A stretch of DNA of 64,000 nucleotides from Bythopirellula sp. Lineage in GTDB: Bacteria; Planctomycetota; Planctomycetia; Pirellulales; Lacipirellulaceae. How positions within the stretch are numbered: the first letter of the stretch is position 1; every line of letters begins with the position of its first letter. Positions 1 to 64,000 of the stretch are shown one piece after another. Under the pieces are notes generated by a model. The model was not told the origin of the DNA and searched no databases. It was given only the letters and a program-made list of their open reading frames with translations. The DNA is taken from the NCBI GenBank assembly GCA_965216565.1, contig OZ244170.1, forward strand, positions 1,856,001 through 1,920,000, in the 5' to 3' direction. Made by a program: the position numbers and the translations under genes.

Positions 1-947
1 GCCCCGGCATATGCATTGCCTGACGGGCTGGCATCGATGACTTGCCAACCAGTTGTTGTGCCCGGACTTCCTGCTCGGGGTGTCGCCCGCGCTTCGATCG
101 ACGTGATTCCATTCTCTACCGAACCGGTGATTGGAACATTGGCTTCGTTCTGCGAGTTTCTCTGGAAGATGGCTCGTCCCAGGCTGCTGTCGACAGACAA
201 CCCACCCGGTCGGACCAAGACTTGCAGATTCTTGACTGTATAAGTGTTCGCATTTGCAGCAAAGGTCCAGTCTGGATCTCCTACGGGCCGACTTCCAATT
301 CCTAGATCGCTAACAGAATGGCCTGGCTCCCCGCCCCATTGATTGTAAGCAAAGATCGTTTCCCCAGCCCCATAGTTGTGAACTTGAAACGAGCCGAAGT
401 TACCATTGCCAAACTGACCGTCGCCGAAGTCGAAAGTTCCATTGTTCGCACCTGGCACGCCATTGGAATTGTTGACGTGATAGTTTCTGGGCCAAAACTC
501 AATGTTGCCAGTCGTAATGCCCGTTCCCGTGGTTACGTTTCCTGAATTGGAAAATACGTTGAGGCCGGATACAGTCTGCTGAAAATTTGCACCGGTCGCG
601 TCGATAGGCAGACCGACCTGTGAGATATTCGAAGTGAACGCGTCCATCGAAGCATAGGCATACTCCAGGCCGCTGCCATTGTCTAACTCTAGATAGTAAG
701 CAACGCGATCAAACGGCGCCGTGAAAGACGCGGAGTTATCGACCGAGTAGGGCACCGATCCCGTGATGTTGTAGCTGGCATCATTGGCGATCGCCAACTC
801 GTAGACGAGTTGATAGCCATCAATTGTGGCCTCAGGCACGTTTGTGAATACATCCGCCTGTGTGGTTGAAACACTTGCAACAGCAAGGAGCAGAGCCACT
901 TGCAAACGGATAGTAGGCAACACAGCATTAGAGTGTAAGCGTAGCAT
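1..947 (-). CDS. Secreted protein, 5' part only (runs off window start); probable sialate O-acetylesterase-type multidomain protein
   Basis: Not in the ORF track because there is no stop in the window. Manual translation from ATG 947: MLRLHSNAVLPTIRLQVALLLAVASVSTTQA (signal-like) DVFTNVPEA...FDRVAYYLEL...SMDAFT...GNIEFWPRNY...FDFGD...QVHNY...DLGIG...PDWTF...KNLQVLVR, then GRAIFQRN...VPITG. Both parts resemble segments I recall from SASA-family acetylesterases of PVC bacteria. The catalytic domain is not visible. Confidence 0.6.
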   Translation of the reverse strand, partial: MLRLHSNAVLPTIRLQVALLLAVASVSTTQADVFTNVPEATIDGYQLVYELAIANDASYNITGSVPYSVDNSASFTAPFDRVAYYLELDNGSGLEYAYASMDAFTSNISQVGLPIDATGANFQQTVSGLNVFSNSGNVTTGTGITTGNIEFWPRNYHVNNSNGVPGANNGTFDFGDGQFGNGNFGSFQVHNYGAGETIFAYNQWGGEPGHSVSDLGIGSRPVGDPDWTFAANANTYTVKNLQVLVRPGGLSVDSSLGRAIFQRNSQNEANVPITGSVENGITSIEARATPRAGSPGTTTGWQVIDASPSGNAYAG

Positions 948-994
948 GAGGACTTCCCGCCAAAGAAAAGATCGTCTTGAGGGCTCTAAGGAAA

Positions 995-1039
995 TTCTCT
1001 AACCCCCTTCCCCGTAGACAAGGAAAGGGGGCTAGGGAA
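995..1039 (-). terminator. Intergenic stem-loop (terminator or mRNA stabiliser) after PEP-CTERM gene
   Basis: 18-nt inverted repeat ttctctaacccccttccc / ggaaagggggctagggaa. Two of the three mismatches become G-U pairs on the minus-strand RNA. Confidence 0.55.
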
Positions 1040-1046
1040 ACGAGTT

Positions 1047-1790
1047 CTACATTCTGCGACGGCCGCAGGCCACCAAGCCGATGAGCCCTAGAACCAATGT
1101 TGTCGGTTCTGGAATTGCGGCACCTGAGATGGCGTGAAACACTGCGTGGTCGCCACCAGTTATCGCCAGATCAATCGATGTCACTGTTCTCAGCTGATCA
1201 GCAGGCGAGAGCGTGAAGGTGCGCTCTGCCATAGCTAAGGTTCCGTTGTAGAAGAACTCGCCAGAAGTATTCCACAGGCCATGATCTTGCGAGACGTCCT
1301 GAGGCGAATGAACAACCCATTCGATGCCGCCGCCATTGAGAACGGTGGCTGGACCAGAGGAGAAATTGACCGTGGCATCCCAAGTAATTTCATTGGGAGT
1401 GCCGTTGCCGCCGGTCTTCTGTGTTGTCGTTAGAAAAGCCAATTCTGAGAATTGACCTGGGGAGTTCAGCGTGAACGTTCCCGCATTGTGAATCGCGTTA
1501 TTCCCGGAGTAATCTTCGATGTCGTAGCTTGTACCGGAAGGACCAACGAGTGTGCCGCCAACGCTCAAGCCCTGGATAGAACTGCCCCAGCCACTTTCAT
1601 ACAGCACCCAATCCGCGATATTGGCGTTCGTCGCACCCAAGGCGCCAGCGGGGGTGAAATCTGCGGTATTCTCCACGACTAGGTCTTCATCCCAGCCCGA
1701 TCCCAAGATAGGAGTGCTGGCCGCCTCCACACTTGCCACGGCGGATAGAACTGTGGCAATAGCCACGGATAGAGTAATGCACTTCTTCAT
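1047..1790 (-). CDS. PEP-CTERM surface protein of unknown function
   Basis: Signal peptide MKKCITLSVAIA...VEA; C-terminal IPEPTTLVLGLIGLVACGRRRM. Confidence 0.9.
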   Translation of the reverse strand: MKKCITLSVAIATVLSAVASVEAASTPILGSGWDEDLVVENTADFTPAGALGATNANIADWVLYESGWGSSIQGLSVGGTLVGPSGTSYDIEDYSGNNAIHNAGTFTLNSPGQFSELAFLTTTQKTGGNGTPNEITWDATVNFSSGPATVLNGGGIEWVVHSPQDVSQDHGLWNTSGEFFYNGTLAMAERTFTLSPADQLRTVTSIDLAITGGDHAVFHAISGAAIPEPTTLVLGLIGLVACGRRRM

Positions 1791-1887
1791 TAGACTTCCT
1801 TCGATAAAGACGTTCGCAGCTTCGGGGAAAGGCGAATAGCTACGTTGAAAAGTGAAAATAAGAGTAAATCTTTCCCTAGCTTGCCGT

Positions 1888-1958
1888 ATTGTAACAACTA
1901 ATTTGAGCGCAATAGGTCTAAAGTGATTTAATTAATTACAAAACTTGTTGTAACAACT
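1888..1958. promoter_or_regulatory. Candidate operator sites (TTGTAACAACT twice; GTTGT-A-ACAAC palindrome)
   Basis: TTGTAACAACT at 1889-1899 and 1948-1958; TACAAAACTTGT at 1937-1948; AT-rich region upstream of the 1790 start. Confidence 0.45.
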
Positions 1959-2113
1959 CTGCCGTCGATAATTCCAAGGCACAAAAGCTAGAAAGGCGCA
2001 AGGGCCCTCGATTGGACGCACCTGATTTGAGAACCGTAGACGGGTTAACACCCAATAGTCGTCACTGATTACTTTCGAGAATCAACTAACAGGCGGCGTA
2101 GGAGAAACGAGGC

Positions 2114-2920
2114 CTACGAGCCGAGAGGGTGGGGAGATCGATGGCTGATTCTCAGAAACAAAGAGGAGAAAGTTCCGCAGACCAGCATTAATCCTGCGCC
2201 CGGTTCTGGGACCGGTATTCCATTCAGGGCCAAGTACTCTTCGAGGTAGAGAGATGCATGGTGCAGACGCTCGACAGGACCGGCACCATCGGGGGAAAGT
2301 ATGACGAAGAGAGGATCGCTGGATTCGTACTGTGAGGCTTCCGGGGCGGGTGCTGTTGCCGACAGCCTGAGCTGAAGGACGTGGATCTCGTTGAGCGGCT
2401 GACCAACGGTGCTGTAACTGGGAACGATGTCCCCGGTGCCTCCCGACGGAACTGACGTGCTAAGCTGAATCGTTCCAAGGGAATCCGTAGTGATTGGTGC
2501 CGCTAAGGTTTGTATGGATATCACCTCCCCCGGGTCGAGCGATTCGAGGTTTGGAATTGTTCCCGCAGCGGGCATGATCGAGGGGGCTACCCACTGCCAG
2601 GAATCGATTAATTCCAACTCCAGGGAATAGCCGGCAAGAAACGAAGAAGCAACTTGGGGGGTAACTTCAAATTCTGGAAACGTGGTACTCGATTGATCGA
2701 GCTGAGAAATGTAGTTGCTCCAATGATCGTGGATGCTGTTGACGTACAAGCGAACCGCCGGGGCACCATCGTCCGCTCCGTTATTTACCCCCTGAGCCTG
2801 TAGTTTTCCGGCAACCACTTCAATTTCGAAACCACGACCGTCGTGGGCGTGGGCAGAAATTGTTCCCTGCACCATAGCAATCAGAAACAGGCCAAGTTGC
2901 AGTATTCTCGGTTTCATCAT
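2114..2920 (-). CDS. PEP-CTERM protein with His-containing motifs, unknown function
   Basis: Signal peptide ending AHA-HDGR; IHDHW and LHHASL motifs; VPEPGAG plus hydrophobic tail. Confidence 0.85.
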   Translation of the reverse strand: MMKPRILQLGLFLIAMVQGTISAHAHDGRGFEIEVVAGKLQAQGVNNGADDGAPAVRLYVNSIHDHWSNYISQLDQSSTTFPEFEVTPQVASSFLAGYSLELELIDSWQWVAPSIMPAAGTIPNLESLDPGEVISIQTLAAPITTDSLGTIQLSTSVPSGGTGDIVPSYSTVGQPLNEIHVLQLRLSATAPAPEASQYESSDPLFVILSPDGAGPVERLHHASLYLEEYLALNGIPVPEPGAGLMLVCGTFSSLFLRISHRSPHPLGS

Positions 2921-2963
2921 CTATATATTCTAATTGCAGATGCGTATTGCACAGCAAATGCGC

Positions 2964-5900
2964 CTATCGTCTCCAGGACAGGCGCATGACGCCCAACAAG
3001 AGAGCTAGGATTAAGCAATTGGGCTCAGGAACCGTCGTTGCAGCAGGTAGAGAAGCACTCTGGCTGCCGTAGTTGGCTTGCCATAGTTGCAAATCCGCAC
3101 CATTAACCTGGCCGTCGTTGTTGGCATCACCATCGGAGATCGTCGCTCCGGACAAGATGCCGTTGCCCTGCTGCCAAATAAGAAAGTCGAGGCCGTCGAC
3201 GTCGCCGTCTAAATCGAAGTCTCCTTGGATACCAGAAAGTACCCCATAAAACTGAATCTCCGCAATCTGCATCGAGTTAGCACTTCCAGCGTCATGGAGA
3301 TCCGTAAAAATAATCCTGTAGGATGAGTAAGGAATCGTAGAGCCATCAATGGATTGCAGCGGGGCATATGTATTACGAGCAGAAGGTAAGGCAAGTGTTC
3401 CCGTGTCAATCAACGTCCAAGTTTCGGAGGTTCCTGTGCTATTGTCGGCGCTTGCGATCAAATCGTTCGTCCCGAACAGTTCCCAGGTAGATGGATCTCG
3501 CTCTTGAAAATCGTCCGCCGTGATGATCTGAAAGCTCTCTACAAATGAAGGCCCTAGAGCGGGAGTTACGATAAATCCAGAGTTGATCTCGCCAAAGTTC
3601 AAGTACTTATCTAGAGTGCCGTCTATGGCGTTGGCTGGGGACTCCTCTGCGGGATAAGAACTATTACCCCCCGCATCAATGGCAATGATCGCATCGCCGG
3701 GAGTCAATATAGCTTCGCCATCCTGCACTACGGTGCCAAAGAATTTGAGCTCGCCTATTTGCATCTCACCCGCCTCTAGCCCTCCCTTAAGATCAGTGAA
3801 AATCAATCTATAGGAAGAATAGGTGGTGGTATTCGCTACCGTCACTAATGGTCCGAGAGTGTTGCGAGCAGTGGGCAAGGCTATTGCTCCAGAATCCATC
3901 AACGACCAATTCTCAGCCAACCCAGTGCTGTTGTCGGCGCTTGTTACCGGATCGGTCGTCCCAAATAGCTGCCAGCCTGATGGATCTCGATTCTCGAAAT
4001 CGTTGGGCGTCGAGAGCTGGAAACTCTCGATAACCGAAGCACCGCTGACTGGAGTGATGATCAATCCTGAGTTTAGATCGCCAAAATTTAGATACTTCTG
4101 GTTTGTGCCATCGACAGCCTTTGCAGGCGATTCTTCTGCTGGGTAAGAACTGTTGCCGTCCGTATCAACCGCAAGCACTACATCCGCAGCAGACAGTAGT
4201 CCGGGAGTCTCGTGAATGCCAACATTGCCAAAGAATTCAATCTCAGCGATTTGCATCGAATCGGCTACGGCTGCGTTCTTAATTCCAGTAAACAGCATGC
4301 GATACGATGTGTAGCTGTCGTTGTTTGCAACTGTAACTAGTGGTCCCAAGGTGTCTCGAGCATCGGGCAACGCTACCGAACCAGTGTCGATTAGAACCCA
4401 ATTTTCGTTGGTACCAGCGCTGTTATCGCTACTGGTCACGGAATCCTTCGTACCATAGAGTTCCCAAGTCGTAGGATCGCGCTCACTAGCGTCATTGGCC
4501 GTGGTGATCCGAAACTCTTTCACCACGGAACCACCGGTCGAAGGTGTGGCAATGAACCCAGAGTTCTCTTCACCAAAGTTAAGATACTTGGCCAACGTTC
4601 CATCAACGGCGTGTCCCGGCGGTTCCGGACCGTTGGGTGCTCCAGCGATGGGATAGGAGCTATTTCCATCGGTATCAATCGCAATGATTGGATCTCCCGG
4701 CAGAAAGATGGAGGGTAGGGTGGTAATTCCTCCATCTCCGAAAAACTGGACCTCACCAATCTGCATTGCATCGGTGGCCCCAGCGTTCTTCAAATCGTTA
4801 AAGACCATGTAGTAAGAAGAATAGACGTCGGAATTGTCAACGGCCATCAAGGGACCAACCGTATTGCGAGACTGTGGCAAAGATACGGGTCCCGAATCGA
4901 GCAAAGTCCAACTTTCGTTGGTACCCGTACTGTTGTCACTGCTAGTGACTGGATCGTTGGTTCCGTAGAGTTGCCAAGACGAAGGATCGCGCTCAGGCAC
5001 GTCGTCGGCCGTAGTGATTTGAAAGCTTCTCACAACCGAAGACCCCGCCGACGGGGAGACGATGAAACCTGAGTTGGACTTGCCAAAGTTGAGGTATTTC
5101 GCTCCAGAACGATCAATTGCATTTTGAGGTGCTTCGCCACTTGGATAGGAACTGTCTCCATCGAGATCGACCGCGAGAATCGGGTCGATTGGTTGTAGTA
5201 AAGGGTTACCGCCTGCTGATTCGGCCAGGCCGATATCAACTGCAAACGAAGCATTGGCAATCAACTGCCCTGACGCTTGGATATTGGTATCGACGAAACC
5301 TAAAGGCGCGCCCGCATCCACCGATATGACGCTGGTAAACTGCACAGGAAAATTCATTTGTGCATGGAAGGTTGTCAGATTACCAATCGTAGAGCCTTGA
5401 GTCAGATTGATTGTTCCATTGGTGCCACCCGGGGCGAAGCCACCGATGTTGTTCGAAGCGAGATCAATTGTCGTGGTGGCCGATCCGCTGACGTTGAGAG
5501 AGCCTTCATTGAAGGTAGTTAGGTGCTGAGATGCATCGAAGCTATGATTCAAGTCTCCGAAACCCAATGAATTAATAGATGCAGGCGGAGACGGAGTATT
5601 TACGGTACCCACAATGCCAACGGCATCGACGTGAATATTGATGCCGAATCCGGGGTTAATATCGAAGCTCATCTGGTTGTTGGCAGCAACTCGCCCACCA
5701 GTGAGGTTCAGTCCTGAGATCCTGGGTGTGGCTGCCGATGGATCAATTGTCAGAATCGATCCCAGCGTTCCGCTAAAGGAAGCAGAGTCGAAATCAGATT
5801 GCCCCAAGGCTTCAACGGTAAAAGCAACGTTCGAAAGATTACTGTCCAGCGTAAAGATGGGATTAACGTCAATTGCCAGCGCCAGCCCCCCTCTCAAGCA

Positions 5901-5990
5901 GAGGAGGAAGACCGCAACTCTTAAAATGTAGGGATCTCGAGGCCTTGCCCTAAAATGTACTGTTGCGATTTTCGAGACCGTTGTATTCAT
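2964..5990 (-). CDS. Large PEP-CTERM surface protein: N-terminal beta-rich domain, 4 discoidin/CBM32-like repeats, dockerin-like domain
   Basis: Four KYLNFG..NSG.I.(T/S)P repeats; [43 protein letters not shown] at 5990 gives an ATGA overlap with the upstream stop (ORF track start 6002). Confidence 0.9.
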   Translation of the reverse strand: MNTTVSKIATVHFRARPRDPYILRVAVFLLCLRGGLALAIDVNPIFTLDSNLSNVAFTVEALGQSDFDSASFSGTLGSILTIDPSAATPRISGLNLTGGRVAANNQMSFDINPGFGINIHVDAVGIVGTVNTPSPPASINSLGFGDLNHSFDASQHLTTFNEGSLNVSGSATTTIDLASNNIGGFAPGGTNGTINLTQGSTIGNLTTFHAQMNFPVQFTSVISVDAGAPLGFVDTNIQASGQLIANASFAVDIGLAESAGGNPLLQPIDPILAVDLDGDSSYPSGEAPQNAIDRSGAKYLNFGKSNSGFIVSPSAGSSVVRSFQITTADDVPERDPSSWQLYGTNDPVTSSDNSTGTNESWTLLDSGPVSLPQSRNTVGPLMAVDNSDVYSSYYMVFNDLKNAGATDAMQIGEVQFFGDGGITTLPSIFLPGDPIIAIDTDGNSSYPIAGAPNGPEPPGHAVDGTLAKYLNFGEENSGFIATPSTGGSVVKEFRITTANDASERDPTTWELYGTKDSVTSSDNSAGTNENWVLIDTGSVALPDARDTLGPLVTVANNDSYTSYRMLFTGIKNAAVADSMQIAEIEFFGNVGIHETPGLLSAADVVLAVDTDGNSSYPAEESPAKAVDGTNQKYLNFGDLNSGLIITPVSGASVIESFQLSTPNDFENRDPSGWQLFGTTDPVTSADNSTGLAENWSLMDSGAIALPTARNTLGPLVTVANTTTYSSYRLIFTDLKGGLEAGEMQIGELKFFGTVVQDGEAILTPGDAIIAIDAGGNSSYPAEESPANAIDGTLDKYLNFGEINSGFIVTPALGPSFVESFQIITADDFQERDPSTWELFGTNDLIASADNSTGTSETWTLIDTGTLALPSARNTYAPLQSIDGSTIPYSSYRIIFTDLHDAGSANSMQIAEIQFYGVLSGIQGDFDLDGDVDGLDFLIWQQGNGILSGATISDGDANNDGQVNGADLQLWQANYGSQSASLPAATTVPEPNCLILALLLGVMRLSWRR

Positions 5991-7879
5991 CGTCTGTAGC
6001 AAAAACAGATGAGACCGAGCATAGAAGCCAATACCATGCAGCTGGGCTCGGGGACAGTCGTGGTGCTTGGCGAACCCGAACTTGAATTGCCATAATTGGC
6101 TTGCCAGATTTGCAAATCCAGATTGTCAACTTTCCCATCGTCGTTCGCATCTCCATCTGAGATTTCCGCCCCCGACATTATCCCAAAACCACTTTGCCAG
6201 CTAAGAAAGTCCATGCCGTCGACATCACCATCTTCGTCAAAGTCACCTGGCTCAAAGCTAGGCGCGACGGGTGTTCCGAAGTTGTTACGCAGGTGAATGA
6301 TCAACTCCTCGAGAGTGACCAATTCAACATCACTGTCGAGATGCTGCAACATGTAATTAACGTTGCTCATCGGATCGCCCTGTCCGCCCCCTGCAGGATC
6401 AGTTGCCCAAGGATTCAGGTTGACGATCGTATAGGACCCTTGATCGTTGAGAGGGTCGGTAGGTGCTGCGTTGAGCCCGCTGACAATGTCATCGGGAGTA
6501 TCGAAGCCATCCCAGAGCGTGTATTTCGTCGACACAATTGGCTTGCCGTTGTGCCAGAAGATTTCGCCGTCCAGCCCCGTGTAGGCGGGCCCGGTCTTCA
6601 GCATCATGCCCATAACATCTTCGTGGGCAACCATCTCGTTGTAGACCGTAAAGTCGGGAGCCCCGGGCCCGTCGTCTAGCACTGAAATTATGTTTTGATC
6701 GACGGCGTTCATAGCAGACACAGTTGCATCCATGAACCCAGAGACGTCAGTCGTGAGGCTCGGATAGGTTAGGCCGTGCCCACCAGGAGTAACAAAAAAC
6801 GTTTTGTTTTCATCGGCGGCCACTTCCTCGTAGAAGTATTTCAAAGCGACCGGATTTGCATCCTTCAGTGACGGGCTGATATCAAAGGTCATATCAAAGT
6901 CCCCGCGATACGGTGAGCCAAACCAACGTTCATCCCGAAAGATGTTTGTGAGCCATTGAATGTTGTCACCATCACTCATCACAAACGCAACGTAGTGCTT
7001 GCCAGGATCGGTAGGTATATCGGTTGGTGTATGTGCAACTTGCTGAGGTATTTCCGTATCCCAAGCAGAAAAAGGTCCCGCGGACTGCAAATGATCCGCT
7101 GGGACAGCCATTAGGTTGTTTTTTGTAGCGGAACTGAAGAATTCGTTTTCGCTATTGTTGTAGCCCCACCCGTAGACGAGTGAGTGGTCATTCTGGCCCG
7201 CAAGATAGATGTCTCGAAAGAATCCCGTTTCGTCAAAGACAAAACCGCCTTCTTTCACTGCGAAACTACGGAGCTGATGGGACAAGGTTGGCTGCTGACG
7301 AAAGATGACGTCTTTGTTGAATTGGGAGCTGTAATTGAGATACACCCAGCCATTGCTCCTCCCTCGAACATCTTCAACTTGATTCAACCCGGCATTAGTA
7401 AGTGCTGTGCCAATTGGCCCTGCGAGTAGCGATTCATCAACCATGAGTGCCCCCAACGCTCCGGCAACACTAGTGGCTTGATTGATGGAGTCGGGGTCGT
7501 AGACCACATAGCCGGCCAAATCGTTCTTGTATCGATCGATAAACCATTCCTCCCAACCCCGCCAAATCTTTTGAGTGCCTGGATTTTGAGCGACATATTG
7601 GTCTACCCAGAATTCGGGATCGGCGTCGAACTCCGACAACTTGAATCCCATGGCGACCTCGGCGCTAGTTCGCGCAACCACGCCGGCCAAGCTCGCCATC
7701 ATTTCCCGCTCCGGGTCTCCACCTTGATCCATATCGTAGACGTAGACTGTGGAAGGACTTGCTGCCTTAAGTACGTCCACGCAGAATGTGTGCCCAGACA
7801 GACAGGCTAATAGTATCCAAAGTCGCAATGAGATTTTCGGACTCGCCATCATAACTCTTCTCTCAAATTCAATAGCCAT
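5987..7879 (-). CDS. GxGYxYP-family putative glycoside hydrolase with dockerin-like domain and PEP-CTERM
   Basis: YVAFVMSDGDNIQW, variant signature GHGLTYP, GKPIVS..Y.LW; dockerin-like GDFDEDGDVDGMDFLSWQ; VPEPSC tail. Confidence 0.85.
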   Translation of the reverse strand: MAIEFERRVMMASPKISLRLWILLACLSGHTFCVDVLKAASPSTVYVYDMDQGGDPEREMMASLAGVVARTSAEVAMGFKLSEFDADPEFWVDQYVAQNPGTQKIWRGWEEWFIDRYKNDLAGYVVYDPDSINQATSVAGALGALMVDESLLAGPIGTALTNAGLNQVEDVRGRSNGWVYLNYSSQFNKDVIFRQQPTLSHQLRSFAVKEGGFVFDETGFFRDIYLAGQNDHSLVYGWGYNNSENEFFSSATKNNLMAVPADHLQSAGPFSAWDTEIPQQVAHTPTDIPTDPGKHYVAFVMSDGDNIQWLTNIFRDERWFGSPYRGDFDMTFDISPSLKDANPVALKYFYEEVAADENKTFFVTPGGHGLTYPSLTTDVSGFMDATVSAMNAVDQNIISVLDDGPGAPDFTVYNEMVAHEDVMGMMLKTGPAYTGLDGEIFWHNGKPIVSTKYTLWDGFDTPDDIVSGLNAAPTDPLNDQGSYTIVNLNPWATDPAGGGQGDPMSNVNYMLQHLDSDVELVTLEELIIHLRNNFGTPVAPSFEPGDFDEDGDVDGMDFLSWQSGFGIMSGAEISDGDANDDGKVDNLDLQIWQANYGNSSSGSPSTTTVPEPSCMVLASMLGLICFCYRR

Positions 7880-8044
7880 TGGTATTTTTGGTCCAGAAGT
7901 CCCCTAAGGTCTGCCACAGTTAAGTAGGCTTAGGATGATGGACTCATATTTAGCTGTTTAGGTAGTGAATAATAATCGCGAGAACGCTAGCCGAGGCAAT
8001 TCCACAGTTCGCATGAAGTAACTCGCTTCAAATACAAATTGATC

Positions 8045-8569
8045 TTAACTGTCTGAAGTCGTTGTACAGGAGTGCCAGTGTCGAATCAGGACAACAATCA
8101 CGCAAACTGCAGCCAGCGCATAAGCAGCAGCAGCACTTTTTACAAAGATCTCAGATTTCAGTTGATCGAGCTGAACAAGCGAGAGCGAACATGAAATCGC
8201 GAAAAATGCCATCAGACTTGCGATAAATCCAGCAAAGAAGAACCGGTCCACCTCGCGATATCGGCGGTTGCTTTCCAACCAGTGTTCCCAGCCTGACGTT
8301 TCTTGCATCTTCGCCTCGATTTCTTCACGCAAAAATCTTCCTGCGCGAATGATGCTGTTCTGTTCGACGGCATAGGCTAACACCATAACAAGCAAAACAA
8401 TTGGAATCGCAGCACTTGCGAATGCCGTGGGTAGCACCGCACCCAGGTAGCCGGCGGACACAATAATCAAAGTTCCTAGTACTAGAATCCAAAAGGAACG
8501 TGTCTTTGATTCGCGGATTTCCTCTCTCAAGGAGAGGTACATCTGTTTTTGAAATTCATCGGTATTCAT
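8045..8569 (-). CDS. Hypothetical 4-TM membrane protein
   Basis: 174-aa ORF with four hydrophobic segments; AAGGA upstream. Confidence 0.75.
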   Translation of the reverse strand: MNTDEFQKQMYLSLREEIRESKTRSFWILVLGTLIIVSAGYLGAVLPTAFASAAIPIVLLVMVLAYAVEQNSIIRAGRFLREEIEAKMQETSGWEHWLESNRRYREVDRFFFAGFIASLMAFFAISCSLSLVQLDQLKSEIFVKSAAAAYALAAVCVIVVLIRHWHSCTTTSDS

Positions 8570-8728
8570 GAGTTACAAGTTCCTTCGTCCCAAGACAAAG
8601 CTTGGGTGAAACATAGGGTTATTTCTCTTTAGTTCTCATGGTCTCCCTCACTCGGCAAACCGAAGTTCTAGCAGCTTGCGGTGAGTTTCGAATTGAGTTG
8701 CGTCTAAAACACCCTCGAGCGTGTTGGT

Positions 8729-10207
8729 TTAAGATTTCTTGGCCGGGTCGGTGCCATTTATCCAAGGCCCCTCCAGCGACTGGTAAGGTTTCGGATATAG
8801 GACGCTTCCCTTGTCGCCAGCGTCCCATCCGGCAACATGACTCGGTTCGGCTCCCGTGGCAGAATCGTGCTCCCACTTCTTGGCCCAAGAATTGTTGCCG
8901 TCTGAGATTGTCATCGTCTCTTTGTCGAAATGGAAAACCTTACCTTCCCGGTAGCTGCGAGCACCCAACTTCACGAGCACCATAGCGGCAGCACCAAGCT
9001 CCGGAGAGCAGTTCACCGCGTCAGGGTCGTCGGCTCGAACAGCATCGACAAAGTTTTTGAAATGCGACAGGGAAGTGTTCTCGACCTTGCCAACCTCGAC
9101 ACGCTCATTCTTTATCGAACTATCGTGTGTCACTTGAGGACGTTCAGCGACGAAGTCGTAACCCGCAAACTCTTCTCCGGTACCAAAGACTACCGATCCA
9201 TGGTGTCCGCGGATGAGTTGGCGAATCGGCGTATTGCCGCAACACATCGTCGCGGTGACCAATCCCTGTACTCCTTCGTCGAAGTCTGCAACAACCGTTG
9301 CCACATCCGGAACCTGACGGCCATCTAATTCCAGGAAGATTCCCCCGGCTCCCACCACTCGGCCTGGGAATCGCAACCCAGTTGCCTTGAGCATAGAAGT
9401 GCTACGATGAACGAAAAGATCAGTGAACATGCCTGATCCGAAGGGCCAATAGCAGCGCCACTGGGCATACTTCGCTCGATCGAATGGCATGGAAGGGGCC
9501 AAGTCGAATTCCGTGCCTAAGAACATATCCCAATCAATATTCTTGGGCGTCATGTCTTCGCCCAAGCCGTAGTAACGCCACTGTCCCATATCGGAATTGC
9601 GGAAGAATTCGGTTTGATACTGCAAGACTTTGCCGAGTTTGCCATCACGGATGGACTGATTCACGTGCTGCCAAACAGGCAATGCTGTTGATTGCACACC
9701 AACTTGCATGACCTTGCCCGACTCTTTCCACGCTTTGTGGACTGCCAGTGCCTCTTCCACAGTATGCGTCATCGGCTTTTCGCAGTAGACATGCTTGCCG
9801 GCTTTCAACGCATCGATAGTTTGACGAGCATGCCAATGATCAGGAGTCGAGATACAGACCGCGTCGATCGAATCGTCAGCAAGTATCTCTCGGTAGTCAC
9901 CAGTTACCAAAGGCTCGTTGCCCATGGCCTCCTTCACTCGATTGGCAGCTTGGTCCCGATGTCGATTAAACACATCACAGACGGCTGCAATTTCTAGCGA
10001 GGCGTCCTCTTCATGAATCTTGAAGGAACTATCCAAGTGGGCCCCACAACGTCCACCCATGCCGATAAAGCCAATTCGCAACCTTTCGTTCGGACCCGTT
10101 GCGTTTCCTTTTGTAGCGGCCAATAACGATGGCACGGCAGCAAGCGAACTGACTCCGGCTACGGATGCACCGATAAAATTGCGTCGAGAATAAGAATCTT
10201 CTGCCAC
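8729..10207 (-). CDS. Tat-exported Gfo/Idh/MocA family NAD(P)-dependent oxidoreductase
   Basis: SRRNF twin-arginine signal; IGFIGMGGR, TPDHWH, GKHVYCEKP; AAAGGAG RBS before GTG. Confidence 0.92.
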   Translation of the reverse strand: MAEDSYSRRNFIGASVAGVSSLAAVPSLLAATKGNATGPNERLRIGFIGMGGRCGAHLDSSFKIHEEDASLEIAAVCDVFNRHRDQAANRVKEAMGNEPLVTGDYREILADDSIDAVCISTPDHWHARQTIDALKAGKHVYCEKPMTHTVEEALAVHKAWKESGKVMQVGVQSTALPVWQHVNQSIRDGKLGKVLQYQTEFFRNSDMGQWRYYGLGEDMTPKNIDWDMFLGTEFDLAPSMPFDRAKYAQWRCYWPFGSGMFTDLFVHRSTSMLKATGLRFPGRVVGAGGIFLELDGRQVPDVATVVADFDEGVQGLVTATMCCGNTPIRQLIRGHHGSVVFGTGEEFAGYDFVAERPQVTHDSSIKNERVEVGKVENTSLSHFKNFVDAVRADDPDAVNCSPELGAAAMVLVKLGARSYREGKVFHFDKETMTISDGNNSWAKKWEHDSATGAEPSHVAGWDAGDKGSVLYPKPYQSLEGPWINGTDPAKKS

Positions 10208-10232
10208 AACGTCTCCTTTGAAATTCTATTTA

Positions 10233-12254
10233 CTATTGAACAACGGGGTTATCCAAAACCCGTCGCCTGTTGAGAAGTGGTGTCACAACTAGTGAAGCTA
10301 ACACCAAAACAAGTGTTCCAGGCTCAGGAACTGTACTCAAAGCTGCGCTGATGGGTGGCGCACTGCCGTATTGATTTTCCCAAATCACGAGGTCGTCGTT
10401 ATCCACATCGCCATCTCCGTCAGCGTCACCCTGGGATTGTGTCGAGCCACTTCCCAGTCCTTGCTGCCAAATAAGGAAATCGAGACCATCTACCAAACCA
10501 TTTCCATCAAAGTCTGCGTTGTCCGAAGTAGCTAAGCTACCAAAGAATTGAATGTCGCCGATCTGCATGATTGGATCATTCGTGTCACGTAGATCGGTGA
10601 AAATCATGCGATAAGAAGTATAGGCCGATGTATTGGTGACGCTCACCACATCGCCTTCAGTCAACCGAGCCAGGGGGACTTCGTTGGGGTCAAATGCGCC
10701 AAAGTCGATCAGCACCCAATTCTCGCCGTCGCCCAGGCTGTTGTCTTCGCTGACGATCGCATCGTTGGTTCCATAAAGAGCCCAAGCGGCGGGATCCCGC
10801 AAGTCAGCATCATTGGCCGTTGTGATCTGGAAACCGTCTATCACAGACGAACCCACTGTAGGCGTTACGATAAAGCCACTATTCTTATCGCCAAAGTTGA
10901 GATACTTAGTGAGCGCTGCTCCATCGATAGCATTGGCAGGAGATTCGTTGACTGGGTAGTCACTCTGTGGCAAGAAGTCGGCATCGATAGCTAGGATCGG
11001 ATCGTTTGGATCCAATACAGCAGAGCCGGTTCCACCTGTTCCCGTGAAAAACTCTGCTTCGCCCAAGTGCATAATAGGGTCACCAAGGTTTTTTGTCGTA
11101 GGAAAGAGTATTTTGTACGAACTGTAGGTATTTCCATTGGAGACATCTACGAAGCTTCCTTGGGCATCGCGGGTTGCTGGGGTGTCGGTAGTTCCCGTAT
11201 CGATGAATGTCCAGTTTTCGCTAGTTCCCAAGCTGTGATTCGCGCTGGATATCGTTTCATTGGTGCCGTAAAGTTCCCAAGTGGCTGGGTCACGTTCGAC
11301 AAAATCCTGTGCCGTGGAGAATCGCATACTTTGTACCTGCGACGATCCCGAGGCAGGAGTCACAATGAATCCGGAGTTGGCCCCACCAAAGTTGAGATAC
11401 TTATTGGCTCCTGCGAGACCATCGATAGATTTCTCTGGCCCCTCGCCCGGGGGCGACGCACTCAACGAACTGCCATCGGTATCGATTGCAATAATCGGGT
11501 CTCCAGGTAAAAGCAATTCATTGGATCCAGTCAGACCGATATCTACAGCAAACGAACCTGTCGCCACTAAAGTGCCGGTCACTGTGACATCGGCATTGTT
11601 CGATTCATCAACAGCAATTGTATCTGAGAAGTTTATGGGAAAGTTTAGAGCGGCTGTGAACTGAGTCAGGTTCTGTACTGTTGAGCCTTGAGTCAGATTG
11701 ATCGTCGCTGCAGGAGTGGCAGGACCTGGGCCTTCGACCGGATCCTCTAAAGTTGCCAGATTTACTTGCGTTGTGATGAAGTCAGAGACATCCAGAATGC
11801 CTTGGTTGAAGGCTGTGGTGTGGTCGGAAGCATTGAATGTATAGGACAGGTTGCCACCACCAGTCGAGGTGATTGATGCTGGAGGCGCGGATGTATTTAG
11901 CGTGCCACCCAACCCAAGGGCATCGATGTGGATGTTCAAGATTCCACCAAGCAACGGCAGATCGAACATCATCGTGTTGTCCGCGGTATAGCTTCCACCG
12001 GTGAAGTTCAAACCGTTTATCAACGGCGTCCCTCCCGAAGGATCAATTGAAAGAATCGAATTGATCGAGCCACTGAGGGGGCTGCTATCCGTATCGGTTG
12101 CTTGACCTTGCACACCGGTTTCGATGGTTACACTCGATTGGGTGTTATCAACAGCAAACATAACAGGACGATCAACGGCCTGCGATTCGCATGCAATCGC
12201 TCCCAGAATAACAATACTTAACGAGATTCTAAGTAACTTGTTTAATCGATTCAC
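10233..12254 (-). CDS. PEP-CTERM surface protein: N-terminal beta-rich domain (paralog of 2964..5990), 2 discoidin-like repeats, dockerin-like domain
   Basis: Two KYLNFG repeats; [29 protein letters not shown] at 12254 has GGAG upstream (track start 12269). Confidence 0.88.
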   Translation of the reverse strand: MNRLNKLLRISLSIVILGAIACESQAVDRPVMFAVDNTQSSVTIETGVQGQATDTDSSPLSGSINSILSIDPSGGTPLINGLNFTGGSYTADNTMMFDLPLLGGILNIHIDALGLGGTLNTSAPPASITSTGGGNLSYTFNASDHTTAFNQGILDVSDFITTQVNLATLEDPVEGPGPATPAATINLTQGSTVQNLTQFTAALNFPINFSDTIAVDESNNADVTVTGTLVATGSFAVDIGLTGSNELLLPGDPIIAIDTDGSSLSASPPGEGPEKSIDGLAGANKYLNFGGANSGFIVTPASGSSQVQSMRFSTAQDFVERDPATWELYGTNETISSANHSLGTSENWTFIDTGTTDTPATRDAQGSFVDVSNGNTYSSYKILFPTTKNLGDPIMHLGEAEFFTGTGGTGSAVLDPNDPILAIDADFLPQSDYPVNESPANAIDGAALTKYLNFGDKNSGFIVTPTVGSSVIDGFQITTANDADLRDPAAWALYGTNDAIVSEDNSLGDGENWVLIDFGAFDPNEVPLARLTEGDVVSVTNTSAYTSYRMIFTDLRDTNDPIMQIGDIQFFGSLATSDNADFDGNGLVDGLDFLIWQQGLGSGSTQSQGDADGDGDVDNDDLVIWENQYGSAPPISAALSTVPEPGTLVLVLASLVVTPLLNRRRVLDNPVVQ

Positions 12255-12305
12255 AATACTTCTCCGCAATAATCATTGATAAGAACTGTTTTCCATAGAA
12301 AAGGG

Positions 12306-14432
12306 TTACACCGGCGAACGTTTATAAGGACTCGATAAGGGCTCGTCCGAGGTAGGCTTTGTCTGAGGCAATACTGGCTGAGGCGGGTCGATTCGTAATG
12401 CAGGAGAGGTTGGTTGCTCCCATGTGACCTGCTCAAAAACATTGCAAGGGGCCGACACCATTTGCCCACTGCCCGGACAAAGCGGAAATCGACCCATCGC
12501 CGCGAGCACATACCAGGCACTCATTTCACCATTATCTTCATCGCCCGGCAGATTCTCTGGAGTGTAAAGCCCGAGCATTACCCGCTCGACTTGCTGACTT
12601 GTCCAATCCGGTCGCCCCAGTGCGGCGGCATACCACAGAAAGCCATGCACGGGCTGGTTGGAATGTGCATATTGTCCGAAAGATTTTCCTTGCTGGTCAA
12701 CGGCATTTGCCATCTCGCGCATCTCATGGATCGACTCTGCGTAAGTGCCAACCCGGTAAGTTGGCTCAGTAGAAAGCAAAGTATCGAGTCCTTCGACGAG
12801 CGAGTCCTTGCCACCAAACAATTCGGCCAAGCCCTGGGGATCGTGGGGCACATGGAACGAGTGTTGCCAAGCGCTTCCTTCAATGTACGATCCGCCCCAG
12901 GATAGAGGGTCCCAAGGTTCGGTCCAGTCGCCGCTCTGATCTCGTGGCCGCATGAGCTTGGCTGGAGCGTACCAAAGATTCTTGTAATTCTGGCTCCGCC
13001 GCATCAGATGTTCCGCATCTTCGGCGTAGCCAAGTCTTTGAGCAACTTGGGCAATACACCAATCGGAATAGGCGAAGTCGAGCGTCCGGCTTACGCTGTA
13101 CGGTGTAAGGTCAGCAGGCACATATCCTAAGCGGTCGTACAGTTCCAGGCCAAGGCGACCATACATGGCGGGTTCGTCGCTTACTTCAAACGCATTTCGG
13201 CGGATAGCTTGATAAGCTTCTTCGTACTCGAAGCCCGGAATGCCTTGCAAAATGGCACCGCTAAGAACCGAGTCGGAATAGGTACCGACCATACAATTTC
13301 GATAACCAGGACTTGCCCACTTCGGCAACCAACCTTTGTGGCGATAAGCTTGGAGAAATCCCTCGACGATGTCGCCATAACCTGTGGGATCAATTAAAGC
13401 CAATAGAGGATAGACGGTTCGGTGGGTATCCCAGAAGCCGTTGTTGGTGTAGATCTTTCCGGATCGAATCTCGCCGTCATAGGGGCTGCGGTGCAGGCAA
13501 CCACCCTGTCCGTCCGGTTCATGGCCACACATGGGGAAGAGTCCGACCCGCCACATGGCAGTTGCCAGGCAGCGCTGTGCTGAAAGTGATCCTCCCACAG
13601 CTTGAATCTTCGAGAACCAATTACTCCACAAATCTGACGTCTCTGATGAGACCTGGGATAACGTTTGCGAGCCAATTTCTTGGCCAAGGTTCAAACGTGC
13701 TTGCTCGTGGCTGATGAAACTTGTAGCTACGCGTACAACGACCTTGCGGCTATCGCCAACGCGGACATATGCGCCAGCGCGAGCGCATGAAATTTGGTTG
13801 ACCCCGGCGGCAAGATGCGAGTCGTTAAAGACCCCGCTTTCAGTGGCCGAGGCTTGTATTTCCACAACAAAGTAGCACCCGTACCCCTCGGCACACCCCC
13901 CATGGTTGCTGTAACTCACTCCCAAGATTTCGCAAGTCTGTTCCTTCTCGACAATCTGAACTTCGCCTAACGATAAACCCTCAGCATCTCCTGTTTGCAG
14001 AACAATCGCTGGTTCGCCGGTTTCGGGAAATTTCATTTCGAATAGGGCACATCGACTCGAAACAGAAAAATCGGCCTCGGTACCATAACGCTGAAAGCTG
14101 ATCTTTCCTCGAGCTGGCGTCAGGATGGTGTCCTTAAGCTCAAAACTACTCGCCCTGCTTTCGGGCAAGGTATTGATGGGGCCCACTACAGGAATAATGT
14201 CGAAATGCCCATAGTCACCCATCCACGGCGAAGGCGAATGAGTTGCCCGTATTCCGCAGATAGTGTCTTCCTGGGAATCAAAGGTAAATCGACCATCACT
14301 TGTTTGCGGTGTCCAATATGTCATTCCACGAGGTACCCCGATTGCGGGATAGGTATTCCCGGTGGAGAACTCGCGTCGGCTGTTCGAGCCTTGCAGAGTA
14401 TTGACTAGTTGGAGTGTGTCTTTTCGAAGCAT
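12306..14432 (-). CDS. GH92 alpha-mannosidase, probably alpha-1,2-specific and cytoplasmic
   Basis: GNTYPA..P.GM..WTPQT, THSPSPWMGDYG, GFWDTHRT.YP, YIEGSAWQ, IHEMREM, YAHSNQP, PGDEDNGEMSAWY; no signal peptide. Confidence 0.95.
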   Translation of the reverse strand: MLRKDTLQLVNTLQGSNSRREFSTGNTYPAIGVPRGMTYWTPQTSDGRFTFDSQEDTICGIRATHSPSPWMGDYGHFDIIPVVGPINTLPESRASSFELKDTILTPARGKISFQRYGTEADFSVSSRCALFEMKFPETGEPAIVLQTGDAEGLSLGEVQIVEKEQTCEILGVSYSNHGGCAEGYGCYFVVEIQASATESGVFNDSHLAAGVNQISCARAGAYVRVGDSRKVVVRVATSFISHEQARLNLGQEIGSQTLSQVSSETSDLWSNWFSKIQAVGGSLSAQRCLATAMWRVGLFPMCGHEPDGQGGCLHRSPYDGEIRSGKIYTNNGFWDTHRTVYPLLALIDPTGYGDIVEGFLQAYRHKGWLPKWASPGYRNCMVGTYSDSVLSGAILQGIPGFEYEEAYQAIRRNAFEVSDEPAMYGRLGLELYDRLGYVPADLTPYSVSRTLDFAYSDWCIAQVAQRLGYAEDAEHLMRRSQNYKNLWYAPAKLMRPRDQSGDWTEPWDPLSWGGSYIEGSAWQHSFHVPHDPQGLAELFGGKDSLVEGLDTLLSTEPTYRVGTYAESIHEMREMANAVDQQGKSFGQYAHSNQPVHGFLWYAAALGRPDWTSQQVERVMLGLYTPENLPGDEDNGEMSAWYVLAAMGRFPLCPGSGQMVSAPCNVFEQVTWEQPTSPALRIDPPQPVLPQTKPTSDEPLSSPYKRSPV

Positions 14433-14450
14433 ATTGGATTGGCCTGTGAT

Positions 14451-16508
14451 CTAAGTAAGATCAGGTTTCGGGATAAAGGACGCATCTCTGCTGGGTAGTG
14501 AACCTAGATTATTGTTATGAGAGATCGATGGAGACTCCGACAGACTTGTCTCGTACCAATTCGCAGCAGGCAGTCGGCAGTACCAGGTGTAATACAATCC
14601 CACGAGCCCAATCGCGAACAGGCACGTCCAGACAAACACGCCTGACCAATTCTGAATAAGAACTAGCATCGAGAGCATGAACATGCTCACCTGCCAAAGT
14701 AGTGCGAATGGCGTAGCCAGAAGGTCGTAGTAGTGCTCGGAAGCAACTTTCTTCTGTTCTGAATTGCTCAGCTTTTCAAAGAGTGGTCGCCACAATCCGA
14801 AAGGTCGAGTCTTGTCGTAAAAGGCCCACAAAATCTTGTCGTCGACGGGCTTTGACATGAGACTTCCAATCAAAGAACCGGAAGTTCCCGCTGCCATCAC
14901 CAATACAAAAACCAAAAACTCATTCATGTCGGGAGCAAACAGTCGTTGGACGACCGCTGCGAGCATTCCACAAATGGTACCAACGGCAAAACCTATTCCA
15001 GTGAACCTCCACCAATAAAACCGCAATACAGAGGGCCCCAGTAGGCCTGCTGTGAGGCCCATGACGATCCAACTCCATATGTCGTTGATGCTCTCGATTG
15101 TCAGCGCAAAAAGAACACTAAGCACAACCATAAGAATCGCAGCCAGCCAACTCGCATAGATCAGCTCTGGCGAACTTGCCGATGGTCGGAGATAGGCACG
15201 ATAAAAATCGTGGACCACCATCCCTGTGGCCCGGTTCAAATGAGAATCGAAAGTAGACATGAAAGCGCTAATGAGCGCAATGAGTAACAGGCCTCGCATC
15301 CCCGCAGGAATTTTCATCAATAACACCGCGGGCAAAATCTTCTCCGCGTTGATTTCGCCTGTCATACCCAGCAATTTGGTTTTCTGTGAGAAATATTCGG
15401 CGCCAAGAGTATCCTGCAAGCTGCCAATCAAAGCTGCATCTTGGGATTCAGGATCATTGGCAATTTGAGATACAAGGGTTTCCCAGCCGGCCTGATTGAC
15501 TTCTGGGTTGGCATTTCGGATTTGCTCTGCCGCACTGAGGCGTGCTTCCTCGGCAGGCAACAATTCACTCGCTAAGCTCAAGCCCAGGATGGCAATTCCC
15601 ATCATCAGTGGCCACCGTGTTGTCATTAGAGATGTCCACATAAAAGTAAGCGTGCCACATTCTCGATCGTTACGTGCACCAAAGTACTTGGGGTCGTCTC
15701 CCGCGGCCATGCCACCGATCAATTGCCTCAGTAAGTACAAGCCGGCAAACAACATCAAATATTCGTAAGCAGCAAATTGCGTTGGCATCTCAGTGGACCA
15801 TGTCGGCGAACCGGAACTCCAAGATAGATTTCCTGTTACCTGTTCTGCCATTGCTGCAAGACTGGCACTATCGGGAGCAATAGACCAAGCGCTCAGAACG
15901 ACGTAGATTGTGGCTCCAAGAATAAAGACGCCTTGAAAAATGTCAGTAACGACAACGCCATAAAATCCTGAAAATGCGGCATAGAATGTTGCAATCGTCA
16001 GCAAGATCAGTGCACAAACGTTTGGCGAAAGCGGCAAAAAAATTGAGAGAAATTGTCCGGCGCCAAAAACAAGCATCGCGAGCATGCCAATGGTGCTTAG
16101 CACAGCAGCCAACACCGCGGCCAATCGTGCAAACTGCCCGCCGAATCCAGTGCCAAACCGAAATACCATCCAATCTGCCGCCGTCAGGCAGCCAGATCGG
16201 CGATGCCATTTGCCCATCCACAACATCATCATTGCAAGGATCAAACAAGCGCCACCGCGAAATTCGATGAATAAACCGCGAGGACCGATTAAGAATAGGA
16301 ATGCGACAATGATTGCCGTGCCAGCCATGTCGAGCATGCTGGCCATTCCCGAAAACCCTAGCGCCCACCAAGGCATACGACGACCGGCAACGATGTACTC
16401 TTCAAGGCTACCCGACGCGCGTCGTTTGAGCACCCAACCAATGGCCAAAAGCGCAAGCAGATAGAAACCAATGACCGCATAATCAAAGTTATTAAGATTG
16501 CTACTCAC
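14451..16508 (-). CDS. Sodium:solute symporter (SSS) family transporter
   Basis: EEYIVAGRRMPWW, SGFYGVVVTD, AFMSTFDSHLN, LRFYWWRF; many TM helices; GTG start overlaps the upstream stop by 1 nt. Confidence 0.93.
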   Translation of the reverse strand: MSSNLNNFDYAVIGFYLLALLAIGWVLKRRASGSLEEYIVAGRRMPWWALGFSGMASMLDMAGTAIIVAFLFLIGPRGLFIEFRGGACLILAMMMLWMGKWHRRSGCLTAADWMVFRFGTGFGGQFARLAAVLAAVLSTIGMLAMLVFGAGQFLSIFLPLSPNVCALILLTIATFYAAFSGFYGVVVTDIFQGVFILGATIYVVLSAWSIAPDSASLAAMAEQVTGNLSWSSGSPTWSTEMPTQFAAYEYLMLFAGLYLLRQLIGGMAAGDDPKYFGARNDRECGTLTFMWTSLMTTRWPLMMGIAILGLSLASELLPAEEARLSAAEQIRNANPEVNQAGWETLVSQIANDPESQDAALIGSLQDTLGAEYFSQKTKLLGMTGEINAEKILPAVLLMKIPAGMRGLLLIALISAFMSTFDSHLNRATGMVVHDFYRAYLRPSASSPELIYASWLAAILMVVLSVLFALTIESINDIWSWIVMGLTAGLLGPSVLRFYWWRFTGIGFAVGTICGMLAAVVQRLFAPDMNEFLVFVLVMAAGTSGSLIGSLMSKPVDDKILWAFYDKTRPFGLWRPLFEKLSNSEQKKVASEHYYDLLATPFALLWQVSMFMLSMLVLIQNWSGVFVWTCLFAIGLVGLYYTWYCRLPAANWYETSLSESPSISHNNNLGSLPSRDASFIPKPDLT

Positions 16509-18337
16509 TATTGGGCACTCCTTTGCAGATAAGCCTGTGGAGAGGCCTCTGAGGTCGTGCCACTCGTGCCAAATTGGTTTGCTGGCGCGGAGCGAGATGA
16601 CATATGTCGAACTAGCTCGCTGGGAGAATCGACGAGAATCGCAGCATCAAGTTTCTTAGCACACCAAGCAGCAGCAGCGACACCTGCAAATGTTCCGGGC
16701 TGGTGATACTTGGCATCCTGGGTCGCACCTAGCTCTGTGAAGCCAGACCACGCATGAACTGCTATCCAGCCAGACATCGGCACTAGAGTATTGACTTCTT
16801 TCTTTGATCTGGACTGATTTATCATCGCTGCAATTTCGTCCGGCGTGCCGGCCCCGGGGCGATTGGCACTGGACCAAATCGTATGAGTGGCCGAGATGAA
16901 CGGGACGCTGCTGCTATTCGGACGACCAATCTCCCACACACGACCTTGCCCGCCTTCATAGGGGTGGTACTGCATGACGAATGCCGCCTGCAGGGACGGT
17001 GCCGCGGCTGCTAGAACTTCCCATGCCTCTAACGTGTGAGGATTGTCTAGTTGCTCGCAGATCAAAATAATCGAATTCAACCCAGATCGCTTCAGCACAC
17101 TTTCGATTCGACTGCCATACCAACGAAGCAGCGAATCTTTTTCTGCAACCGAACGTTTCGTCCCCAAGTGGTCTACGAAAACGTATTCCGGGGCAACCAA
17201 TATCGAAGTCAACGCAGACTTAGTACGCTGAAGATGCAGGTAAGCATCAGGGGCTACCTCGATTAGATCTGCAATCGGCAAGCCAAAGCCGAAAGGCAAT
17301 GTTTCGAGTTCTGGAGAGTGCCAGTACTTTTTATTCCAGACAAAATCTCCCAAGATCCATTGTAGGTTGTCGCCGTCGCTCAACACAAAAGAAGTGCGAC
17401 GTTTGCTTTTGCCGGTCTGGTCTATTTCTCTAGCGGGCACTTCGTCAAAATGTGGTAACTGCACCTCAGTCGAACCAATCGACAGTGCTGGAAGGTTTAA
17501 GGCCCAATCCGAGGGGCAGAGAACATGCCCCCAACTGCTTAACTGTTGGACTGCCTCGCCTTCCTCTTGAAATTGATTCCAACCATGCACCAAAGCCGGC
17601 GCTTGGAGCCACTCATAGACATGTTCAACTAATTCTGACTTGCCCCGAATCGTGAGCGCTCGATGTGCGATCGCGATAGCACGATTGTTAGGGATTTCGG
17701 TAGATTGCAGGAGTAATTGCTTTTTGTTCAAGCTATTCTTGAATTCTTCAAAGCACCAACTCTCGGTTTTACCACGTGCATCAAGCAACTTGGAAAGCCC
17801 CAGTTTTTTGGCTTGGGCCTCTTGTTGCTCTGAAATCAGAACGCCGCGCAATAAGCCCGCAGCGGTAGTGGCAACGTTCACCGAAACGTCTGCGCTCTCT
17901 TTCGCCTTGCCGCTGCTATACAGGATATAACCAGAAACAATCTCTTGCTTGTGGTATCGAGCAACCAAGTCCCAGACTGTGGCATAACCTCGATCCTCGA
18001 TCCCTGTTCGGTCGAGTAAGTCGCGGCGCCAGGTGTGGTAGCTGGCGTTGTCCCAGAGATCTACATAAACCAGCTCATCTCCTCGTCCTTCATTGACGGC
18101 TTGAGCGGCCAAACCCGCCAGCGATTGTGCCAGAAAGGCATCGTCGCTCAAATTGATTGGCTTCTTGTTCGATTCATCTTTCTGAAAACTCAAGCTATCG
18201 ATAGAAACTAAGCCAGCAGGAGTAGTTTGAAGAGGCCAGAGTCGTGTGCTCTCGGTCGCCGTTGTCTCCCTGCACGATAGCACCACCAATAGCCCCAGAG
18301 CTAGAACGGCTTTCAGGAATGAGGGGCGAATATACAT
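16508..18337 (-). CDS. Second GxGYxYP-family protein (secreted or lipoprotein, degenerate signature)
   Basis: SLAGL, GYILY, NVATTAAGL, PSDWALNL, SFVLSDGDNLQW, VHAWS. The GxGYxYP motif itself is not recognisable. Confidence 0.8.
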   Translation of the reverse strand: MYIRPSFLKAVLALGLLVVLSCRETTATESTRLWPLQTTPAGLVSIDSLSFQKDESNKKPINLSDDAFLAQSLAGLAAQAVNEGRGDELVYVDLWDNASYHTWRRDLLDRTGIEDRGYATVWDLVARYHKQEIVSGYILYSSGKAKESADVSVNVATTAAGLLRGVLISEQQEAQAKKLGLSKLLDARGKTESWCFEEFKNSLNKKQLLLQSTEIPNNRAIAIAHRALTIRGKSELVEHVYEWLQAPALVHGWNQFQEEGEAVQQLSSWGHVLCPSDWALNLPALSIGSTEVQLPHFDEVPAREIDQTGKSKRRTSFVLSDGDNLQWILGDFVWNKKYWHSPELETLPFGFGLPIADLIEVAPDAYLHLQRTKSALTSILVAPEYVFVDHLGTKRSVAEKDSLLRWYGSRIESVLKRSGLNSIILICEQLDNPHTLEAWEVLAAAAPSLQAAFVMQYHPYEGGQGRVWEIGRPNSSSVPFISATHTIWSSANRPGAGTPDEIAAMINQSRSKKEVNTLVPMSGWIAVHAWSGFTELGATQDAKYHQPGTFAGVAAAAWCAKKLDAAILVDSPSELVRHMSSRSAPANQFGTSGTTSEASPQAYLQRSAQ

Positions 18338-18379
18338 TCGGCGATGCGATTTGGAATCGATTGGGGTAGTGGCAACGAG

Positions 18380-21300
18380 TTATTGGAGGTGAAAATCAGC
18401 AAACTCAGTAAAAACTTCGTCGGCAAACTCAACGAACGAATCTTCATCGTCCCCTGAATCTCTGTGCAGATCGCTCGTCTCAGGAGCGCTACGTTGTACC
18501 TGGTCTATTGTCGTCGTAGGACCACCTAGTTGCGTTCCAGTTTGCGTGTCTCGACCGGATTCAAGACCGGCAAAGGGAATCGAAGAGTCGACGTCTTGCG
18601 ACGCCCCCGAATCAGCACGAGCATTGAGTTCTTCGATCGTAATCTGGTGCGTGATTTTGCTAAACTGTGGACCCGTGACACTTGGTTGAGGCTCTGCCGT
18701 CAAAGCAGAGTGACCGGGTTGAGACTCATTCAGCGCACTCAAAACCTGCGGACCTGTGTAGTTAGTTTGCCACAGGAGGAAATCGAGTCCCGTTACCGCC
18801 CCGTTACCGTCAGCATCGCCATCTAAAACTGTGGCACCAGTGTCCGTATCGTAGTTCGATTCCCAAATGGCAAGATCGTCGCCATCCACGTCGGTATCCA
18901 GGTCGAAATCTCCCGCGGGTCCACCCGTATAGCGAACTCGGAAAATCCGAGATCCGGTAGCAGTTGGACCACTGGCACCAGATTCCTCATACAACTCGGT
19001 GAAATAAAGTCCGTCCGGGCCAGCACTCAGACCGACTACAGAACTGTGCCCTAGGCCGACGTACTCCACTAGCGTCGTGGGACCGCCAACAACATTTCCA
19101 GCGGCGTCGAACTCAAACTCCACAATCCGTTTGCCCAAAGTCTGTGCACCGGCGGCATAGGTTGGCCCAGATTCTGAAACAAAGGCATGATCCCACATAT
19201 GTTGGGGAAACTGGCTCCCGCTATGCGTCGACTGCTGTACGAAAGTGATATTTACGGGGGCGTGCGCTGGGTTCCAGTTATACGCTGCATTGGTGAACAT
19301 TGAACCGTTGCTGCCGTCCCATCCATAGCTAACGCCCGCATTGATTTGCGCGAGCCGATCAACACTCGGACCGTTTTCAACAGAATAATGCTTGCCGTCC
19401 GATTCTCGCCAAGCGCCACCAAACGGATTGCGCAATCCATAGGCAAACACATAGTCGCGTGCGTTAATGCCATCGCCAGCGTTATAGAAGGGGTTGTCTG
19501 TCGGCACGGAGCCATCCTTGTTCATTCGCAGAATCTTTCCGCGAAATTGGTCGAGGTCCAACGCCGTTGACGCATCGAAACCATCACCATTATGAACGTA
19601 CAGCTTGTCGTCTGGTCCAATCGTAATATTGGAAATCTGATGCGACTGGCCTTGGGTTTCGGGCTGCATGTTTAGCAAGACAGTCCGCGTATCCAGAGAT
19701 AGGCCGCCAGCAACGCTGTCAAGTCGTTCCACTTTGGGAAAATGCGAAGCTCCGCCCGGGGGCGAACCATTGTCCCACAGCATGCCGACATAGAGATGAT
19801 AGATGTCGGGATTCACGGAATCACGTTCAACAGTAATTCCCGTCAGCCCTTGCTCGCCAGAGCCAGAAATTGGCCCGGTGGGATTGTAATCTAAAAGCCC
19901 GGTGGCAAACTCGTGCTTGGTGCCGTCATTCGTAACGACCTGGATGGAACCGTAGAGTTCCGTCACATAGTAAAGCGGATCATTGGGATTCGTTCCCGGG
20001 TCAGGAACAAAGGCGATATTCACCGGCAAGCGGTAATCGCTACCAACTTCCTCGACTACGAAACCAGGCTGCGCCGCGAGATAGGGAACCGAAAGATCGG
20101 CAGCACGTGCGAGGGTGGAAAAGTCTGGCGTTGTTTGTCCGGACTGCCCAAAGTAAGTTGAGCCATCGACTGCCACCCAGAAGATCTTTGTCTCGCCGGC
20201 GGCCACACTCATGTTTGGCAGGAAGATTGTCTGCACTCGGCCATCATCATCAGTAAACGTCAAATCCGTGTTATCCAGCGTGAGGCCGGTAGACCCACCC
20301 GATATCGCTACCCGAACATCTACATGATTGCTGAGAGTCGACGGATTGGTGACCACATTTCCTGAGGCTTCGTCGCCTTCAATCGAGAGCAGCAAATCGC
20401 CACTGCCAGATTCAACACGCAACGAGGGTGCCGCAAGAGGAACCCCGGATTCTCCGAAAAACTGTATTTCGCCGATCTGCATCGAGTTAGCAGCGCCCGA
20501 ATCTTTGACACCCGTAAAAATCATTCGGTAAGAAGAATAGGCGGTGCTGTTGCCTACCGCGACGCTAGGACCGAGCGTGTCGCGAGCAGAAGGGAGCGAG
20601 ACGCCACCGGCGTCGATAAAAGTCCAATTCTCAGCCCCGCCGGTACTATTGTCTGTACTTGTAATGGGGTCGTTCGTACCAAACAACTGCCAAGTGGTCG
20701 GGTCGCGATCCTCTGCGTCGTTGGCAGTGGTAATTACAAAGCTCTTAACAATCGCTGAGCTATTGGGAGGCGTTACGATAAATCCGGAGTTGATTTTCCC
20801 AAAGTTCAGATACTTATCCAAAGATCCATCGATCGCGTTAGCAGGTGTTTCACCGACCGGGTAGCCGCTGTTCCCATCGGTATCTATCGCAATGATGGGA
20901 TTACCCGACGACAACAAAGCGGAAGTTCCACTTTGTTGGCCGTAAAACTGGATCTCTGCGAATTGCATCGAGTTGGCAGCGCCAGAGTTCTTTACGCCCG
21001 TGAATACCATTCTATAGGAGGTGTAGGCAGTGGAATTGGTAACCGAGACACCCGAGCCAAGCGTGTCGCGCGCCGAAGGAAGCGACAGCGCGCCCGAGTC
21101 GATCAATGTCCAATTTTCTCCCGAACCGTCACTATCGTCGGCACTAACGATTGCATCGTTCGTGCCAAACAATTGCCAGGCTGAAGGATCGCGCTCCTCA
21201 AAGTCATTGGCGGTAGTAATTTCAAAGCTCTCAACAATCGATGCTCCAACCAAGGGGGTCACGATGAAGCCCGAGTTGGCTTCCCCAAAGTTGAGGTACT

Positions 21301-22411
21301 TGTTTAACGTACCGTCGAGGGCATTCTGAGGCGACTCGCCACCCGGATAGGAACTATTGCCATCGGTATCGATGGCAATAATGGTATCGGCAGGCGAAAG
21401 GATAGAAGTAGCCGCTGGGAGTTCGATCGGCACGCCAACCAGTGTCTCCCAAGTTGGCGCAGGCGAAGAAAGAACATCTTCAATTTCTAAGGCAAACACA
21501 CTCGAGGCGGCGCCTGTCTGAAATAGCTGTGTGGCATAGCCACTTACAGAACCCGCATCGTCACGAAACCGTACACGAAGTTCGTAATCAGTATTCTCAG
21601 TCAGAATTGATTGGCCGGCCTGGGAGTTGAGAAAGATGCCATCGCCCAAGTGCGTGTGCAATCGCTCAACTCCTTCGATTCCCAGTGTTTGCCAAACTGG
21701 CTCTGCGCCTCCGCCAACCGTCCAGATCTCCCAGTCCGAAGATTTATGCAAGTCTCCGTCCGTGTCCGAGAACCCGACAGCTTCCATGTGAACATCCGCC
21801 GGATTCACGACCTGCCCAGGGGATGAAGGTTCAGTGACAACCGGAGTATTCGGCGAATTATTCGGGCCACTGGGCACTCCGACGACATGAATGTAATTGA
21901 TTCTCGTGTCGAGATTTGCTGCAGCCCCTGCGTCAAGAGTGAGAAGCCCGTTAACAACGGTGACTTGGTTCGTAGCAACCATTGCGCTGCCCGTATCGGC
22001 AACAGCGTTGAAGAAGCTCGTACCCTGCACGTTAATCGTGTGTATGCCATCGTTGTTGCCGGGATCGCCGACGGCGACAGTCACTTCGTAGGAACCGTTG
22101 GCAAGCTGGAATTCCCAGTCTTGGCCCGATTCTATCATGATCAAAGTATCGAACCGCTGATCGGGCTCTGCGCTACGTTCTACTGTTCGGTCCGAATGAT
22201 CACTCGACCAACCGTAGGTCAATCCATTCCCACGCGGTCCGAAGAGTTCTCCGATATCTCTTTCATATCCTGTTGGAATTGTAGCTTCATCATTTTGGAA
22301 GTTGATGAGATACGTATCCCCCGCCAACAAGACACGCGGTTCCAGCAGCTCAAGCTGAAGACGTGTCTTCAGCTTTTCACCATGATCTTTGCGATTGAAA
22401 CTAAAATTCAT
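18380..22411 (-). CDS. LEPR-XLL extracellular protein with sugar-binding-like N-domain, 2 discoidin-like repeats, PQQ-dependent sugar dehydrogenase (GSDH) propeller and dockerin-like domain
   Basis: LQLELLEPRVLLAGD; INFQ...GY..D.G...GW; two KYLNFG repeats; GEQGLTGI, HQISNITIGPDDKLYVHNGDG, GKILRMNKDGSVPTDNPF, AYGLRNPF; GDFDLDTDVDGDDL. Confidence 0.88.
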   Translation of the reverse strand: MNFSFNRKDHGEKLKTRLQLELLEPRVLLAGDTYLINFQNDEATIPTGYERDIGELFGPRGNGLTYGWSSDHSDRTVERSAEPDQRFDTLIMIESGQDWEFQLANGSYEVTVAVGDPGNNDGIHTINVQGTSFFNAVADTGSAMVATNQVTVVNGLLTLDAGAAANLDTRINYIHVVGVPSGPNNSPNTPVVTEPSSPGQVVNPADVHMEAVGFSDTDGDLHKSSDWEIWTVGGGAEPVWQTLGIEGVERLHTHLGDGIFLNSQAGQSILTENTDYELRVRFRDDAGSVSGYATQLFQTGAASSVFALEIEDVLSSPAPTWETLVGVPIELPAATSILSPADTIIAIDTDGNSSYPGGESPQNALDGTLNKYLNFGEANSGFIVTPLVGASIVESFEITTANDFEERDPSAWQLFGTNDAIVSADDSDGSGENWTLIDSGALSLPSARDTLGSGVSVTNSTAYTSYRMVFTGVKNSGAANSMQFAEIQFYGQQSGTSALLSSGNPIIAIDTDGNSGYPVGETPANAIDGSLDKYLNFGKINSGFIVTPPNSSAIVKSFVITTANDAEDRDPTTWQLFGTNDPITSTDNSTGGAENWTFIDAGGVSLPSARDTLGPSVAVGNSTAYSSYRMIFTGVKDSGAANSMQIGEIQFFGESGVPLAAPSLRVESGSGDLLLSIEGDEASGNVVTNPSTLSNHVDVRVAISGGSTGLTLDNTDLTFTDDDGRVQTIFLPNMSVAAGETKIFWVAVDGSTYFGQSGQTTPDFSTLARAADLSVPYLAAQPGFVVEEVGSDYRLPVNIAFVPDPGTNPNDPLYYVTELYGSIQVVTNDGTKHEFATGLLDYNPTGPISGSGEQGLTGITVERDSVNPDIYHLYVGMLWDNGSPPGGASHFPKVERLDSVAGGLSLDTRTVLLNMQPETQGQSHQISNITIGPDDKLYVHNGDGFDASTALDLDQFRGKILRMNKDGSVPTDNPFYNAGDGINARDYVFAYGLRNPFGGAWRESDGKHYSVENGPSVDRLAQINAGVSYGWDGSNGSMFTNAAYNWNPAHAPVNITFVQQSTHSGSQFPQHMWDHAFVSESGPTYAAGAQTLGKRIVEFEFDAAGNVVGGPTTLVEYVGLGHSSVVGLSAGPDGLYFTELYEESGASGPTATGSRIFRVRYTGGPAGDFDLDTDVDGDDLAIWESNYDTDTGATVLDGDADGNGAVTGLDFLLWQTNYTGPQVLSALNESQPGHSALTAEPQPSVTGPQFSKITHQITIEELNARADSGASQDVDSSIPFAGLESGRDTQTGTQLGGPTTTIDQVQRSAPETSDLHRDSGDDEDSFVEFADEVFTEFADFHLQ

Positions 22412-22503
22412 GGTGCATTTTCTCTAGATGTAGGTCCGAACTGGTTCTTACGAATTCAGGCAGTATGATTACTTTGCATTAATTGAAGTGTTACTGTTCT
22501 ATT

Positions 22504-22950
22504 CTACTTGGCAGCTACAGGAACCAGCTCTAGAAACTGAGTTTGATTTACCTTTTGGATTCTTCCCAAACTGAAACCAACCTGACGCATGCCGTCAGTT
22601 GGTTCTTTCTCGTAGGCGACAACATCGGGCGACACGCCTTTCGGGCGAGGGCCATAGATCACAACTAAAGGTTGACCACTTCTTTCAGAGACAAACAAAT
22701 CTTCAACCGAGGCGACTTCACTATGCTCAAGAGTTTGTTGGCATTTCTGCTGGATAAATTCTTGAAATTCCTCTTGATTCTTGGGGGCGCGACCAAGCTC
22801 CGAAGTTGCATAGTTATGAAGTGAAATCAACAACCTGAGATGAGATGTCTGCGTTTCACGGCCACCGCTAGTCTTAGCCGCATCGCAGCCTAAAGGGAGA
22901 ACTATTAGTAGCACTAAGAAGCAGAAGCGATAAGGTATTTGGCAAGTCAT
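22504..22950 (-). CDS. Small lipoprotein following DUF1559 gene
   Basis: Lipobox-like LPLGC; 148 aa; 3 nt downstream of the DUF1559 stop. Confidence 0.8.
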   Translation of the reverse strand: MTCQIPYRFCFLVLLIVLPLGCDAAKTSGGRETQTSHLRLLISLHNYATSELGRAPKNQEEFQEFIQQKCQQTLEHSEVASVEDLFVSERSGQPLVVIYGPRPKGVSPDVVAYEKEPTDGMRQVGFSLGRIQKVNQTQFLELVPVAAK

Positions 22951-22953
22951 TGA

Positions 22954-24141
22954 CTAAAGTGACCCCATATCAACAACTCTCCCGTCAGTCCGGTGCCCTA
23001 GTGTATTGAACAGTTCTAGATCAATCTCATAGCTAATCGGGCGTACCGAGCCATCAGCAAATCCAGAGTTCATGATGGCACTATGAGCCGAGCCGAACCG
23101 ATACGCAGCCAGTTCACTTCCGTCATCTTCATCGGGGCCGATTTGACAGACCGTAGAGCGTAGGCCATCGAAATCCCAACCTCCCGACCACCCCCTGTCA
23201 TCGTGCCAATCTCCAACATCGTAAAGACTTGGCTGGAGGCGTTTTTCACCAATCACTAACGTATTACTTGAACCGTCAGTAATTTGTGCGAAAGATATTT
23301 TTTCGTAAAAGCCAGTGACCATCGTCTCGCCGTCGGATGGACAATTCACGCACAGATCACTGCGGACAATGACTCCCCAAAACCCGTAGTAAGTTGGGCC
23401 CAGAGAATCGACGGTAGACATGGTATCTTCGTGTGTTGGGCCGTTACTGAATGCGCCCCAAAAAGTCTTGGATGAGCATCCAGTGGTATCGCCGAACGAA
23501 GGATTGAAATTAAAGAACGGATTGGCAACGTTGTTCGGTATACCGTACTGCTCGCCAGACCGAAAAGGTACCGCAGCAGCGTAATCCATCAAATAGGGGC
23601 TGCCGTTGGTCTCTGGAATAGTTCCCGCCCATCGCGTGGGTCCTCTTCTAGAAGGACAGTTGAACATCGGATTGTTCGCGTTATCCAACTCAGCCTGAGT
23701 CTTAATGTTGTAGACGTTTCCACCTTCAAGATAGGGCAAGATTTGAAACGCCCATCCCAAGCCCTGCTTCTTAGGCCCATAGGGCGATCCACCTGGGCCG
23801 TTCAGATAGTCTTCGAGATTTGGCCACGGCACGACACCGCCACTGGGGAAAGCGCTCCTGGCAGATTCATGGTTGTGCATCGAAAGCATAATTTGCTTGA
23901 CGTTGTTAGCACAACTCGAACGTCGCGCAGCTTCCCGAGCCGCCTGCACGGCTGGAAGCAGAAGTGCGACTAAGACTCCAATAATGGCTATAACGACCAG
24001 GAGTTCGACCAACGTAAAACCAGCCCGCTGCTGAGAGAAAGAAGAAGACGAACGATTGGAGTGTCGTCTCCCAGTTCTTCGACTGCGACCAGAACATGTT
24101 GCCGAAGGCTTTTGCAACTCGTATTGAATCCTGTCAATCAT
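22954..24141 (-). CDS. DUF1559 (prepilin-type N-methylation, H-X9-DG) protein
   Basis: [63 protein letters not shown]. Start set at ATG 24141 with AAGGA RBS (track start 24252 spans an intergenic hairpin). Confidence 0.95.
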
Positions 24142-24174
24142 TCTCTGTCCTTTTGATGCCTTGTACACTCTCGC

Positions 24175-24208
24175 CACACGCGCCCTTTGCGATGAAAAGG
24201 CGCGTGTG
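24175..24208 (-). terminator. Intergenic stem-loop
   Basis: Perfect 10-bp inverted repeat cacacgcgcc / ggcgcgtgtg between the PEP-CTERM gene and the DUF1559 start. Confidence 0.55.
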
Positions 24209-24278
24209 ACCAAAGCGATATCTTTTGAGTACCAGCAAGAGATCCTGCTCATCTCAAAAGATGATAAAGCCGCGGCAC

Positions 24279-26156
24279 TCAGCCCCTAGAGACGCGGCGT
24301 CTTGAACTTGCAAAGGCTCCCAGCAATCCAACCAGTGTCAGAACAGCGGCAGAGGGCTCGGGAACAGAACTAACAGCAGCAGTGATTGGGGCACTACCGT
24401 ATTGGGTTTCCCAAACTGCCAAGTCTGCGGAGTCAATGACACCATCACCATTGGCATCGCCATTGCTGTTGTCCGTTTGACCTGCCAACCCGAATCCTGT
24501 TTGGAAAATCAGGAAATCCAGGCCATCGACGATACCGTTACCATCGAAGTCTGCATTGTCTGTAGCAGTGCCAAAGAAATCGACTTGAGCAAACTGCATC
24601 GAGTTTGCTGCTCCCGAATCACGCAATGTGGGGAAAATCATTCGGTAAGACGAGTAAGCAGTGGAATTGTTAACAGAAACCAATGCACCTGTCGTATGAC
24701 GAGCCAGAGGAATCTCAGCGTTATTCGGATCGAACGTGCCTGAATCGATCAGCACCCAATTCTCTTGATCACCCTGGCTATTGGATTCACTAGTAATTGG
24801 ATCGTTCGTACCGTAGATCTCCCACGAGGCGGGATCACGCGGTGGTTCGTCCCCACCCGTAGTAATCTGGAACTCGTCGAGGATCGTACTACCAGCTGAA
24901 GGCGTGACAATAAAACCACTATTCTCTTTGCCAAAGTTCAGGTAGGTCGTCTGAGTACCCGGTTGTGCATCGGGATCGACTGCTAGTACGGGATCTCCCG
25001 GAGACAGAATGTTAAGTCCGGAGCCGTTGGGATCCAGGAAGAACGCAGCCTCAGCGATCTGCATAAGCGGATCGTTAATGATCTTCAGTTCGGGGAACAG
25101 CATCTTGTAGGAGCTGTAGCTGGTTGCATTAGTAACTGGAATAACTGGGCCAGGAGTATCTCTACCTGCCGGCATGTTGACGTCACCAAAGTCAACTAGT
25201 GTCCAATTCTCGGAAGTTCCGAAGCTGTTGTTGCCACTGGTAATTGGGTCGTTGGTTCCAAATAGCTGCCATTTGGCGGGATCACGACCTTCGGCGTCGT
25301 TGGCAGTAGTCAGCTGGAAGCTTTGTACCTGCGCGGAGCCAAAAGATGGGGTAACGATAAATCCAGAGTTAGTACCTCCGAAATTCAAATACTTGGCAAG
25401 GGTACCATCAACCACGTTTTCAGGACCTTCGCCACCAGGTGAACCACTTTGTGAGCCACCGAAAGCATCGATCGCGATTTCAGCAGTCTGTCCACCGGGG
25501 CTACTGGAAGAAGGCTGAGTATCCAGCCCGATGGCTACCACAGGATTGGCAATATTGAAAACAGTCGAACCGGTCCCATCATTAGATGTGAATAGCTCAA
25601 AGTCGCCAATCTGCATGGAGTCTGAGTTCGCGGCATCGCGGACCGTCGGAAAAACGACGCGATAAGAGTTGTAGGCGGTGGCATTTGCAAAACTCTGCAC
25701 GGGCCCTGCAGAAAATCGGTTGGGATCGGTATCGAGCCCTGTTACGCCGGAACTAATTAGCGACCAATTCTCTTGATCTCCAAAGCTGTCGTTGCCGCTT
25801 GTGACTGTATCATTTGTCCCGTAGAGCTCATAGGTCAAAGGATCGCGGTTAGGTTCGTCATTCGCAGTTGTAATCCGAAGGCTCTGAACAGTTGTAGAAG
25901 GGGTAAACGGCGTAGCAATGAACCCCGTGTTTAGCTGCCCAAAGTTGAGGTACTTCGTGCCTGGATTCAAATCCAATGCGTTTACAGCACCCTCGCCCCC
26001 GGGGGAATTACTGTTCGACATCGTTCCGGGGTCGGTATCGATGGCAATTATAAAGTCGTTTGCATCAAGTAGCGATATCGCCAAGCCTGTGCTTGGCAGC
26101 AGCATAGCCACACAACTTGCGGCAAATGCCAGTGTTGCTGAAGTTTTCATCTTCAA
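24279..26156 (-). CDS. PEP-CTERM surface protein with 3 discoidin-like repeats and dockerin-like domain
   Basis: Signal peptide; (K/T)YLNFG three times; [26 protein letters not shown]. Confidence 0.92.
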
Positions 26157-26233
26157 TGTCTCCGAGACGCCAGAGAAAAGTTAAGTAAGAGGTTGAAAGC
26201 AGTAACTCGCTACTTACTTTTCAACAAACAATA

Positions 26234-26278
26234 AGTGCAGAAGGCCCCCAGGAACGTCCCCGGAGGGCCGCCTGCACT
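26234..26278 (-). terminator. Intergenic stem-loop after first gene of cluster
   Basis: agtgcag..ggccc....gggcc..ctgcact inverted repeat followed by T-rich ttattgttt on the minus strand. Confidence 0.6.
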
Positions 26279-26318
26279 CTTTTTACCGAAGTTAACAGAT
26301 TTCAACGAAGTCGGGAAA

Positions 26319-27452
26319 TTACTTCCGGCGTCGCAAACCTGCAGTCAAGCCAATCAGTGCTAGTACCAAGCTCGTTGGCTCAGGAACTACTGAACCTTCA
26401 AACAGCACTTCACCAATTTGGATCTCTCCAATACCAGCGGACTGCCGCTGGGTTGGGAACACTAGTCGGTAAGCACCGTAGGCCGTCGAATTAGCAACAG
26501 CCTGAGCGGCTCCAGTTGCTTCGCGACCGGGATCGGTGTCAAATCCAGTGATGCCAGAATCGACCAATGTCCAATTCTCACCTGCGCCAACGCTATTGTC
26601 CAAGCTGGAAATCGGATCGTCGGTGCCGTAAAGGTCCCAAGTCAGAGGATCACGTTCAGGGACGTCATTACCAGTAGTAAAGGTCAAGGAATCAACAACG
26701 GTAGCCAGCCCATCGGCTCGCTTAATGATGACGCCGGAAAACTCTTTAGCAAAGTTCAAGTACTTAGCTCCGCTCGTGCCATCGACAATGTTTGATGGGT
26801 TATCCGAACCGGGATAGTTACTTTGGCCACCGAAGTCATCAATCTCAATTGCTGCGTCGCCACCAGCCAAAATCTGAGAGCCTGAACCGCCAGCACCGGT
26901 GAACAGGCTGAGGTCTGCAACTTGCATGCAGCAATCGAATGCGTTCTTAATTGTTGGGAATGAAATCTTGTAAGAAGTATAAGCCGTACCATTGGCAAAA
27001 TCCTGAATGGTTCCTGGTGTGAAGCGAGCACCAACGCCCGCCAATCCAGAGTCGCCTGTGCTAATAAGTGACCAGTTTTCTGCATCGCCAAAGCTATTAG
27101 ATGTACTAGTGATGGCATCGTTCGTGCCATAGAGACGGTAAGAAAGGGGATCGCGGCCGTCTGCATCATTAGCCGTTGTAAGCTGAAGACTCTGAACAAT
27201 CGACGAGCCAAAAGCCGGTGTAATGATGGCTCCCGTGTGTTGTTTGCCAAAGTTCAAATATTTGGTAGCGCTGTTTTGATCGGTAAGTTGACTAGCGGCT
27301 TCGCCAGCACCAGGAATGCCACTATCGGGTCCCGAGTCGAGATCGACAGCTAGAATGATGTCGCTGCTGTTAAACAAGTTCTGCGCGGAAGCAACTGTGC
27401 TGAACTGAATCAAGCAAGCTACCGCCAATACTGTTGTCATAGTCTTCTTCAT
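26319..27452 (-). CDS. PEP-CTERM surface protein consisting of 2 discoidin-like repeats
   Basis: Signal peptide MKKTMTTVLAVA...ASA; KYLNFG and KYLNFA repeats; VPEPTSLVLALIGLTAGLRRRK; GGAGG RBS. Confidence 0.93.
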   Translation of the reverse strand: MKKTMTTVLAVACLIQFSTVASAQNLFNSSDIILAVDLDSGPDSGIPGAGEAASQLTDQNSATKYLNFGKQHTGAIITPAFGSSIVQSLQLTTANDADGRDPLSYRLYGTNDAITSTSNSFGDAENWSLISTGDSGLAGVGARFTPGTIQDFANGTAYTSYKISFPTIKNAFDCCMQVADLSLFTGAGGSGSQILAGGDAAIEIDDFGGQSNYPGSDNPSNIVDGTSGAKYLNFAKEFSGVIIKRADGLATVVDSLTFTTGNDVPERDPLTWDLYGTDDPISSLDNSVGAGENWTLVDSGITGFDTDPGREATGAAQAVANSTAYGAYRLVFPTQRQSAGIGEIQIGEVLFEGSVVPEPTSLVLALIGLTAGLRRRK

Positions 27453-27602
27453 TAGTACTAACCCTCCAAGGAAAAGAAAAAAGAGTTTGGATACTCACTT
27501 AGGAGTTTCAAAACGATGTACTTCCAGATGAATTCTGATCAGTAGCCCAGAAAAAAAGCACCTTTTGGGCGTCTTGATCGCAGTTTAACACATCACTACG
27601 AG

Positions 27603-27660
27603 ATTAGTTGTGTTAATTGGTTGAATAATGTACAAAAGTTGTAGTATCATATTAGTTGTG
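27603..27660. promoter_or_regulatory. Candidate operator array in divergent promoter region
   Basis: ATTAGTTGTG at 27603 and 27651; TACAAAAGTTGTA at 27631-27643; AT-rich region between the divergent genes. Confidence 0.5.
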
Positions 27661-27684
27661 AGAGATGCAGTTCACCCTTAGTCC

Positions 27685-28845
27685 ATGGTTACAAGGCAAA
27701 TGGGAAATCTCGATTCAGAAGCTCGATTTGATAGGGCGAGTAGTAATATGGAACCAATTAGACCCAGTCTGATGCCAAAACACGCTCATCTCAGGAGAAC
27801 CCTGGCGGGTTTTATTCTGGATGGGACTTGGTCCGACGGCGAACGAGTGCCGTCTGAGACCCAGCTCTCGAAGAAGTTTGGTGTCTCTCGCACTACAGTC
27901 ATTCGAGCTCTGCGCGATATGGAGCGAGATGGGCTCGTCTCGCGTCGCCAGGGATCTGGAACCTACGTTCGAAACGGGCTAACAGGGCAAAGTTCGATTG
28001 GGGTGTTGATTCCCGGGTTAGCGCCAGACGACATTTTCCTTTCTGTCCAAAGACACATCTTCAGGGAGAGCAGTCGTTTTAACTGGCAAGTCCTGAATGG
28101 AGAGGTACTCCTTCCCGGAGACACCGACGCAGCGGGACACGCACCGGTCGAGGCTGCGAAAAAACTTGTTCAGACTGGAATCTGCGGCGTTGTGCTGGTG
28201 CCGCATCATGTGCAAGAAGAAACTGAAAGGTGCAACGAAGCGGTCCTCAATGTGTTTCGCAGTGCCAAGTTGCCAGTAGTCTTGCTCGATCGGGACATCT
28301 ACGAAGCACCACATCGAAGTCCTCACGATCTAGTGAGTCTCGACAATAGTCGTGCTGGTTTCGAGTTGGCTTATCATCTCATGTCTCGTGACCGTGCACG
28401 GTTTGTCTATGTAGGCGATCCTCACGTCTATCCAAGTACGCACGCGCGACTTAGTGGTGTGAGAAAAGCGCTTTCGCTTGAGGGTATTTCGCTAGCCGAT
28501 AAGTGCGTACTCCCAGGTTCCGAAGAAGGATATACAGCTGTCATTGAAAAGATCCGGACAGATAAAATTGATGCGGTGATTTGCAATTCTGACCACGATG
28601 CCGCGTTAGTGATGAGGAAATGCCTTGAGGCGGGATTCGAGATTCCAAAGCAAGTGGCGATCGCCGGTTTTGACGATCAACCGATTGCTAAACTGTTAAA
28701 TATTCCTTTAACGACAGTAGCCCAACCAGCACAGGGACTGGCAGTTCGGGTCATTTCAACTTTACGAGATCGCATCGAGTACCCAGATCTTCCGCCGACT
28801 ACGGTGCGAATCCAGGGAGAATTGATCGTCCGCGAGTCCACTTAA
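27685..28845 (+). CDS. GntR-wHTH / LacI-type sugar-binding hybrid transcriptional regulator (AraR-like)
   Basis: PSETQLSKKFGVSRTTV..AL..MERDGLV.RRQGSGTYV at the N-terminus; IPKQVAIAGFDD, LTTVAQP, LIVREST at the C-terminus. True start may be 27748 or later. Confidence 0.95.
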   Translation: MVTRQMGNLDSEARFDRASSNMEPIRPSLMPKHAHLRRTLAGFILDGTWSDGERVPSETQLSKKFGVSRTTVIRALRDMERDGLVSRRQGSGTYVRNGLTGQSSIGVLIPGLAPDDIFLSVQRHIFRESSRFNWQVLNGEVLLPGDTDAAGHAPVEAAKKLVQTGICGVVLVPHHVQEETERCNEAVLNVFRSAKLPVVLLDRDIYEAPHRSPHDLVSLDNSRAGFELAYHLMSRDRARFVYVGDPHVYPSTHARLSGVRKALSLEGISLADKCVLPGSEEGYTAVIEKIRTDKIDAVICNSDHDAALVMRKCLEAGFEIPKQVAIAGFDDQPIAKLLNIPLTTVAQPAQGLAVRVISTLRDRIEYPDLPPTTVRIQGELIVREST

Positions 28846-28853
28846 GCTGACGG

Positions 28854-30008
28854 ATGCGAATTTCAAGCAAGAACGGATTTGGTTGGATGATTACGGATTT
28901 TAAGGATCGCATTCTCTCTCTGGTTGCGGCTCTTACAGTCTTTGTCTGTGCTTGCGTCAGTTCGGCCTATTCTCAACTGCCCGCTGGATTCGAGAATCTG
29001 CGCCTGAATGAAATCCAGGTGATTGGGAGCCACAACAGCTTCAAAGCTGCCATCGATCCGGTGCTCTTCGAGGCGATGTCAAGAGTTGTACCGGCATCTC
29101 GAGAACTGAATTACGCTCATCCACCGCTTACTGATCAGCTAAATCTCGGTTTGCTAAACCTAGAGCTGGATATTTACCACGATCCGAACGGCGGACTCTT
29201 CGCAGAACCATTGGGTTTGGCGATGGTTCGTGAATCTGGAAAGTCGCCTCAACCCTACGATCCGCAAGGAGAAATGCGGAAACCAGGATTCAAGGTGCTT
29301 CACGTCCCGGACATCGATTTTCGCTCAAACTGTTTGACCCTTTCCCACGCGCTTCGTGAACTTCGCGAGTGGTCTGAGGCAAACAGCAACCATCTTCCAG
29401 TGGTTATTACCGTCAATCTGTCGGACACCCCGATTCCCTTGCCGGGAAGCGTAAATCCGATTCGCTTTGATGAAGCAGCGCTCGAGGCACTGGATAGTCA
29501 ATTGCTCCGAGAATTGGGAGCAATGAAACTAATTATCCCTGATCAAGTGCGCGGTGATAAAGAAGATTTGGAATCGGCGATACTTCAAGACGGTTGGCCT
29601 AAGATTACGGAACTCACGGGGCGATTCATGTTCGTCCTAGACGATTTCGGACGGAAGCGCGACCTGTATGTGTCCGATCACCCGGGACTCCGCAATAGAG
29701 TTTTGTTTGTGAACAGTAGTCCCGGCAATCCCTACGCCGCCGTGATGATTCGCAACAATGCCCTCATTGAAAGCGAAGCCATTACGGACTTAGTGAATAG
29801 TGGCTATCTAGTCCGCACTCGGGCAGATTCAGGCACGCATGAAGCGAAATCCGGTGACTACTCCCGCTTTGAAGCTGCTAAGAAAAGCGGCGCCCAGATA
29901 ATTTCTACTGACTTCTATCTTGCCGATTGGCGCTTGAATCCTGGCTATCGTGTCCGCTTCGAGAAAGGAAAGTGTTTTCGGATCAATCCGGTTACCGGTG
30001 ACCGTTAG
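28854..30008 (+). CDS. Secreted Ca2+-dependent phosphoinositide phospholipase C-like protein (PI-PLC-C1 type)
   Basis: LRLNEIQVIGSHNSFK, LELDIYHDP, GFKVLHVPDIDFRSNC, GYLVRTRAD, SGAQIISTDF; signal peptide. Confidence 0.88.
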   Translation: MRISSKNGFGWMITDFKDRILSLVAALTVFVCACVSSAYSQLPAGFENLRLNEIQVIGSHNSFKAAIDPVLFEAMSRVVPASRELNYAHPPLTDQLNLGLLNLELDIYHDPNGGLFAEPLGLAMVRESGKSPQPYDPQGEMRKPGFKVLHVPDIDFRSNCLTLSHALRELREWSEANSNHLPVVITVNLSDTPIPLPGSVNPIRFDEAALEALDSQLLRELGAMKLIIPDQVRGDKEDLESAILQDGWPKITELTGRFMFVLDDFGRKRDLYVSDHPGLRNRVLFVNSSPGNPYAAVMIRNNALIESEAITDLVNSGYLVRTRADSGTHEAKSGDYSRFEAAKKSGAQIISTDFYLADWRLNPGYRVRFEKGKCFRINPVTGDR

Positions 30009-30045
30009 TCTTACTGATTGTGCGTCTGACCCAATCTTCGATCGA

Positions 30046-31080
30046 TTAGTGACAAGAATTCGCTCTCAATCTCGGCGTTAGCAACAAGACTCCTACGACT
30101 AGCAGGCAAATACTTGTTGGCTCCGGCACGCTGGATAAGCCACTCGCAAGAGGTCCTGGCGATGCATAGTGCGTTTCCCACTCGGTCAGGTCGTCCATGC
30201 TGAGGGCGTTGGGAGAATTCCCGGTCTGCCACTCTAGAAAATCCAACCCATCGACGCGGCCATTCGTATCGAAGTCGCCGAACAGGGCATGTGAAAACAT
30301 CCAGTCGTAGACAGCCGGTGTGTTGTAGACAGGCCCCCAAATAAAGTGATTCCCGGTTGGGAACTCCGTGTACTTCAACGGTATTTCAGTACTCTCGTAT
30401 TCGAGTAGCGTCGTCGTATCGCCATCGGAAGGGTAAGAAGGAGAAGGCTCCCCTGCCGAGGAGAGAATGCTATTAACAACGCCTCGAGTCACGTTCTTAG
30501 AGACAATTCCATCATCACGAGCATGAAACGCCCACGTCGGTATCGTTGAAAGAGTCTGGGGATCAAAATCACCCGCCGGTGAAACGCCAGCGATAGGAAC
30601 CGTGGCGGCAATTCTATTGGGATACCGACTTGCAATACTCCAGGTGCCGCCCCCACCCATCGATAAGCCGGTCACATAGAACCGCGTTTGATCTGCATTC
30701 TGTGTCGCGAGCAGTTGATCGATCATCGACATGACGTTGGTGGTCCGCGTCACGTTGTTCCAATTGAAGATGCCCCCTACTACGGTGGTCGCTTGCGGTG
30801 CATAGAGAAATGCTCCCCGGTCCTTTGCTGCAGTCAGCAGATTGTCGATGTTGCCGTTTATTTGAGCTAGATTGTCGCTACCAGACTCTCCAGCACCATG
30901 CAGAAATAAGATCACAGGTCGCGCAGAATCACTTGCTTCGGGAGGGACGTAAAGCCTTCCCGGCAAATCGACCTGGCTAAAGTCGATAAACTCATTCGGA
31001 TCTGCCGCAAACGCTGAGCCGCAGAGGAGCACATTTGCGAATATCAGTATGGAGTATTTGCTTGAAAGCATACGCATCAA
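30046..31080 (-). CDS. Alpha/beta-hydrolase (esterase/peptidase) with dockerin-like motif and PEP-CTERM
   Basis: FLHGAGESGSDN, GLSMGG nucleophile elbow, WAFHARDD, GNH; VPEPTS tail. Confidence 0.9.
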   Translation of the reverse strand: MMRMLSSKYSILIFANVLLCGSAFAADPNEFIDFSQVDLPGRLYVPPEASDSARPVILFLHGAGESGSDNLAQINGNIDNLLTAAKDRGAFLYAPQATTVVGGIFNWNNVTRTTNVMSMIDQLLATQNADQTRFYVTGLSMGGGGTWSIASRYPNRIAATVPIAGVSPAGDFDPQTLSTIPTWAFHARDDGIVSKNVTRGVVNSILSSAGEPSPSYPSDGDTTTLLEYESTEIPLKYTEFPTGNHFIWGPVYNTPAVYDWMFSHALFGDFDTNGRVDGLDFLEWQTGNSPNALSMDDLTEWETHYASPGPLASGLSSVPEPTSICLLVVGVLLLTPRLRANSCH

Positions 31081-31463
31081 TCAGAGTCCTCAGATTACAC
31101 ACTCTAATCACCAGACGGATAACTAGACAGCAATTTCATTTAAGAGTTCGACAGGCTATCACAATCTTGCTGGGACGCACCCATGGAGATTCTCAACAGA
31201 CTAGTATACCAAATGCTAATAACAACCAGGCCTGGCAATTGTAATTCACCCAAACAAGCTCCCCGCTTCACCACGGTTGCTGGTTCACTAATGGCAGAGG
31301 AAGTCGACTTGGGTTCCCCGCCGAACCTTTCACCTAGCGAACCGATAGAGCACGAGCGGTACCGCTCGTACTCGCCCAGACATTTCGGCGACGTATGTGC
31401 TTAAGAACTCTACTTGTCAGTAAATCCCCACCGCAGATCAACGTGGTCGTAGACCGAACAGAA

Positions 31464-32543
31464 TCAAGAAAATAGGCGGCGTCGGCAAGGAAATGATACG
31501 AGAGCCACCACCAGATAGTAGGCCGAGACAGGTTCCGGAACCACAACTTGGGTAGCGAGCACAGGAGTTTGTGTTCCATAGGCAGCCTCCCAATCGCTCA
31601 ATTCCGAACCGCTCCAGGGGTCGGATGAGCGCGTCTGCTGCCACTCTAAGAAGTCAAGGCCATCGACATCGCTGTCCCGGTTGAAATCCCCCCCCAGGCT
31701 GGGCAGGTGTGCTAGTGGCAGTTCTTTCAGGAAGTAGCCCATAGAACGCAGGTGCTCCAAGTGTGCATCCCCGTCCGCTCCAGTAGCTCCCCACAATTGA
31801 AACTGGCCACTCTTGGCGTGACGGTAGATATCGAGCGTGCCCAGGCCATCAATCGAAACAGAGTTGGCCGCTATCCCTAGATGTTGCATCAGCTCGTCGC
31901 CAGTCTCCTTGGTGTTCTCATAGGTGAAGGTCAATACTTGCGAATGGCTGAAGAGAAAGGTCTTTAGGCCTGCTTGTGCCTGGCTGGCAAAATTTTTGTA
32001 GTCGACCATTTGTGAATCGAGCGGTGTGCCATCGCCGGCTGTTGTGGCATAGAGTGAATCTGCGGCCAGAAGGGCATCGATTTCACTGACATAGCCTGGA
32101 CTCTTTAATATCTCCCTGACTGCGCCATAACCAGCACTGAACGACGACACGCCAATTTGATCCCACTGCAGTCCGCTGGAGAAGTCGGGCTCTGAGCGTA
32201 CGAGTGTCAACGCTTCGCTCATAAGCGACTGAAACAGACGAGAATTAGAAAAAGGGGTCGAGTAAGCGCTCGATAACCCGCCATAATTCACGGTCACGAT
32301 AATCGCGTTCAGGTTGGCATACAGCGAATTATTCCAGACCGTCTGTGGATCACCGTGGAAATGAAACAGAACGTCTGCCACATCGCCTGGTCTCTCCTGA
32401 AAGGTACTGGGGATGAATACCTTCCAGGCAGGGTTACTCAGCGGAAGTTCCCGCCCAGTGGCTGTAGGTAACTGCGCGGACCCGCACTGGGCCATCAGCA
32501 GCCATACCAAGAGTACCGTCAGACAACGATTCAACGTACGCAT
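31464..32543 (-). CDS. Putative alpha/beta-hydrolase-fold protein with dockerin-like motif and PEP-CTERM
   Basis: FHFHG, SSFSAGYGAVREIL, ADSLY; GDFNRDSDVDGLDFLEWQ; VPEP tail. Confidence 0.8.
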   Translation of the reverse strand: MRTLNRCLTVLLVWLLMAQCGSAQLPTATGRELPLSNPAWKVFIPSTFQERPGDVADVLFHFHGDPQTVWNNSLYANLNAIIVTVNYGGLSSAYSTPFSNSRLFQSLMSEALTLVRSEPDFSSGLQWDQIGVSSFSAGYGAVREILKSPGYVSEIDALLAADSLYATTAGDGTPLDSQMVDYKNFASQAQAGLKTFLFSHSQVLTFTYENTKETGDELMQHLGIAANSVSIDGLGTLDIYRHAKSGQFQLWGATGADGDAHLEHLRSMGYFLKELPLAHLPSLGGDFNRDSDVDGLDFLEWQQTRSSDPWSGSELSDWEAAYGTQTPVLATQVVVPEPVSAYYLVVALVSFPCRRRLFS

Positions 32544-32982
32544 AGAAACGGTAGACCTTTTGCTGAGGGCCCTAAGCTAAGAATCACTTCTATAGAGCCG
32601 CGAGTCCCATAACCATTTGCCAATCGCATGGCCCAGCTCGGTGTGAACTTTATTGTAGCCAGCACAATCGTTCCTGCGACTAGTTGGCAGCCCTTTCATG
32701 ATAATATCCCTCGCAGGAAGGCGGAATGTGGGGGGGACTCCGATCCTCCCCTTGGAGAGTCCGGGAGTTACGCTCTACCCGCCGAAATCTACGACGCTAC
32801 GACACCCGTGGGTGATGAAAGAAATGAAGTACCTAACAGTGGTTCTGACGCACTCCACCAGGAACGGATGTTGAGCATACTAGCGAACTGCAGTGAGTGA
32901 TCTAAATTACCACTTGCTTGTGGGCTGATCCTTTAATTGATCTTGTCCCCCAAGAGAATTGCAACCAGCTGATATCGGATGG

Positions 32983-33753
32983 TCAATCCGTGATGAGTTT
33001 CGTAGGACCTCCCTTAAGCGGTGGGCCAAGATCGATCTTCAGAGGGTCATGATCGAGCACTTGAGACACCCAGCCGCTGAAGATTTTTGGCTCCCCCTCA
33101 AAATACCTCGCGAAGTCGCGGCCTGGGCAGGAGGTCTGCCCTTTGGCAACGTCTTGGTGAGTGCTGATAGCTTTCAGAGGTAGATCATGCTCTGACAAAA
33201 TCCAAGCAACCAGTCTAACAGCTGATTCGACTTGCTCTGGGCTGGGACGCTGCTTCTCGAAATTGCCCATGAGTTCGACACCAATATGCCCTGCTAGGTC
33301 ATACTTGGTATTGGACTCTGGTTCGTATTCCATTGGCCTGCCTTCGAAAACTCTCCCATCAGGAGCAATCAGAAAATGATAGGGCAGGTCAGGCCAATAA
33401 GTATTTCGCGGTGGCTCCTCTATCTCAGGGCGCCGCTTCCCCCATGTCTGCATGTTGCGGATAAATTCAACTGGATCACGGTCATTAGTCCACATTACCG
33501 CCGCATGGTGAAGAGTAACGTATTTGGGCGTGTGCCTGCGATCTTTGGGAATAGGATCCGGCCGCGAGCCCCATTGCTTGGCAGAAATGAATTTTGGTGG
33601 CCGGGGTACCTTCTCTTTTTTTGTTGGCTCAGACCCAATTCCAGTTCTGAGGGGCAATAAGCTAGTAACAATTGATAGTACGATTAAATACTTAAGCACC
33701 GTGGTGACCTGACTGGTCAATTCAAATCGGATTCGGTGGATAGATACAATCAT
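32983..33753 (-). CDS. N-acetylmuramoyl-L-alanine amidase (Amidase_2/PGRP family)
   Basis: TLHH, YHFLIAPDGRVFEGR, IGVELMGNF, THQDV...TSCPG (His/His/Cys Zn ligands). Start uncertain. Confidence 0.9.
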   Translation of the reverse strand: MIVSIHRIRFELTSQVTTVLKYLIVLSIVTSLLPLRTGIGSEPTKKEKVPRPPKFISAKQWGSRPDPIPKDRRHTPKYVTLHHAAVMWTNDRDPVEFIRNMQTWGKRRPEIEEPPRNTYWPDLPYHFLIAPDGRVFEGRPMEYEPESNTKYDLAGHIGVELMGNFEKQRPSPEQVESAVRLVAWILSEHDLPLKAISTHQDVAKGQTSCPGRDFARYFEGEPKIFSGWVSQVLDHDPLKIDLGPPLKGGPTKLITD

Positions 33754-33874
33754 AGAGCAGATTATAGCAAGGTTATGTGAAAGGCCGAGTGGGCGTAACT
33801 ACAGACCATTGTCACTGAATTGATAACGCCCGCCAAATGCCCTAGTCACGGGAGAACCCAAAAACAACTTTAGG

Positions 33875-33953
33875 TGAGCCGATGGCGCTAGCCGCGGGTA
33901 GCGTAAGTCTACGTGTTGTTCTGATGCTACCTGACGCTAGCGCGTTCGGCTCA
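33875..33953. repeat. REP-like palindromic element
   Basis: tgagccgatggcgctagccgcgggtagc ... gctacctgacgctagcgcgttcggctca imperfect inverted repeat, intergenic. Confidence 0.7.
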
Positions 33954-34294
33954 TTGGCTTTGAAACAGCCTCAAGGAGAACTTGGGCCAGCACCCTGCGG
34001 TCTTTTATGGTCTTGGGCTAGTTTGAACAACGAATAGATAACACCTCCCACAGCTACAGGCATATTGCAGATCAAGGATTATCAGGTATCGTAGCAATTT
34101 GACCCTTAGGGCTTTCGGCCAGAATGCACAGCGCTCCGCTGGAGTCACTTACTCTAACGAAGTCTAATAGGACGTATACTATTTCCTAGTCGAGGGATGC
34201 GCGCAGCGATACGCCCCATCGATTAGGCTAAACGTCACCGGGAGAATCTTTCTACGCATTCTGCGTTAGCCTTGTACTGGGAGCCTCGTCCGCC

Positions 34295-34564
34295 GTGCCT
34301 GAAATTTCTTTCACCACTCACCTACAGCGCCATCTGGAATGTGGCATTTTGGAAGCTAAAGGCGAGACGGTAAGAGAAGCCTTGGAGAGTGTTTTCCAAT
34401 TACACCCCGACATGCGCAGCTATCTGCTCGACGATCAGGGGGCGGTCCGTCAGCATGTGATGATTTTTCACGATAACAAACCTATTGCCGATCGTCAGGC
34501 GCTAAGCGATCCAGTTCAATCACACAGCAAGCTGTACATCATGCAAGCTCTTTCCGGCGGCTAG
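34295..34564 (+). CDS. MoaD/ThiS family ubiquitin-like protein
   Basis: 89 aa; GETVREAL..F..HP.MR.YLLDDQG.VR.HV; C-terminal ALSGG. Confidence 0.92.
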   Translation: MPEISFTTHLQRHLECGILEAKGETVREALESVFQLHPDMRSYLLDDQGAVRQHVMIFHDNKPIADRQALSDPVQSHSKLYIMQALSGG

Positions 34565-34591
34565 CCCACTGACTTTTTGGAGATCACGATT

Positions 34592-35710
34592 ATGTCTGAT
34601 CGGTTTTATGTTGGTTCGCGAAAAGGGCTACTTGAATATCAAAAGCAGGATGGGCAGTGGCAGAATACAAAAGTTCATTTCCTGGGCGACCCGGTTTCGA
34701 TACTGTTGCCAGCGGACGACGGCACTTTGTATGCCGGGCTAGACCTTGGCCACTTTGGTGCAAAACTCCGTCGACTTCGACCAGGAGCCACCGAATGGGA
34801 GGAATGCGCGGCGCCAACCTTTCCCGAAGGCGCGACGGTCAGCGACGGCCCGCCCCTCGATGAGAACACGCCACCAAATACGAAACCCGCCAGCCTGGAT
34901 GAGATTTGGGCGTTGGAGACGGGTGGTGCGGATAAGCCCGGCGTATTGTGGGCCGGAACGATACCCGGCGGGCTGTTTCGCTCCGACGACCAGGGGGACT
35001 CTTGGCAGTTGAACGAGTCTCTATGGAATCGCGACGAGCGCTGCCGTTGGTTTGGTGGCGGCAAAGACTCACCAGGGATTCATTCCATCTGCGTCGATCC
35101 ACGCGACACCAACGACATCGTTCTCGGCATTTCCTGTGGTGGAGTTTGGAAGTCAGACGATGCGGGACAAACATGGCGCAACGACTCGCAAGGCATTCGC
35201 GCCAACTACATGCCGCCAGACTTGGCTTACGACCCCGTCAATCAAGACCCCCATCGCTTAGTGCAATGCCCGACTGATCCCGATACGATGTGGATCCAAC
35301 ATCACAACGGTGTTTTTCTGTCGCGCGACCGTGGCGCAAACTGGCAAGAACTGGAGACGCCTAAGCCCTCAGTTTTTGGCTTCGCTGTGGTCGTTCATCC
35401 CCACGATGCCAACACCGCCTGGATCGTGCCAGCCATCAAAGACGAAGTGCGTGTGCCGGTTGATAATCGGTTTGTCGTCTCACGAACTCGTGACGGCGGC
35501 GAATCGTTTGAAGTGCTCGACTACGGGCTTCCTCAGGGGGACGCCTTCGACATTGTGTTTCGCCACGCGCTAGATATCGACAACAGTGGCAACCGACTTG
35601 TAATGGGCTCTTCCACTGGTGGACTTTGGTTGACTGAAGACGGAGGTGACTCCTGGGGCTCGCTGTCACAAAACCTGGCACCGATCTATTGCGTGCGGTT
35701 TGCTCCTTAG
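34592..35710 (+). CDS. BNR/Asp-box beta-propeller protein (sialidase-like fold)
   Basis: Repeated SDDQGDSW, SDDAGQTW, SRDRGANW, TRDGGESF, TEDGGDSW; no signal peptide; ATG 34592 with GGAG. Confidence 0.9.
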   Translation: MSDRFYVGSRKGLLEYQKQDGQWQNTKVHFLGDPVSILLPADDGTLYAGLDLGHFGAKLRRLRPGATEWEECAAPTFPEGATVSDGPPLDENTPPNTKPASLDEIWALETGGADKPGVLWAGTIPGGLFRSDDQGDSWQLNESLWNRDERCRWFGGGKDSPGIHSICVDPRDTNDIVLGISCGGVWKSDDAGQTWRNDSQGIRANYMPPDLAYDPVNQDPHRLVQCPTDPDTMWIQHHNGVFLSRDRGANWQELETPKPSVFGFAVVVHPHDANTAWIVPAIKDEVRVPVDNRFVVSRTRDGGESFEVLDYGLPQGDAFDIVFRHALDIDNSGNRLVMGSSTGGLWLTEDGGDSWGSLSQNLAPIYCVRFAP

Positions 35711-35829
35711 TCCGCTTCACATTCGCTCTATTCACGGTCGAATACGGAGTTTCTTGATCGCAAAGATTGAACTCGATATCCTACTTATTAGCTTGGAATT
35801 CACTTTCTGCACGCTAACGGAGTTGACTC

Positions 35830-37281
35830 ATGAACTCGAATCGCCTTTCAGTTTCCATCCTAAGTCTAGCTCTGGTCTTCGTCGTCTCCTCTGTCTCTCC
35901 GGGTCAAATTCTATCGGACGGCGAGTTTCAAGCCGTCAATTTTACGAGCAGTACTCCCACAGTTTCTTCCGGTACTCCCATCACGGCCCTGTCAGATATT
36001 CGATTTAACATTGACTACAGCAATATCGATGTCTTCGGCAATGGATTCACTGTCGTTAACTTACCTGAGGCACCAAACTCGGATCCCAACGATACAAGCA
36101 CGACCGGAGTTTTTCTCTCTGCCAATAACGATTCGAACACTCCGTTTGGCACAGCCTCTTTCGCGTCCATTTCGCCTCTTGGCTTGCTGGTAGGCGAGGG
36201 TACCGCGACGCCAAATTACCGGATGTCCGTCGATATTTTCCACAGCACGGGCACCGGCTTGCTTGATCCCAATGGCCAGCTGATCAGTCAATCGGGAACA
36301 ACCAACTATAGTCTGCTGGGACTCAACCAAACGAACCCCATCGTCCAAGTAGAGGATTTGAATGCACCCGGTGGTGGAGAGAATCTCGCCGGGCAAGGAT
36401 TGGGCCTGGCAATTACTGCCGATGGAGGTGCGGCTGAAGACTACATGCCAGTCTACGGCGGTGCTTTGTACAGGGACCGCGGCGGGAATTCCGACCTGGG
36501 GGAGGCTTATCGAGGAGTCCCTGACCCGAACACCGGTAGCGTTGTTGCTTACGGAAATGTAGGCCTTGCGGGAACTTTGATAAACAGGTTGTGGCTCGAC
36601 CAAGGTTTGGGGTTTGAAATCGACGATCCTACAATTAGCCCCCCGGACCCCAACAATCCTTTGCGATTAAATCGATTTACAGGAAACTCCCAGTTCTTCT
36701 CGCCGGATCCTAATAATTTGGCAGGCTACGACTTGGATGACCCAAATATCGTTGCCATCTCCCCCTACGCTGACACGCTGATCGAGGCGACGGGTGTGCC
36801 GACTCATTTGAGTGGAGATTTTCAAACCTTGGAAGGAACACTCCGCCCGAACGAAGACGGTGTAAGAGAAGGCGTCGTTTCCAATCGCTGGGCCACCCAC
36901 AATTTGTACTGGATCGACGGGCAGTTTACGTATGTCATTGACGGCGTTCCCGTACTTCAGTTCACTCCCGACAACGACGGATTGAACGGCGACGACAATG
37001 TTTACGACGATTTCAGCGACTCAGGATCTGTGGTACTCGGCTTTTTCGACCGTTTCAGTTCCATCGCAATTAGTCCAGAAGGCGCCAATTTTGTGGTGTA
37101 CGACAATTTAGTAGTCGAAGCCGCGGCGTCCGGCGACGCCCCCAATCTACTAGGCTTCTATAAGAATCAGGGGTTTCTGCCAGATTCAGCCATCGTCCCG
37201 GAGCCTGCAGCCGCTAGCCTTCTAATTCTCGGGGGTGGGTGGGTCGTGCTCGGCGGTCGAAGGCTTCGCTCTCTGAAGTAG
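35830..37281 (+). CDS. PEP-CTERM surface protein, unknown function
   Basis: Signal peptide; Asp/Gly-rich beta-type sequence; VPEPAAASLLILGGGWVVLGGRRLR. Confidence 0.88.
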   Translation: MNSNRLSVSILSLALVFVVSSVSPGQILSDGEFQAVNFTSSTPTVSSGTPITALSDIRFNIDYSNIDVFGNGFTVVNLPEAPNSDPNDTSTTGVFLSANNDSNTPFGTASFASISPLGLLVGEGTATPNYRMSVDIFHSTGTGLLDPNGQLISQSGTTNYSLLGLNQTNPIVQVEDLNAPGGGENLAGQGLGLAITADGGAAEDYMPVYGGALYRDRGGNSDLGEAYRGVPDPNTGSVVAYGNVGLAGTLINRLWLDQGLGFEIDDPTISPPDPNNPLRLNRFTGNSQFFSPDPNNLAGYDLDDPNIVAISPYADTLIEATGVPTHLSGDFQTLEGTLRPNEDGVREGVVSNRWATHNLYWIDGQFTYVIDGVPVLQFTPDNDGLNGDDNVYDDFSDSGSVVLGFFDRFSSIAISPEGANFVVYDNLVVEAAASGDAPNLLGFYKNQGFLPDSAIVPEPAAASLLILGGGWVVLGGRRLRSLK

Positions 37282-37462
37282 CAACTGCCAAGCCTTCATC
37301 ACCGATTCTATCGGTTGTAACAATTCTATTGCGCCCTCGCCTGGAAGACTTGCCACGGGCGAGACATCAATCTTCGTACGTCCTCCGTTCTCGACCTATC
37401 GTTGAGATGAGAGTCTACGCGCTCAGTGCGACCCCCGCGTCAAGAATTGAAGGACATCCCCA

Positions 37463-37633
37463 ATGAATAACAGTCTGTTTTCAAACCTCGGAACCTGGTT
37501 TCAAAGTATGCTCGCCGAAACTTGGAATTGGTTCAATAGCCTGCACTATCAGGAGTGGTTCCTGCTGTTAGGGATCATTGCTGCACTGGGATTCCTGTGT
37601 ATGCGCGGCTATGGCTCCAGAGGTCGTATCTAA
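37463..37633 (+). CDS. Small membrane protein (56 aa), below ORF-track cutoff
   Basis: GAAGGA RBS; MNNSLFSNLGTWFQSMLAETWNWFNSLHYQEWFLLLGIIAALGFLCMRGYGSRGRI*; amphipathic segment plus TM helix. Confidence 0.75.
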   Translation: MNNSLFSNLGTWFQSMLAETWNWFNSLHYQEWFLLLGIIAALGFLCMRGYGSRGRI

Positions 37634-37665
37634 TCTTGCTTCAAGACCCACAGCCAGAGTAACGA

Positions 37666-38646
37666 ATGACTATGGACCTTTTCAGCACATCTTTTCCATT
37701 CCCAGGATACTTGACCGACACCATGGCACTGGCGGCCGTGGCCTTGTTGGGTTATCTCTTTGGCCATCGTACGCGGAAGCCTGCCGAGGCTATCGGAGAA
37801 AACAAAGTAACCGAGCAACTAAATCGCGCCGTGCGGATTGCGATCGACTTGCAAGATGTCACTGAAAAGATTCGCAAAGAACTTGCAAAGCATCAGTCCG
37901 ATGTTTCGCGATTTCACTCGCGTGTAGAGGCAGCCACGCAACTAGATGCGGATAAGGCTTGGAACTCACTCACGGGCGAAGCCGAGTCGTTGCTCGGTCC
38001 CACGCTCAATCTCTCCACGCACTTATCCGCGGCCTATGACCAACTACGACAGCACTCTGCCGAGCTAATGAACTTTGCCGGCTCGCGCACAGATGCCGAG
38101 ACGGGCGTTGGCAATCGCCGGGCTCTTGACGAACACTTGGCTACACAATTCATTTCCTTCGAGTTGAGCAAGCATCGCTTCTCGCTGGCTATGTTCAGTA
38201 TTTCGCCAGAGTCTGACAATCCTATGGATGAAGCCCAGCTTTCCGAACTACGGGTTCAGTTTGCCAAGTTGGTTGACCATACTGCTCGCGATACCGACTT
38301 TGTTGCTCGTTACAGCGACGACGAATTCGCCGTTTTGATGTCCCACACGACGCTCGCCGGTGCCACCGTTTTTAGCGAACGCCTCATGCGATTGGTCGAA
38401 GTGAATCTAAACTGCGTGATTAGCGGTGGCTTGGCTGAAATCCTAAAAGACGACGACAGCGAGAAGCTGTTCAGCCGCGTCGATTCGGCCCTCTACAGTG
38501 CGCGGAGCAACGGGCGAAATTGCCTATTCATGCACAACGGCAGAACACTCCGGCAGTTGAATTCTGGTGGGGACATTCATCCAGTGCAGTCCCTGCCGGA
38601 ATGGACGGAAGCAACTGAAGAGCCTAAGGAAACTGTTAAATCCTGA
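37666..38646 (+). CDS. Membrane-anchored GGDEF-domain protein with degenerate active site
   Basis: N-terminal TM, coiled coil, TDAETGVGNRRA, RDTDFVARYSDDEF, DSALYSAR..GRN. Confidence 0.9.
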   Translation: MTMDLFSTSFPFPGYLTDTMALAAVALLGYLFGHRTRKPAEAIGENKVTEQLNRAVRIAIDLQDVTEKIRKELAKHQSDVSRFHSRVEAATQLDADKAWNSLTGEAESLLGPTLNLSTHLSAAYDQLRQHSAELMNFAGSRTDAETGVGNRRALDEHLATQFISFELSKHRFSLAMFSISPESDNPMDEAQLSELRVQFAKLVDHTARDTDFVARYSDDEFAVLMSHTTLAGATVFSERLMRLVEVNLNCVISGGLAEILKDDDSEKLFSRVDSALYSARSNGRNCLFMHNGRTLRQLNSGGDIHPVQSLPEWTEATEEPKETVKS

Positions 38647-38789
38647 GGCCAGAGGTGGCGGGATTCTTCTGCCCGCAGGTCCATCGCACGAGCTTCTGAA
38701 TCTGGGCTCTTAGGTGGGGACCAGCTATCTAATTCGACGAAGATCCCCTCGGGTCAAACGAGCTTTTTGGTCGAAAAAACTAGTCCAAG

Positions 38790-38819
38790 TTGACTCTTAA
38801 GGCCCCAATCACTTACGAT
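38790..38819 (+). promoter_or_regulatory. Sigma70-like promoter
   Basis: TTGACT-N18-TACGAT, about 190 nt upstream of the 39008 ATG. Confidence 0.5.
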
Positions 38820-39007
38820 GGGGTTGTTAGGAAAAAGGCCTATTCAACCAGTTTGAAGGGCCCTATCCCGCCACGTTTAAAGCGACGTTTGCGAGAGCCC
38901 GTTGTTTCCGTCTGATAACGGCAGAAGGGGGTGGCATTGCGTATGAGATTCAAACGCGATTAGCCTCAGACTTCGCAGATTCGCTTCCAGTTAATAAGGA
39001 GATCGCC

Positions 39008-39331
39008 ATGCCGCTATTCGAAATTGAAACAGACAGTCACATCATCATCACCTGGGCAAGCGATAGTGATGGTGCAACGGCCGTCGTCACCGATGCCTAT
39101 CCCACCGATTCGGTCATTCGCCTCACCAAGCGACCGCGAGATACGTGGGTCATTTCGAAAACAGCCTTGGGTCTTACAGGCCAACTCGATCCTTGTAACA
39201 CAGCTCGGGATTGCCTCTCGAAGGCAGAGGGCGACAAAGTACACGCCATTCGTCTCTACATGCACGAAACGGGCGTCGATTTGGAGCAAGCCAGGAAGGC
39301 CATCGAATCGAATATGGTCATGGGTTGGTAG
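39008..39331 (+). CDS. Conserved planctomycete-type hypothetical protein
   Basis: Strong RBS TAAGGAG; 107-aa globular-looking ORF. Confidence 0.85.
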   Translation: MPLFEIETDSHIIITWASDSDGATAVVTDAYPTDSVIRLTKRPRDTWVISKTALGLTGQLDPCNTARDCLSKAEGDKVHAIRLYMHETGVDLEQARKAIESNMVMGW

Positions 39332-39412
39332 GTTAGCCAACCTAGACCTTTACCAACACTGCGCTCGCACATAGCGGAGCTTGCGAGCCGTGGCGTTTAC
39401 GCCGACGGTTCT

Positions 39413-40492
39413 CTACCAATAACGTTGGCCTGGCTGCGTGCTGCCGGGCGTGGCCACATTGGGCACTGAGTTCTCTTTGGATGAGCTTGCAGAATCCTCA
39501 GGCCGACTGGCAATCTCGAACGCCGGCTGAGATGGCATGGAATTCGGATAACTGCTCGTGCCGCCTGGCCGATAGGTACCACCCGTGGCTGCCGTCTGAG
39601 TTACCGGCGACTGAGCGTTTGCCATTCCCGGTACTGCAGATGGCGCGTTGCTCGCGGCTGGAATGCCGGGAGCAGTATTCTGAACGTATCGGCTGCCTAA
39701 ACCTCCAGATGTAGTTTGCGTAGGAGTAGCACTCGGTGTAGTCGGAGATGCCGGGATGGTTCCAATTGCGAAACTATCCGAACTTGCAGAAGCACTCTTA
39801 GCGAGATCGCTTGTCTTGGGTGGCACCGTAGTGGCAGCCGTCGCATTTCCGTATCGATTGCCGAGGCTCGTGTTCCCGGCAGTCGTACTCATCGGCGAAC
39901 TAGCTGTAGCTGGTGGAGCTGTTGCCATGCTACTTGGGGCAGGAGCGGCCACACTGGTTGTGGCTGGGTATGTGGGAGCTGCGTTTGACGTCGCAGGGGC
40001 CGAACCTAAACCGGCGACGGACCCGTAGCGATCTGAACTAGGCTTCGGCGCGGCGACAGACGCTACGCTTTGTGCTGGAGGTGGCACCGAATTGGGATTG
40101 TAAGGCATTGCCGTCGGACTCGAACTCAAACTCGAAGAGCTGGCGGTTGGAGTAGTAGGAGCGGCAGGGGCTGCTGCAACCTGTGCTGGACTGGCAGCCG
40201 GCTTAAACGGCGGAGCCGAAGTCGTGGGATAAACGGAAGGACTCACACCAGGAGCACCTGTAGAAACATAGGGTGCTGCAGCGGTCGCGGGAGTCTTAGT
40301 GATCACCGGGCTCTCCGTTTGCAGAGCCACTTCAGAGGGCAGGGCGGGTGCCGAGTGCGCTACGGCGGTTGAGTCTGCGGACTCATTCTTACTGGCAGTT
40401 TTCCACCAGGTAAGCGAAGGCATCGACTTACATCCGACTGCGCTAATCGCGACTAAGACGGCCAGAGTAACGCTAATTTTCATTCCACGCAT
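39413..40492 (-). CDS. Ser/Ala/Pro/Thr-rich low-complexity lipoprotein
   Basis: Lipobox SAVGC; long disordered region; YRPGGTS near the C-terminus. Confidence 0.85.
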   Translation of the reverse strand: MRGMKISVTLAVLVAISAVGCKSMPSLTWWKTASKNESADSTAVAHSAPALPSEVALQTESPVITKTPATAAAPYVSTGAPGVSPSVYPTTSAPPFKPAASPAQVAAAPAAPTTPTASSSSLSSSPTAMPYNPNSVPPPAQSVASVAAPKPSSDRYGSVAGLGSAPATSNAAPTYPATTSVAAPAPSSMATAPPATASSPMSTTAGNTSLGNRYGNATAATTVPPKTSDLAKSASASSDSFAIGTIPASPTTPSATPTQTTSGGLGSRYVQNTAPGIPAASNAPSAVPGMANAQSPVTQTAATGGTYRPGGTSSYPNSMPSQPAFEIASRPEDSASSSKENSVPNVATPGSTQPGQRYW

Positions 40493-40945
40493 GGCTTCCG
40501 TGCCCTTGAGGATTTAGACCCAACTGTTTGGTCGAAGTGCTCTGCATCCTGCAGAGTCTCCTGAAAAGTCATTATCGCATCGAGTCGATGCGGAGAGGCT
40601 TCGCAAACCGCAAAAGCCCTACCTTCGTTGTATTTTGTCGGCAGCACGAGGGCAGCGAGAACACAAAAATTGTGCCAATATCTTCCCCTAGGCCCCAACA
40701 AAACGCAGCGGGATTATACTAGCACCCCTTGCGCGGTCAACATCACTGCGGCGGGGTGCTAGCGTTCGATCTGCAAGATGCCGTGACGATGCCAGCAGGT
40801 GTAGCATGATGGCGGCTAGCGCTATTGGTGGCCAAATAGCCGGATCGCCACTGTTTACCCGTCGTGGTGGGCGAGCCAAGGCAGGCCGGAGGCAAGTGTG
40901 CCTCCGGCTATCCAGGGAATAATTGCCGCCATGCGTTGCAAAGGT

Positions 40946-41557
40946 TTAAGACTTTGCTTGGCTGTATCGCTCGGCTACCGCACTCCAATCAATCACATTG
41001 AAGAAGGCAGAGACATAGTCGGGTCGGCGATTCTGGTAATTCAAATAGTAGGCATGTTCCCAGACGTCCAATCCCAAGATCGGAGTGCTACCAGACATGT
41101 AGGGATTGTCTTGGTTCGGGGTGCTATCAACGACTAGCTTGCCAGAGGAATCGACACTCAACCAGGCCCAGCCGCTACCAAAGCGGGTGGCTGCTGCATT
41201 GCTGAAGGCTTCTTTGAAGGTGTCGAAGCCGCCCAACTCGTTGTCGATGGCAGTTGCCAGATCGCCACTTGGATTCCCTCCACCGTTGGGGCTCATCACG
41301 GTCCAAAACAGCGAATGGTTGGCATGCCCGCCACCGTTGTTTCGCACAGCGGTGCGAATTTTCTCAGGCACGGAGTCAATGTTTCGGCAGAGGTCTTCAA
41401 TGGATTGCTCAGCAACACCCGCTCCCTCAAGAGCGTCATTCACCTTGGTCACGTAGGCATTGTGGTGCTTATCGTGATGAATCTCCATTGTCTTGGCATC
41501 GATGTGGGGCTCCAAGGCATCCTTGGCGTACGGCAAATCGGGGAGTGAATAGGCCAT
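40946..41557 (-). CDS. sodA: Superoxide dismutase, Mn-type
   Basis: [36 protein letters not shown]. Confidence 0.97.
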
Positions 41558-41657
41558 CGTCCTGTTCTCCTTAATTGGTCTATGGGGTACGTGATTGGCT
41601 GCTCAGCAATCGATACGAAGGCCAGTCCGTGAAGACGAATCGGCATCTGCATCATTC

Positions 41658-41759
41658 GGGAGTCGAGGAAAAATAACTTCTCCTCGGTCCCTCGCCCCTC
41701 TGGGGAGAGGGTAGGGTGAGGGGATAATCAAATAGGAAAGTTATTTTTCCTCGATTCCC
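41658..41759. repeat. Composite palindromic element (MITE/REPIN-like), copy 1
   Basis: 22-nt terminal inverted repeat gggagtcgaggaaaaataactt / aagttatttttcctcgattccc enclosing ccctcgcccctctggggagagggtagggtgagggg. Confidence 0.85.
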
Positions 41760-41883
41760 CGGCAGCCTCATCCGCGGGCTGTCACAGCAGCAGTTCAAGA
41801 TATCCCAAGAGAGGCTCAGTGGCAATTGGCCCTGAACGTTTCGGAGACGGGTAGCGACAAAATGTCGGGAGAATTTTGCTTGG

Positions 41884-42165
41884 TTACGATAAGCCTTGGG
41901 CGGCTTGATCTAGCAGCTTCTTGAGCTGGCGACGTTGCGTCTCGAGTTGATCAAGCTGCTCTGTCACGCTGGCAACCACTTCCGAATAGGTCAGTGGCTG
42001 AGAATCTGCGTCGGTTAGGGGCTGATCGACCGAGACGTCGTCGGCAAACACGGCATCGACAGCATCCGCCGGCAATGGCAATACGGTGCGACGCTTTTCG
42101 GCTGGTCTCTCACCAACGGTTCGATTCGCTCGTAGATTTGGTGTTTCGGTGATGTCTTTTCGCAT
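41884..42165 (-). CDS. Small hypothetical protein with C-terminal coiled coil
   Basis: EQLDQLETQRRQLKKLL; start uncertain (42165 or 42204). Confidence 0.6.
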   Translation of the reverse strand: MRKDITETPNLRANRTVGERPAEKRRTVLPLPADAVDAVFADDVSVDQPLTDADSQPLTYSEVVASVTEQLDQLETQRRQLKKLLDQAAQGLS

Positions 42166-42216
42166 GGGAGAGTGCCTTATTCTAAATAACCTGATCTTTT
42201 GCAAATTGAAGGACTA

Positions 42217-44592
42217 CTAGGCAGTTGTCACTGCTACGACGTTTTCCGTATCGATTTCTCCTTGCTCCTTGGCCATGAGGTAGGCCTTGATGCTTTGGAG
42301 AATGAGTCGGGCCCGTTCAGCAGCTTCGAAACGGCGGCGACTACGGCCACTCTTAGGACGAATCTCAACTTCGATCTTTGTTTGGGCATACTGGCCCGTC
42401 GCAAATCCCAGTCCGTTGGAGCGTTCGACATGTTCCTCGCCAAATTGCAAGGCGACTCGATAAGTCACATGCCGATCTCCCTTGCGTCGATTGTGAGCGA
42501 TCGTCTCGCTAGAGACTTCCAGCTCCACCGACTCTTCCCGAGTCGAAATCACTTTGGCGCGATGGTCCGAGACAAAGCCTTTGAGCTTTTCGATTGCCAC
42601 GTCGATAGGAACGGCAGTCGTGAGAGTTGTTTGAACCACAGGTTTGGCCCGCAGGCGACCAAAGTTCCACCACTTCTTAGCAGGTTTTGCTTTTTCCATA
42701 CCATTACCTAATTGGACTACTTGGTTACGCCCTTGTTCCTTGGCCATTAGCAATGCTCGATCGGATCGTCGCAGCATTGTCTCGCAGGTGTCTCCAGCCT
42801 GCAGCTCCGTCACACCAAAACTGGCCGTCAGGCGTTTGTTGCCCAAACAAGCCAAAGGAGTTTCCGCCAACTTCTTGCGGAATTGCTCCGCTCGCTGTGC
42901 CGCGTCGGCGTTGTTGCAATCCGCACACAGCACCGCAAATTCTTCGCCACCGTAGCGAGCCACGATGTCGCCAGTTCGGCAGGTCGTGCTCAGCAGGTTG
43001 GCGAGGGCGATAATCGCTTCGTCGCCAGCCTGATGCCCGTAGGTGTCGTTGATGCTCTTAAAGTGGTCGATGTCGGTCATAATCAAGCTGCAAGGCATTC
43101 CGGCCTGATCATGGGCTTCAATGAACAAAGCCTGCATGCGGTCGAACTCAGCGCGATTAGCCACTTTGGTGAGCGGGTCTCGAGTGACTTCGGCGTGGAG
43201 CGCTTCGCACTTTTCTTCGAGCGAGGCTTCCGGCTGAGCATCGTGCAACAGCACGGTGGCTCCTTGAACGGATCCGTCTAAGCCTTGCACAGGAATGGCA
43301 TGCAAATCGATGGCAACATGCTCCCCCTGACGGCCGAGCATAAACAGTCGTTGCCGAATCTGTGAGTTCGTGCGAATGCTCTTGCCCACGGGGCAGGCGT
43401 CGTCAGAAACCCGCCGGCTCAGCTCGTTGCACATGTCGAGCAAACTTGGTGCGAATGCACGACCTAGTGCAGCGCTGCTGCTCACACCTGTCATCCGCTC
43501 CGCACCTTTGCTCCACATGCAGATTTTTGCTTGCGTATCGACAAAGATCACACCATCTCGCATCGAATCGAGTAGCTTTTGCTCAAACAGCGATCGTGGA
43601 TCCTGGCCGGACTCGACTTTGGTGACGAGCGACTTCGCATCAAACTCCCAGGGCAGCCCCGAGCTACTGTTGCTCAGTTCGCTCAGCCACCTGGCTGCAA
43701 CTTGGCTCGATAGCAAATCTTGTCTCTGGCTCAATGCATCAACGAATTGCTTCACCAGTTCTGGATCGAATTGCTTGCCTGCGTACTCGAACAATTCGCT
43801 AATTGCCTTTTCGCGCGGCTTGGCAGGGCGGTGAATTTGGTCGATTGTCATCGAGTCGAAGGCGTTCACGATTGCGATCATTCGTGCTTCGAGGGGGATG
43901 TCTTTCCCCTTAGCAGGGAGATCGCTGTTTTGTCCATCAAAGCGAACACTCGCGTAGTTCACGGCATTCAATAGTCTCTCGCTACTACAACAACTCGAGA
44001 GAATATCTAAGCCAATCTGACGGTGTTGGCTAAAGGTAACCATCTCCTCGGTATTCAACCGGCTCGGTTTCAGCAGCACGCCATCGGGAAGTCCAATCTT
44101 GCCGACGTCATGTAACAACGCCGCAAGCTCCAGGATGTCGCGTGTTTCGTCGTCGAGCTTTGAGAAAGACGCCCAACTGCTGCAGCCGAGTGCGACTCGC
44201 AAACTGTGTTCCGCTGTTGGGGCATGCTTATGTTTGAGTGCAGTAAACAGGCTGTTGGCAATTCCCAAGCGGACTTGAGTCAACTTATTGTCGTGCCGTT
44301 GCTTATCGGAATCAGCAGCAGTTGCGGGACGAGCCGACAATCCGCTCTCCGAAGCGGCCTCTTCCAGGGCACCCAACAGCATGCTGATTTCCGCCACGCG
44401 ACTCTCGGTGGCCGACTTTCGCGTGGAGTTCTCCGGGGCCACGGCTTCTGGAGGCGCAGGCTTTGGTGTCACCGCTTCCGTGGCGGCTTCCGATGTTGCC
44501 GGTGGCTGGGTAACCGAGGCATTTGAGTCCTCAGTAGGATTGGCAGCAAGATTGGCGGGTTGGTTGCTCATGGGGGAATCAATAGCCGTCAA
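42217..44592 (-). CDS. Diguanylate cyclase with degenerate HD-GYP, PAS and GGDEF domains
   Basis: LHDVGKIG; PAS (DGVIFVD...WSKGAERMTG); DIDHFKSINDTYGHQAGD, RTGD I-site, RYGGEEF. Confidence 0.93.
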   Translation of the reverse strand: MTAIDSPMSNQPANLAANPTEDSNASVTQPPATSEAATEAVTPKPAPPEAVAPENSTRKSATESRVAEISMLLGALEEAASESGLSARPATAADSDKQRHDNKLTQVRLGIANSLFTALKHKHAPTAEHSLRVALGCSSWASFSKLDDETRDILELAALLHDVGKIGLPDGVLLKPSRLNTEEMVTFSQHRQIGLDILSSCCSSERLLNAVNYASVRFDGQNSDLPAKGKDIPLEARMIAIVNAFDSMTIDQIHRPAKPREKAISELFEYAGKQFDPELVKQFVDALSQRQDLLSSQVAARWLSELSNSSSGLPWEFDAKSLVTKVESGQDPRSLFEQKLLDSMRDGVIFVDTQAKICMWSKGAERMTGVSSSAALGRAFAPSLLDMCNELSRRVSDDACPVGKSIRTNSQIRQRLFMLGRQGEHVAIDLHAIPVQGLDGSVQGATVLLHDAQPEASLEEKCEALHAEVTRDPLTKVANRAEFDRMQALFIEAHDQAGMPCSLIMTDIDHFKSINDTYGHQAGDEAIIALANLLSTTCRTGDIVARYGGEEFAVLCADCNNADAAQRAEQFRKKLAETPLACLGNKRLTASFGVTELQAGDTCETMLRRSDRALLMAKEQGRNQVVQLGNGMEKAKPAKKWWNFGRLRAKPVVQTTLTTAVPIDVAIEKLKGFVSDHRAKVISTREESVELEVSSETIAHNRRKGDRHVTYRVALQFGEEHVERSNGLGFATGQYAQTKIEVEIRPKSGRSRRRFEAAERARLILQSIKAYLMAKEQGEIDTENVVAVTTA

Positions 44593-44869
44593 GAATGTGT
44601 TGTTTGGTGTCCAGAGCCTAAGCGCAGTTCTTGGAGTAGAACTCCTATGTTGAAAACGTAGGTCACCGATGGCACCTCAGCAAACAACCTCTACCTCATT
44701 CCGCTCAGTAAGTGCGCAAACCGGCACAACCGTCACAGTCCGAACCATTGCTTGTCATACGCACCGAGCTGGAGTAGCTTGAAGACTCGAAGATTGGGCG
44801 ATAGACCAGTCGAGGTATGAGTGAGAGCACTCATAAATAGATTTCCAAAATCCCCCCAAAAGGCCGACC

Positions 44870-45745
44870 ATGAAACTCGTCACCTACCAAAGCGATACGG
44901 GCCCCAGATCTGGGGTGGTTTCCAGGGAAGATGGCGATTCATTCCACGTTGTCGATCTGAACCATGCCGATTCCGATTTGCCGACTTCTCTCAAGGAGCT
45001 ACTCGAATCGGGCGAGTCGGCCCTCAGGAGAGTTCAGAAGGCTCTCGACAAGAGCTCGAAACCTGCGGTGGAAAATCCGGCACTACTTCCAGTGATACCC
45101 GATCCCCAGAAAATCATTTGTGTGGGTCTGAACTACGCCGACCATGCTGCCGAGACCGGAGCCAAGGTCGGGGACGAACCGGTGATCTTCAACAAATTCC
45201 CCAGCACATTGCGAGGCCACGAACAAACGATCGAGCTGCCTGCCGTTAGTGCTCAGGTCGACTACGAAGCGGAGTTGGTCGTTGTCATTGGAAGCAAAGC
45301 CAAGAATGTTCGGACGGTGGATTCTCGCAGCCACATCGCTGGCTATTGTTGTGGCCACGACGTTTCCGCCCGAGATTGGCAAAAAGGAAAGCCCGGCAAA
45401 CAATGGCTCTTGGGCAAGAGCTTCGATACCTTTGCCCCATTAGGCCCATGGCTGGTAACGGCCGACGAAATTGCCGAACCCGAGAGTCTCAGCATTCAAA
45501 TGCGTCTCAATGGGAAGGTGATGCAAAGCTCCAGCACCAAGGAGCTGATTTTCAAGCTTGATTTTCTCGTCTCCTACCTCTCGTCGGTCTGCACACTATT
45601 GCCGGGCGATCTGATCTATACCGGCACGCCACCGGGCGTCGGGATGGCACGCACGCCCCCTGTTTTCTTGAAGCCGGGCGACATTGTCGAAGTCGAAGTC
45701 GAGCAGCTCGGCGTGCTTCGTAACGCAGTAGTCGCGGCCTCTTGA
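44870..45745 (+). CDS. Fumarylacetoacetate hydrolase family protein
   Basis: KIICVGLNYADH, DYEAEL, DVSARDWQ, GKSFDTF, TGTPPGVG. Confidence 0.95.
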   Translation: MKLVTYQSDTGPRSGVVSREDGDSFHVVDLNHADSDLPTSLKELLESGESALRRVQKALDKSSKPAVENPALLPVIPDPQKIICVGLNYADHAAETGAKVGDEPVIFNKFPSTLRGHEQTIELPAVSAQVDYEAELVVVIGSKAKNVRTVDSRSHIAGYCCGHDVSARDWQKGKPGKQWLLGKSFDTFAPLGPWLVTADEIAEPESLSIQMRLNGKVMQSSSTKELIFKLDFLVSYLSSVCTLLPGDLIYTGTPPGVGMARTPPVFLKPGDIVEVEVEQLGVLRNAVVAAS

Positions 45746-45945
45746 ACTGCCAGTCAGTCATAGATTTCCTGCCTGATAAATCTTACCTAGCCAGAACAAC
45801 CCTAGAGCCGCAGGCTAAGCAACGGTTGTTTGGCTCGATCTGCCGATGCCGATTATGCGGATACGTCTGCTAGCCGGTCTGCCCCATGCTAGCAGACCTG
45901 GCAGATTTTGATTGCTCAATGATTTCTAAGTAGTCCCACACAACT

Positions 45946-47034
45946 ATGCCAAATAACAACACTCGCAACGGACGTCGGCGTCGCGTCTTGAACGAAGAAG
46001 TTCTCTCAGCAAGTGCTTTGGGCATCTCTGCCCGTAGTCGCGAGGAAGATTCGATCTCTCCTGGAGATACGCCGCGCTACGGGGTTGGGGCGAATATCGA
46101 GAACCATCCGCAAATCACCGACTACGTTCCGCGACGTTTTCGGATGATCTTTCTCGGGCTCTTTGTTGCCCTCGGGCTCGGTGCCTTCGGAGAGCTCGTG
46201 GCACTCAAGGCTGGCACTCTCAGCGAAGTGCTACCCGTTATTTCTGCTGAGCAGCTCACAGCAAAAGTCTCTGCTGGCCTCATCGCCTGGACTTCAGCCG
46301 TCGCCTTGCTCGTTGCCGCCTGTTATGCGCGGCTTGTCTACTCGTTGCGTCGCCATCGTGTCGACGACAATCGCGGTCGGTATCGCGTGTGGCGTTGGTC
46401 CGCAGCTCTGGCGGTCCTTCTGAGCCTGAATGCAGTGCTGGACGCCCATACCTTCATCGCGCAGGGGCTGGGCTTCGCAACTGGATGGAGCATTCTGGCC
46501 AACCATGCTCTTTGGTGGCTTGTGCCGGTATCCCTCTTGGGTGGCTGGCTGATGATGAAACTAATCATCGAAGTCAGCGAATGTCGTGCGGCTCTCTGCA
46601 CCTATCTACTGGCAGCGACTTCTCTGGTTGTTGCCGCCCTGGCAAATGTGTGGTCTCCCGCCTGGGCTGCGAGCTACCAAGATTCGCTCCTGCGAATCTC
46701 ACCACTATTGGGCGACATTCTGTTAATGGTCGGCACACTACTGTTTGCCCGCTACGTGGTGCTCGATGTGCAAGGACTCATCGAGCATGCCGAGCCATCG
46801 GCTTCCCCTAGTCCCAGCCTCTCTGTTGCCAGCACCAAGGACGTCGAAACTCCTCAGATCAACCAAACCGAGATGCGAGAGGTTGCCGAGGCGATGCCCG
46901 CAGCCAAACAGGAGAGTGCCTGGGTCGACGGCAGTGAACCAGAGCACGAAGACGACTACTCGGACGGTCGACGACTGAGTAAGGCTGAACGCAAGCGACT
47001 CCGCAAACAGAAGAACCGCAACCGGGCTGCGTAA
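45946..47034 (+). CDS. Hypothetical multi-pass membrane protein
   Basis: About 6 TM segments; basic C-terminal LSKAERKRLRKQK. Confidence 0.85.
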   Translation: MPNNNTRNGRRRRVLNEEVLSASALGISARSREEDSISPGDTPRYGVGANIENHPQITDYVPRRFRMIFLGLFVALGLGAFGELVALKAGTLSEVLPVISAEQLTAKVSAGLIAWTSAVALLVAACYARLVYSLRRHRVDDNRGRYRVWRWSAALAVLLSLNAVLDAHTFIAQGLGFATGWSILANHALWWLVPVSLLGGWLMMKLIIEVSECRAALCTYLLAATSLVVAALANVWSPAWAASYQDSLLRISPLLGDILLMVGTLLFARYVVLDVQGLIEHAEPSASPSPSLSVASTKDVETPQINQTEMREVAEAMPAAKQESAWVDGSEPEHEDDYSDGRRLSKAERKRLRKQKNRNRAA

Positions 47035-47173
47035 AGAGCATACGATGAACCCGAGAGCAGTCTGCCTCAGGGGGACTTCCATTCTACAGCCGCCAGCTTC
47101 CCCCGTAGACAACTCCCGTGGAATCGGCCATCATTCCGCTTAGATATTCTTGTTCTCGGAAGGTAAGCCCCAT

Positions 47174-48736
47174 ATGTCCGTACGCACCCGTTTTGCTCCC
47201 AGTCCCACTGGCTATTTGCACATTGGTGGTGTGCGTACTGCTTTATTCAATTGGTTGTTTGCCAAAGGGCAGGGGGGGCAGTTTATTCTACGGGTGGACG
47301 ACACCGACCAGCAGCGCAACGTCCAGGAAGCGCTCGAACCCATTCTAAATGGCTTCCGCTGGCTGGGGCTCGATTGGGACGAAGGGCCCGAGGTTGGCGG
47401 TCCGCACGGCTCCTATTTCCAATCGCAGCGAGACGACAAGTACCGCGCAGCAGTCGAGCAGCTTCTAGCATCCGGGGCCGCCTATCGCGATTTTGCCTCG
47501 ACCGATGAAGTCCAAGCCGAGCGGGAAGCGGCACAAAAAGAAGGCCAGCAGTTCACCTACAGCCGACGCTGGATGGCGGAATCAGACGAAGACGTCGCTC
47601 GATTCGAAGCAGAAGGTCGACAAGGACTCGTGCGGTTGAAAATGCCTCGCGACGGTGAGTACGTCCACCAAGACCTGGTCCGCGGCGAAGTCCGATTCGA
47701 CTGGACCCGCGAGCAAGACCACGTCATCCAACGAGCCGATGGCTCGTGCCTCTACCACCTCGCCACGGTGGTTGACGATTACGACATGCAGATCTCCCAC
47801 GTGATCCGCGCCGAAGAGCATCTCTCCAACACGCCCCGACAAGTGTTTATTGCTCAACAGTTGGGCTACGAACTCCCACAGTTCGCGCATTTACCCTACG
47901 TCGCCGAGCCCGGGAGCAAAAACAAGCTGAGCAAGCGCAAGCTCGACAAGTACTTAAAGAATCGCGATTTCGCGGGACTCAAGAATCACGGCCAAACAAT
48001 CGCTGACCGACTTGGCATGGAGGTCGACGCCGAGACGTTTAATCCGGTGATCGTCGATTTCTACGAGCAGGTTGGCTTTCTGCCCGACGCCATTCTCAAC
48101 TATTTATTGCTACTGGGCTGGTCTCTTGACGATCAGACCGAAGAGTTTACTCGCGAAGAAATGCTGGAACACTTTTCTCTGGAACGAGTCAACAAAGCCC
48201 CGGCGAGCTTCGATCCACAAAAGCTCTTGGCATTTCAAGATCGGGCCATGCAACATTTGCCTACCAAGCAGAAAGTGGCCAAGGTATTGCCTTTCTTACA
48301 ACAAGCCGGCTATGTCGACGACCCGCCGTCCTGCGACACGGCACCCTATCTGTCACAAATTGTCGAAGCGGCAGGCGATCGTATCAAGGTGGCTGGCGAT
48401 ATCCTCGACTATACCGACTTCTACACTGCAGACGACAAATTGGAGTACGACGAAAAGGCAATCCAAAAACGGCTTCGTAAACCAGAGAATGCCAAGGAGC
48501 TACTCAAAGAGTTTCGCGACAGGTTGGAGGCGACCGAACCCTACGACGCCGAGAATCTAGAACGCGAACTAAAAGCTTTTGTCGCTGAGAAAGAAATCAA
48601 AATCGGGCTAATCGTGAATGCGACACGCGTAGCAGTCACCGGCAAAGCTGTTGGTTTTGGCCTATTCGAGACGCTGGCCATCCTAGGACGCGAACGATGC
48701 CTCGCCCGTATCGATCAGGCACTCAACATAGAATAG
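47174..48736 (+). CDS. gltX: Glutamate--tRNA ligase
   Basis: [23 protein letters not shown]-terminal anticodon-binding domain. Confidence 0.97.
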
Positions 48737-48761
48737 CCGCGAATGGATAGCTCGCCGAAAC

Positions 48762-51671
48762 CTATCGGTTACTGCGGCGCGATTCACGATTCTGCTTGGG
48801 TTGCGGTTGCTGCTGCCCATTCTGACCCGCTTGTGCCTTTTGAGCCTGTCCCGCTTGCAAGGGCTTGCCCCCTGGCCAGGGCGAAGCCAAGGAATTGTTT
48901 AAGACTTTCTGGATCGTCTCGGCATCCAGCATTCCCTTCACTTCATGGGTGACGACTACCGTCTTGGGTTTGGCGGCCTCGTCGAGCTTACCGATGGTCT
49001 CGATAATGCTCTGCATCAACTCTTCGCGGGCACAGATGATTAGTGAGTTGGAAATCTCGTCGACACCCACCGACAACACACCGGCAAACTTGATCACCAT
49101 CGGGTTGCCCCGATCATCGCGGGTCCGCTGAATATCGCGGAAGACGTAGCTCCGTGAGGTACTAAACGTGGTGGACTTGCCCTCTTTGTCTTGAAATTCC
49201 TTATCTTTGGAACTGAGTAAATCGCGATAGGCATCACGCAACGACGCGGCAATATCGCTGGCACGCGAATACTTCACTTGAACGACTTCGGTCTTGCGGG
49301 GCAGAAAGTCTTCCTGCTCCGCCGGCTGATCGTATTGATCGATGATGCCTTTGATCGTGGCTAACTGCGAAGGACTAGCGTTAGCTACTATGACCGTGTT
49401 GGTCCAAGAATCGTCGATAAATCGTAGTGGCCTTCGCTTACCGAGCGTTAGCGGGCCAGGTTCGGGTTTGGTTTGCACTCTTCTGCCCCACCAATCGCGG
49501 GTTGAATCTCCTTCTTCCTCCATCTCGTCCTCAAAATAGACTTCTAGGTTGTAGACGACATCGTAAGCAGGAATGTAACGCAACTTGAAATAGTGAAACT
49601 CCGGCTCGGAAGGTGTAAGTGACTCCAGAATATCTTGAAGCTGGTCGAGTGCTTGCGTGTCCTTCGAGGCAATGATTAGCTCGCCTTCGGAATTGACTGT
49701 GATCTTGATGGGGGCAGGCTCAGCCGCAGATTCAACTTCGTTTGGTTTGGCATCTTGCACATCGCTAACAGTGTTCTGAACTAGCAGAAACTGAGTTCGA
49801 TTGACCCGGGTGAGACGATCATCTTCTCGTCCATCCTTTGGCTTGGCAGGCTGGTCGTTCTGCTGTTGTTCGGCAGACTCGATCTCGATTTCGAGTTTAT
49901 TGTCACCCGGCCAGGTGGCTTTGAGCTTCTCCAACAGTTTCTTCATCCCTTCTGGGTCTTGCGCTTTGAAACGTCGCACCATGCGATTGTCACCAAAACT
50001 TCCGTCCGGGTTTTGACGCAACTTTGTGATGAGCTTGTTGACCTCACCCAATTCATCCTCGCTGGCCCACAGCAGGAGTCGATTGTTTTCAATATCAGGA
50101 AAGACGCGAAATTTGCTCTTCGCATCGTCCTTCTTGTCATCCCTCCGAAAGTAATACCACGGATAATTATCTTCTTCGTCTTCCTCTTCCATGCCACCGA
50201 TGAGGGCCTGAATCGAACCGGCAACTTGATCGGCAGGTAAATTGGGCGGCAGCCAAATCACTTCGGCTCGCCGTCCCGAACCGTCTAGCGTGCCAATCAT
50301 TTCCTTGATCTTGTTGTGATCCTTGGAAGTAGCGTACGCAAAAATCGTTTTACTTTTGCTGTCGCTCTTCAACTGCGTGAGCGGATCGAGGTCGCCAATC
50401 TCGGTGAGCGCCGTGATGATCGAATCCGTACTGGCGGTCAGCGTCTTGTAGCGTTCCATCGAAAATTTGCCGTCGTCGATGGTAGTTTCACTCCGATCGC
50501 CAACGTCGAGGATCCGAATGGTCTCTTCAATTTGGGGGAATTTATCCTCCGGTGCATTAACCAGAACAATGTTATTTTTCTGATCCACCGCGACATAGAC
50601 CTTGGGCGCTCCGCCGCTCATGAGCTTCGACACATCTTTGCCCTGCTGCTGCATTTGCATCATCATCTGCATTTGCTTGGGATTTACCTGCGGGGCCTTG
50701 GGAGCCTTGCGAGTGGCAGGGTCGAGGCCAAGAATGATCATGATTTGATCGGCAACAAAGTCGGCACGACGATTGCTTATCTTGAAGAACCGGGGACTGA
50801 TGACCGAATCGGACGCCATCTGCTCGGCATAAAGCAAGTCACGCACGCTCCGCAAATTGGCCACGATATCGATGACCATGAGCCGCTTGGATGCCAATAA
50901 CGGGTGCACCTTGGCATTGGGACTCAGCAGCAGTTTCACGTCCTCGGCAGCCTTGGCCGGTTCCATCGTGGACGGCAACTCGAACTGGACACGGACGAAA
51001 TCGTAAGGGGCATGATCTTCTAAATCATCGGGCTGCACCTTCGGCACTAAGCTCGGATCGAGATTGCTGAGCTTGACGACCGAAAGCAGTTCGCCACGCG
51101 TAAGCATGGTGAATCCCCGCGCCAGCAGCCGTTGATTCAATAAATCATGTGCCTCTTGGAGCGTATACTTACGACGCGTTGTCAAATTAAGGAAATCAGC
51201 AGGCAACTCCATCCAATCGAGTGTGTACTTAGCGGCGTCGGCATAGTCTTCCAAAACGTCGGTCCAAGGTTGCCCGCGATAATTGAACTGCACTCGGCCA
51301 TCTTTATCAGCTTGGAGTTTAATGCGATTTGGATCGAACTCAGCCGGCCGATCGGTGGGACGCTTGATGGTTTTTGTATCCTCGCCTTTCTCTTCCTCCT
51401 TCTTTTCCCCTTCTTTGCTTTTGTCTTCCTTCTTGTCGTCTTTCTTGTCAGGCTGCGCGGACTTTCGGCCACGCTTCCTCGCCTCTTGCATCTGCTTGAC
51501 TTGTTCGGCAGTCATCGGTTGTGCGCCGAAGACCGCTTGCTGCGCCAAGACCTCTCCGCTGCCGAGGCATAGCAGCAGCACAATTCCCAATAAAAAAGCG
51601 CGTAGGCCATTCCAGGTACTAGGAGAAAGAGATGGGAGGTACGCCCAGGGGCGAGAGTTACGCGAAGCCAT
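48762..51671 (-). CDS. Secretin N-terminal (NolW-like) repeat protein without a C-terminal secretin barrel
   Basis: FNYRGQPWTDVL, repeated D...N...V.A motifs, I..LD helices. Start at ATG 51671 preferred (track 51764). Confidence 0.8.
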   Translation of the reverse strand: MASRNSRPWAYLPSLSPSTWNGLRAFLLGIVLLLCLGSGEVLAQQAVFGAQPMTAEQVKQMQEARKRGRKSAQPDKKDDKKEDKSKEGEKKEEEKGEDTKTIKRPTDRPAEFDPNRIKLQADKDGRVQFNYRGQPWTDVLEDYADAAKYTLDWMELPADFLNLTTRRKYTLQEAHDLLNQRLLARGFTMLTRGELLSVVKLSNLDPSLVPKVQPDDLEDHAPYDFVRVQFELPSTMEPAKAAEDVKLLLSPNAKVHPLLASKRLMVIDIVANLRSVRDLLYAEQMASDSVISPRFFKISNRRADFVADQIMIILGLDPATRKAPKAPQVNPKQMQMMMQMQQQGKDVSKLMSGGAPKVYVAVDQKNNIVLVNAPEDKFPQIEETIRILDVGDRSETTIDDGKFSMERYKTLTASTDSIITALTEIGDLDPLTQLKSDSKSKTIFAYATSKDHNKIKEMIGTLDGSGRRAEVIWLPPNLPADQVAGSIQALIGGMEEEDEEDNYPWYYFRRDDKKDDAKSKFRVFPDIENNRLLLWASEDELGEVNKLITKLRQNPDGSFGDNRMVRRFKAQDPEGMKKLLEKLKATWPGDNKLEIEIESAEQQQNDQPAKPKDGREDDRLTRVNRTQFLLVQNTVSDVQDAKPNEVESAAEPAPIKITVNSEGELIIASKDTQALDQLQDILESLTPSEPEFHYFKLRYIPAYDVVYNLEVYFEDEMEEEGDSTRDWWGRRVQTKPEPGPLTLGKRRPLRFIDDSWTNTVIVANASPSQLATIKGIIDQYDQPAEQEDFLPRKTEVVQVKYSRASDIAASLRDAYRDLLSSKDKEFQDKEGKSTTFSTSRSYVFRDIQRTRDDRGNPMVIKFAGVLSVGVDEISNSLIICAREELMQSIIETIGKLDEAAKPKTVVVTHEVKGMLDAETIQKVLNNSLASPWPGGKPLQAGQAQKAQAGQNGQQQPQPKQNRESRRSNR

Positions 51672-51767
51672 CTTCAACCTCTGCTCGGATAGAAGAAGGG
51701 AGAATGGGGAGGGCAGTCGGCACGTCGGGCGCCGAGCATACTTGCAGCCGTTATTATACCCCACCGG

Positions 51768-52775
51768 CTAGGCCGATTCCAAATCAGAAATCACTGCCTG
51801 AGTGAATTCCCGGGTTGAAGCTTTGCCACCCAGATCGCCGGTTCGCACGTCACCAGCAGACAAAACGTTGCCCAGAGCAGTCTCGACGCGGTCGGCTGCC
51901 TCCCTCTCGCCCAGATAACGCAACATCAGCACTGCACTGAGAATCAAAGCCGTGGGGTTCGCAAGCCCCTTGCCGGCAATGTCAGGAGCGGAGCCATGCA
52001 CAGCTTCGAAGACCGCAAGATCCTCACCCACATTAGCACTAGGGGTGACGCCTAGGCCACCGACAAGCCCACTGGTGAGATCCGACAAAATATCGCCGAA
52101 CAAATTCTCCATCACCAATACGTCGAATTGACTCGGATCGCTCACAAGTTTCATCGCCGCCGCGTCGACAATGCAATCGTCGAACTCAACGTCGGGATAT
52201 TTCTCTGCCACCTCCCGGCATGTATCTAGAAACAGCCCATCACTAAGCTTCAAGATATTTGCTTTGTGAACGCAGGTGACACGCTTGCGATTCTGCCGCT
52301 TCGCAGTGTCGAAGGCGAACTTAGCGATCCGCTCCGAGGCCTTTTTGGTAATGACACGCAAACTTTCTACAACGCCTGGGACGACGGTATGTTCTAACCC
52401 GCTGTAGAGCCCTTCGGTGTTTTCGCGGATAACAATCAGATCAACATCTTCGAATCGTGTCTTGATTCCGGGAATCGATCGTGCTGGTCGAAAGTTGGCA
52501 AACAGATTCAGTTTCTGCCGTAACGCCACGTTCACGCTGCGAAAGCCAGTGCCCGAGGGCGTTGCCGTTGGACCCTTCAACGTGGCATCCGCAGCTTTCA
52601 CTGCTGCGAGCGTTTCTTCAGGCAACGGATCACCGAGTGCCTCCAACGCCGACTGGCCTGCTGCGGCTTCGCTCCAGTCCACTTCGACACCGGCAGCTTC
52701 GACAACCTGCTGCGCTGCTGCGACCACTTCAGGTCCAATTCCGTCGCCGGGGATCACTACCATGTTGTACGACAT
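51768..52775 (-). CDS. NAD-dependent isocitrate/isopropylmalate dehydrogenase family enzyme (IDH-like)
   Basis: IPGDGIGPEV, SVNVALR, RENTEGLY, HKANI, NLFGDILSD, EAVHGSAPDIAG. Confidence 0.93.
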   Translation of the reverse strand: MSYNMVVIPGDGIGPEVVAAAQQVVEAAGVEVDWSEAAAGQSALEALGDPLPEETLAAVKAADATLKGPTATPSGTGFRSVNVALRQKLNLFANFRPARSIPGIKTRFEDVDLIVIRENTEGLYSGLEHTVVPGVVESLRVITKKASERIAKFAFDTAKRQNRKRVTCVHKANILKLSDGLFLDTCREVAEKYPDVEFDDCIVDAAAMKLVSDPSQFDVLVMENLFGDILSDLTSGLVGGLGVTPSANVGEDLAVFEAVHGSAPDIAGKGLANPTALILSAVLMLRYLGEREAADRVETALGNVLSAGDVRTGDLGGKASTREFTQAVISDLESA

Positions 52776-52790
52776 CGAAGAATTCTCTCG

Positions 52791-53222
52791 CTAATCTAAT
52801 GCGTCAAATGGAATAGACAACGCCGAAGCGCCACCGGCCGTTACCGAGATCGCCAGCAACCCACCCTCGGGATAGTCCCCTGCGAACATGGGCTGCAGAT
52901 AGGGAAAGACCGTCGGCAGTTGTGCCGCACAGTCCTGCCAAGCAAATGCTTGACTGTAGACGGTGGTATGTTCCTCGTCCGTCTCGCCATCCGCGACATT
53001 CTCAGCGATTGCGTTGTCGACCTCTTCCCCCAACCAACCCCGCGCAATTTCTCCGCCGATTTCGTCCTCGCAATCGAGCAAGATCACCACGGGTTGATCG
53101 ACGCCCTCCGACTTGGCGGATTGGTACACCTCGCCCACCAAATGCAAACTATCTTCGAGCAGTTGTTGCTGGGCATCGAGGGCATCGGCCGATTCGTCAG
53201 AATGATCTGGGGGAGGGGACAT
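52791..53222 (-). CDS. Acidic hypothetical protein
   Basis: 143-aa ORF 15 nt upstream of the IDH-like gene. Confidence 0.75.
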   Translation of the reverse strand: MSPPPDHSDESADALDAQQQLLEDSLHLVGEVYQSAKSEGVDQPVVILLDCEDEIGGEIARGWLGEEVDNAIAENVADGETDEEHTTVYSQAFAWQDCAAQLPTVFPYLQPMFAGDYPEGGLLAISVTAGGASALSIPFDALD

Positions 53223-53312
53223 TGCGTGCTAAAGGTTGCTACAGGATCTGTTTGGAAATGAAGCTCAGAGCCTACATGGCCTAAGGATTTTCCACAAGAA
53301 GAGGCACAGACC

Positions 53313-53353
53313 AAAAAAGAACGGCCTGGCTGCCAATTCGGCAACCAGGCCGT
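53313..53353 (-). terminator. Rho-independent terminator
   Basis: Minus strand acggcctggttgccgaattggcagccaggccgt followed by tctttttt. Confidence 0.85.
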
Positions 53354-53375
53354 GTTTGATGTGCTTTGAGAACAG

Positions 53376-53600
53376 GCTACTGTACCAAGGTAATGCAGCA
53401 GCGGGATCTCAGAAGCAGGTGGTGGGTGGTGCCACTAAGTGTGACAACCCGCCGGTCGTCAACGGCTACCACCCCACTGATGTTTATGATATTCGTTCAA
53501 CGAACCACCTCCTTCCTTACAATGTCTTGGCAGCAACAGCGTCAATCATCAGAGGACGCCTGCGGCCGAATTGCCCGTCGTGCTGCGTTCGCACGACCCT
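53376..53600 (-). ncRNA. Candidate structured small RNA (rod-like, 6S-like architecture) or SD-sequestered mini-ORF transcript
   Basis: TATAAT at 53608-53613 upstream and terminator downstream. Nested pairings: gttgctgccaag/cttggtacagtagc, gaaggaggtggt/accacctgcttc, tggggtggtagcc/ggcaccaccca, tgacgacc/ggttgtca. Confidence 0.55.
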
Positions 53601-53789
53601 TGCCAACATTATAGTCGGCAATCATCCCAAGAGCCCGCACCTGTTTTGTGCCAATGCACGTCCGGACCTGGGACAACTGCAGAAAAGAGCCTAATTACCG
53701 CGATAAGGTTCGCAAAGTTTATTTGCATTTTTTCATTTTTTTTGGGTGCCGAAGGGTAAAATCTGGAACGCTCTTCGGCAGGAATCAAA

Positions 53790-55187
53790 ATGAATCGCCG
53801 CCAACTCCAAAAACTCGGCATCCCACCTCACTGCGCCCAAATAGCCGTCGACGCCGTGCGAACCGCCGCTTCCGAAGGCCTCGGCATGGGGCTCAAGGGA
53901 AAGCGGATGCGGCAGTTGATCTCTCAAGTGGCGGCCAGTCCGGAAACCTTCCGCGGCGATCCAGCTTGGGGTGCATTGGCCCAGGCGCTCGTGGAAAACG
54001 AGCAGATCGTCCCCCACGAGCCCATCAAATACCGCACCTGGGGGGAAGACATTGATCCCGCCGCCCACGTGCAAATGCGCGATGCCTGCCATGTGCCGAA
54101 TGCCGTGGGAGCAGCCCTCATGCCAGACGCCCATGTCGGCTATGGCCTGCCCATTGGCGGAGTGCTCGCCTGCCAGGGGGCGGTCATTCCGTATGCCGTG
54201 GGTGTCGATATCGCCTGTCGGATGAAACTCTCCGTGCTCGACATGCCGGTCGAAAATCTAGAGACCAAACGCGAACCGTTTCGAGTTGCGCTCGAAAAAG
54301 GAACTCGCTTCGGAGTAGGCTGCCAACACAAGCCGGCCCAATCGCACGAGGTGATGGATGACAATTGGAACGTCACCCGCATCACCCGCGAGAAAAAAGA
54401 CACTGCCTGGAAGCAACTCGGCACCTCAGGTTCAGGAAACCACTTCGTCGAATTCGGCACGCTCACTCTCAACCACCGAGACGACGAACTCGACCTCGAC
54501 GCCGGCCAGTACGTTGCGCTACTCAGCCACAGCGGAAGCCGCGGCGTAGGGGCAGCCGTTTGCAGCACCTATAGCCAAATCGCCCAGCGACAACTTCCTA
54601 AACGATACGAAAAACTGGGCCGACTCGCTTGGCTTGATCTCAAGAGCGAAGCCGGCCAGGAATATTGGGAAGCGATGAACCTGATGGGACGTTACGCCGC
54701 GGCCAACCATGCCGTGATCCATCGGCTAGTCTCCCAACAGTTGGGGGCGCACATCATCAGCGGCGTGGAAAACCATCACAACTTTGCCTGGCTCGAAAAG
54801 CATCGGGGCGAGGAAGTTGTCGTCCACCGCAAGGGAGCGACCCCCGCGGGGCCGGGCGTGCTGGGCGTCATCCCGGGTTCGATGGCCGACCCCGCATTTG
54901 TGGTGCGAGGATTAGGCCTGCCGGAAAGCTTCGACTCTGCCTCGCACGGCGCAGGCCGACGCATGTCGCGCCGGCAGGCCAAGGACACCTTTCGCATTTC
55001 CCACGTCCGCAAAGACTTGGCCGAGCGAGGCATCGAAGTTCTCGCCGCCGGCAGCGACGAAGTCCCGGGCGTGTATAAGGACATTCGCAGCGTGATGGCC
55101 GCCCAACAAGATCTCGTAGAAGTCGTCGCCCAATTCGATCCCCGCATCGTCAAAATGTGCGGCGATGGCAGCAAACCAGAAGATTGA
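53790..55187 (+). CDS. rtcB: RtcB family RNA 3'-phosphate ligase
   Basis: MPDAHVGYGLPIGG, VGVDIAC, QLGTSGSGNHFVE, HSGSRG, NHHNFAW, HRKGAT, PGSM, SHGAGR, DEVP.VYK. Confidence 0.96.
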   Translation: MNRRQLQKLGIPPHCAQIAVDAVRTAASEGLGMGLKGKRMRQLISQVAASPETFRGDPAWGALAQALVENEQIVPHEPIKYRTWGEDIDPAAHVQMRDACHVPNAVGAALMPDAHVGYGLPIGGVLACQGAVIPYAVGVDIACRMKLSVLDMPVENLETKREPFRVALEKGTRFGVGCQHKPAQSHEVMDDNWNVTRITREKKDTAWKQLGTSGSGNHFVEFGTLTLNHRDDELDLDAGQYVALLSHSGSRGVGAAVCSTYSQIAQRQLPKRYEKLGRLAWLDLKSEAGQEYWEAMNLMGRYAAANHAVIHRLVSQQLGAHIISGVENHHNFAWLEKHRGEEVVVHRKGATPAGPGVLGVIPGSMADPAFVVRGLGLPESFDSASHGAGRRMSRRQAKDTFRISHVRKDLAERGIEVLAAGSDEVPGVYKDIRSVMAAQQDLVEVVAQFDPRIVKMCGDGSKPED

Positions 55188-55258
55188 TACGAAATCGCGA
55201 AAGGAATTACAGAAAAAGCCCTAGCCGCCAAGCCCAACTCACTAGAAAGGATCCTTCG

Positions 55259-55906
55259 ATGAACGCTCCAGTCTCATGTGTCGCGACGATGTTCGCGACG
55301 ATGCTCGGGATGATGCTCGGACTATCTCTCCTACTCCCCAGCGCGAGTTATGCCGATGAGTTGCAAGACTTGAAAGCACGGGTGGCTGCACTGGAAGAGA
55401 GACTCGCGACATTGGAGCAATCGCTGCAACCCGTTATGTCTGAGGTTTCAGCCAAGCAGCTCCGCGAGCAGAATCAGCAAGTCGCCCGCGAGCGGATGAG
55501 ACAAGACCAGGAAAACTATTCCAACGATCAGCTCCGCGAGATAGAGGCCCTCTACCAGGTCGCCAACAAGAAATGGAGGACAGAGGAAGCGCAACAAAGC
55601 CTGCAGCAACTTATCGAAAAATACGACAAGGCGAACCGCACCGGCTGCGCAATTCTCTACCTCGGTCAAATGAGCAAGGGAGACAAAAAGCTCGAATATC
55701 TCAAGCAGGCCATCGAACACGGCGATTGCTATTACGGCAATGGCGTTCAAGTGGGCCCGTACGCCCGATTCCATCTAGCTCACCACTATCGAAGCCAGGG
55801 CAAAACAGAAGAGGCCCAGAAGCTATTCGCTGAAATCCGCGAGAGCTTCCCCCAAGCGATCGACCATAAAGGCAATCGGCTAACGCTATCTATTCCCGAG
55901 CAATAG
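55259..55906 (+). CDS. Secreted coiled-coil/TPR-like protein
   Basis: Signal peptide, ELQDLKARVAALEERL, TPR-like helices; AAGGA RBS before ATG 55259. Confidence 0.8.
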   Translation: MNAPVSCVATMFATMLGMMLGLSLLLPSASYADELQDLKARVAALEERLATLEQSLQPVMSEVSAKQLREQNQQVARERMRQDQENYSNDQLREIEALYQVANKKWRTEEAQQSLQQLIEKYDKANRTGCAILYLGQMSKGDKKLEYLKQAIEHGDCYYGNGVQVGPYARFHLAHHYRSQGKTEEAQKLFAEIRESFPQAIDHKGNRLTLSIPEQ

Positions 55907-56106
55907 GGGCACAAAGCCCACAGGCTTAACGTCTGCTGCGTGTGAATTCTCAGCGGCCACGGTTTTGTGGGTGTCAGCAAAACGTTCGAAAAACCGTTGA
56001 ATTGCCAAATGATCGCTGTACATTAGGGACTAGGGTTCGCGGTCGCTTGGCCAGGATTGAAGGATTCGACCTCTTTAAGCTACTCATAGACTTCAGGAGC
56101 ACGCTA

Positions 56107-57144
56107 ATGAACTTCGACAATGCGTTCAAATCAAAGACCTTGCGGTCATTCCTCTTTGTCATTGTTGCAGCAATCTTTGCCACGCTGTCAACTTATTGCT
56201 TTGCTCAAGAAGTAAGCCCCACCACAGACCGACCCGCACTTTACGACGCAGAGGCGGGCGTCTATTACCAAGCAGCCGGAACGCGTCGTCACGATGTTGC
56301 TGACGCAGTCTATACGGCTCTTTCAACGCAATCGCAGTACGATCCCGTAGGCGATATTATCTATTCCGACCCCGGCGGTACCTTTCGTTGTTCTGGAACC
56401 TTGATTTCGGACAGCCACGTCCTCACTGCCGCCCATTGTATGGACGGCGGAGACGCCCAAGGCCCCGCCACTCCAAGTGCTATTCAATTCACGCTCCCAA
56501 CGGTTGGTACTCTGACGGGCGACGTCAGCAAGGTGACTGTCAATCCAAACTGGACAGGCAACCTAACCAACGGCAATGACATTGCCATTTTCGAGTTGAC
56601 TGCGCCTGTGGGAAGCGTAACACCCGCCCAACGCTACGATGCGGGTACACTGGGTAGCGAAGGAGGCAGTGTTGCCACAAGCGTTGGCTATGGTCGTACG
56701 GGGACAGGCCTCACAGGCGATACTCTCGGCTCGGGAACGCGTCGAGCTGGTGATAATGTGTTGGACGCACTCGGGAGCGTCTTCGGTTGGTCTACGGACA
56801 TTCTACTAGTCGATTTCGACGAGCCTGGCGACCCCAACGAGTCTGTCTTCGGCAGCAATGTCCCCCTAGCCAACGAGTACAACATTGCCCCGGGAGACTC
56901 GGGTGGAGGAGCTTTTACCAACGTCAGTGGCACACACTACCTGACTGGCGTCCACTCTTTGATCTGGGCCATCGACGGCAATACCAACTCCGATTACGGC
57001 GACGGTGGGGGATTCATTAGGGTTTCCGATCACAATGCCTGGATCAACTCCGTCGTGCCCGAACCCACTTCCGCGGGTTTGTGTATGCTGGGAATGCTAT
57101 TGCTGGCAGCACGTCGTCCTAGATCGGGCGTGACACAGGTTTAG
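56107..57144 (+). CDS. Trypsin-like serine protease with PEP-CTERM
   Basis: CSGTLI, LTAAHC, NDIAI, GDSGG; VPEPTS; AGGAG RBS before ATG 56107. Confidence 0.93.
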   Translation: MNFDNAFKSKTLRSFLFVIVAAIFATLSTYCFAQEVSPTTDRPALYDAEAGVYYQAAGTRRHDVADAVYTALSTQSQYDPVGDIIYSDPGGTFRCSGTLISDSHVLTAAHCMDGGDAQGPATPSAIQFTLPTVGTLTGDVSKVTVNPNWTGNLTNGNDIAIFELTAPVGSVTPAQRYDAGTLGSEGGSVATSVGYGRTGTGLTGDTLGSGTRRAGDNVLDALGSVFGWSTDILLVDFDEPGDPNESVFGSNVPLANEYNIAPGDSGGGAFTNVSGTHYLTGVHSLIWAIDGNTNSDYGDGGGFIRVSDHNAWINSVVPEPTSAGLCMLGMLLLAARRPRSGVTQV

Positions 57145-57220
57145 CCACAATCTACGATACAAGTAGTTGGTTCTGAGATCGGCTTGGGGCCAACTTTTCA
57201 CATTTTTGTGGATGAATGCT

Positions 57221-57529
57221 ATGCGTCTATTATGGATTCGTTCGGCTGCGACAACGCTACTGACGCTTGCCTTGTTTGGCTCATGCAATTCTCTCTGCCA
57301 GGCCTTTGAGACGCTGATTGGTGCTGAGCCTCCAATCTATAGCGATTTCGTCGAACTTCCTGACGGCAGCACCATGAAAGTGGACTACCGAGTTTCCGGC
57401 GAATTGGTCGCTCCGCCCGCCGACCAATTGGGATCCGTTGGCAAGGTCATTCCCGAGCCCAACACAGCAATGCTGATCTTGGCTGGCTCTGGTCTAGGCA
57501 TGCTCAGTGTGCGGAGAATCAGTCGATAG
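57221..57529 (+). CDS. Very short PEP-CTERM protein
   Basis: Signal peptide, about 50-aa mature part, IPEPNTAMLILAGSGLGMLSVRRISR. Start uncertain. Confidence 0.75.
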   Translation: MRLLWIRSAATTLLTLALFGSCNSLCQAFETLIGAEPPIYSDFVELPDGSTMKVDYRVSGELVAPPADQLGSVGKVIPEPNTAMLILAGSGLGMLSVRRISR

Positions 57530-57572
57530 GCGGCAGCCGCCATCTCTCTGAACGTTATTGGAGGCGACAGCC

Positions 57573-57806
57573 ATGCCCTCGAAACGCTCTACCACTCCGC
57601 TGGACCGCTTCACCGTTTTCGTAGGCATTGCAGTCCCGCTGACACTGCTGCTGGGAGTCTCGGTTTACGTTGCACACTTAGTTTCCAGTGGAGCATTCAC
57701 GTCATCTCGACCATCCGTCCATTTGATAGTCGCAGCCTGGGTAGCGTTCGCCATGCTTTGCGCGAGCTTCGTCGTAGCGATGAAGCGAGGCCGCAAGCAA
57801 GCATAA
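57573..57806 (+). CDS. Small 2-TM membrane protein
   Basis: GGAGG RBS; two hydrophobic helices. Confidence 0.65.
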   Translation: MPSKRSTTPLDRFTVFVGIAVPLTLLLGVSVYVAHLVSSGAFTSSRPSVHLIVAAWVAFAMLCASFVVAMKRGRKQA

Positions 57807-57917
57807 AGTAGCTATTGGCCCAAATTCCCATTCCCCGCCACGTTGGCGGTGTCTGCCAAGACACTGCGAAACGATTCTGGTACTGCGGAGCACAAACGCA
57901 AAAACGCCCAAAGCAAA

Positions 57918-58024
57918 TAGCCACGAAAATCACAAAGACGCACAAAAAACCTCAACAAATCAATTTTTGTGTCTTCTTGTGTTTCTTGTGGCTATGTCTC
58001 TCTCGGCTATGTTTCTTGTGGCTA
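57918..58024. repeat. Palindromic repeat (AGCCAC..AAA..CACAAA type) with partially duplicated right arm
   Basis: tagccacgaaaatcacaaagacgcacaaaaa ... tttttgtgtcttcttgtgtttcttgtggcta, then a second tgtttcttgtggctatg. Confidence 0.7.
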
Positions 58025-58043
58025 TGACTATAAAGGACTTCCC

Positions 58044-58337
58044 CTAGTCAACATTGCGCCGTTTCGAAGAAAGCAAGCCCAAGACCGCCGCGAACAGGGC
58101 GCCGCCGATGATCGACCAAACGATGGGAAACGACTCGTCGCCGACTTGGATGGAAAAGATCTCCGGCAATCCCGTGGCTCTGGCCAGCCACACGCCCAGC
58201 AGGGATCCGATAAATCCCAACGCGATGGCAGTAAGACATCCACCCCGGGAAAAACCAGCCAGCGACTGAGCAATCGCCCCGCACACTCCGGCGATTAGAA
58301 GTAGTAACAGCAATTCCATCATAGCCATGAATTTCAC
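58044..58337 (-). CDS. GlsB/YeaQ/YmgE (transglycosylase-associated) membrane protein
   Basis: IAGVCGAIA, IALGFIGSLLG, WSIIGGAL. Start may be a downstream Met. Confidence 0.85.
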   Translation of the reverse strand: MKFMAMMELLLLLLIAGVCGAIAQSLAGFSRGGCLTAIALGFIGSLLGVWLARATGLPEIFSIQVGDESFPIVWSIIGGALFAAVLGLLSSKRRNVD

Positions 58338-58550
58338 TCTACAAAATCGAGATGGTTAATCAACCAGAACCGTATCGTTTCAACCCAATTTTGTAACGGA
58401 TGTTGACTATCGTCAATCGCGGTCTCACGACTCAGACGGTGCCACTACACAATAATTGCTCCAAAATTGCTCCAAGGATCTTGCAAAGAAAAGTTTCGAA
58501 GTACGAGCAACGCCATAAAGCCTAATCTCAGTTTGCTCAACTCAGGTCGC

Positions 58551-59558
58551 TCAAGAATCGCATTGCATTCTTGAAACCCACCACGAGGTATTGCGTCTTG
58601 ACAAGGTAAGACTGAGTGCAGCTAGCGCAAGTCCGCAGGTTGCTGGCTCAGGGATACTCGATACCCGAAAACCTATGTGGGAGAATCCTTGATTCCATCG
58701 ATCTAGACCTCGCTGTGTCGAACGCAGACTACTCAGGTCATTATCCCAGTCTCCGCCGCGGGCTTCATGGTCTCCATTCGTCGAGTCATTCACGCGATCA
58801 AATTCAGTCTCTAACCGTTCCCAAATATTCCCACCTTGGCCCCTAGTTCCATAGGGACTTGGCAAACCAACATTCATGACATCGTTGGGCAGTGGATTAT
58901 GATCCCCATCGTCAAACACGACATCGAACGAGGGATCGCCCGGAGAGTCGATTCCATCGGGGACATTGTCGCTCCCCGCAGGGAAATCGTAGTAGACATT
59001 GTGTACAGGATCGTAGTAAGCAGCTTTGTACCACTCGTCGAGGCTTGGTAGGAAATACTTTGCCAGTCGATTTCTGTAGAGATTGTCTGGACTGTAGCCT
59101 GGGTCGCCTGGTTGCCACAACTGAAAATCACCATTGGGGTCGATGTTGTAGGCTGGTGGATTGCCTGAATTGCTATTTAGCCAATTGACAAATTTTATGG
59201 AGTGGAGCCAAGTCATTCCAGCAGCTGGCTTGTTGGGTCCACGGATGGCTCTGGGAATGTTCAAAGGATTCCCGTCAGCCGCAGATTGGGCATTTGCATT
59301 GACAATCATCTGCTCAGACACTTCGTAGGTGCTGATCCGATAGTTATAGGCGACCGAACCCACTCTGTTTGGACTGCCTGTTGTGTCGGCGGGATTACCA
59401 GGATTGCCGATGCTGGTGAACTCAATACTGAATGAGGTATCGGGGTCGGAACCGAAATCGTCAGCATGGCCAGCTGAGTCTGGAAGAATCACCAAAGCGA
59501 AGAGCACGCAACTGCAGAGAAGCTTGCTAAACAACGGAAGACCTCCCATGAGAACCAA
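58551..59558 (-). CDS. FGE-sulfatase/SUMF1-like domain PEP-CTERM protein
   Basis: IGNPGNPAD, GSVAYNYRI..YEV, LPSLDEWYKAAYY, SPYGT.GQGGNIWE, RGGDW, GFRVSSIPEP. Confidence 0.9.
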   Translation of the reverse strand: MVLMGGLPLFSKLLCSCVLFALVILPDSAGHADDFGSDPDTSFSIEFTSIGNPGNPADTTGSPNRVGSVAYNYRISTYEVSEQMIVNANAQSAADGNPLNIPRAIRGPNKPAAGMTWLHSIKFVNWLNSNSGNPPAYNIDPNGDFQLWQPGDPGYSPDNLYRNRLAKYFLPSLDEWYKAAYYDPVHNVYYDFPAGSDNVPDGIDSPGDPSFDVVFDDGDHNPLPNDVMNVGLPSPYGTRGQGGNIWERLETEFDRVNDSTNGDHEARGGDWDNDLSSLRSTQRGLDRWNQGFSHIGFRVSSIPEPATCGLALAALSLTLSRRNTSWWVSRMQCDS

Positions 59559-59635
59559 AGGAAGCCCTTAGCTTAACACGAAGTCTCCAGCGAGCCTAAT
59601 CTTAGGGTTGTGGGTAGAGGTTTACTTCGAATCTC

Positions 59636-59710
59636 AGGGGGCTGGTTTCGAACGAAGTGCGCCCCCAGTCGGAGCGGCCTAGGGCTCGTTACACTCGACC
59701 CAAGCCACCC
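59636..59710. repeat. REP-like palindromic doublet
   Basis: gggggctggtttcgaacgaagtgcgcccccag ... ctagggctcgttacactcgacccaagccaccc imperfect inverted pair, intergenic. Confidence 0.6.
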
Positions 59711-59720
59711 GACGTTCACC

Positions 59721-60080
59721 CTAAGACAGCTTCGACTTACCCTCTTCCACTAGCCATTTTGGGAAGGGAATGACAGGGTGTCGGGCGATAAGTAGCAGTA
59801 ATCCAGTGAGGATGACTAGTACTGGCACTTCAACATCAATTGTTATAAGTCTAGTTTGACGAAGTACGGAGATGCTACTCGCAATTAAAAAGAATGAGCC
59901 TACTACAAAGGTCACTTTATCAAATCCATAGACGACAAACGCAAGAAAGCCCACGATTGCCAACCCAAGACTCCATGCCCAGTTAATGTTCGGTGCAAAG
60001 CCAAGCGTTGAAAGTAGCCAGCCGATTCCCAAAGCAATCATTAGGAAAGGGAGGATGAGTGTCTTTTTATCTTGTTGCAT
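59721..60080 (-). CDS. Hypothetical 4-TM membrane protein
   Basis: 119-aa hydrophobic ORF. Confidence 0.8.
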   Translation of the reverse strand: MQQDKKTLILPFLMIALGIGWLLSTLGFAPNINWAWSLGLAIVGFLAFVVYGFDKVTFVVGSFFLIASSISVLRQTRLITIDVEVPVLVILTGLLLLIARHPVIPFPKWLVEEGKSKLS

Positions 60081-60355
60081 AGTGAACCCGAGTAGGATCT
60101 AAAAATCGGTTTACAGAGAACACAATATAGCGGAATCGTAATCTACCGTTCAGGGTATCCGGAGAATATTGCATCTTACTAGATTTTTCTAGTGGACTGC
60201 AAAGCCACGCAGGTTCCAGCCAGGGTCATGCTTGTAGCGACTTACATACTCACTCAAGTTGCAAATCCTACGCGGTGGCGTCGACACATGGCACTAGTAG
60301 ATCGGCATTAAGCGAGAGCAGCCAATGCCTCTCATGCCCTCGACCCCTACTGCCT

Positions 60356-61867
60356 TTACTCCTCCACCGGCTCCACGCCCAACACTTCCTCTAAGAAGCT
60401 AAAGAACTTCTCCTCGGTGCGGGGAACGCCCTTCAGCATGCCATCTGGGGTTAAGATCAATGGCAAGCCGGTGTTCATTTTCTTCATGTCGTCGCTATTG
60501 CCGGCGAAGCTGCTCAGCGATTCCGCTTTTAGATTCTCGTCGAGCAGTACTTCTTCGCCGACCAGGTTCATCGCAATGCGTCGAGCCTCGGCAACGACCG
60601 GTGGTCGCTTGGAATCCATCAGAAAGTGATGGAACTCGCTAAACTTCTCGCGATCGAGTCGAAAGACGCTTAATGCCAATTGCGCGTAATCGCAGGCGTG
60701 TTTGTGGCTCCAATGGTCCCGCTTGACGTACGGATTGCACTTCTTGCTAAGTGGCACATGAAATACGACGAACGCCACTTGGTCGCCGTACCGTTTGACA
60801 GCTGCATCCACATGGGGATGGAGATTACGGCAATGGGGGCAAGTGTAATCGAGCATCTCCAGCAGTACGTGTTCCGCATTGGGATTTCCCAGAATCGGTA
60901 CGGTGGTCACATCGATGGGTTCCTGCAAACCGCCAAAGGAGATCATTCGCGAAGCGCTGGCAACACTCGAAGCTGGCTCCTCCGTGGCTGTCTCGACTTC
61001 GACGGTGGCGTCGGTACCATCCTCCTCACTATCGGCTTCCACATCCTCATCCTCAAAGATGCTCGTCTCTTCCGATCCGCCCTTTGTTGCCGAGGATAAA
61101 TCCGTGGGAGAAGTTTCTTCGCTGATTGATGCCTCTGACTCGGAACTAGCCGCAGCCACCTCCGTCGCCGGCTTCTCGATTTTCACATACTCAAATTCAG
61201 CGGGTCGAAAAAAGAATTGGCCGACCATCAAAATGGTAATCCCTACGGCAGCCACTCCGGATGCGATCAGTGGCCGCACCTGCGACATTCCGCCTTCTTG
61301 TTCGTAGTAAGTCTCCGCGGCAGCGTCTCCTCCGAACATCGCGCTCATCGACTCGGTACCCGAAACCGTTTCGCTCATGCGTAACATAGCTACGACCAAG
61401 CCGCAGATGGTCAGGCTGCAAAGATGAACGGCCATGCAATACAGGCAGAAGCTGCCCAATTGAAACACTTGGAGTCCGATAAACCAGGTTGCCGATCCCG
61501 CAGCGAGCAGTGCGAAAGTAAATAACGCCGTCGACGCGATACCTTGGCGATCTTTGTTGAGCATGAGCGCCGAAATCAAGATTCCGACGTAAGTTCCCAG
61601 CCCCATCAAGCTAACCGGAACGCCCAGCCACTTCGACCAGTGGCTCTTGAGCACGTGTTCGCAGTCCACCGCAGACCCGGCACTGCAGCCAGCTACGCTA
61701 CTATTCGACCAAGTGGTCCAGGTAAGGTAGCCGGATATCAGCAGTCCAATCACCGCCAAACCCACCACAATCCAGGTCAACAGTTGGACGCGGTCGGAGC
61801 CTTCGGCATCGGAATAATTGGAATCAAACAAAAGAGCACTCTGTTGGGAAGGGAGCGAGGGAGTCAT
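60356..61867 (-). CDS. VKOR domain fused to DsbA/thioredoxin-like domain
   Basis: Loop cysteines C..C, VLKSHWSKWLGVPVS, FCLYC; acidic linker; DYTCPHC. ATG 61867 preferred. Confidence 0.92.
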   Translation of the reverse strand: MTPSLPSQQSALLFDSNYSDAEGSDRVQLLTWIVVGLAVIGLLISGYLTWTTWSNSSVAGCSAGSAVDCEHVLKSHWSKWLGVPVSLMGLGTYVGILISALMLNKDRQGIASTALFTFALLAAGSATWFIGLQVFQLGSFCLYCMAVHLCSLTICGLVVAMLRMSETVSGTESMSAMFGGDAAAETYYEQEGGMSQVRPLIASGVAAVGITILMVGQFFFRPAEFEYVKIEKPATEVAAASSESEASISEETSPTDLSSATKGGSEETSIFEDEDVEADSEEDGTDATVEVETATEEPASSVASASRMISFGGLQEPIDVTTVPILGNPNAEHVLLEMLDYTCPHCRNLHPHVDAAVKRYGDQVAFVVFHVPLSKKCNPYVKRDHWSHKHACDYAQLALSVFRLDREKFSEFHHFLMDSKRPPVVAEARRIAMNLVGEEVLLDENLKAESLSSFAGNSDDMKKMNTGLPLILTPDGMLKGVPRTEEKFFSFLEEVLGVEPVEE

Positions 61868-61916
61868 AACTATTGTAGCTTTGTAGGAGGGAGTTTCAGC
61901 CCCGGAGGGAAGAACC

Positions 61917-62099
61917 ATGCAGGAAGAATCGAACTACATCTGCCAAAACTGTGGGGAGCAGATCGTAGTTCCGGTCGACATTTCGGCAGGAAACGTACAA
62001 ACATACATCGAAGATTGCCCCGTGTGCTGTCATCCGCACGTGATTCGGGTAGAAATTGACTCTTCAGGCAATATTTCTCTGTGGGGAGAACTCGAATAG
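61917..62099 (+). CDS. CPXCG-motif cysteine-rich protein
   Basis: YICQNCGE...VDISAG..Q.YIEDCPVCCHP; GGAGG RBS. Confidence 0.9.
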   Translation: MQEESNYICQNCGEQIVVPVDISAGNVQTYIEDCPVCCHPHVIRVEIDSSGNISLWGELE

Positions 62100-62271
62100 G
62101 TGCCGATGACCGATTTCGAACCCTCAATGGTTATAATAGAGGACTCAGCCGCATAATCGGATCTGCCCGCGTGTAGCTGAATTCGCAAGAATTCAGATTC
62201 CAAACTGGCTGAATTCTTGCGAATCCAGCTACGCGCCAATGTAGTCACCAAGAAATTGAGAACGCTCAGAT

Positions 62272-62366
62272 ATCGAGGAAAAGTAACTTCTCCAAAATCC
62301 CTCGCCCCTGTGGGGAGAGGCTAGGTGAGGGGGACAAATAAAAGACCGAAGTTACTTTTCCTCGAT
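62272..62366. repeat. Composite palindromic element (MITE/REPIN-like), copy 2
   Basis: Perfect 19-nt inverted repeat atcgaggaaaagtaacttc / gaagttacttttcctcgat enclosing ccctcgcccctgtggggagaggctaggtgagggg. Confidence 0.85.
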
Positions 62367-62398
62367 TTCTCTAGGAGTTCTCCAAGAGGTACGACACC

Positions 62399-63202
62399 AT
62401 GACTCAACCCCTAACCGTCCCGCCCGGGACGAAAATCAAGTTGGCCGACTTCGACCCGCGTGAAGTCACTGGCGACTGGACTAAGAAATCGGCTACCAAG
62501 CAGATTGCACGCAATACCGAGGCGACGCGTGACTTGGCCTATCGGTTGTATGCCGAGAATCGCCGTGCTGTGCTGCTCGTTCTGCAAGGCATGGACACCG
62601 CTGGCAAGGATGGCACCATCCGCACCGTGATGACCGGCGTCAATCCGCAAAGCTGCCAGGTGGTACCGTTCAAGCAACCCAGTGTCGAAGAACTCGACCA
62701 CGGCTTTCTCTGGCGAATCCACAAAGCCGTCCCCCGCCGGGGCAACATCGGCATCTTTAACCGTTCGCACTACGAAGACGTGCTCGTAGTTCGCGTGCAC
62801 AACCTCGTCCCCGAATCGGAATGGCAGACCAGATACGACCGCATCAACGATTTCGAGCAGATTTTAGTCGATAGCGGCGTGGTCATCGTGAAGTGCTTTC
62901 TTCACATCAGCAAAGAAGAGCAGAGAGAACGTTTGCAGGCGCGACTCGATAACCCCAACAAACGATGGAAATTCAGCAAGGGTGACATCGCCGAACGCAA
63001 ACTGTGGGACGATTATCAACGGGCCTACGAAGCCGCCCTCAACCGTTGCAACACCGACCACGCCCCCTGGCACATAGTGCCCTCGGACCGCAAGTGGTAT
63101 CGCAACATGACCGTCAGCAACATCCTCCGCGAACAGCTCACCGAGCTAGATCCTCAATTTCCGGCAAGTGAGGAAGGGCTTGATGCACTAACTGTTGTGT
63201 GA
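62399..63202 (+). CDS. ppk2: Polyphosphate kinase 2 family protein
   Basis: LQGMDTAGKDG, FKQPS, FNRSHYEDVL, LHISKEEQ, KWYRN. Confidence 0.93.
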   Translation: MTQPLTVPPGTKIKLADFDPREVTGDWTKKSATKQIARNTEATRDLAYRLYAENRRAVLLVLQGMDTAGKDGTIRTVMTGVNPQSCQVVPFKQPSVEELDHGFLWRIHKAVPRRGNIGIFNRSHYEDVLVVRVHNLVPESEWQTRYDRINDFEQILVDSGVVIVKCFLHISKEEQRERLQARLDNPNKRWKFSKGDIAERKLWDDYQRAYEAALNRCNTDHAPWHIVPSDRKWYRNMTVSNILREQLTELDPQFPASEEGLDALTVV

Positions 63203-63224
63203 CAAAAAAATGATCACACAAGAT

Positions 63225-64000
63225 CTAGTTTTGAGCCGGATCGCCCGGCGGAGCAGTGTTCAGATGGCGTCGCAAATAGCTGGCGCGCTCGATATTGCGG
63301 TCCGAGGTATCTAGCTCCACGCCAGACATCTTCTGCAGATGGGCCGGTTGGGTGTGGATGAAGAGCTTGTTGACCGTGGGAATCTCCAATTCGCCGATGA
63401 GTCCCAGATTGATCCCCATCCGCACGCTAGACAGCAAGTGCATGGTTTCTTCGGAGCTAATCGTCTGTGCCGTCCGCAGAATGCCGAAAGCCCGACTAAC
63501 ACGGTCATGGAGCGTCTCGTGACTCTCGCGAATCAGAAACTCGCGTGCCTGACGTTCGTAGTCGATCAACATCGGCACGACGTCGCCGACCTTTTTGGTG
63601 AGTTCTTCCTCGGTCAGTCCTAGCGTGATTTGGTTACTGATCTGGTAGAAATCGCCCGTCGCCTGCGAGCCTTCGCCATACAGGCCCCGGACAGCCAAGT
63701 TGATCTTCTGCAGACTGCGAAATACCTTCTCAATCTGACGGGTAATCACCAAGGCCGGCAAATGGAGCATCACGCTCACCCGCACCCCGGTCCCCAGGTT
63801 CGTAGGACATGCCGTGAGGTAACCCAACTGCTCGCTATAGGCATAGGTTACGCGGTCTTCAATCAAGTCGTCTAACTCATTAATTTGCTGCCAGGCGGTC
63901 TGCAGATTCAGCCCGCTTTGCATGACCTGGATCCGCAAATGATCCTCTTCGTTGATCATCACGCTATAGCGTTCCGACTGATCGATCACCACGGCCCGAG
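63225..64000 (-). CDS. mcsB: Protein arginine kinase McsB (3' part; start outside window)
   Basis: SVMINEEDHLRIQ, GYLTACPTNLGTG.R.SVMLHLPAL, RGLYGEGS, QISNQITLG, QPAHLQ. Confidence 0.95.
   Translation of the reverse strand, partial: RAVVIDQSERYSVMINEEDHLRIQVMQSGLNLQTAWQQINELDDLIEDRVTYAYSEQLGYLTACPTNLGTGVRVSVMLHLPALVITRQIEKVFRSLQKINLAVRGLYGEGSQATGDFYQISNQITLGLTEEELTKKVGDVVPMLIDYERQAREFLIRESHETLHDRVSRAFGILRTAQTISSEETMHLLSSVRMGINLGLIGELEIPTVNKLFIHTQPAHLQKMSGVELDTSDRNIERASYLRRHLNTAPPGDPAQN

Follow-up and report, generated by a model that had tools for sequence, protein, structure and literature searches.

A putative alpha-mannoside regulon with CBM32-like lectin arrays and a DUF1559 pilin in a planctomycete

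How could a planctomycete bring large glycans across its outer membrane, a subject of passages in PMC5394234, if SusC/SusD are not found in its genome? A gene cluster in a 64,000-nucleotide stretch of a Bythopirellula sp. contig (OZ244170.1), the whole of which is called the window here, bears on this question. In our reading, to which we give a probability of about 0.6, the cluster is likely one regulon that would serve the surface capture of glycans ending in alpha-1,2-linked mannose and the intracellular removal of mannose, in a genome in which no SusC/SusD was found. Gene content and order, the contact residues of the modules, the GH92 signature and missing signal peptide, and two operator-like sites were read from the sequence, and from these we infer the steps of the mechanism.

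Gene content and layout

The cluster comprises 14 co-oriented ORFs on the minus strand (2114-27452) and diverges from an AraR-like regulator, whose start lies on the opposite strand 232 nt from the run, just as a sequence-only reading of this DNA had described. The ORFs of the run are separated by -16, -1, 3, 18, 25, 26, 36, 42, 43, 92, 159, 162, and 165 nt, given in order of size, and all reading frames of the cluster are intact. The assignments of that reading to a DUF1559 pilin-like protein, two GxGYxYP proteins, an SSS transporter, GH92, and a Tat oxidoreductase agree with Pfam and NCBIfam (DUF1559 with N_methyl, GxGYxYP, SSF, GH92, Gfo/Idh/MocA) and with the twin-arginine motif, and the lipoprotein placed beside DUF1559 has a lipobox. 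The five module-bearing surface proteins do share one module, but only four of them have a PEP-CTERM end, the fifth being a GSDH fusion. The 174-aa membrane protein was missing from the initial description of the locus. The cluster probably reaches further left than position 2114. Its features are as follows (L and G numbers are our labels for relatives):

3..947, minus: beginning of a PEP-CTERM protein (617 aa, SASA carbohydrate-esterase domain) that continues beyond the window
1047..1790, minus: PEP-CTERM protein behind operator-like site 2; G082 has a 31% homologue behind its pilin cassette
1938..1958, minus: operator-like site 2, second-best genome match (26.0 bits), outside the initially described span 2114-30008
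2114..2920, minus: PEP-CTERM protein of no known family, 268 aa; comes after the GSDH fusion in G029, G065, and G071
2964..6002, minus: PEP-CTERM protein, unknown N-domain and four CBM32-like modules, 1012 aa
5987..7879, minus: GxGYxYP PEP-CTERM protein, putative catalytic E/D/D present; 64-65% orthologues in L033 and L081
8045..8569, minus: 174-aa membrane protein, about four TM, no family; 50% paralogue at another genome site
8729..10207, minus: Tat Gfo/Idh/MocA oxidoreductase (Pfam/NCBIfam, twin-arginine motif)
10233..12269, minus: PEP-CTERM protein, unknown N-domain and two CBM32-like modules, 678 aa
12306..14432, minus: GH92 without signal peptide, with the alpha-1,2 signature and lacking about 40 aa at the C-terminus
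14451..16508, minus: sodium:solute symporter (SSS; Pfam SSF); 60-68% orthologues immediately ahead of GH92 in L033, L034, and L081
16508..18337, minus: GxGYxYP predicted lipoprotein, putative catalytic E/D/D present
18380..22411, minus: 1343-aa fusion of two CBM32-like modules and a GSDH-type propeller, without PEP-CTERM
22504..22950, minus: small predicted lipoprotein, 148 aa, lipobox, no family; in G028 and G082, 41-47% homologues come behind a pilin of the same clade
22954..24252, minus: DUF1559 pilin-like protein (N_methyl, PF07596, H-X9-DG), six-member clade, support 100/99
24279..26156, minus: 625-aa PEP-CTERM protein, three CBM32-like modules; the neighbour cognate to the above DUF1559 clade
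26319..27452, minus: PEP-CTERM protein, two CBM32-like modules, 377 aa
27632..27652, minus: operator-like site 1, kept in L033, L034, and L081; best genome match (33.6 bits)
27685..28845, plus: AraR-like regulator, GntR HTH and LacI-type sugar-binding domain (Pfam); in L033, L034, and L081, orthologues of 62-67% lie opposite the same core
28854..30008, plus: PI-PLC-C1 family protein behind the regulator; no cassette link in the relatives checked

Regulation and the search for SusC/SusD

An operator matrix was built from the three relatives L033, L034, and L081 and run on the 5.2 Mb genome. Its top two matches lie at the two ends of the cluster, and the third best reaches 16.5 bits. The cluster is therefore likely to form one regulon, judged from these sites, and the AraR-like repressor would free both promoters when a mannoside appears. 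Promoter and terminator scans remained near or below shuffle expectation and were not used, except that terminator-like sites in the right half numbered 26 compared with 17.2 expected (sd 4.3).

Glycosidase, binding proteins, transporter, and regulator are clustered as in the definition of Bacteroidota PULs; the SusC/SusD pair of that definition was not found. The TonB receptor (PF00593) and SusD (PF07980) models had 0 matches in the genome (94% complete, one contig), in which the positive controls were matched. The earlier claim that both are missing from the cluster thus extends to the whole genome, and no SusC/D pair was found elsewhere.

The modules and their predicted ligand

The five surface proteins contain 13 KYLNF modules (4+2+2+3+2) that are 37-67% identical to one another, and none was found elsewhere in the genome. 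The module profile matches the N-terminal CBM32 of NnGH92 (PDB 7NSN, residues 94-219) with an E-value of 1.8e-12, and the predicted module model is mostly beta (pLDDT 87.9). The window's own proteins do not match PF00754 at E 0.01 in Pfam, while 8 of 36 longer module homologues scanned do. In the 7NSN CBM32, E105, F122, D148, and R152 contact mannoimidazole (PMC10167667), and counted along the profile alignment they fall on E, F, D, and R of the module. The last three are present in 13 of the 13 window modules and all four in 11; outside the window, the complete set is found in 64 of 77 fully aligned modules of related loci and in 247 of 353 library hits. Judged by this alignment, the modules are CBM32-like and homologous to a CBM32 that binds a mannose analogue, the five surface proteins are predicted to bind mannose, and the lectin role proposed for them earlier gains support. 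According to the passages of the NnGH92 study, binding of that CBM32 to mannan could not be demonstrated in assays (PMC10167667). Anchored by exosortase, which the genome encodes together with five secretins, the arrays would hold mannose-capped glycans by avidity, candidates being high-mannose N-glycans, fungal mannan side chains, and glycolipid caps.

The surroundings of the module in other genomes are varied. In relatives it is near GH76, GH125, GH38, GH130, and GH2 genes, in two genomes it is fused to GH85, and fusions to CotH-kinase and DUF4185 domains are also found. GH92 loci lie at most 30 kb from a module locus in 5 of 35 cases compared with 5 of 218 for GH29 and GH43, and conversely a GH92 is this close to only 5 of the 53 module loci. 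A GH92 match is missing from 14 of 26 module-bearing genomes. Among 20 module loci picked irrespective of closeness to GH92, a mannoside-type GH was seen in four and a different GH in three, and the scanned proteins of the other 13 include no GH.

Predicted mannoside breakdown

The cluster GH92 has its best match in Bt3990 (E 4e-144) and retains the acid Glu, the D-x-D bases, and the +1 triad Trp/His-Glu, the alpha-1,2 signature. Of the four GH92s in the genome, it alone had the W motif together with the His-Glu motif in a motif search. It had been described as signal-less, and a signal peptide is indeed missing from a sequence that keeps this signature. The tail after D-x-D comprises 70-73 residues in four clade members and 101-136 in ten other GH92s, namely those in which the D-x-D motif was found. 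Because the short C-terminus is common to all four clade members, a recent lesion was ruled out.

Both GxGYxYP proteins, putative glycoside hydrolases, have the family domains and the putative E272/D331/D333 triad. The linkage of GxGYxYP, GH92, and a transporter has already been published, and the same paper (PMC4071793) cites a personal communication that no activity was obtained with the GxGYxYP proteins of mannan PULs. The present locus points to alpha-mannosides as the substrate of the family. The two exported GxGYxYP proteins would release short mannosides; after uptake of the oligomannoside by SSS, mannose would be freed by GH92 in the cytoplasm. The pathway had been called complete, which does not hold: backbone and core enzymes (GH76, GH125, GH38, GH85) were not found and a sugar kinase was not recognised within the locus. 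The link to alpha-mannosides itself is strengthened by the CBM32 ligand residues, the GH92 triad, and the conserved core with its operator-like motif, and also by mannosidase-rich neighbourhoods in some relatives.

The remaining enzymes fit less well into this scheme. The GSDH propeller retains the His and G-x-R-N-P. The C-terminal Arg-x-Arg is among the PQQ-binding residues of PQQ-dependent glucose/sorbosone dehydrogenases, and it is missing in the window protein and in all ten full-length relatives shown. The fusion scores 53.6 bits against TIGR03606 (cut-off 434). Of the proposed PQQ-dehydrogenase fusion, the fusion with a GSDH domain stands, but the PQQ label is doubtful and this identity was rejected. 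The gene pqqC was unmatched in a genome search in which no positive control matched. A label as BT_2158 glycoside 3-dehydrogenase was also discarded (135 bits, NCBIfam cut-off 750). The Tat oxidoreductase has paralogues of 63-68% at other genome sites and is probably a passenger. PI-PLC looks like a passenger, too. Of 98 relatives, 10 have a member of its family; G102 and G112 have none, and the G071 copy lies about 2 Mb away from both cassettes. This sparse and unlinked distribution led us to reject GIPC or PIM as substrates suggested by PI-PLC.

A mosaic of two cassettes

L033, L034, and L081 share the set of regulator, DUF1559, SSS, signal-less GH92, and operator, and two of these three also have GxGYxYP. 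A cassette of a three-module CBM32 gene and DUF1559 is found in five relatives, its pilins belonging to one clade, and the DUF1559 of the core itself forms a separate clade in three of three close relatives. GxGYxYP, SSS, and GH38 are combined in L035 and L083, without DUF1559 within the DNA stretches examined there. A protein of 752 aa encoded next to the G102 core is unmatched in Pfam, NCBIfam, and PDB. The whole 25-kb arrangement was found neither among the module and GxGYxYP loci of 98 family genomes and three genome loci nor, among the matches listed, in eight metagenome loci. Conservation of the whole locus was therefore rejected: the synteny put forward earlier as a check is borne out for the core and for the CBM32x3-DUF1559 cassette but not for the full order, and the composition is a mosaic rather than one conserved system. 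In our reading, the locus arose when a lectin-pilin cassette was inserted into a conserved regulator-GxGYxYP-SSS-GH92 core.

A unique gene order, a generic oxidoreductase, membrane protein, and PI-PLC, and 241 PEP-CTERM genes in the genome would also suit a patchwork that came together recently within a PEP-CTERM-rich island and has partly decayed, with modules that bind something other than mannose. Given that every frame is intact, that the short GH92 C-terminus is common to the clade, and that ligand residues and operator sites are retained, we regard this as very improbable.

It could rather be that one regulator controls two jobs. GxGYxYP, SSS, and GH92 would scavenge small mannosides that cross porins, and the lectin-pilin cassette would only adhere to mannose-coated surfaces such as fungi, algae, and glycoprotein particles, without transport. 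The separate travelling of the two cassettes is in line with this, as are the many module genomes without GH92 (14/26), the four of five lectin proteins without a recognised catalytic domain, and the catabolic core without a nearby pilin in L035 and L083. However, the core has its own DUF1559 clade in three of three close relatives and therefore a pilin accompanies catabolism even without the lectin array, and dextran binds pili-like fibres and builds up in the planctomycete periplasm (passages of PMC5394234). Such a division of labour is thus rather unlikely, and we continue to prefer capture coupled to import of mannosides.

The DUF1559 pilin

The DUF1559 protein has the marks of the prepilin family (N_methyl motif, PF07596, and H-X9-DG with 20.2 bits against the TIGR04294 cut-off of 19), and its N-terminus matches GspG/pilin models. 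In trees computed with FastTree on 92 rows and with IQ-TREE on 24 chosen ones, it falls into a six-member clade (support 100/99 in the latter), every member of which adjoins a CBM32x3 gene. In the genome, 30 of 60 DUF1559 genes lie within 500 nt of a PEP-CTERM gene compared with 53 of 804 control ORFs, and adjacency of the two families is generic there. The match to GspG/pilin models, the close association with one specific PEP-CTERM partner, and this excess could also mean that DUF1559 acts as a pseudopilin in type II-like secretion, exporting or displaying the neighbouring lectins and enzymes and taking no part in capture or import. It is hard to explain why export should need about 60 divergent pseudopilin heads, and we consider this role improbable. 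Three of the six clade members are without the lipoprotein and retain the lectin, which fits a pseudopilin and a capture role alike.

That DUF1559 replaces SusC/D, as had been suggested, is unsupported; its sole basis is co-location, and the genome has about 60 such genes. A role in uptake is a tentative proposal. The pilin and lipoprotein would form a cassette-dedicated fibre aiding the passage of the glycan across the outer membrane, which is the weakest step of the mechanism and may well be wrong. On a similarly speculative footing, planctomycetes might import glycans via substrate-dedicated pili, each DUF1559 clade being a fibre subunit with a PEP-CTERM lectin of its own; in this locus, the mannose-binding CBM32 array would load alpha-mannosides, which would be drawn through a secretin into the periplasm. 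If true, planctomycetes would have in such pili a counterpart of SusC/SusD that works independently of TonB, and the pilin-lectin pair would be a swappable specificity cassette. The locus offers a testable set of a predicted monosaccharide ligand, named residues, commercial substrates, an operator, and one pilin with its cognate lectin. A neighbouring beta-mannan locus is built on the same plan and could serve as a specificity control.

Comparison with known systems

As far as the passages of PMC4071793 describe them, the alpha-mannan PULs of B. thetaiotaomicron (PUL69 BT3853-3862; BT2199/BT2200) likewise have GxGYxYP beside GH92, and the GxGYxYP-GH92-MFS-ROK cluster of Caldithrix abyssi likewise combines both with a transporter in an alpha-mannoside context. 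Unlike those, the present genome has PEP-CTERM lectin arrays and a DUF1559 pilin and no SusC/SusD found, and the cluster differs further in SSS, a cytoplasmic GH92, and AraR-like control. The N-terminal CBM32 of Neobacillus novalis GH92 (PDB 7NSN, PMC10167667) is a homologous module with the same four mannoimidazole contacts, but it is appended to an enzyme, whereas the modules here have an insertion of about 11 residues and are strung in tandem on five separate surface proteins.

The planctomycete DUF1559/SBP_bac_10 prepilins (PMC8567305), a large expanded family, share N_methyl, PF07596, many paralogues, and flanking signal-peptide and lipoprotein genes. The passages of that paper assign DUF1559 no function, and a literature search of main-text passages found no paper tying it to glycan loci; in the present cluster, a single clade goes with a single lectin partner and with a likely mannoside regulon. 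The Akkermansia MUL2 pilin locus (PMC13174399), compared by description only, also links a pilin-like gene to glycan use in a PVC-group bacterium, but it is one conserved four-gene locus with PilM, in contrast to about 60 pilin paralogues spread across cassettes. New compared with these systems are the predicted ligand, the operator, and the cognate pilin-lectin pairing.

Cluster layout and gene inventory

The Bythopirellula genome (G000) is a single contig of 5.2 Mb and 94% complete. Fourteen minus-strand genes span positions 2114-27452, of which two overlap and eleven are spaced by 3-165 nt, and the regulator (GntR-HTH, LacI-type sensor) lies on the plus strand, starting 232 nt from this cluster. 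Domain searches recovered every gene type named in the sequence-only reading, and its claim that the locus lacks a TonB receptor and SusD extends to the whole genome, which gave 0 matches to either PF00593 or SusD. The family is not devoid of TonB receptors, which were matched in 35 of 98 relatives. The genome contains 65 PF07596 matches, four GH92 genes, one exosortase, five secretin genes and two GxGYxYP genes, both within the cluster; oxidoreductase paralogues elsewhere are 68% and 63% identical.

The CBM32-like module and its predicted ligand

A CBM32-like module of ~158 aa is present in 13 copies (37-67% identity) in five cluster proteins and has no other copy in the genome. The five module-sharing surface proteins of the sequence-only reading are confirmed, but only four end in PEP-CTERM; the fifth is a 1343-aa GSDH fusion. 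This fusion begins with a LEPR-like planctomycete motif. Searched against the PDB, the 13-module profile matched best the N-terminal CBM32 of NnGH92 (7NSN, E 1.8e-12; runner-up 7.5e-4), in which mannoimidazole is contacted by E105, F122, D148 and R152 (PMC10167667). Counted along this alignment, E105 corresponds to Glu in G-E-x-P, F122 to Phe in KYLNF, D148 to Asp in TAND and R152 to Arg in RDP. The last three are conserved in all 13 window modules and all four contacts in 11, the other two modules deviating at the Glu position (one Asp, one deletion). The complete set of four is retained by 64 of the 77 fully aligned modules of related loci and by 247/353 modules from library matches. NnGH92 has a second CBM32, with no ligand reported in the accessible text (PMC10167667), and this one lacks the Asp and Arg in the same profile alignment. 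The AlphaFold model of the module is mostly beta (pLDDT 87.9). Because mannan binding by the NnGH92 CBM32 could not be demonstrated in assays (PMC10167667), mannose binding by the window modules is a prediction.

The module family counts 3765 library representatives at E 0.001, or 417 at the stricter 1e-30, with a C-terminal PEP motif in 79 of the best 150 matches. It occurs in 26 of 98 family genomes and phylum-wide in only 2/400 at E 1e-30 (nine candidates scored per genome). The lectin proteins 2964-6002 and 10233-12269 share a 47%-identical, unclassified N-terminal domain (220 aa) with only two library matches, and a single module lies inside a 7097-aa open frame in L009 (G018:C1:2714267).

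The mannoside link in relatives

Across the 26 genomes with modules (35 weaker module matches left out, contigs broken), GH92 loci had a module locus no more than 30 kb away in 5/35 cases, versus 3/108 for GH29 and 2/110 for GH43 (odds ratio 7 against both combined, Fisher p 0.006, kin not being independent); at 15 kb the figures are 3/35 versus 4/218 (p 0.058). Only five of 53 module loci have GH92 nearby, and GH92 is missing from 14 of the 26 genomes. Eight of 24 fetched module loci contain GH92, GH76, GH125, GH38, GH85, GH130 or GH2-mannosidase genes, four of these eight having been selected for GH92 closeness; the other 20 comprise four with mannoside-type GH genes, three with GH29 or GH51 and 13 with none, as scanned in cluster representatives and most singletons of at least 280 aa. 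Fusions of the module to GH85 occur in two genomes (G016, G034); CotH-kinase and DUF4185 domains are fusion partners too. Since the GH92 excess stands against GH92-free module loci and other fusions, the association with mannose is enriched, not exclusive. Surface proteins of 1300-1600 aa combining lamin-tail, CotH-kinase and module were encountered repeatedly.

Lamin-tail + CotH-kinase module fusions
L063:6660-11078
L029:3037-6915
L061:12800-17509
L069:7998-12815
L072:1501-5769
L075:8127-12533

Enzymes

The window GH92 (12306-14432; best match Bt3990, E 4e-144) retains the acid Glu, the D-x-D bases and the Trp/His-Glu triad tied to alpha-1,2 specificity (PMC10167667). Its N-terminus is not hydrophobic and its C-terminus ~40 aa short; because the three orthologues in L033, L034 and L081 end equally early, this is a clade trait, and the four form a clade of signal-less, C-terminally shortened putative GH92s. 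In the GSDH domain, the C-terminal Arg-x-Arg found in its solved relative is missing; these residues have a role in PQQ binding. Both GxGYxYP proteins conserve the putative E/D/D triad of BT2193. That genes of their family neighbour GH92 in B. thetaiotaomicron and Caldithrix is already published, in a paper noting that no activity had been found for it (PMC4071793).

BLAST searches using one or two seeds per family detected no GH76, GH125, GH38 or GH85 in the genome, which therefore looks equipped for trimming mannose caps, not for dismantling the mannan backbone or N-glycan core, and the "complete" pathway first proposed is not supported. Two other GH92 genes of this genome are secreted (L077:1207-11866, L079:7643-18725); DUF1559 genes lie ~0.2 kb and 7 kb from them, and one locus has a weak GH99-like protein nearby. 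A 752-aa protein repeatedly adjoining the GxGYxYP/SSS/GH92 core (L033:428-2686, L042:2043-4304, L082:1-1176) has no match in Pfam, NCBIfam or PDB and is a candidate new glycosidase.

Operator-like motif and probable extent of the regulon

A 17-21 nt motif recurs between the divergently transcribed genes in the window and in L033, L034 and L081. The top two matches of a weight matrix built from these three relatives and scanned over the 5.2 Mb are at 27632 (33.6 bits), partly circular because it was the alignment reference used to locate the sites in the relatives, and at 1938 (26.0 bits), independent of matrix construction; the next best scores 16.5. The site at 1938 precedes gene 1047-1790 and a 617-aa PEP-CTERM esterase gene crossing the window edge, so the regulon probably continues leftward past 2114, the limit of the sequence-only reading.

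Mosaic structure

A core set (regulator divergent from PEP-CTERM genes, lipoprotein, DUF1559, SSS, signal-less GH92) was found in L033 (G102), L034 (G112) and the metagenome locus L081, with regulator, SSS and GH92 60-68% identical to those of the window. L033 and L081 also carry GxGYxYP-PEP, and L081 alone has the GxGYxYP lipoprotein. A second cassette, a CBM32x3-PEP-CTERM gene with a DUF1559 pilin, occurs in G028, G035, G071, G082 and G124, often accompanied by the GSDH fusion and in two cases by the lipoprotein; in G016 the CBM32x3 gene is present and the pilin not adjacent. In a maximum-likelihood tree of 24 pilins chosen from 92, the window pilin clusters with the five pilins of this cassette (support 100/99), apart from the seven core-set pilins, which join one other row (97/98), and from a third clade whose neighbours are larger CBM32x2 proteins. 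The cassette thus took the place of the core's own pilin here. Judged from the tree, pilin and partner were inherited together, which falls short of co-evolution or contact. The full gene order was absent from the relatives examined, and the idea of one conserved system across them is not sustained.

A third cassette (L023, L059, L063, L065, L066, L067, L070, L071, L075), with its own DUF1559 clade mostly next to CBM32x2 proteins, lies in divergent orientation to a sigma-70-region-2 gene whose 500-aa partner lacks a Pfam match; by inference these two are an ECF sigma/anti-sigma pair. Two PEP-CTERM genes right of the PI-PLC gene (30046-31080, esterase; 31464-32543, unknown) have no operator-like site among the top matches and were not seen with cassettes in relatives.

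The DUF1559 pilin and glycan uptake

Half of the DUF1559 genes considered in this genome (30/60) have a PEP-CTERM gene no more than 500 nt away, versus 53/804 control ORFs. Just beyond the window's left edge, a beta-mannan locus of like plan (L076:101-16636 = G000:C1:1838101-1854636) combines a LacI regulator, a PEP-CTERM Mann_GBD binder, DUF1559 and a small partner gene with GH113 and GH26-CBM35, both PEP-CTERM, and divergent GH130, SSS and GH5; with the cluster it makes a 45-kb mannan island. In planctomycetes, dextran has been observed bound to pili-like fibres and inside the periplasm (PMC5394234), and fucoidan is internalised, in a study whose main text mentions neither pili nor TonB or SusC (PMC11685898). 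DUF1559 itself was described without an assigned function in the text available (PMC8567305), and two loci with GxGYxYP, SSS and GH38 (L035, L083) have no DUF1559 within the locus DNA examined. That the window pilin mediates glycan import through a pilus is a tentative and rather unlikely proposal.

Comparison with known systems

The cluster would work like a Bacteroidota PUL but does not belong to that class, since no SusC/SusD was found. A link between DUF1559 and glycan loci was not found in the literature, covered mainly as open-access main texts without supplements. We favour, at a probability of roughly 60%, a regulon that captures alpha-1,2-mannose-ended glycans and releases mannose in the cytoplasm. 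New at this locus are the ligand predicted at residue level, the conserved core with its operator, and the clade-level pairing of pilin and lectin.
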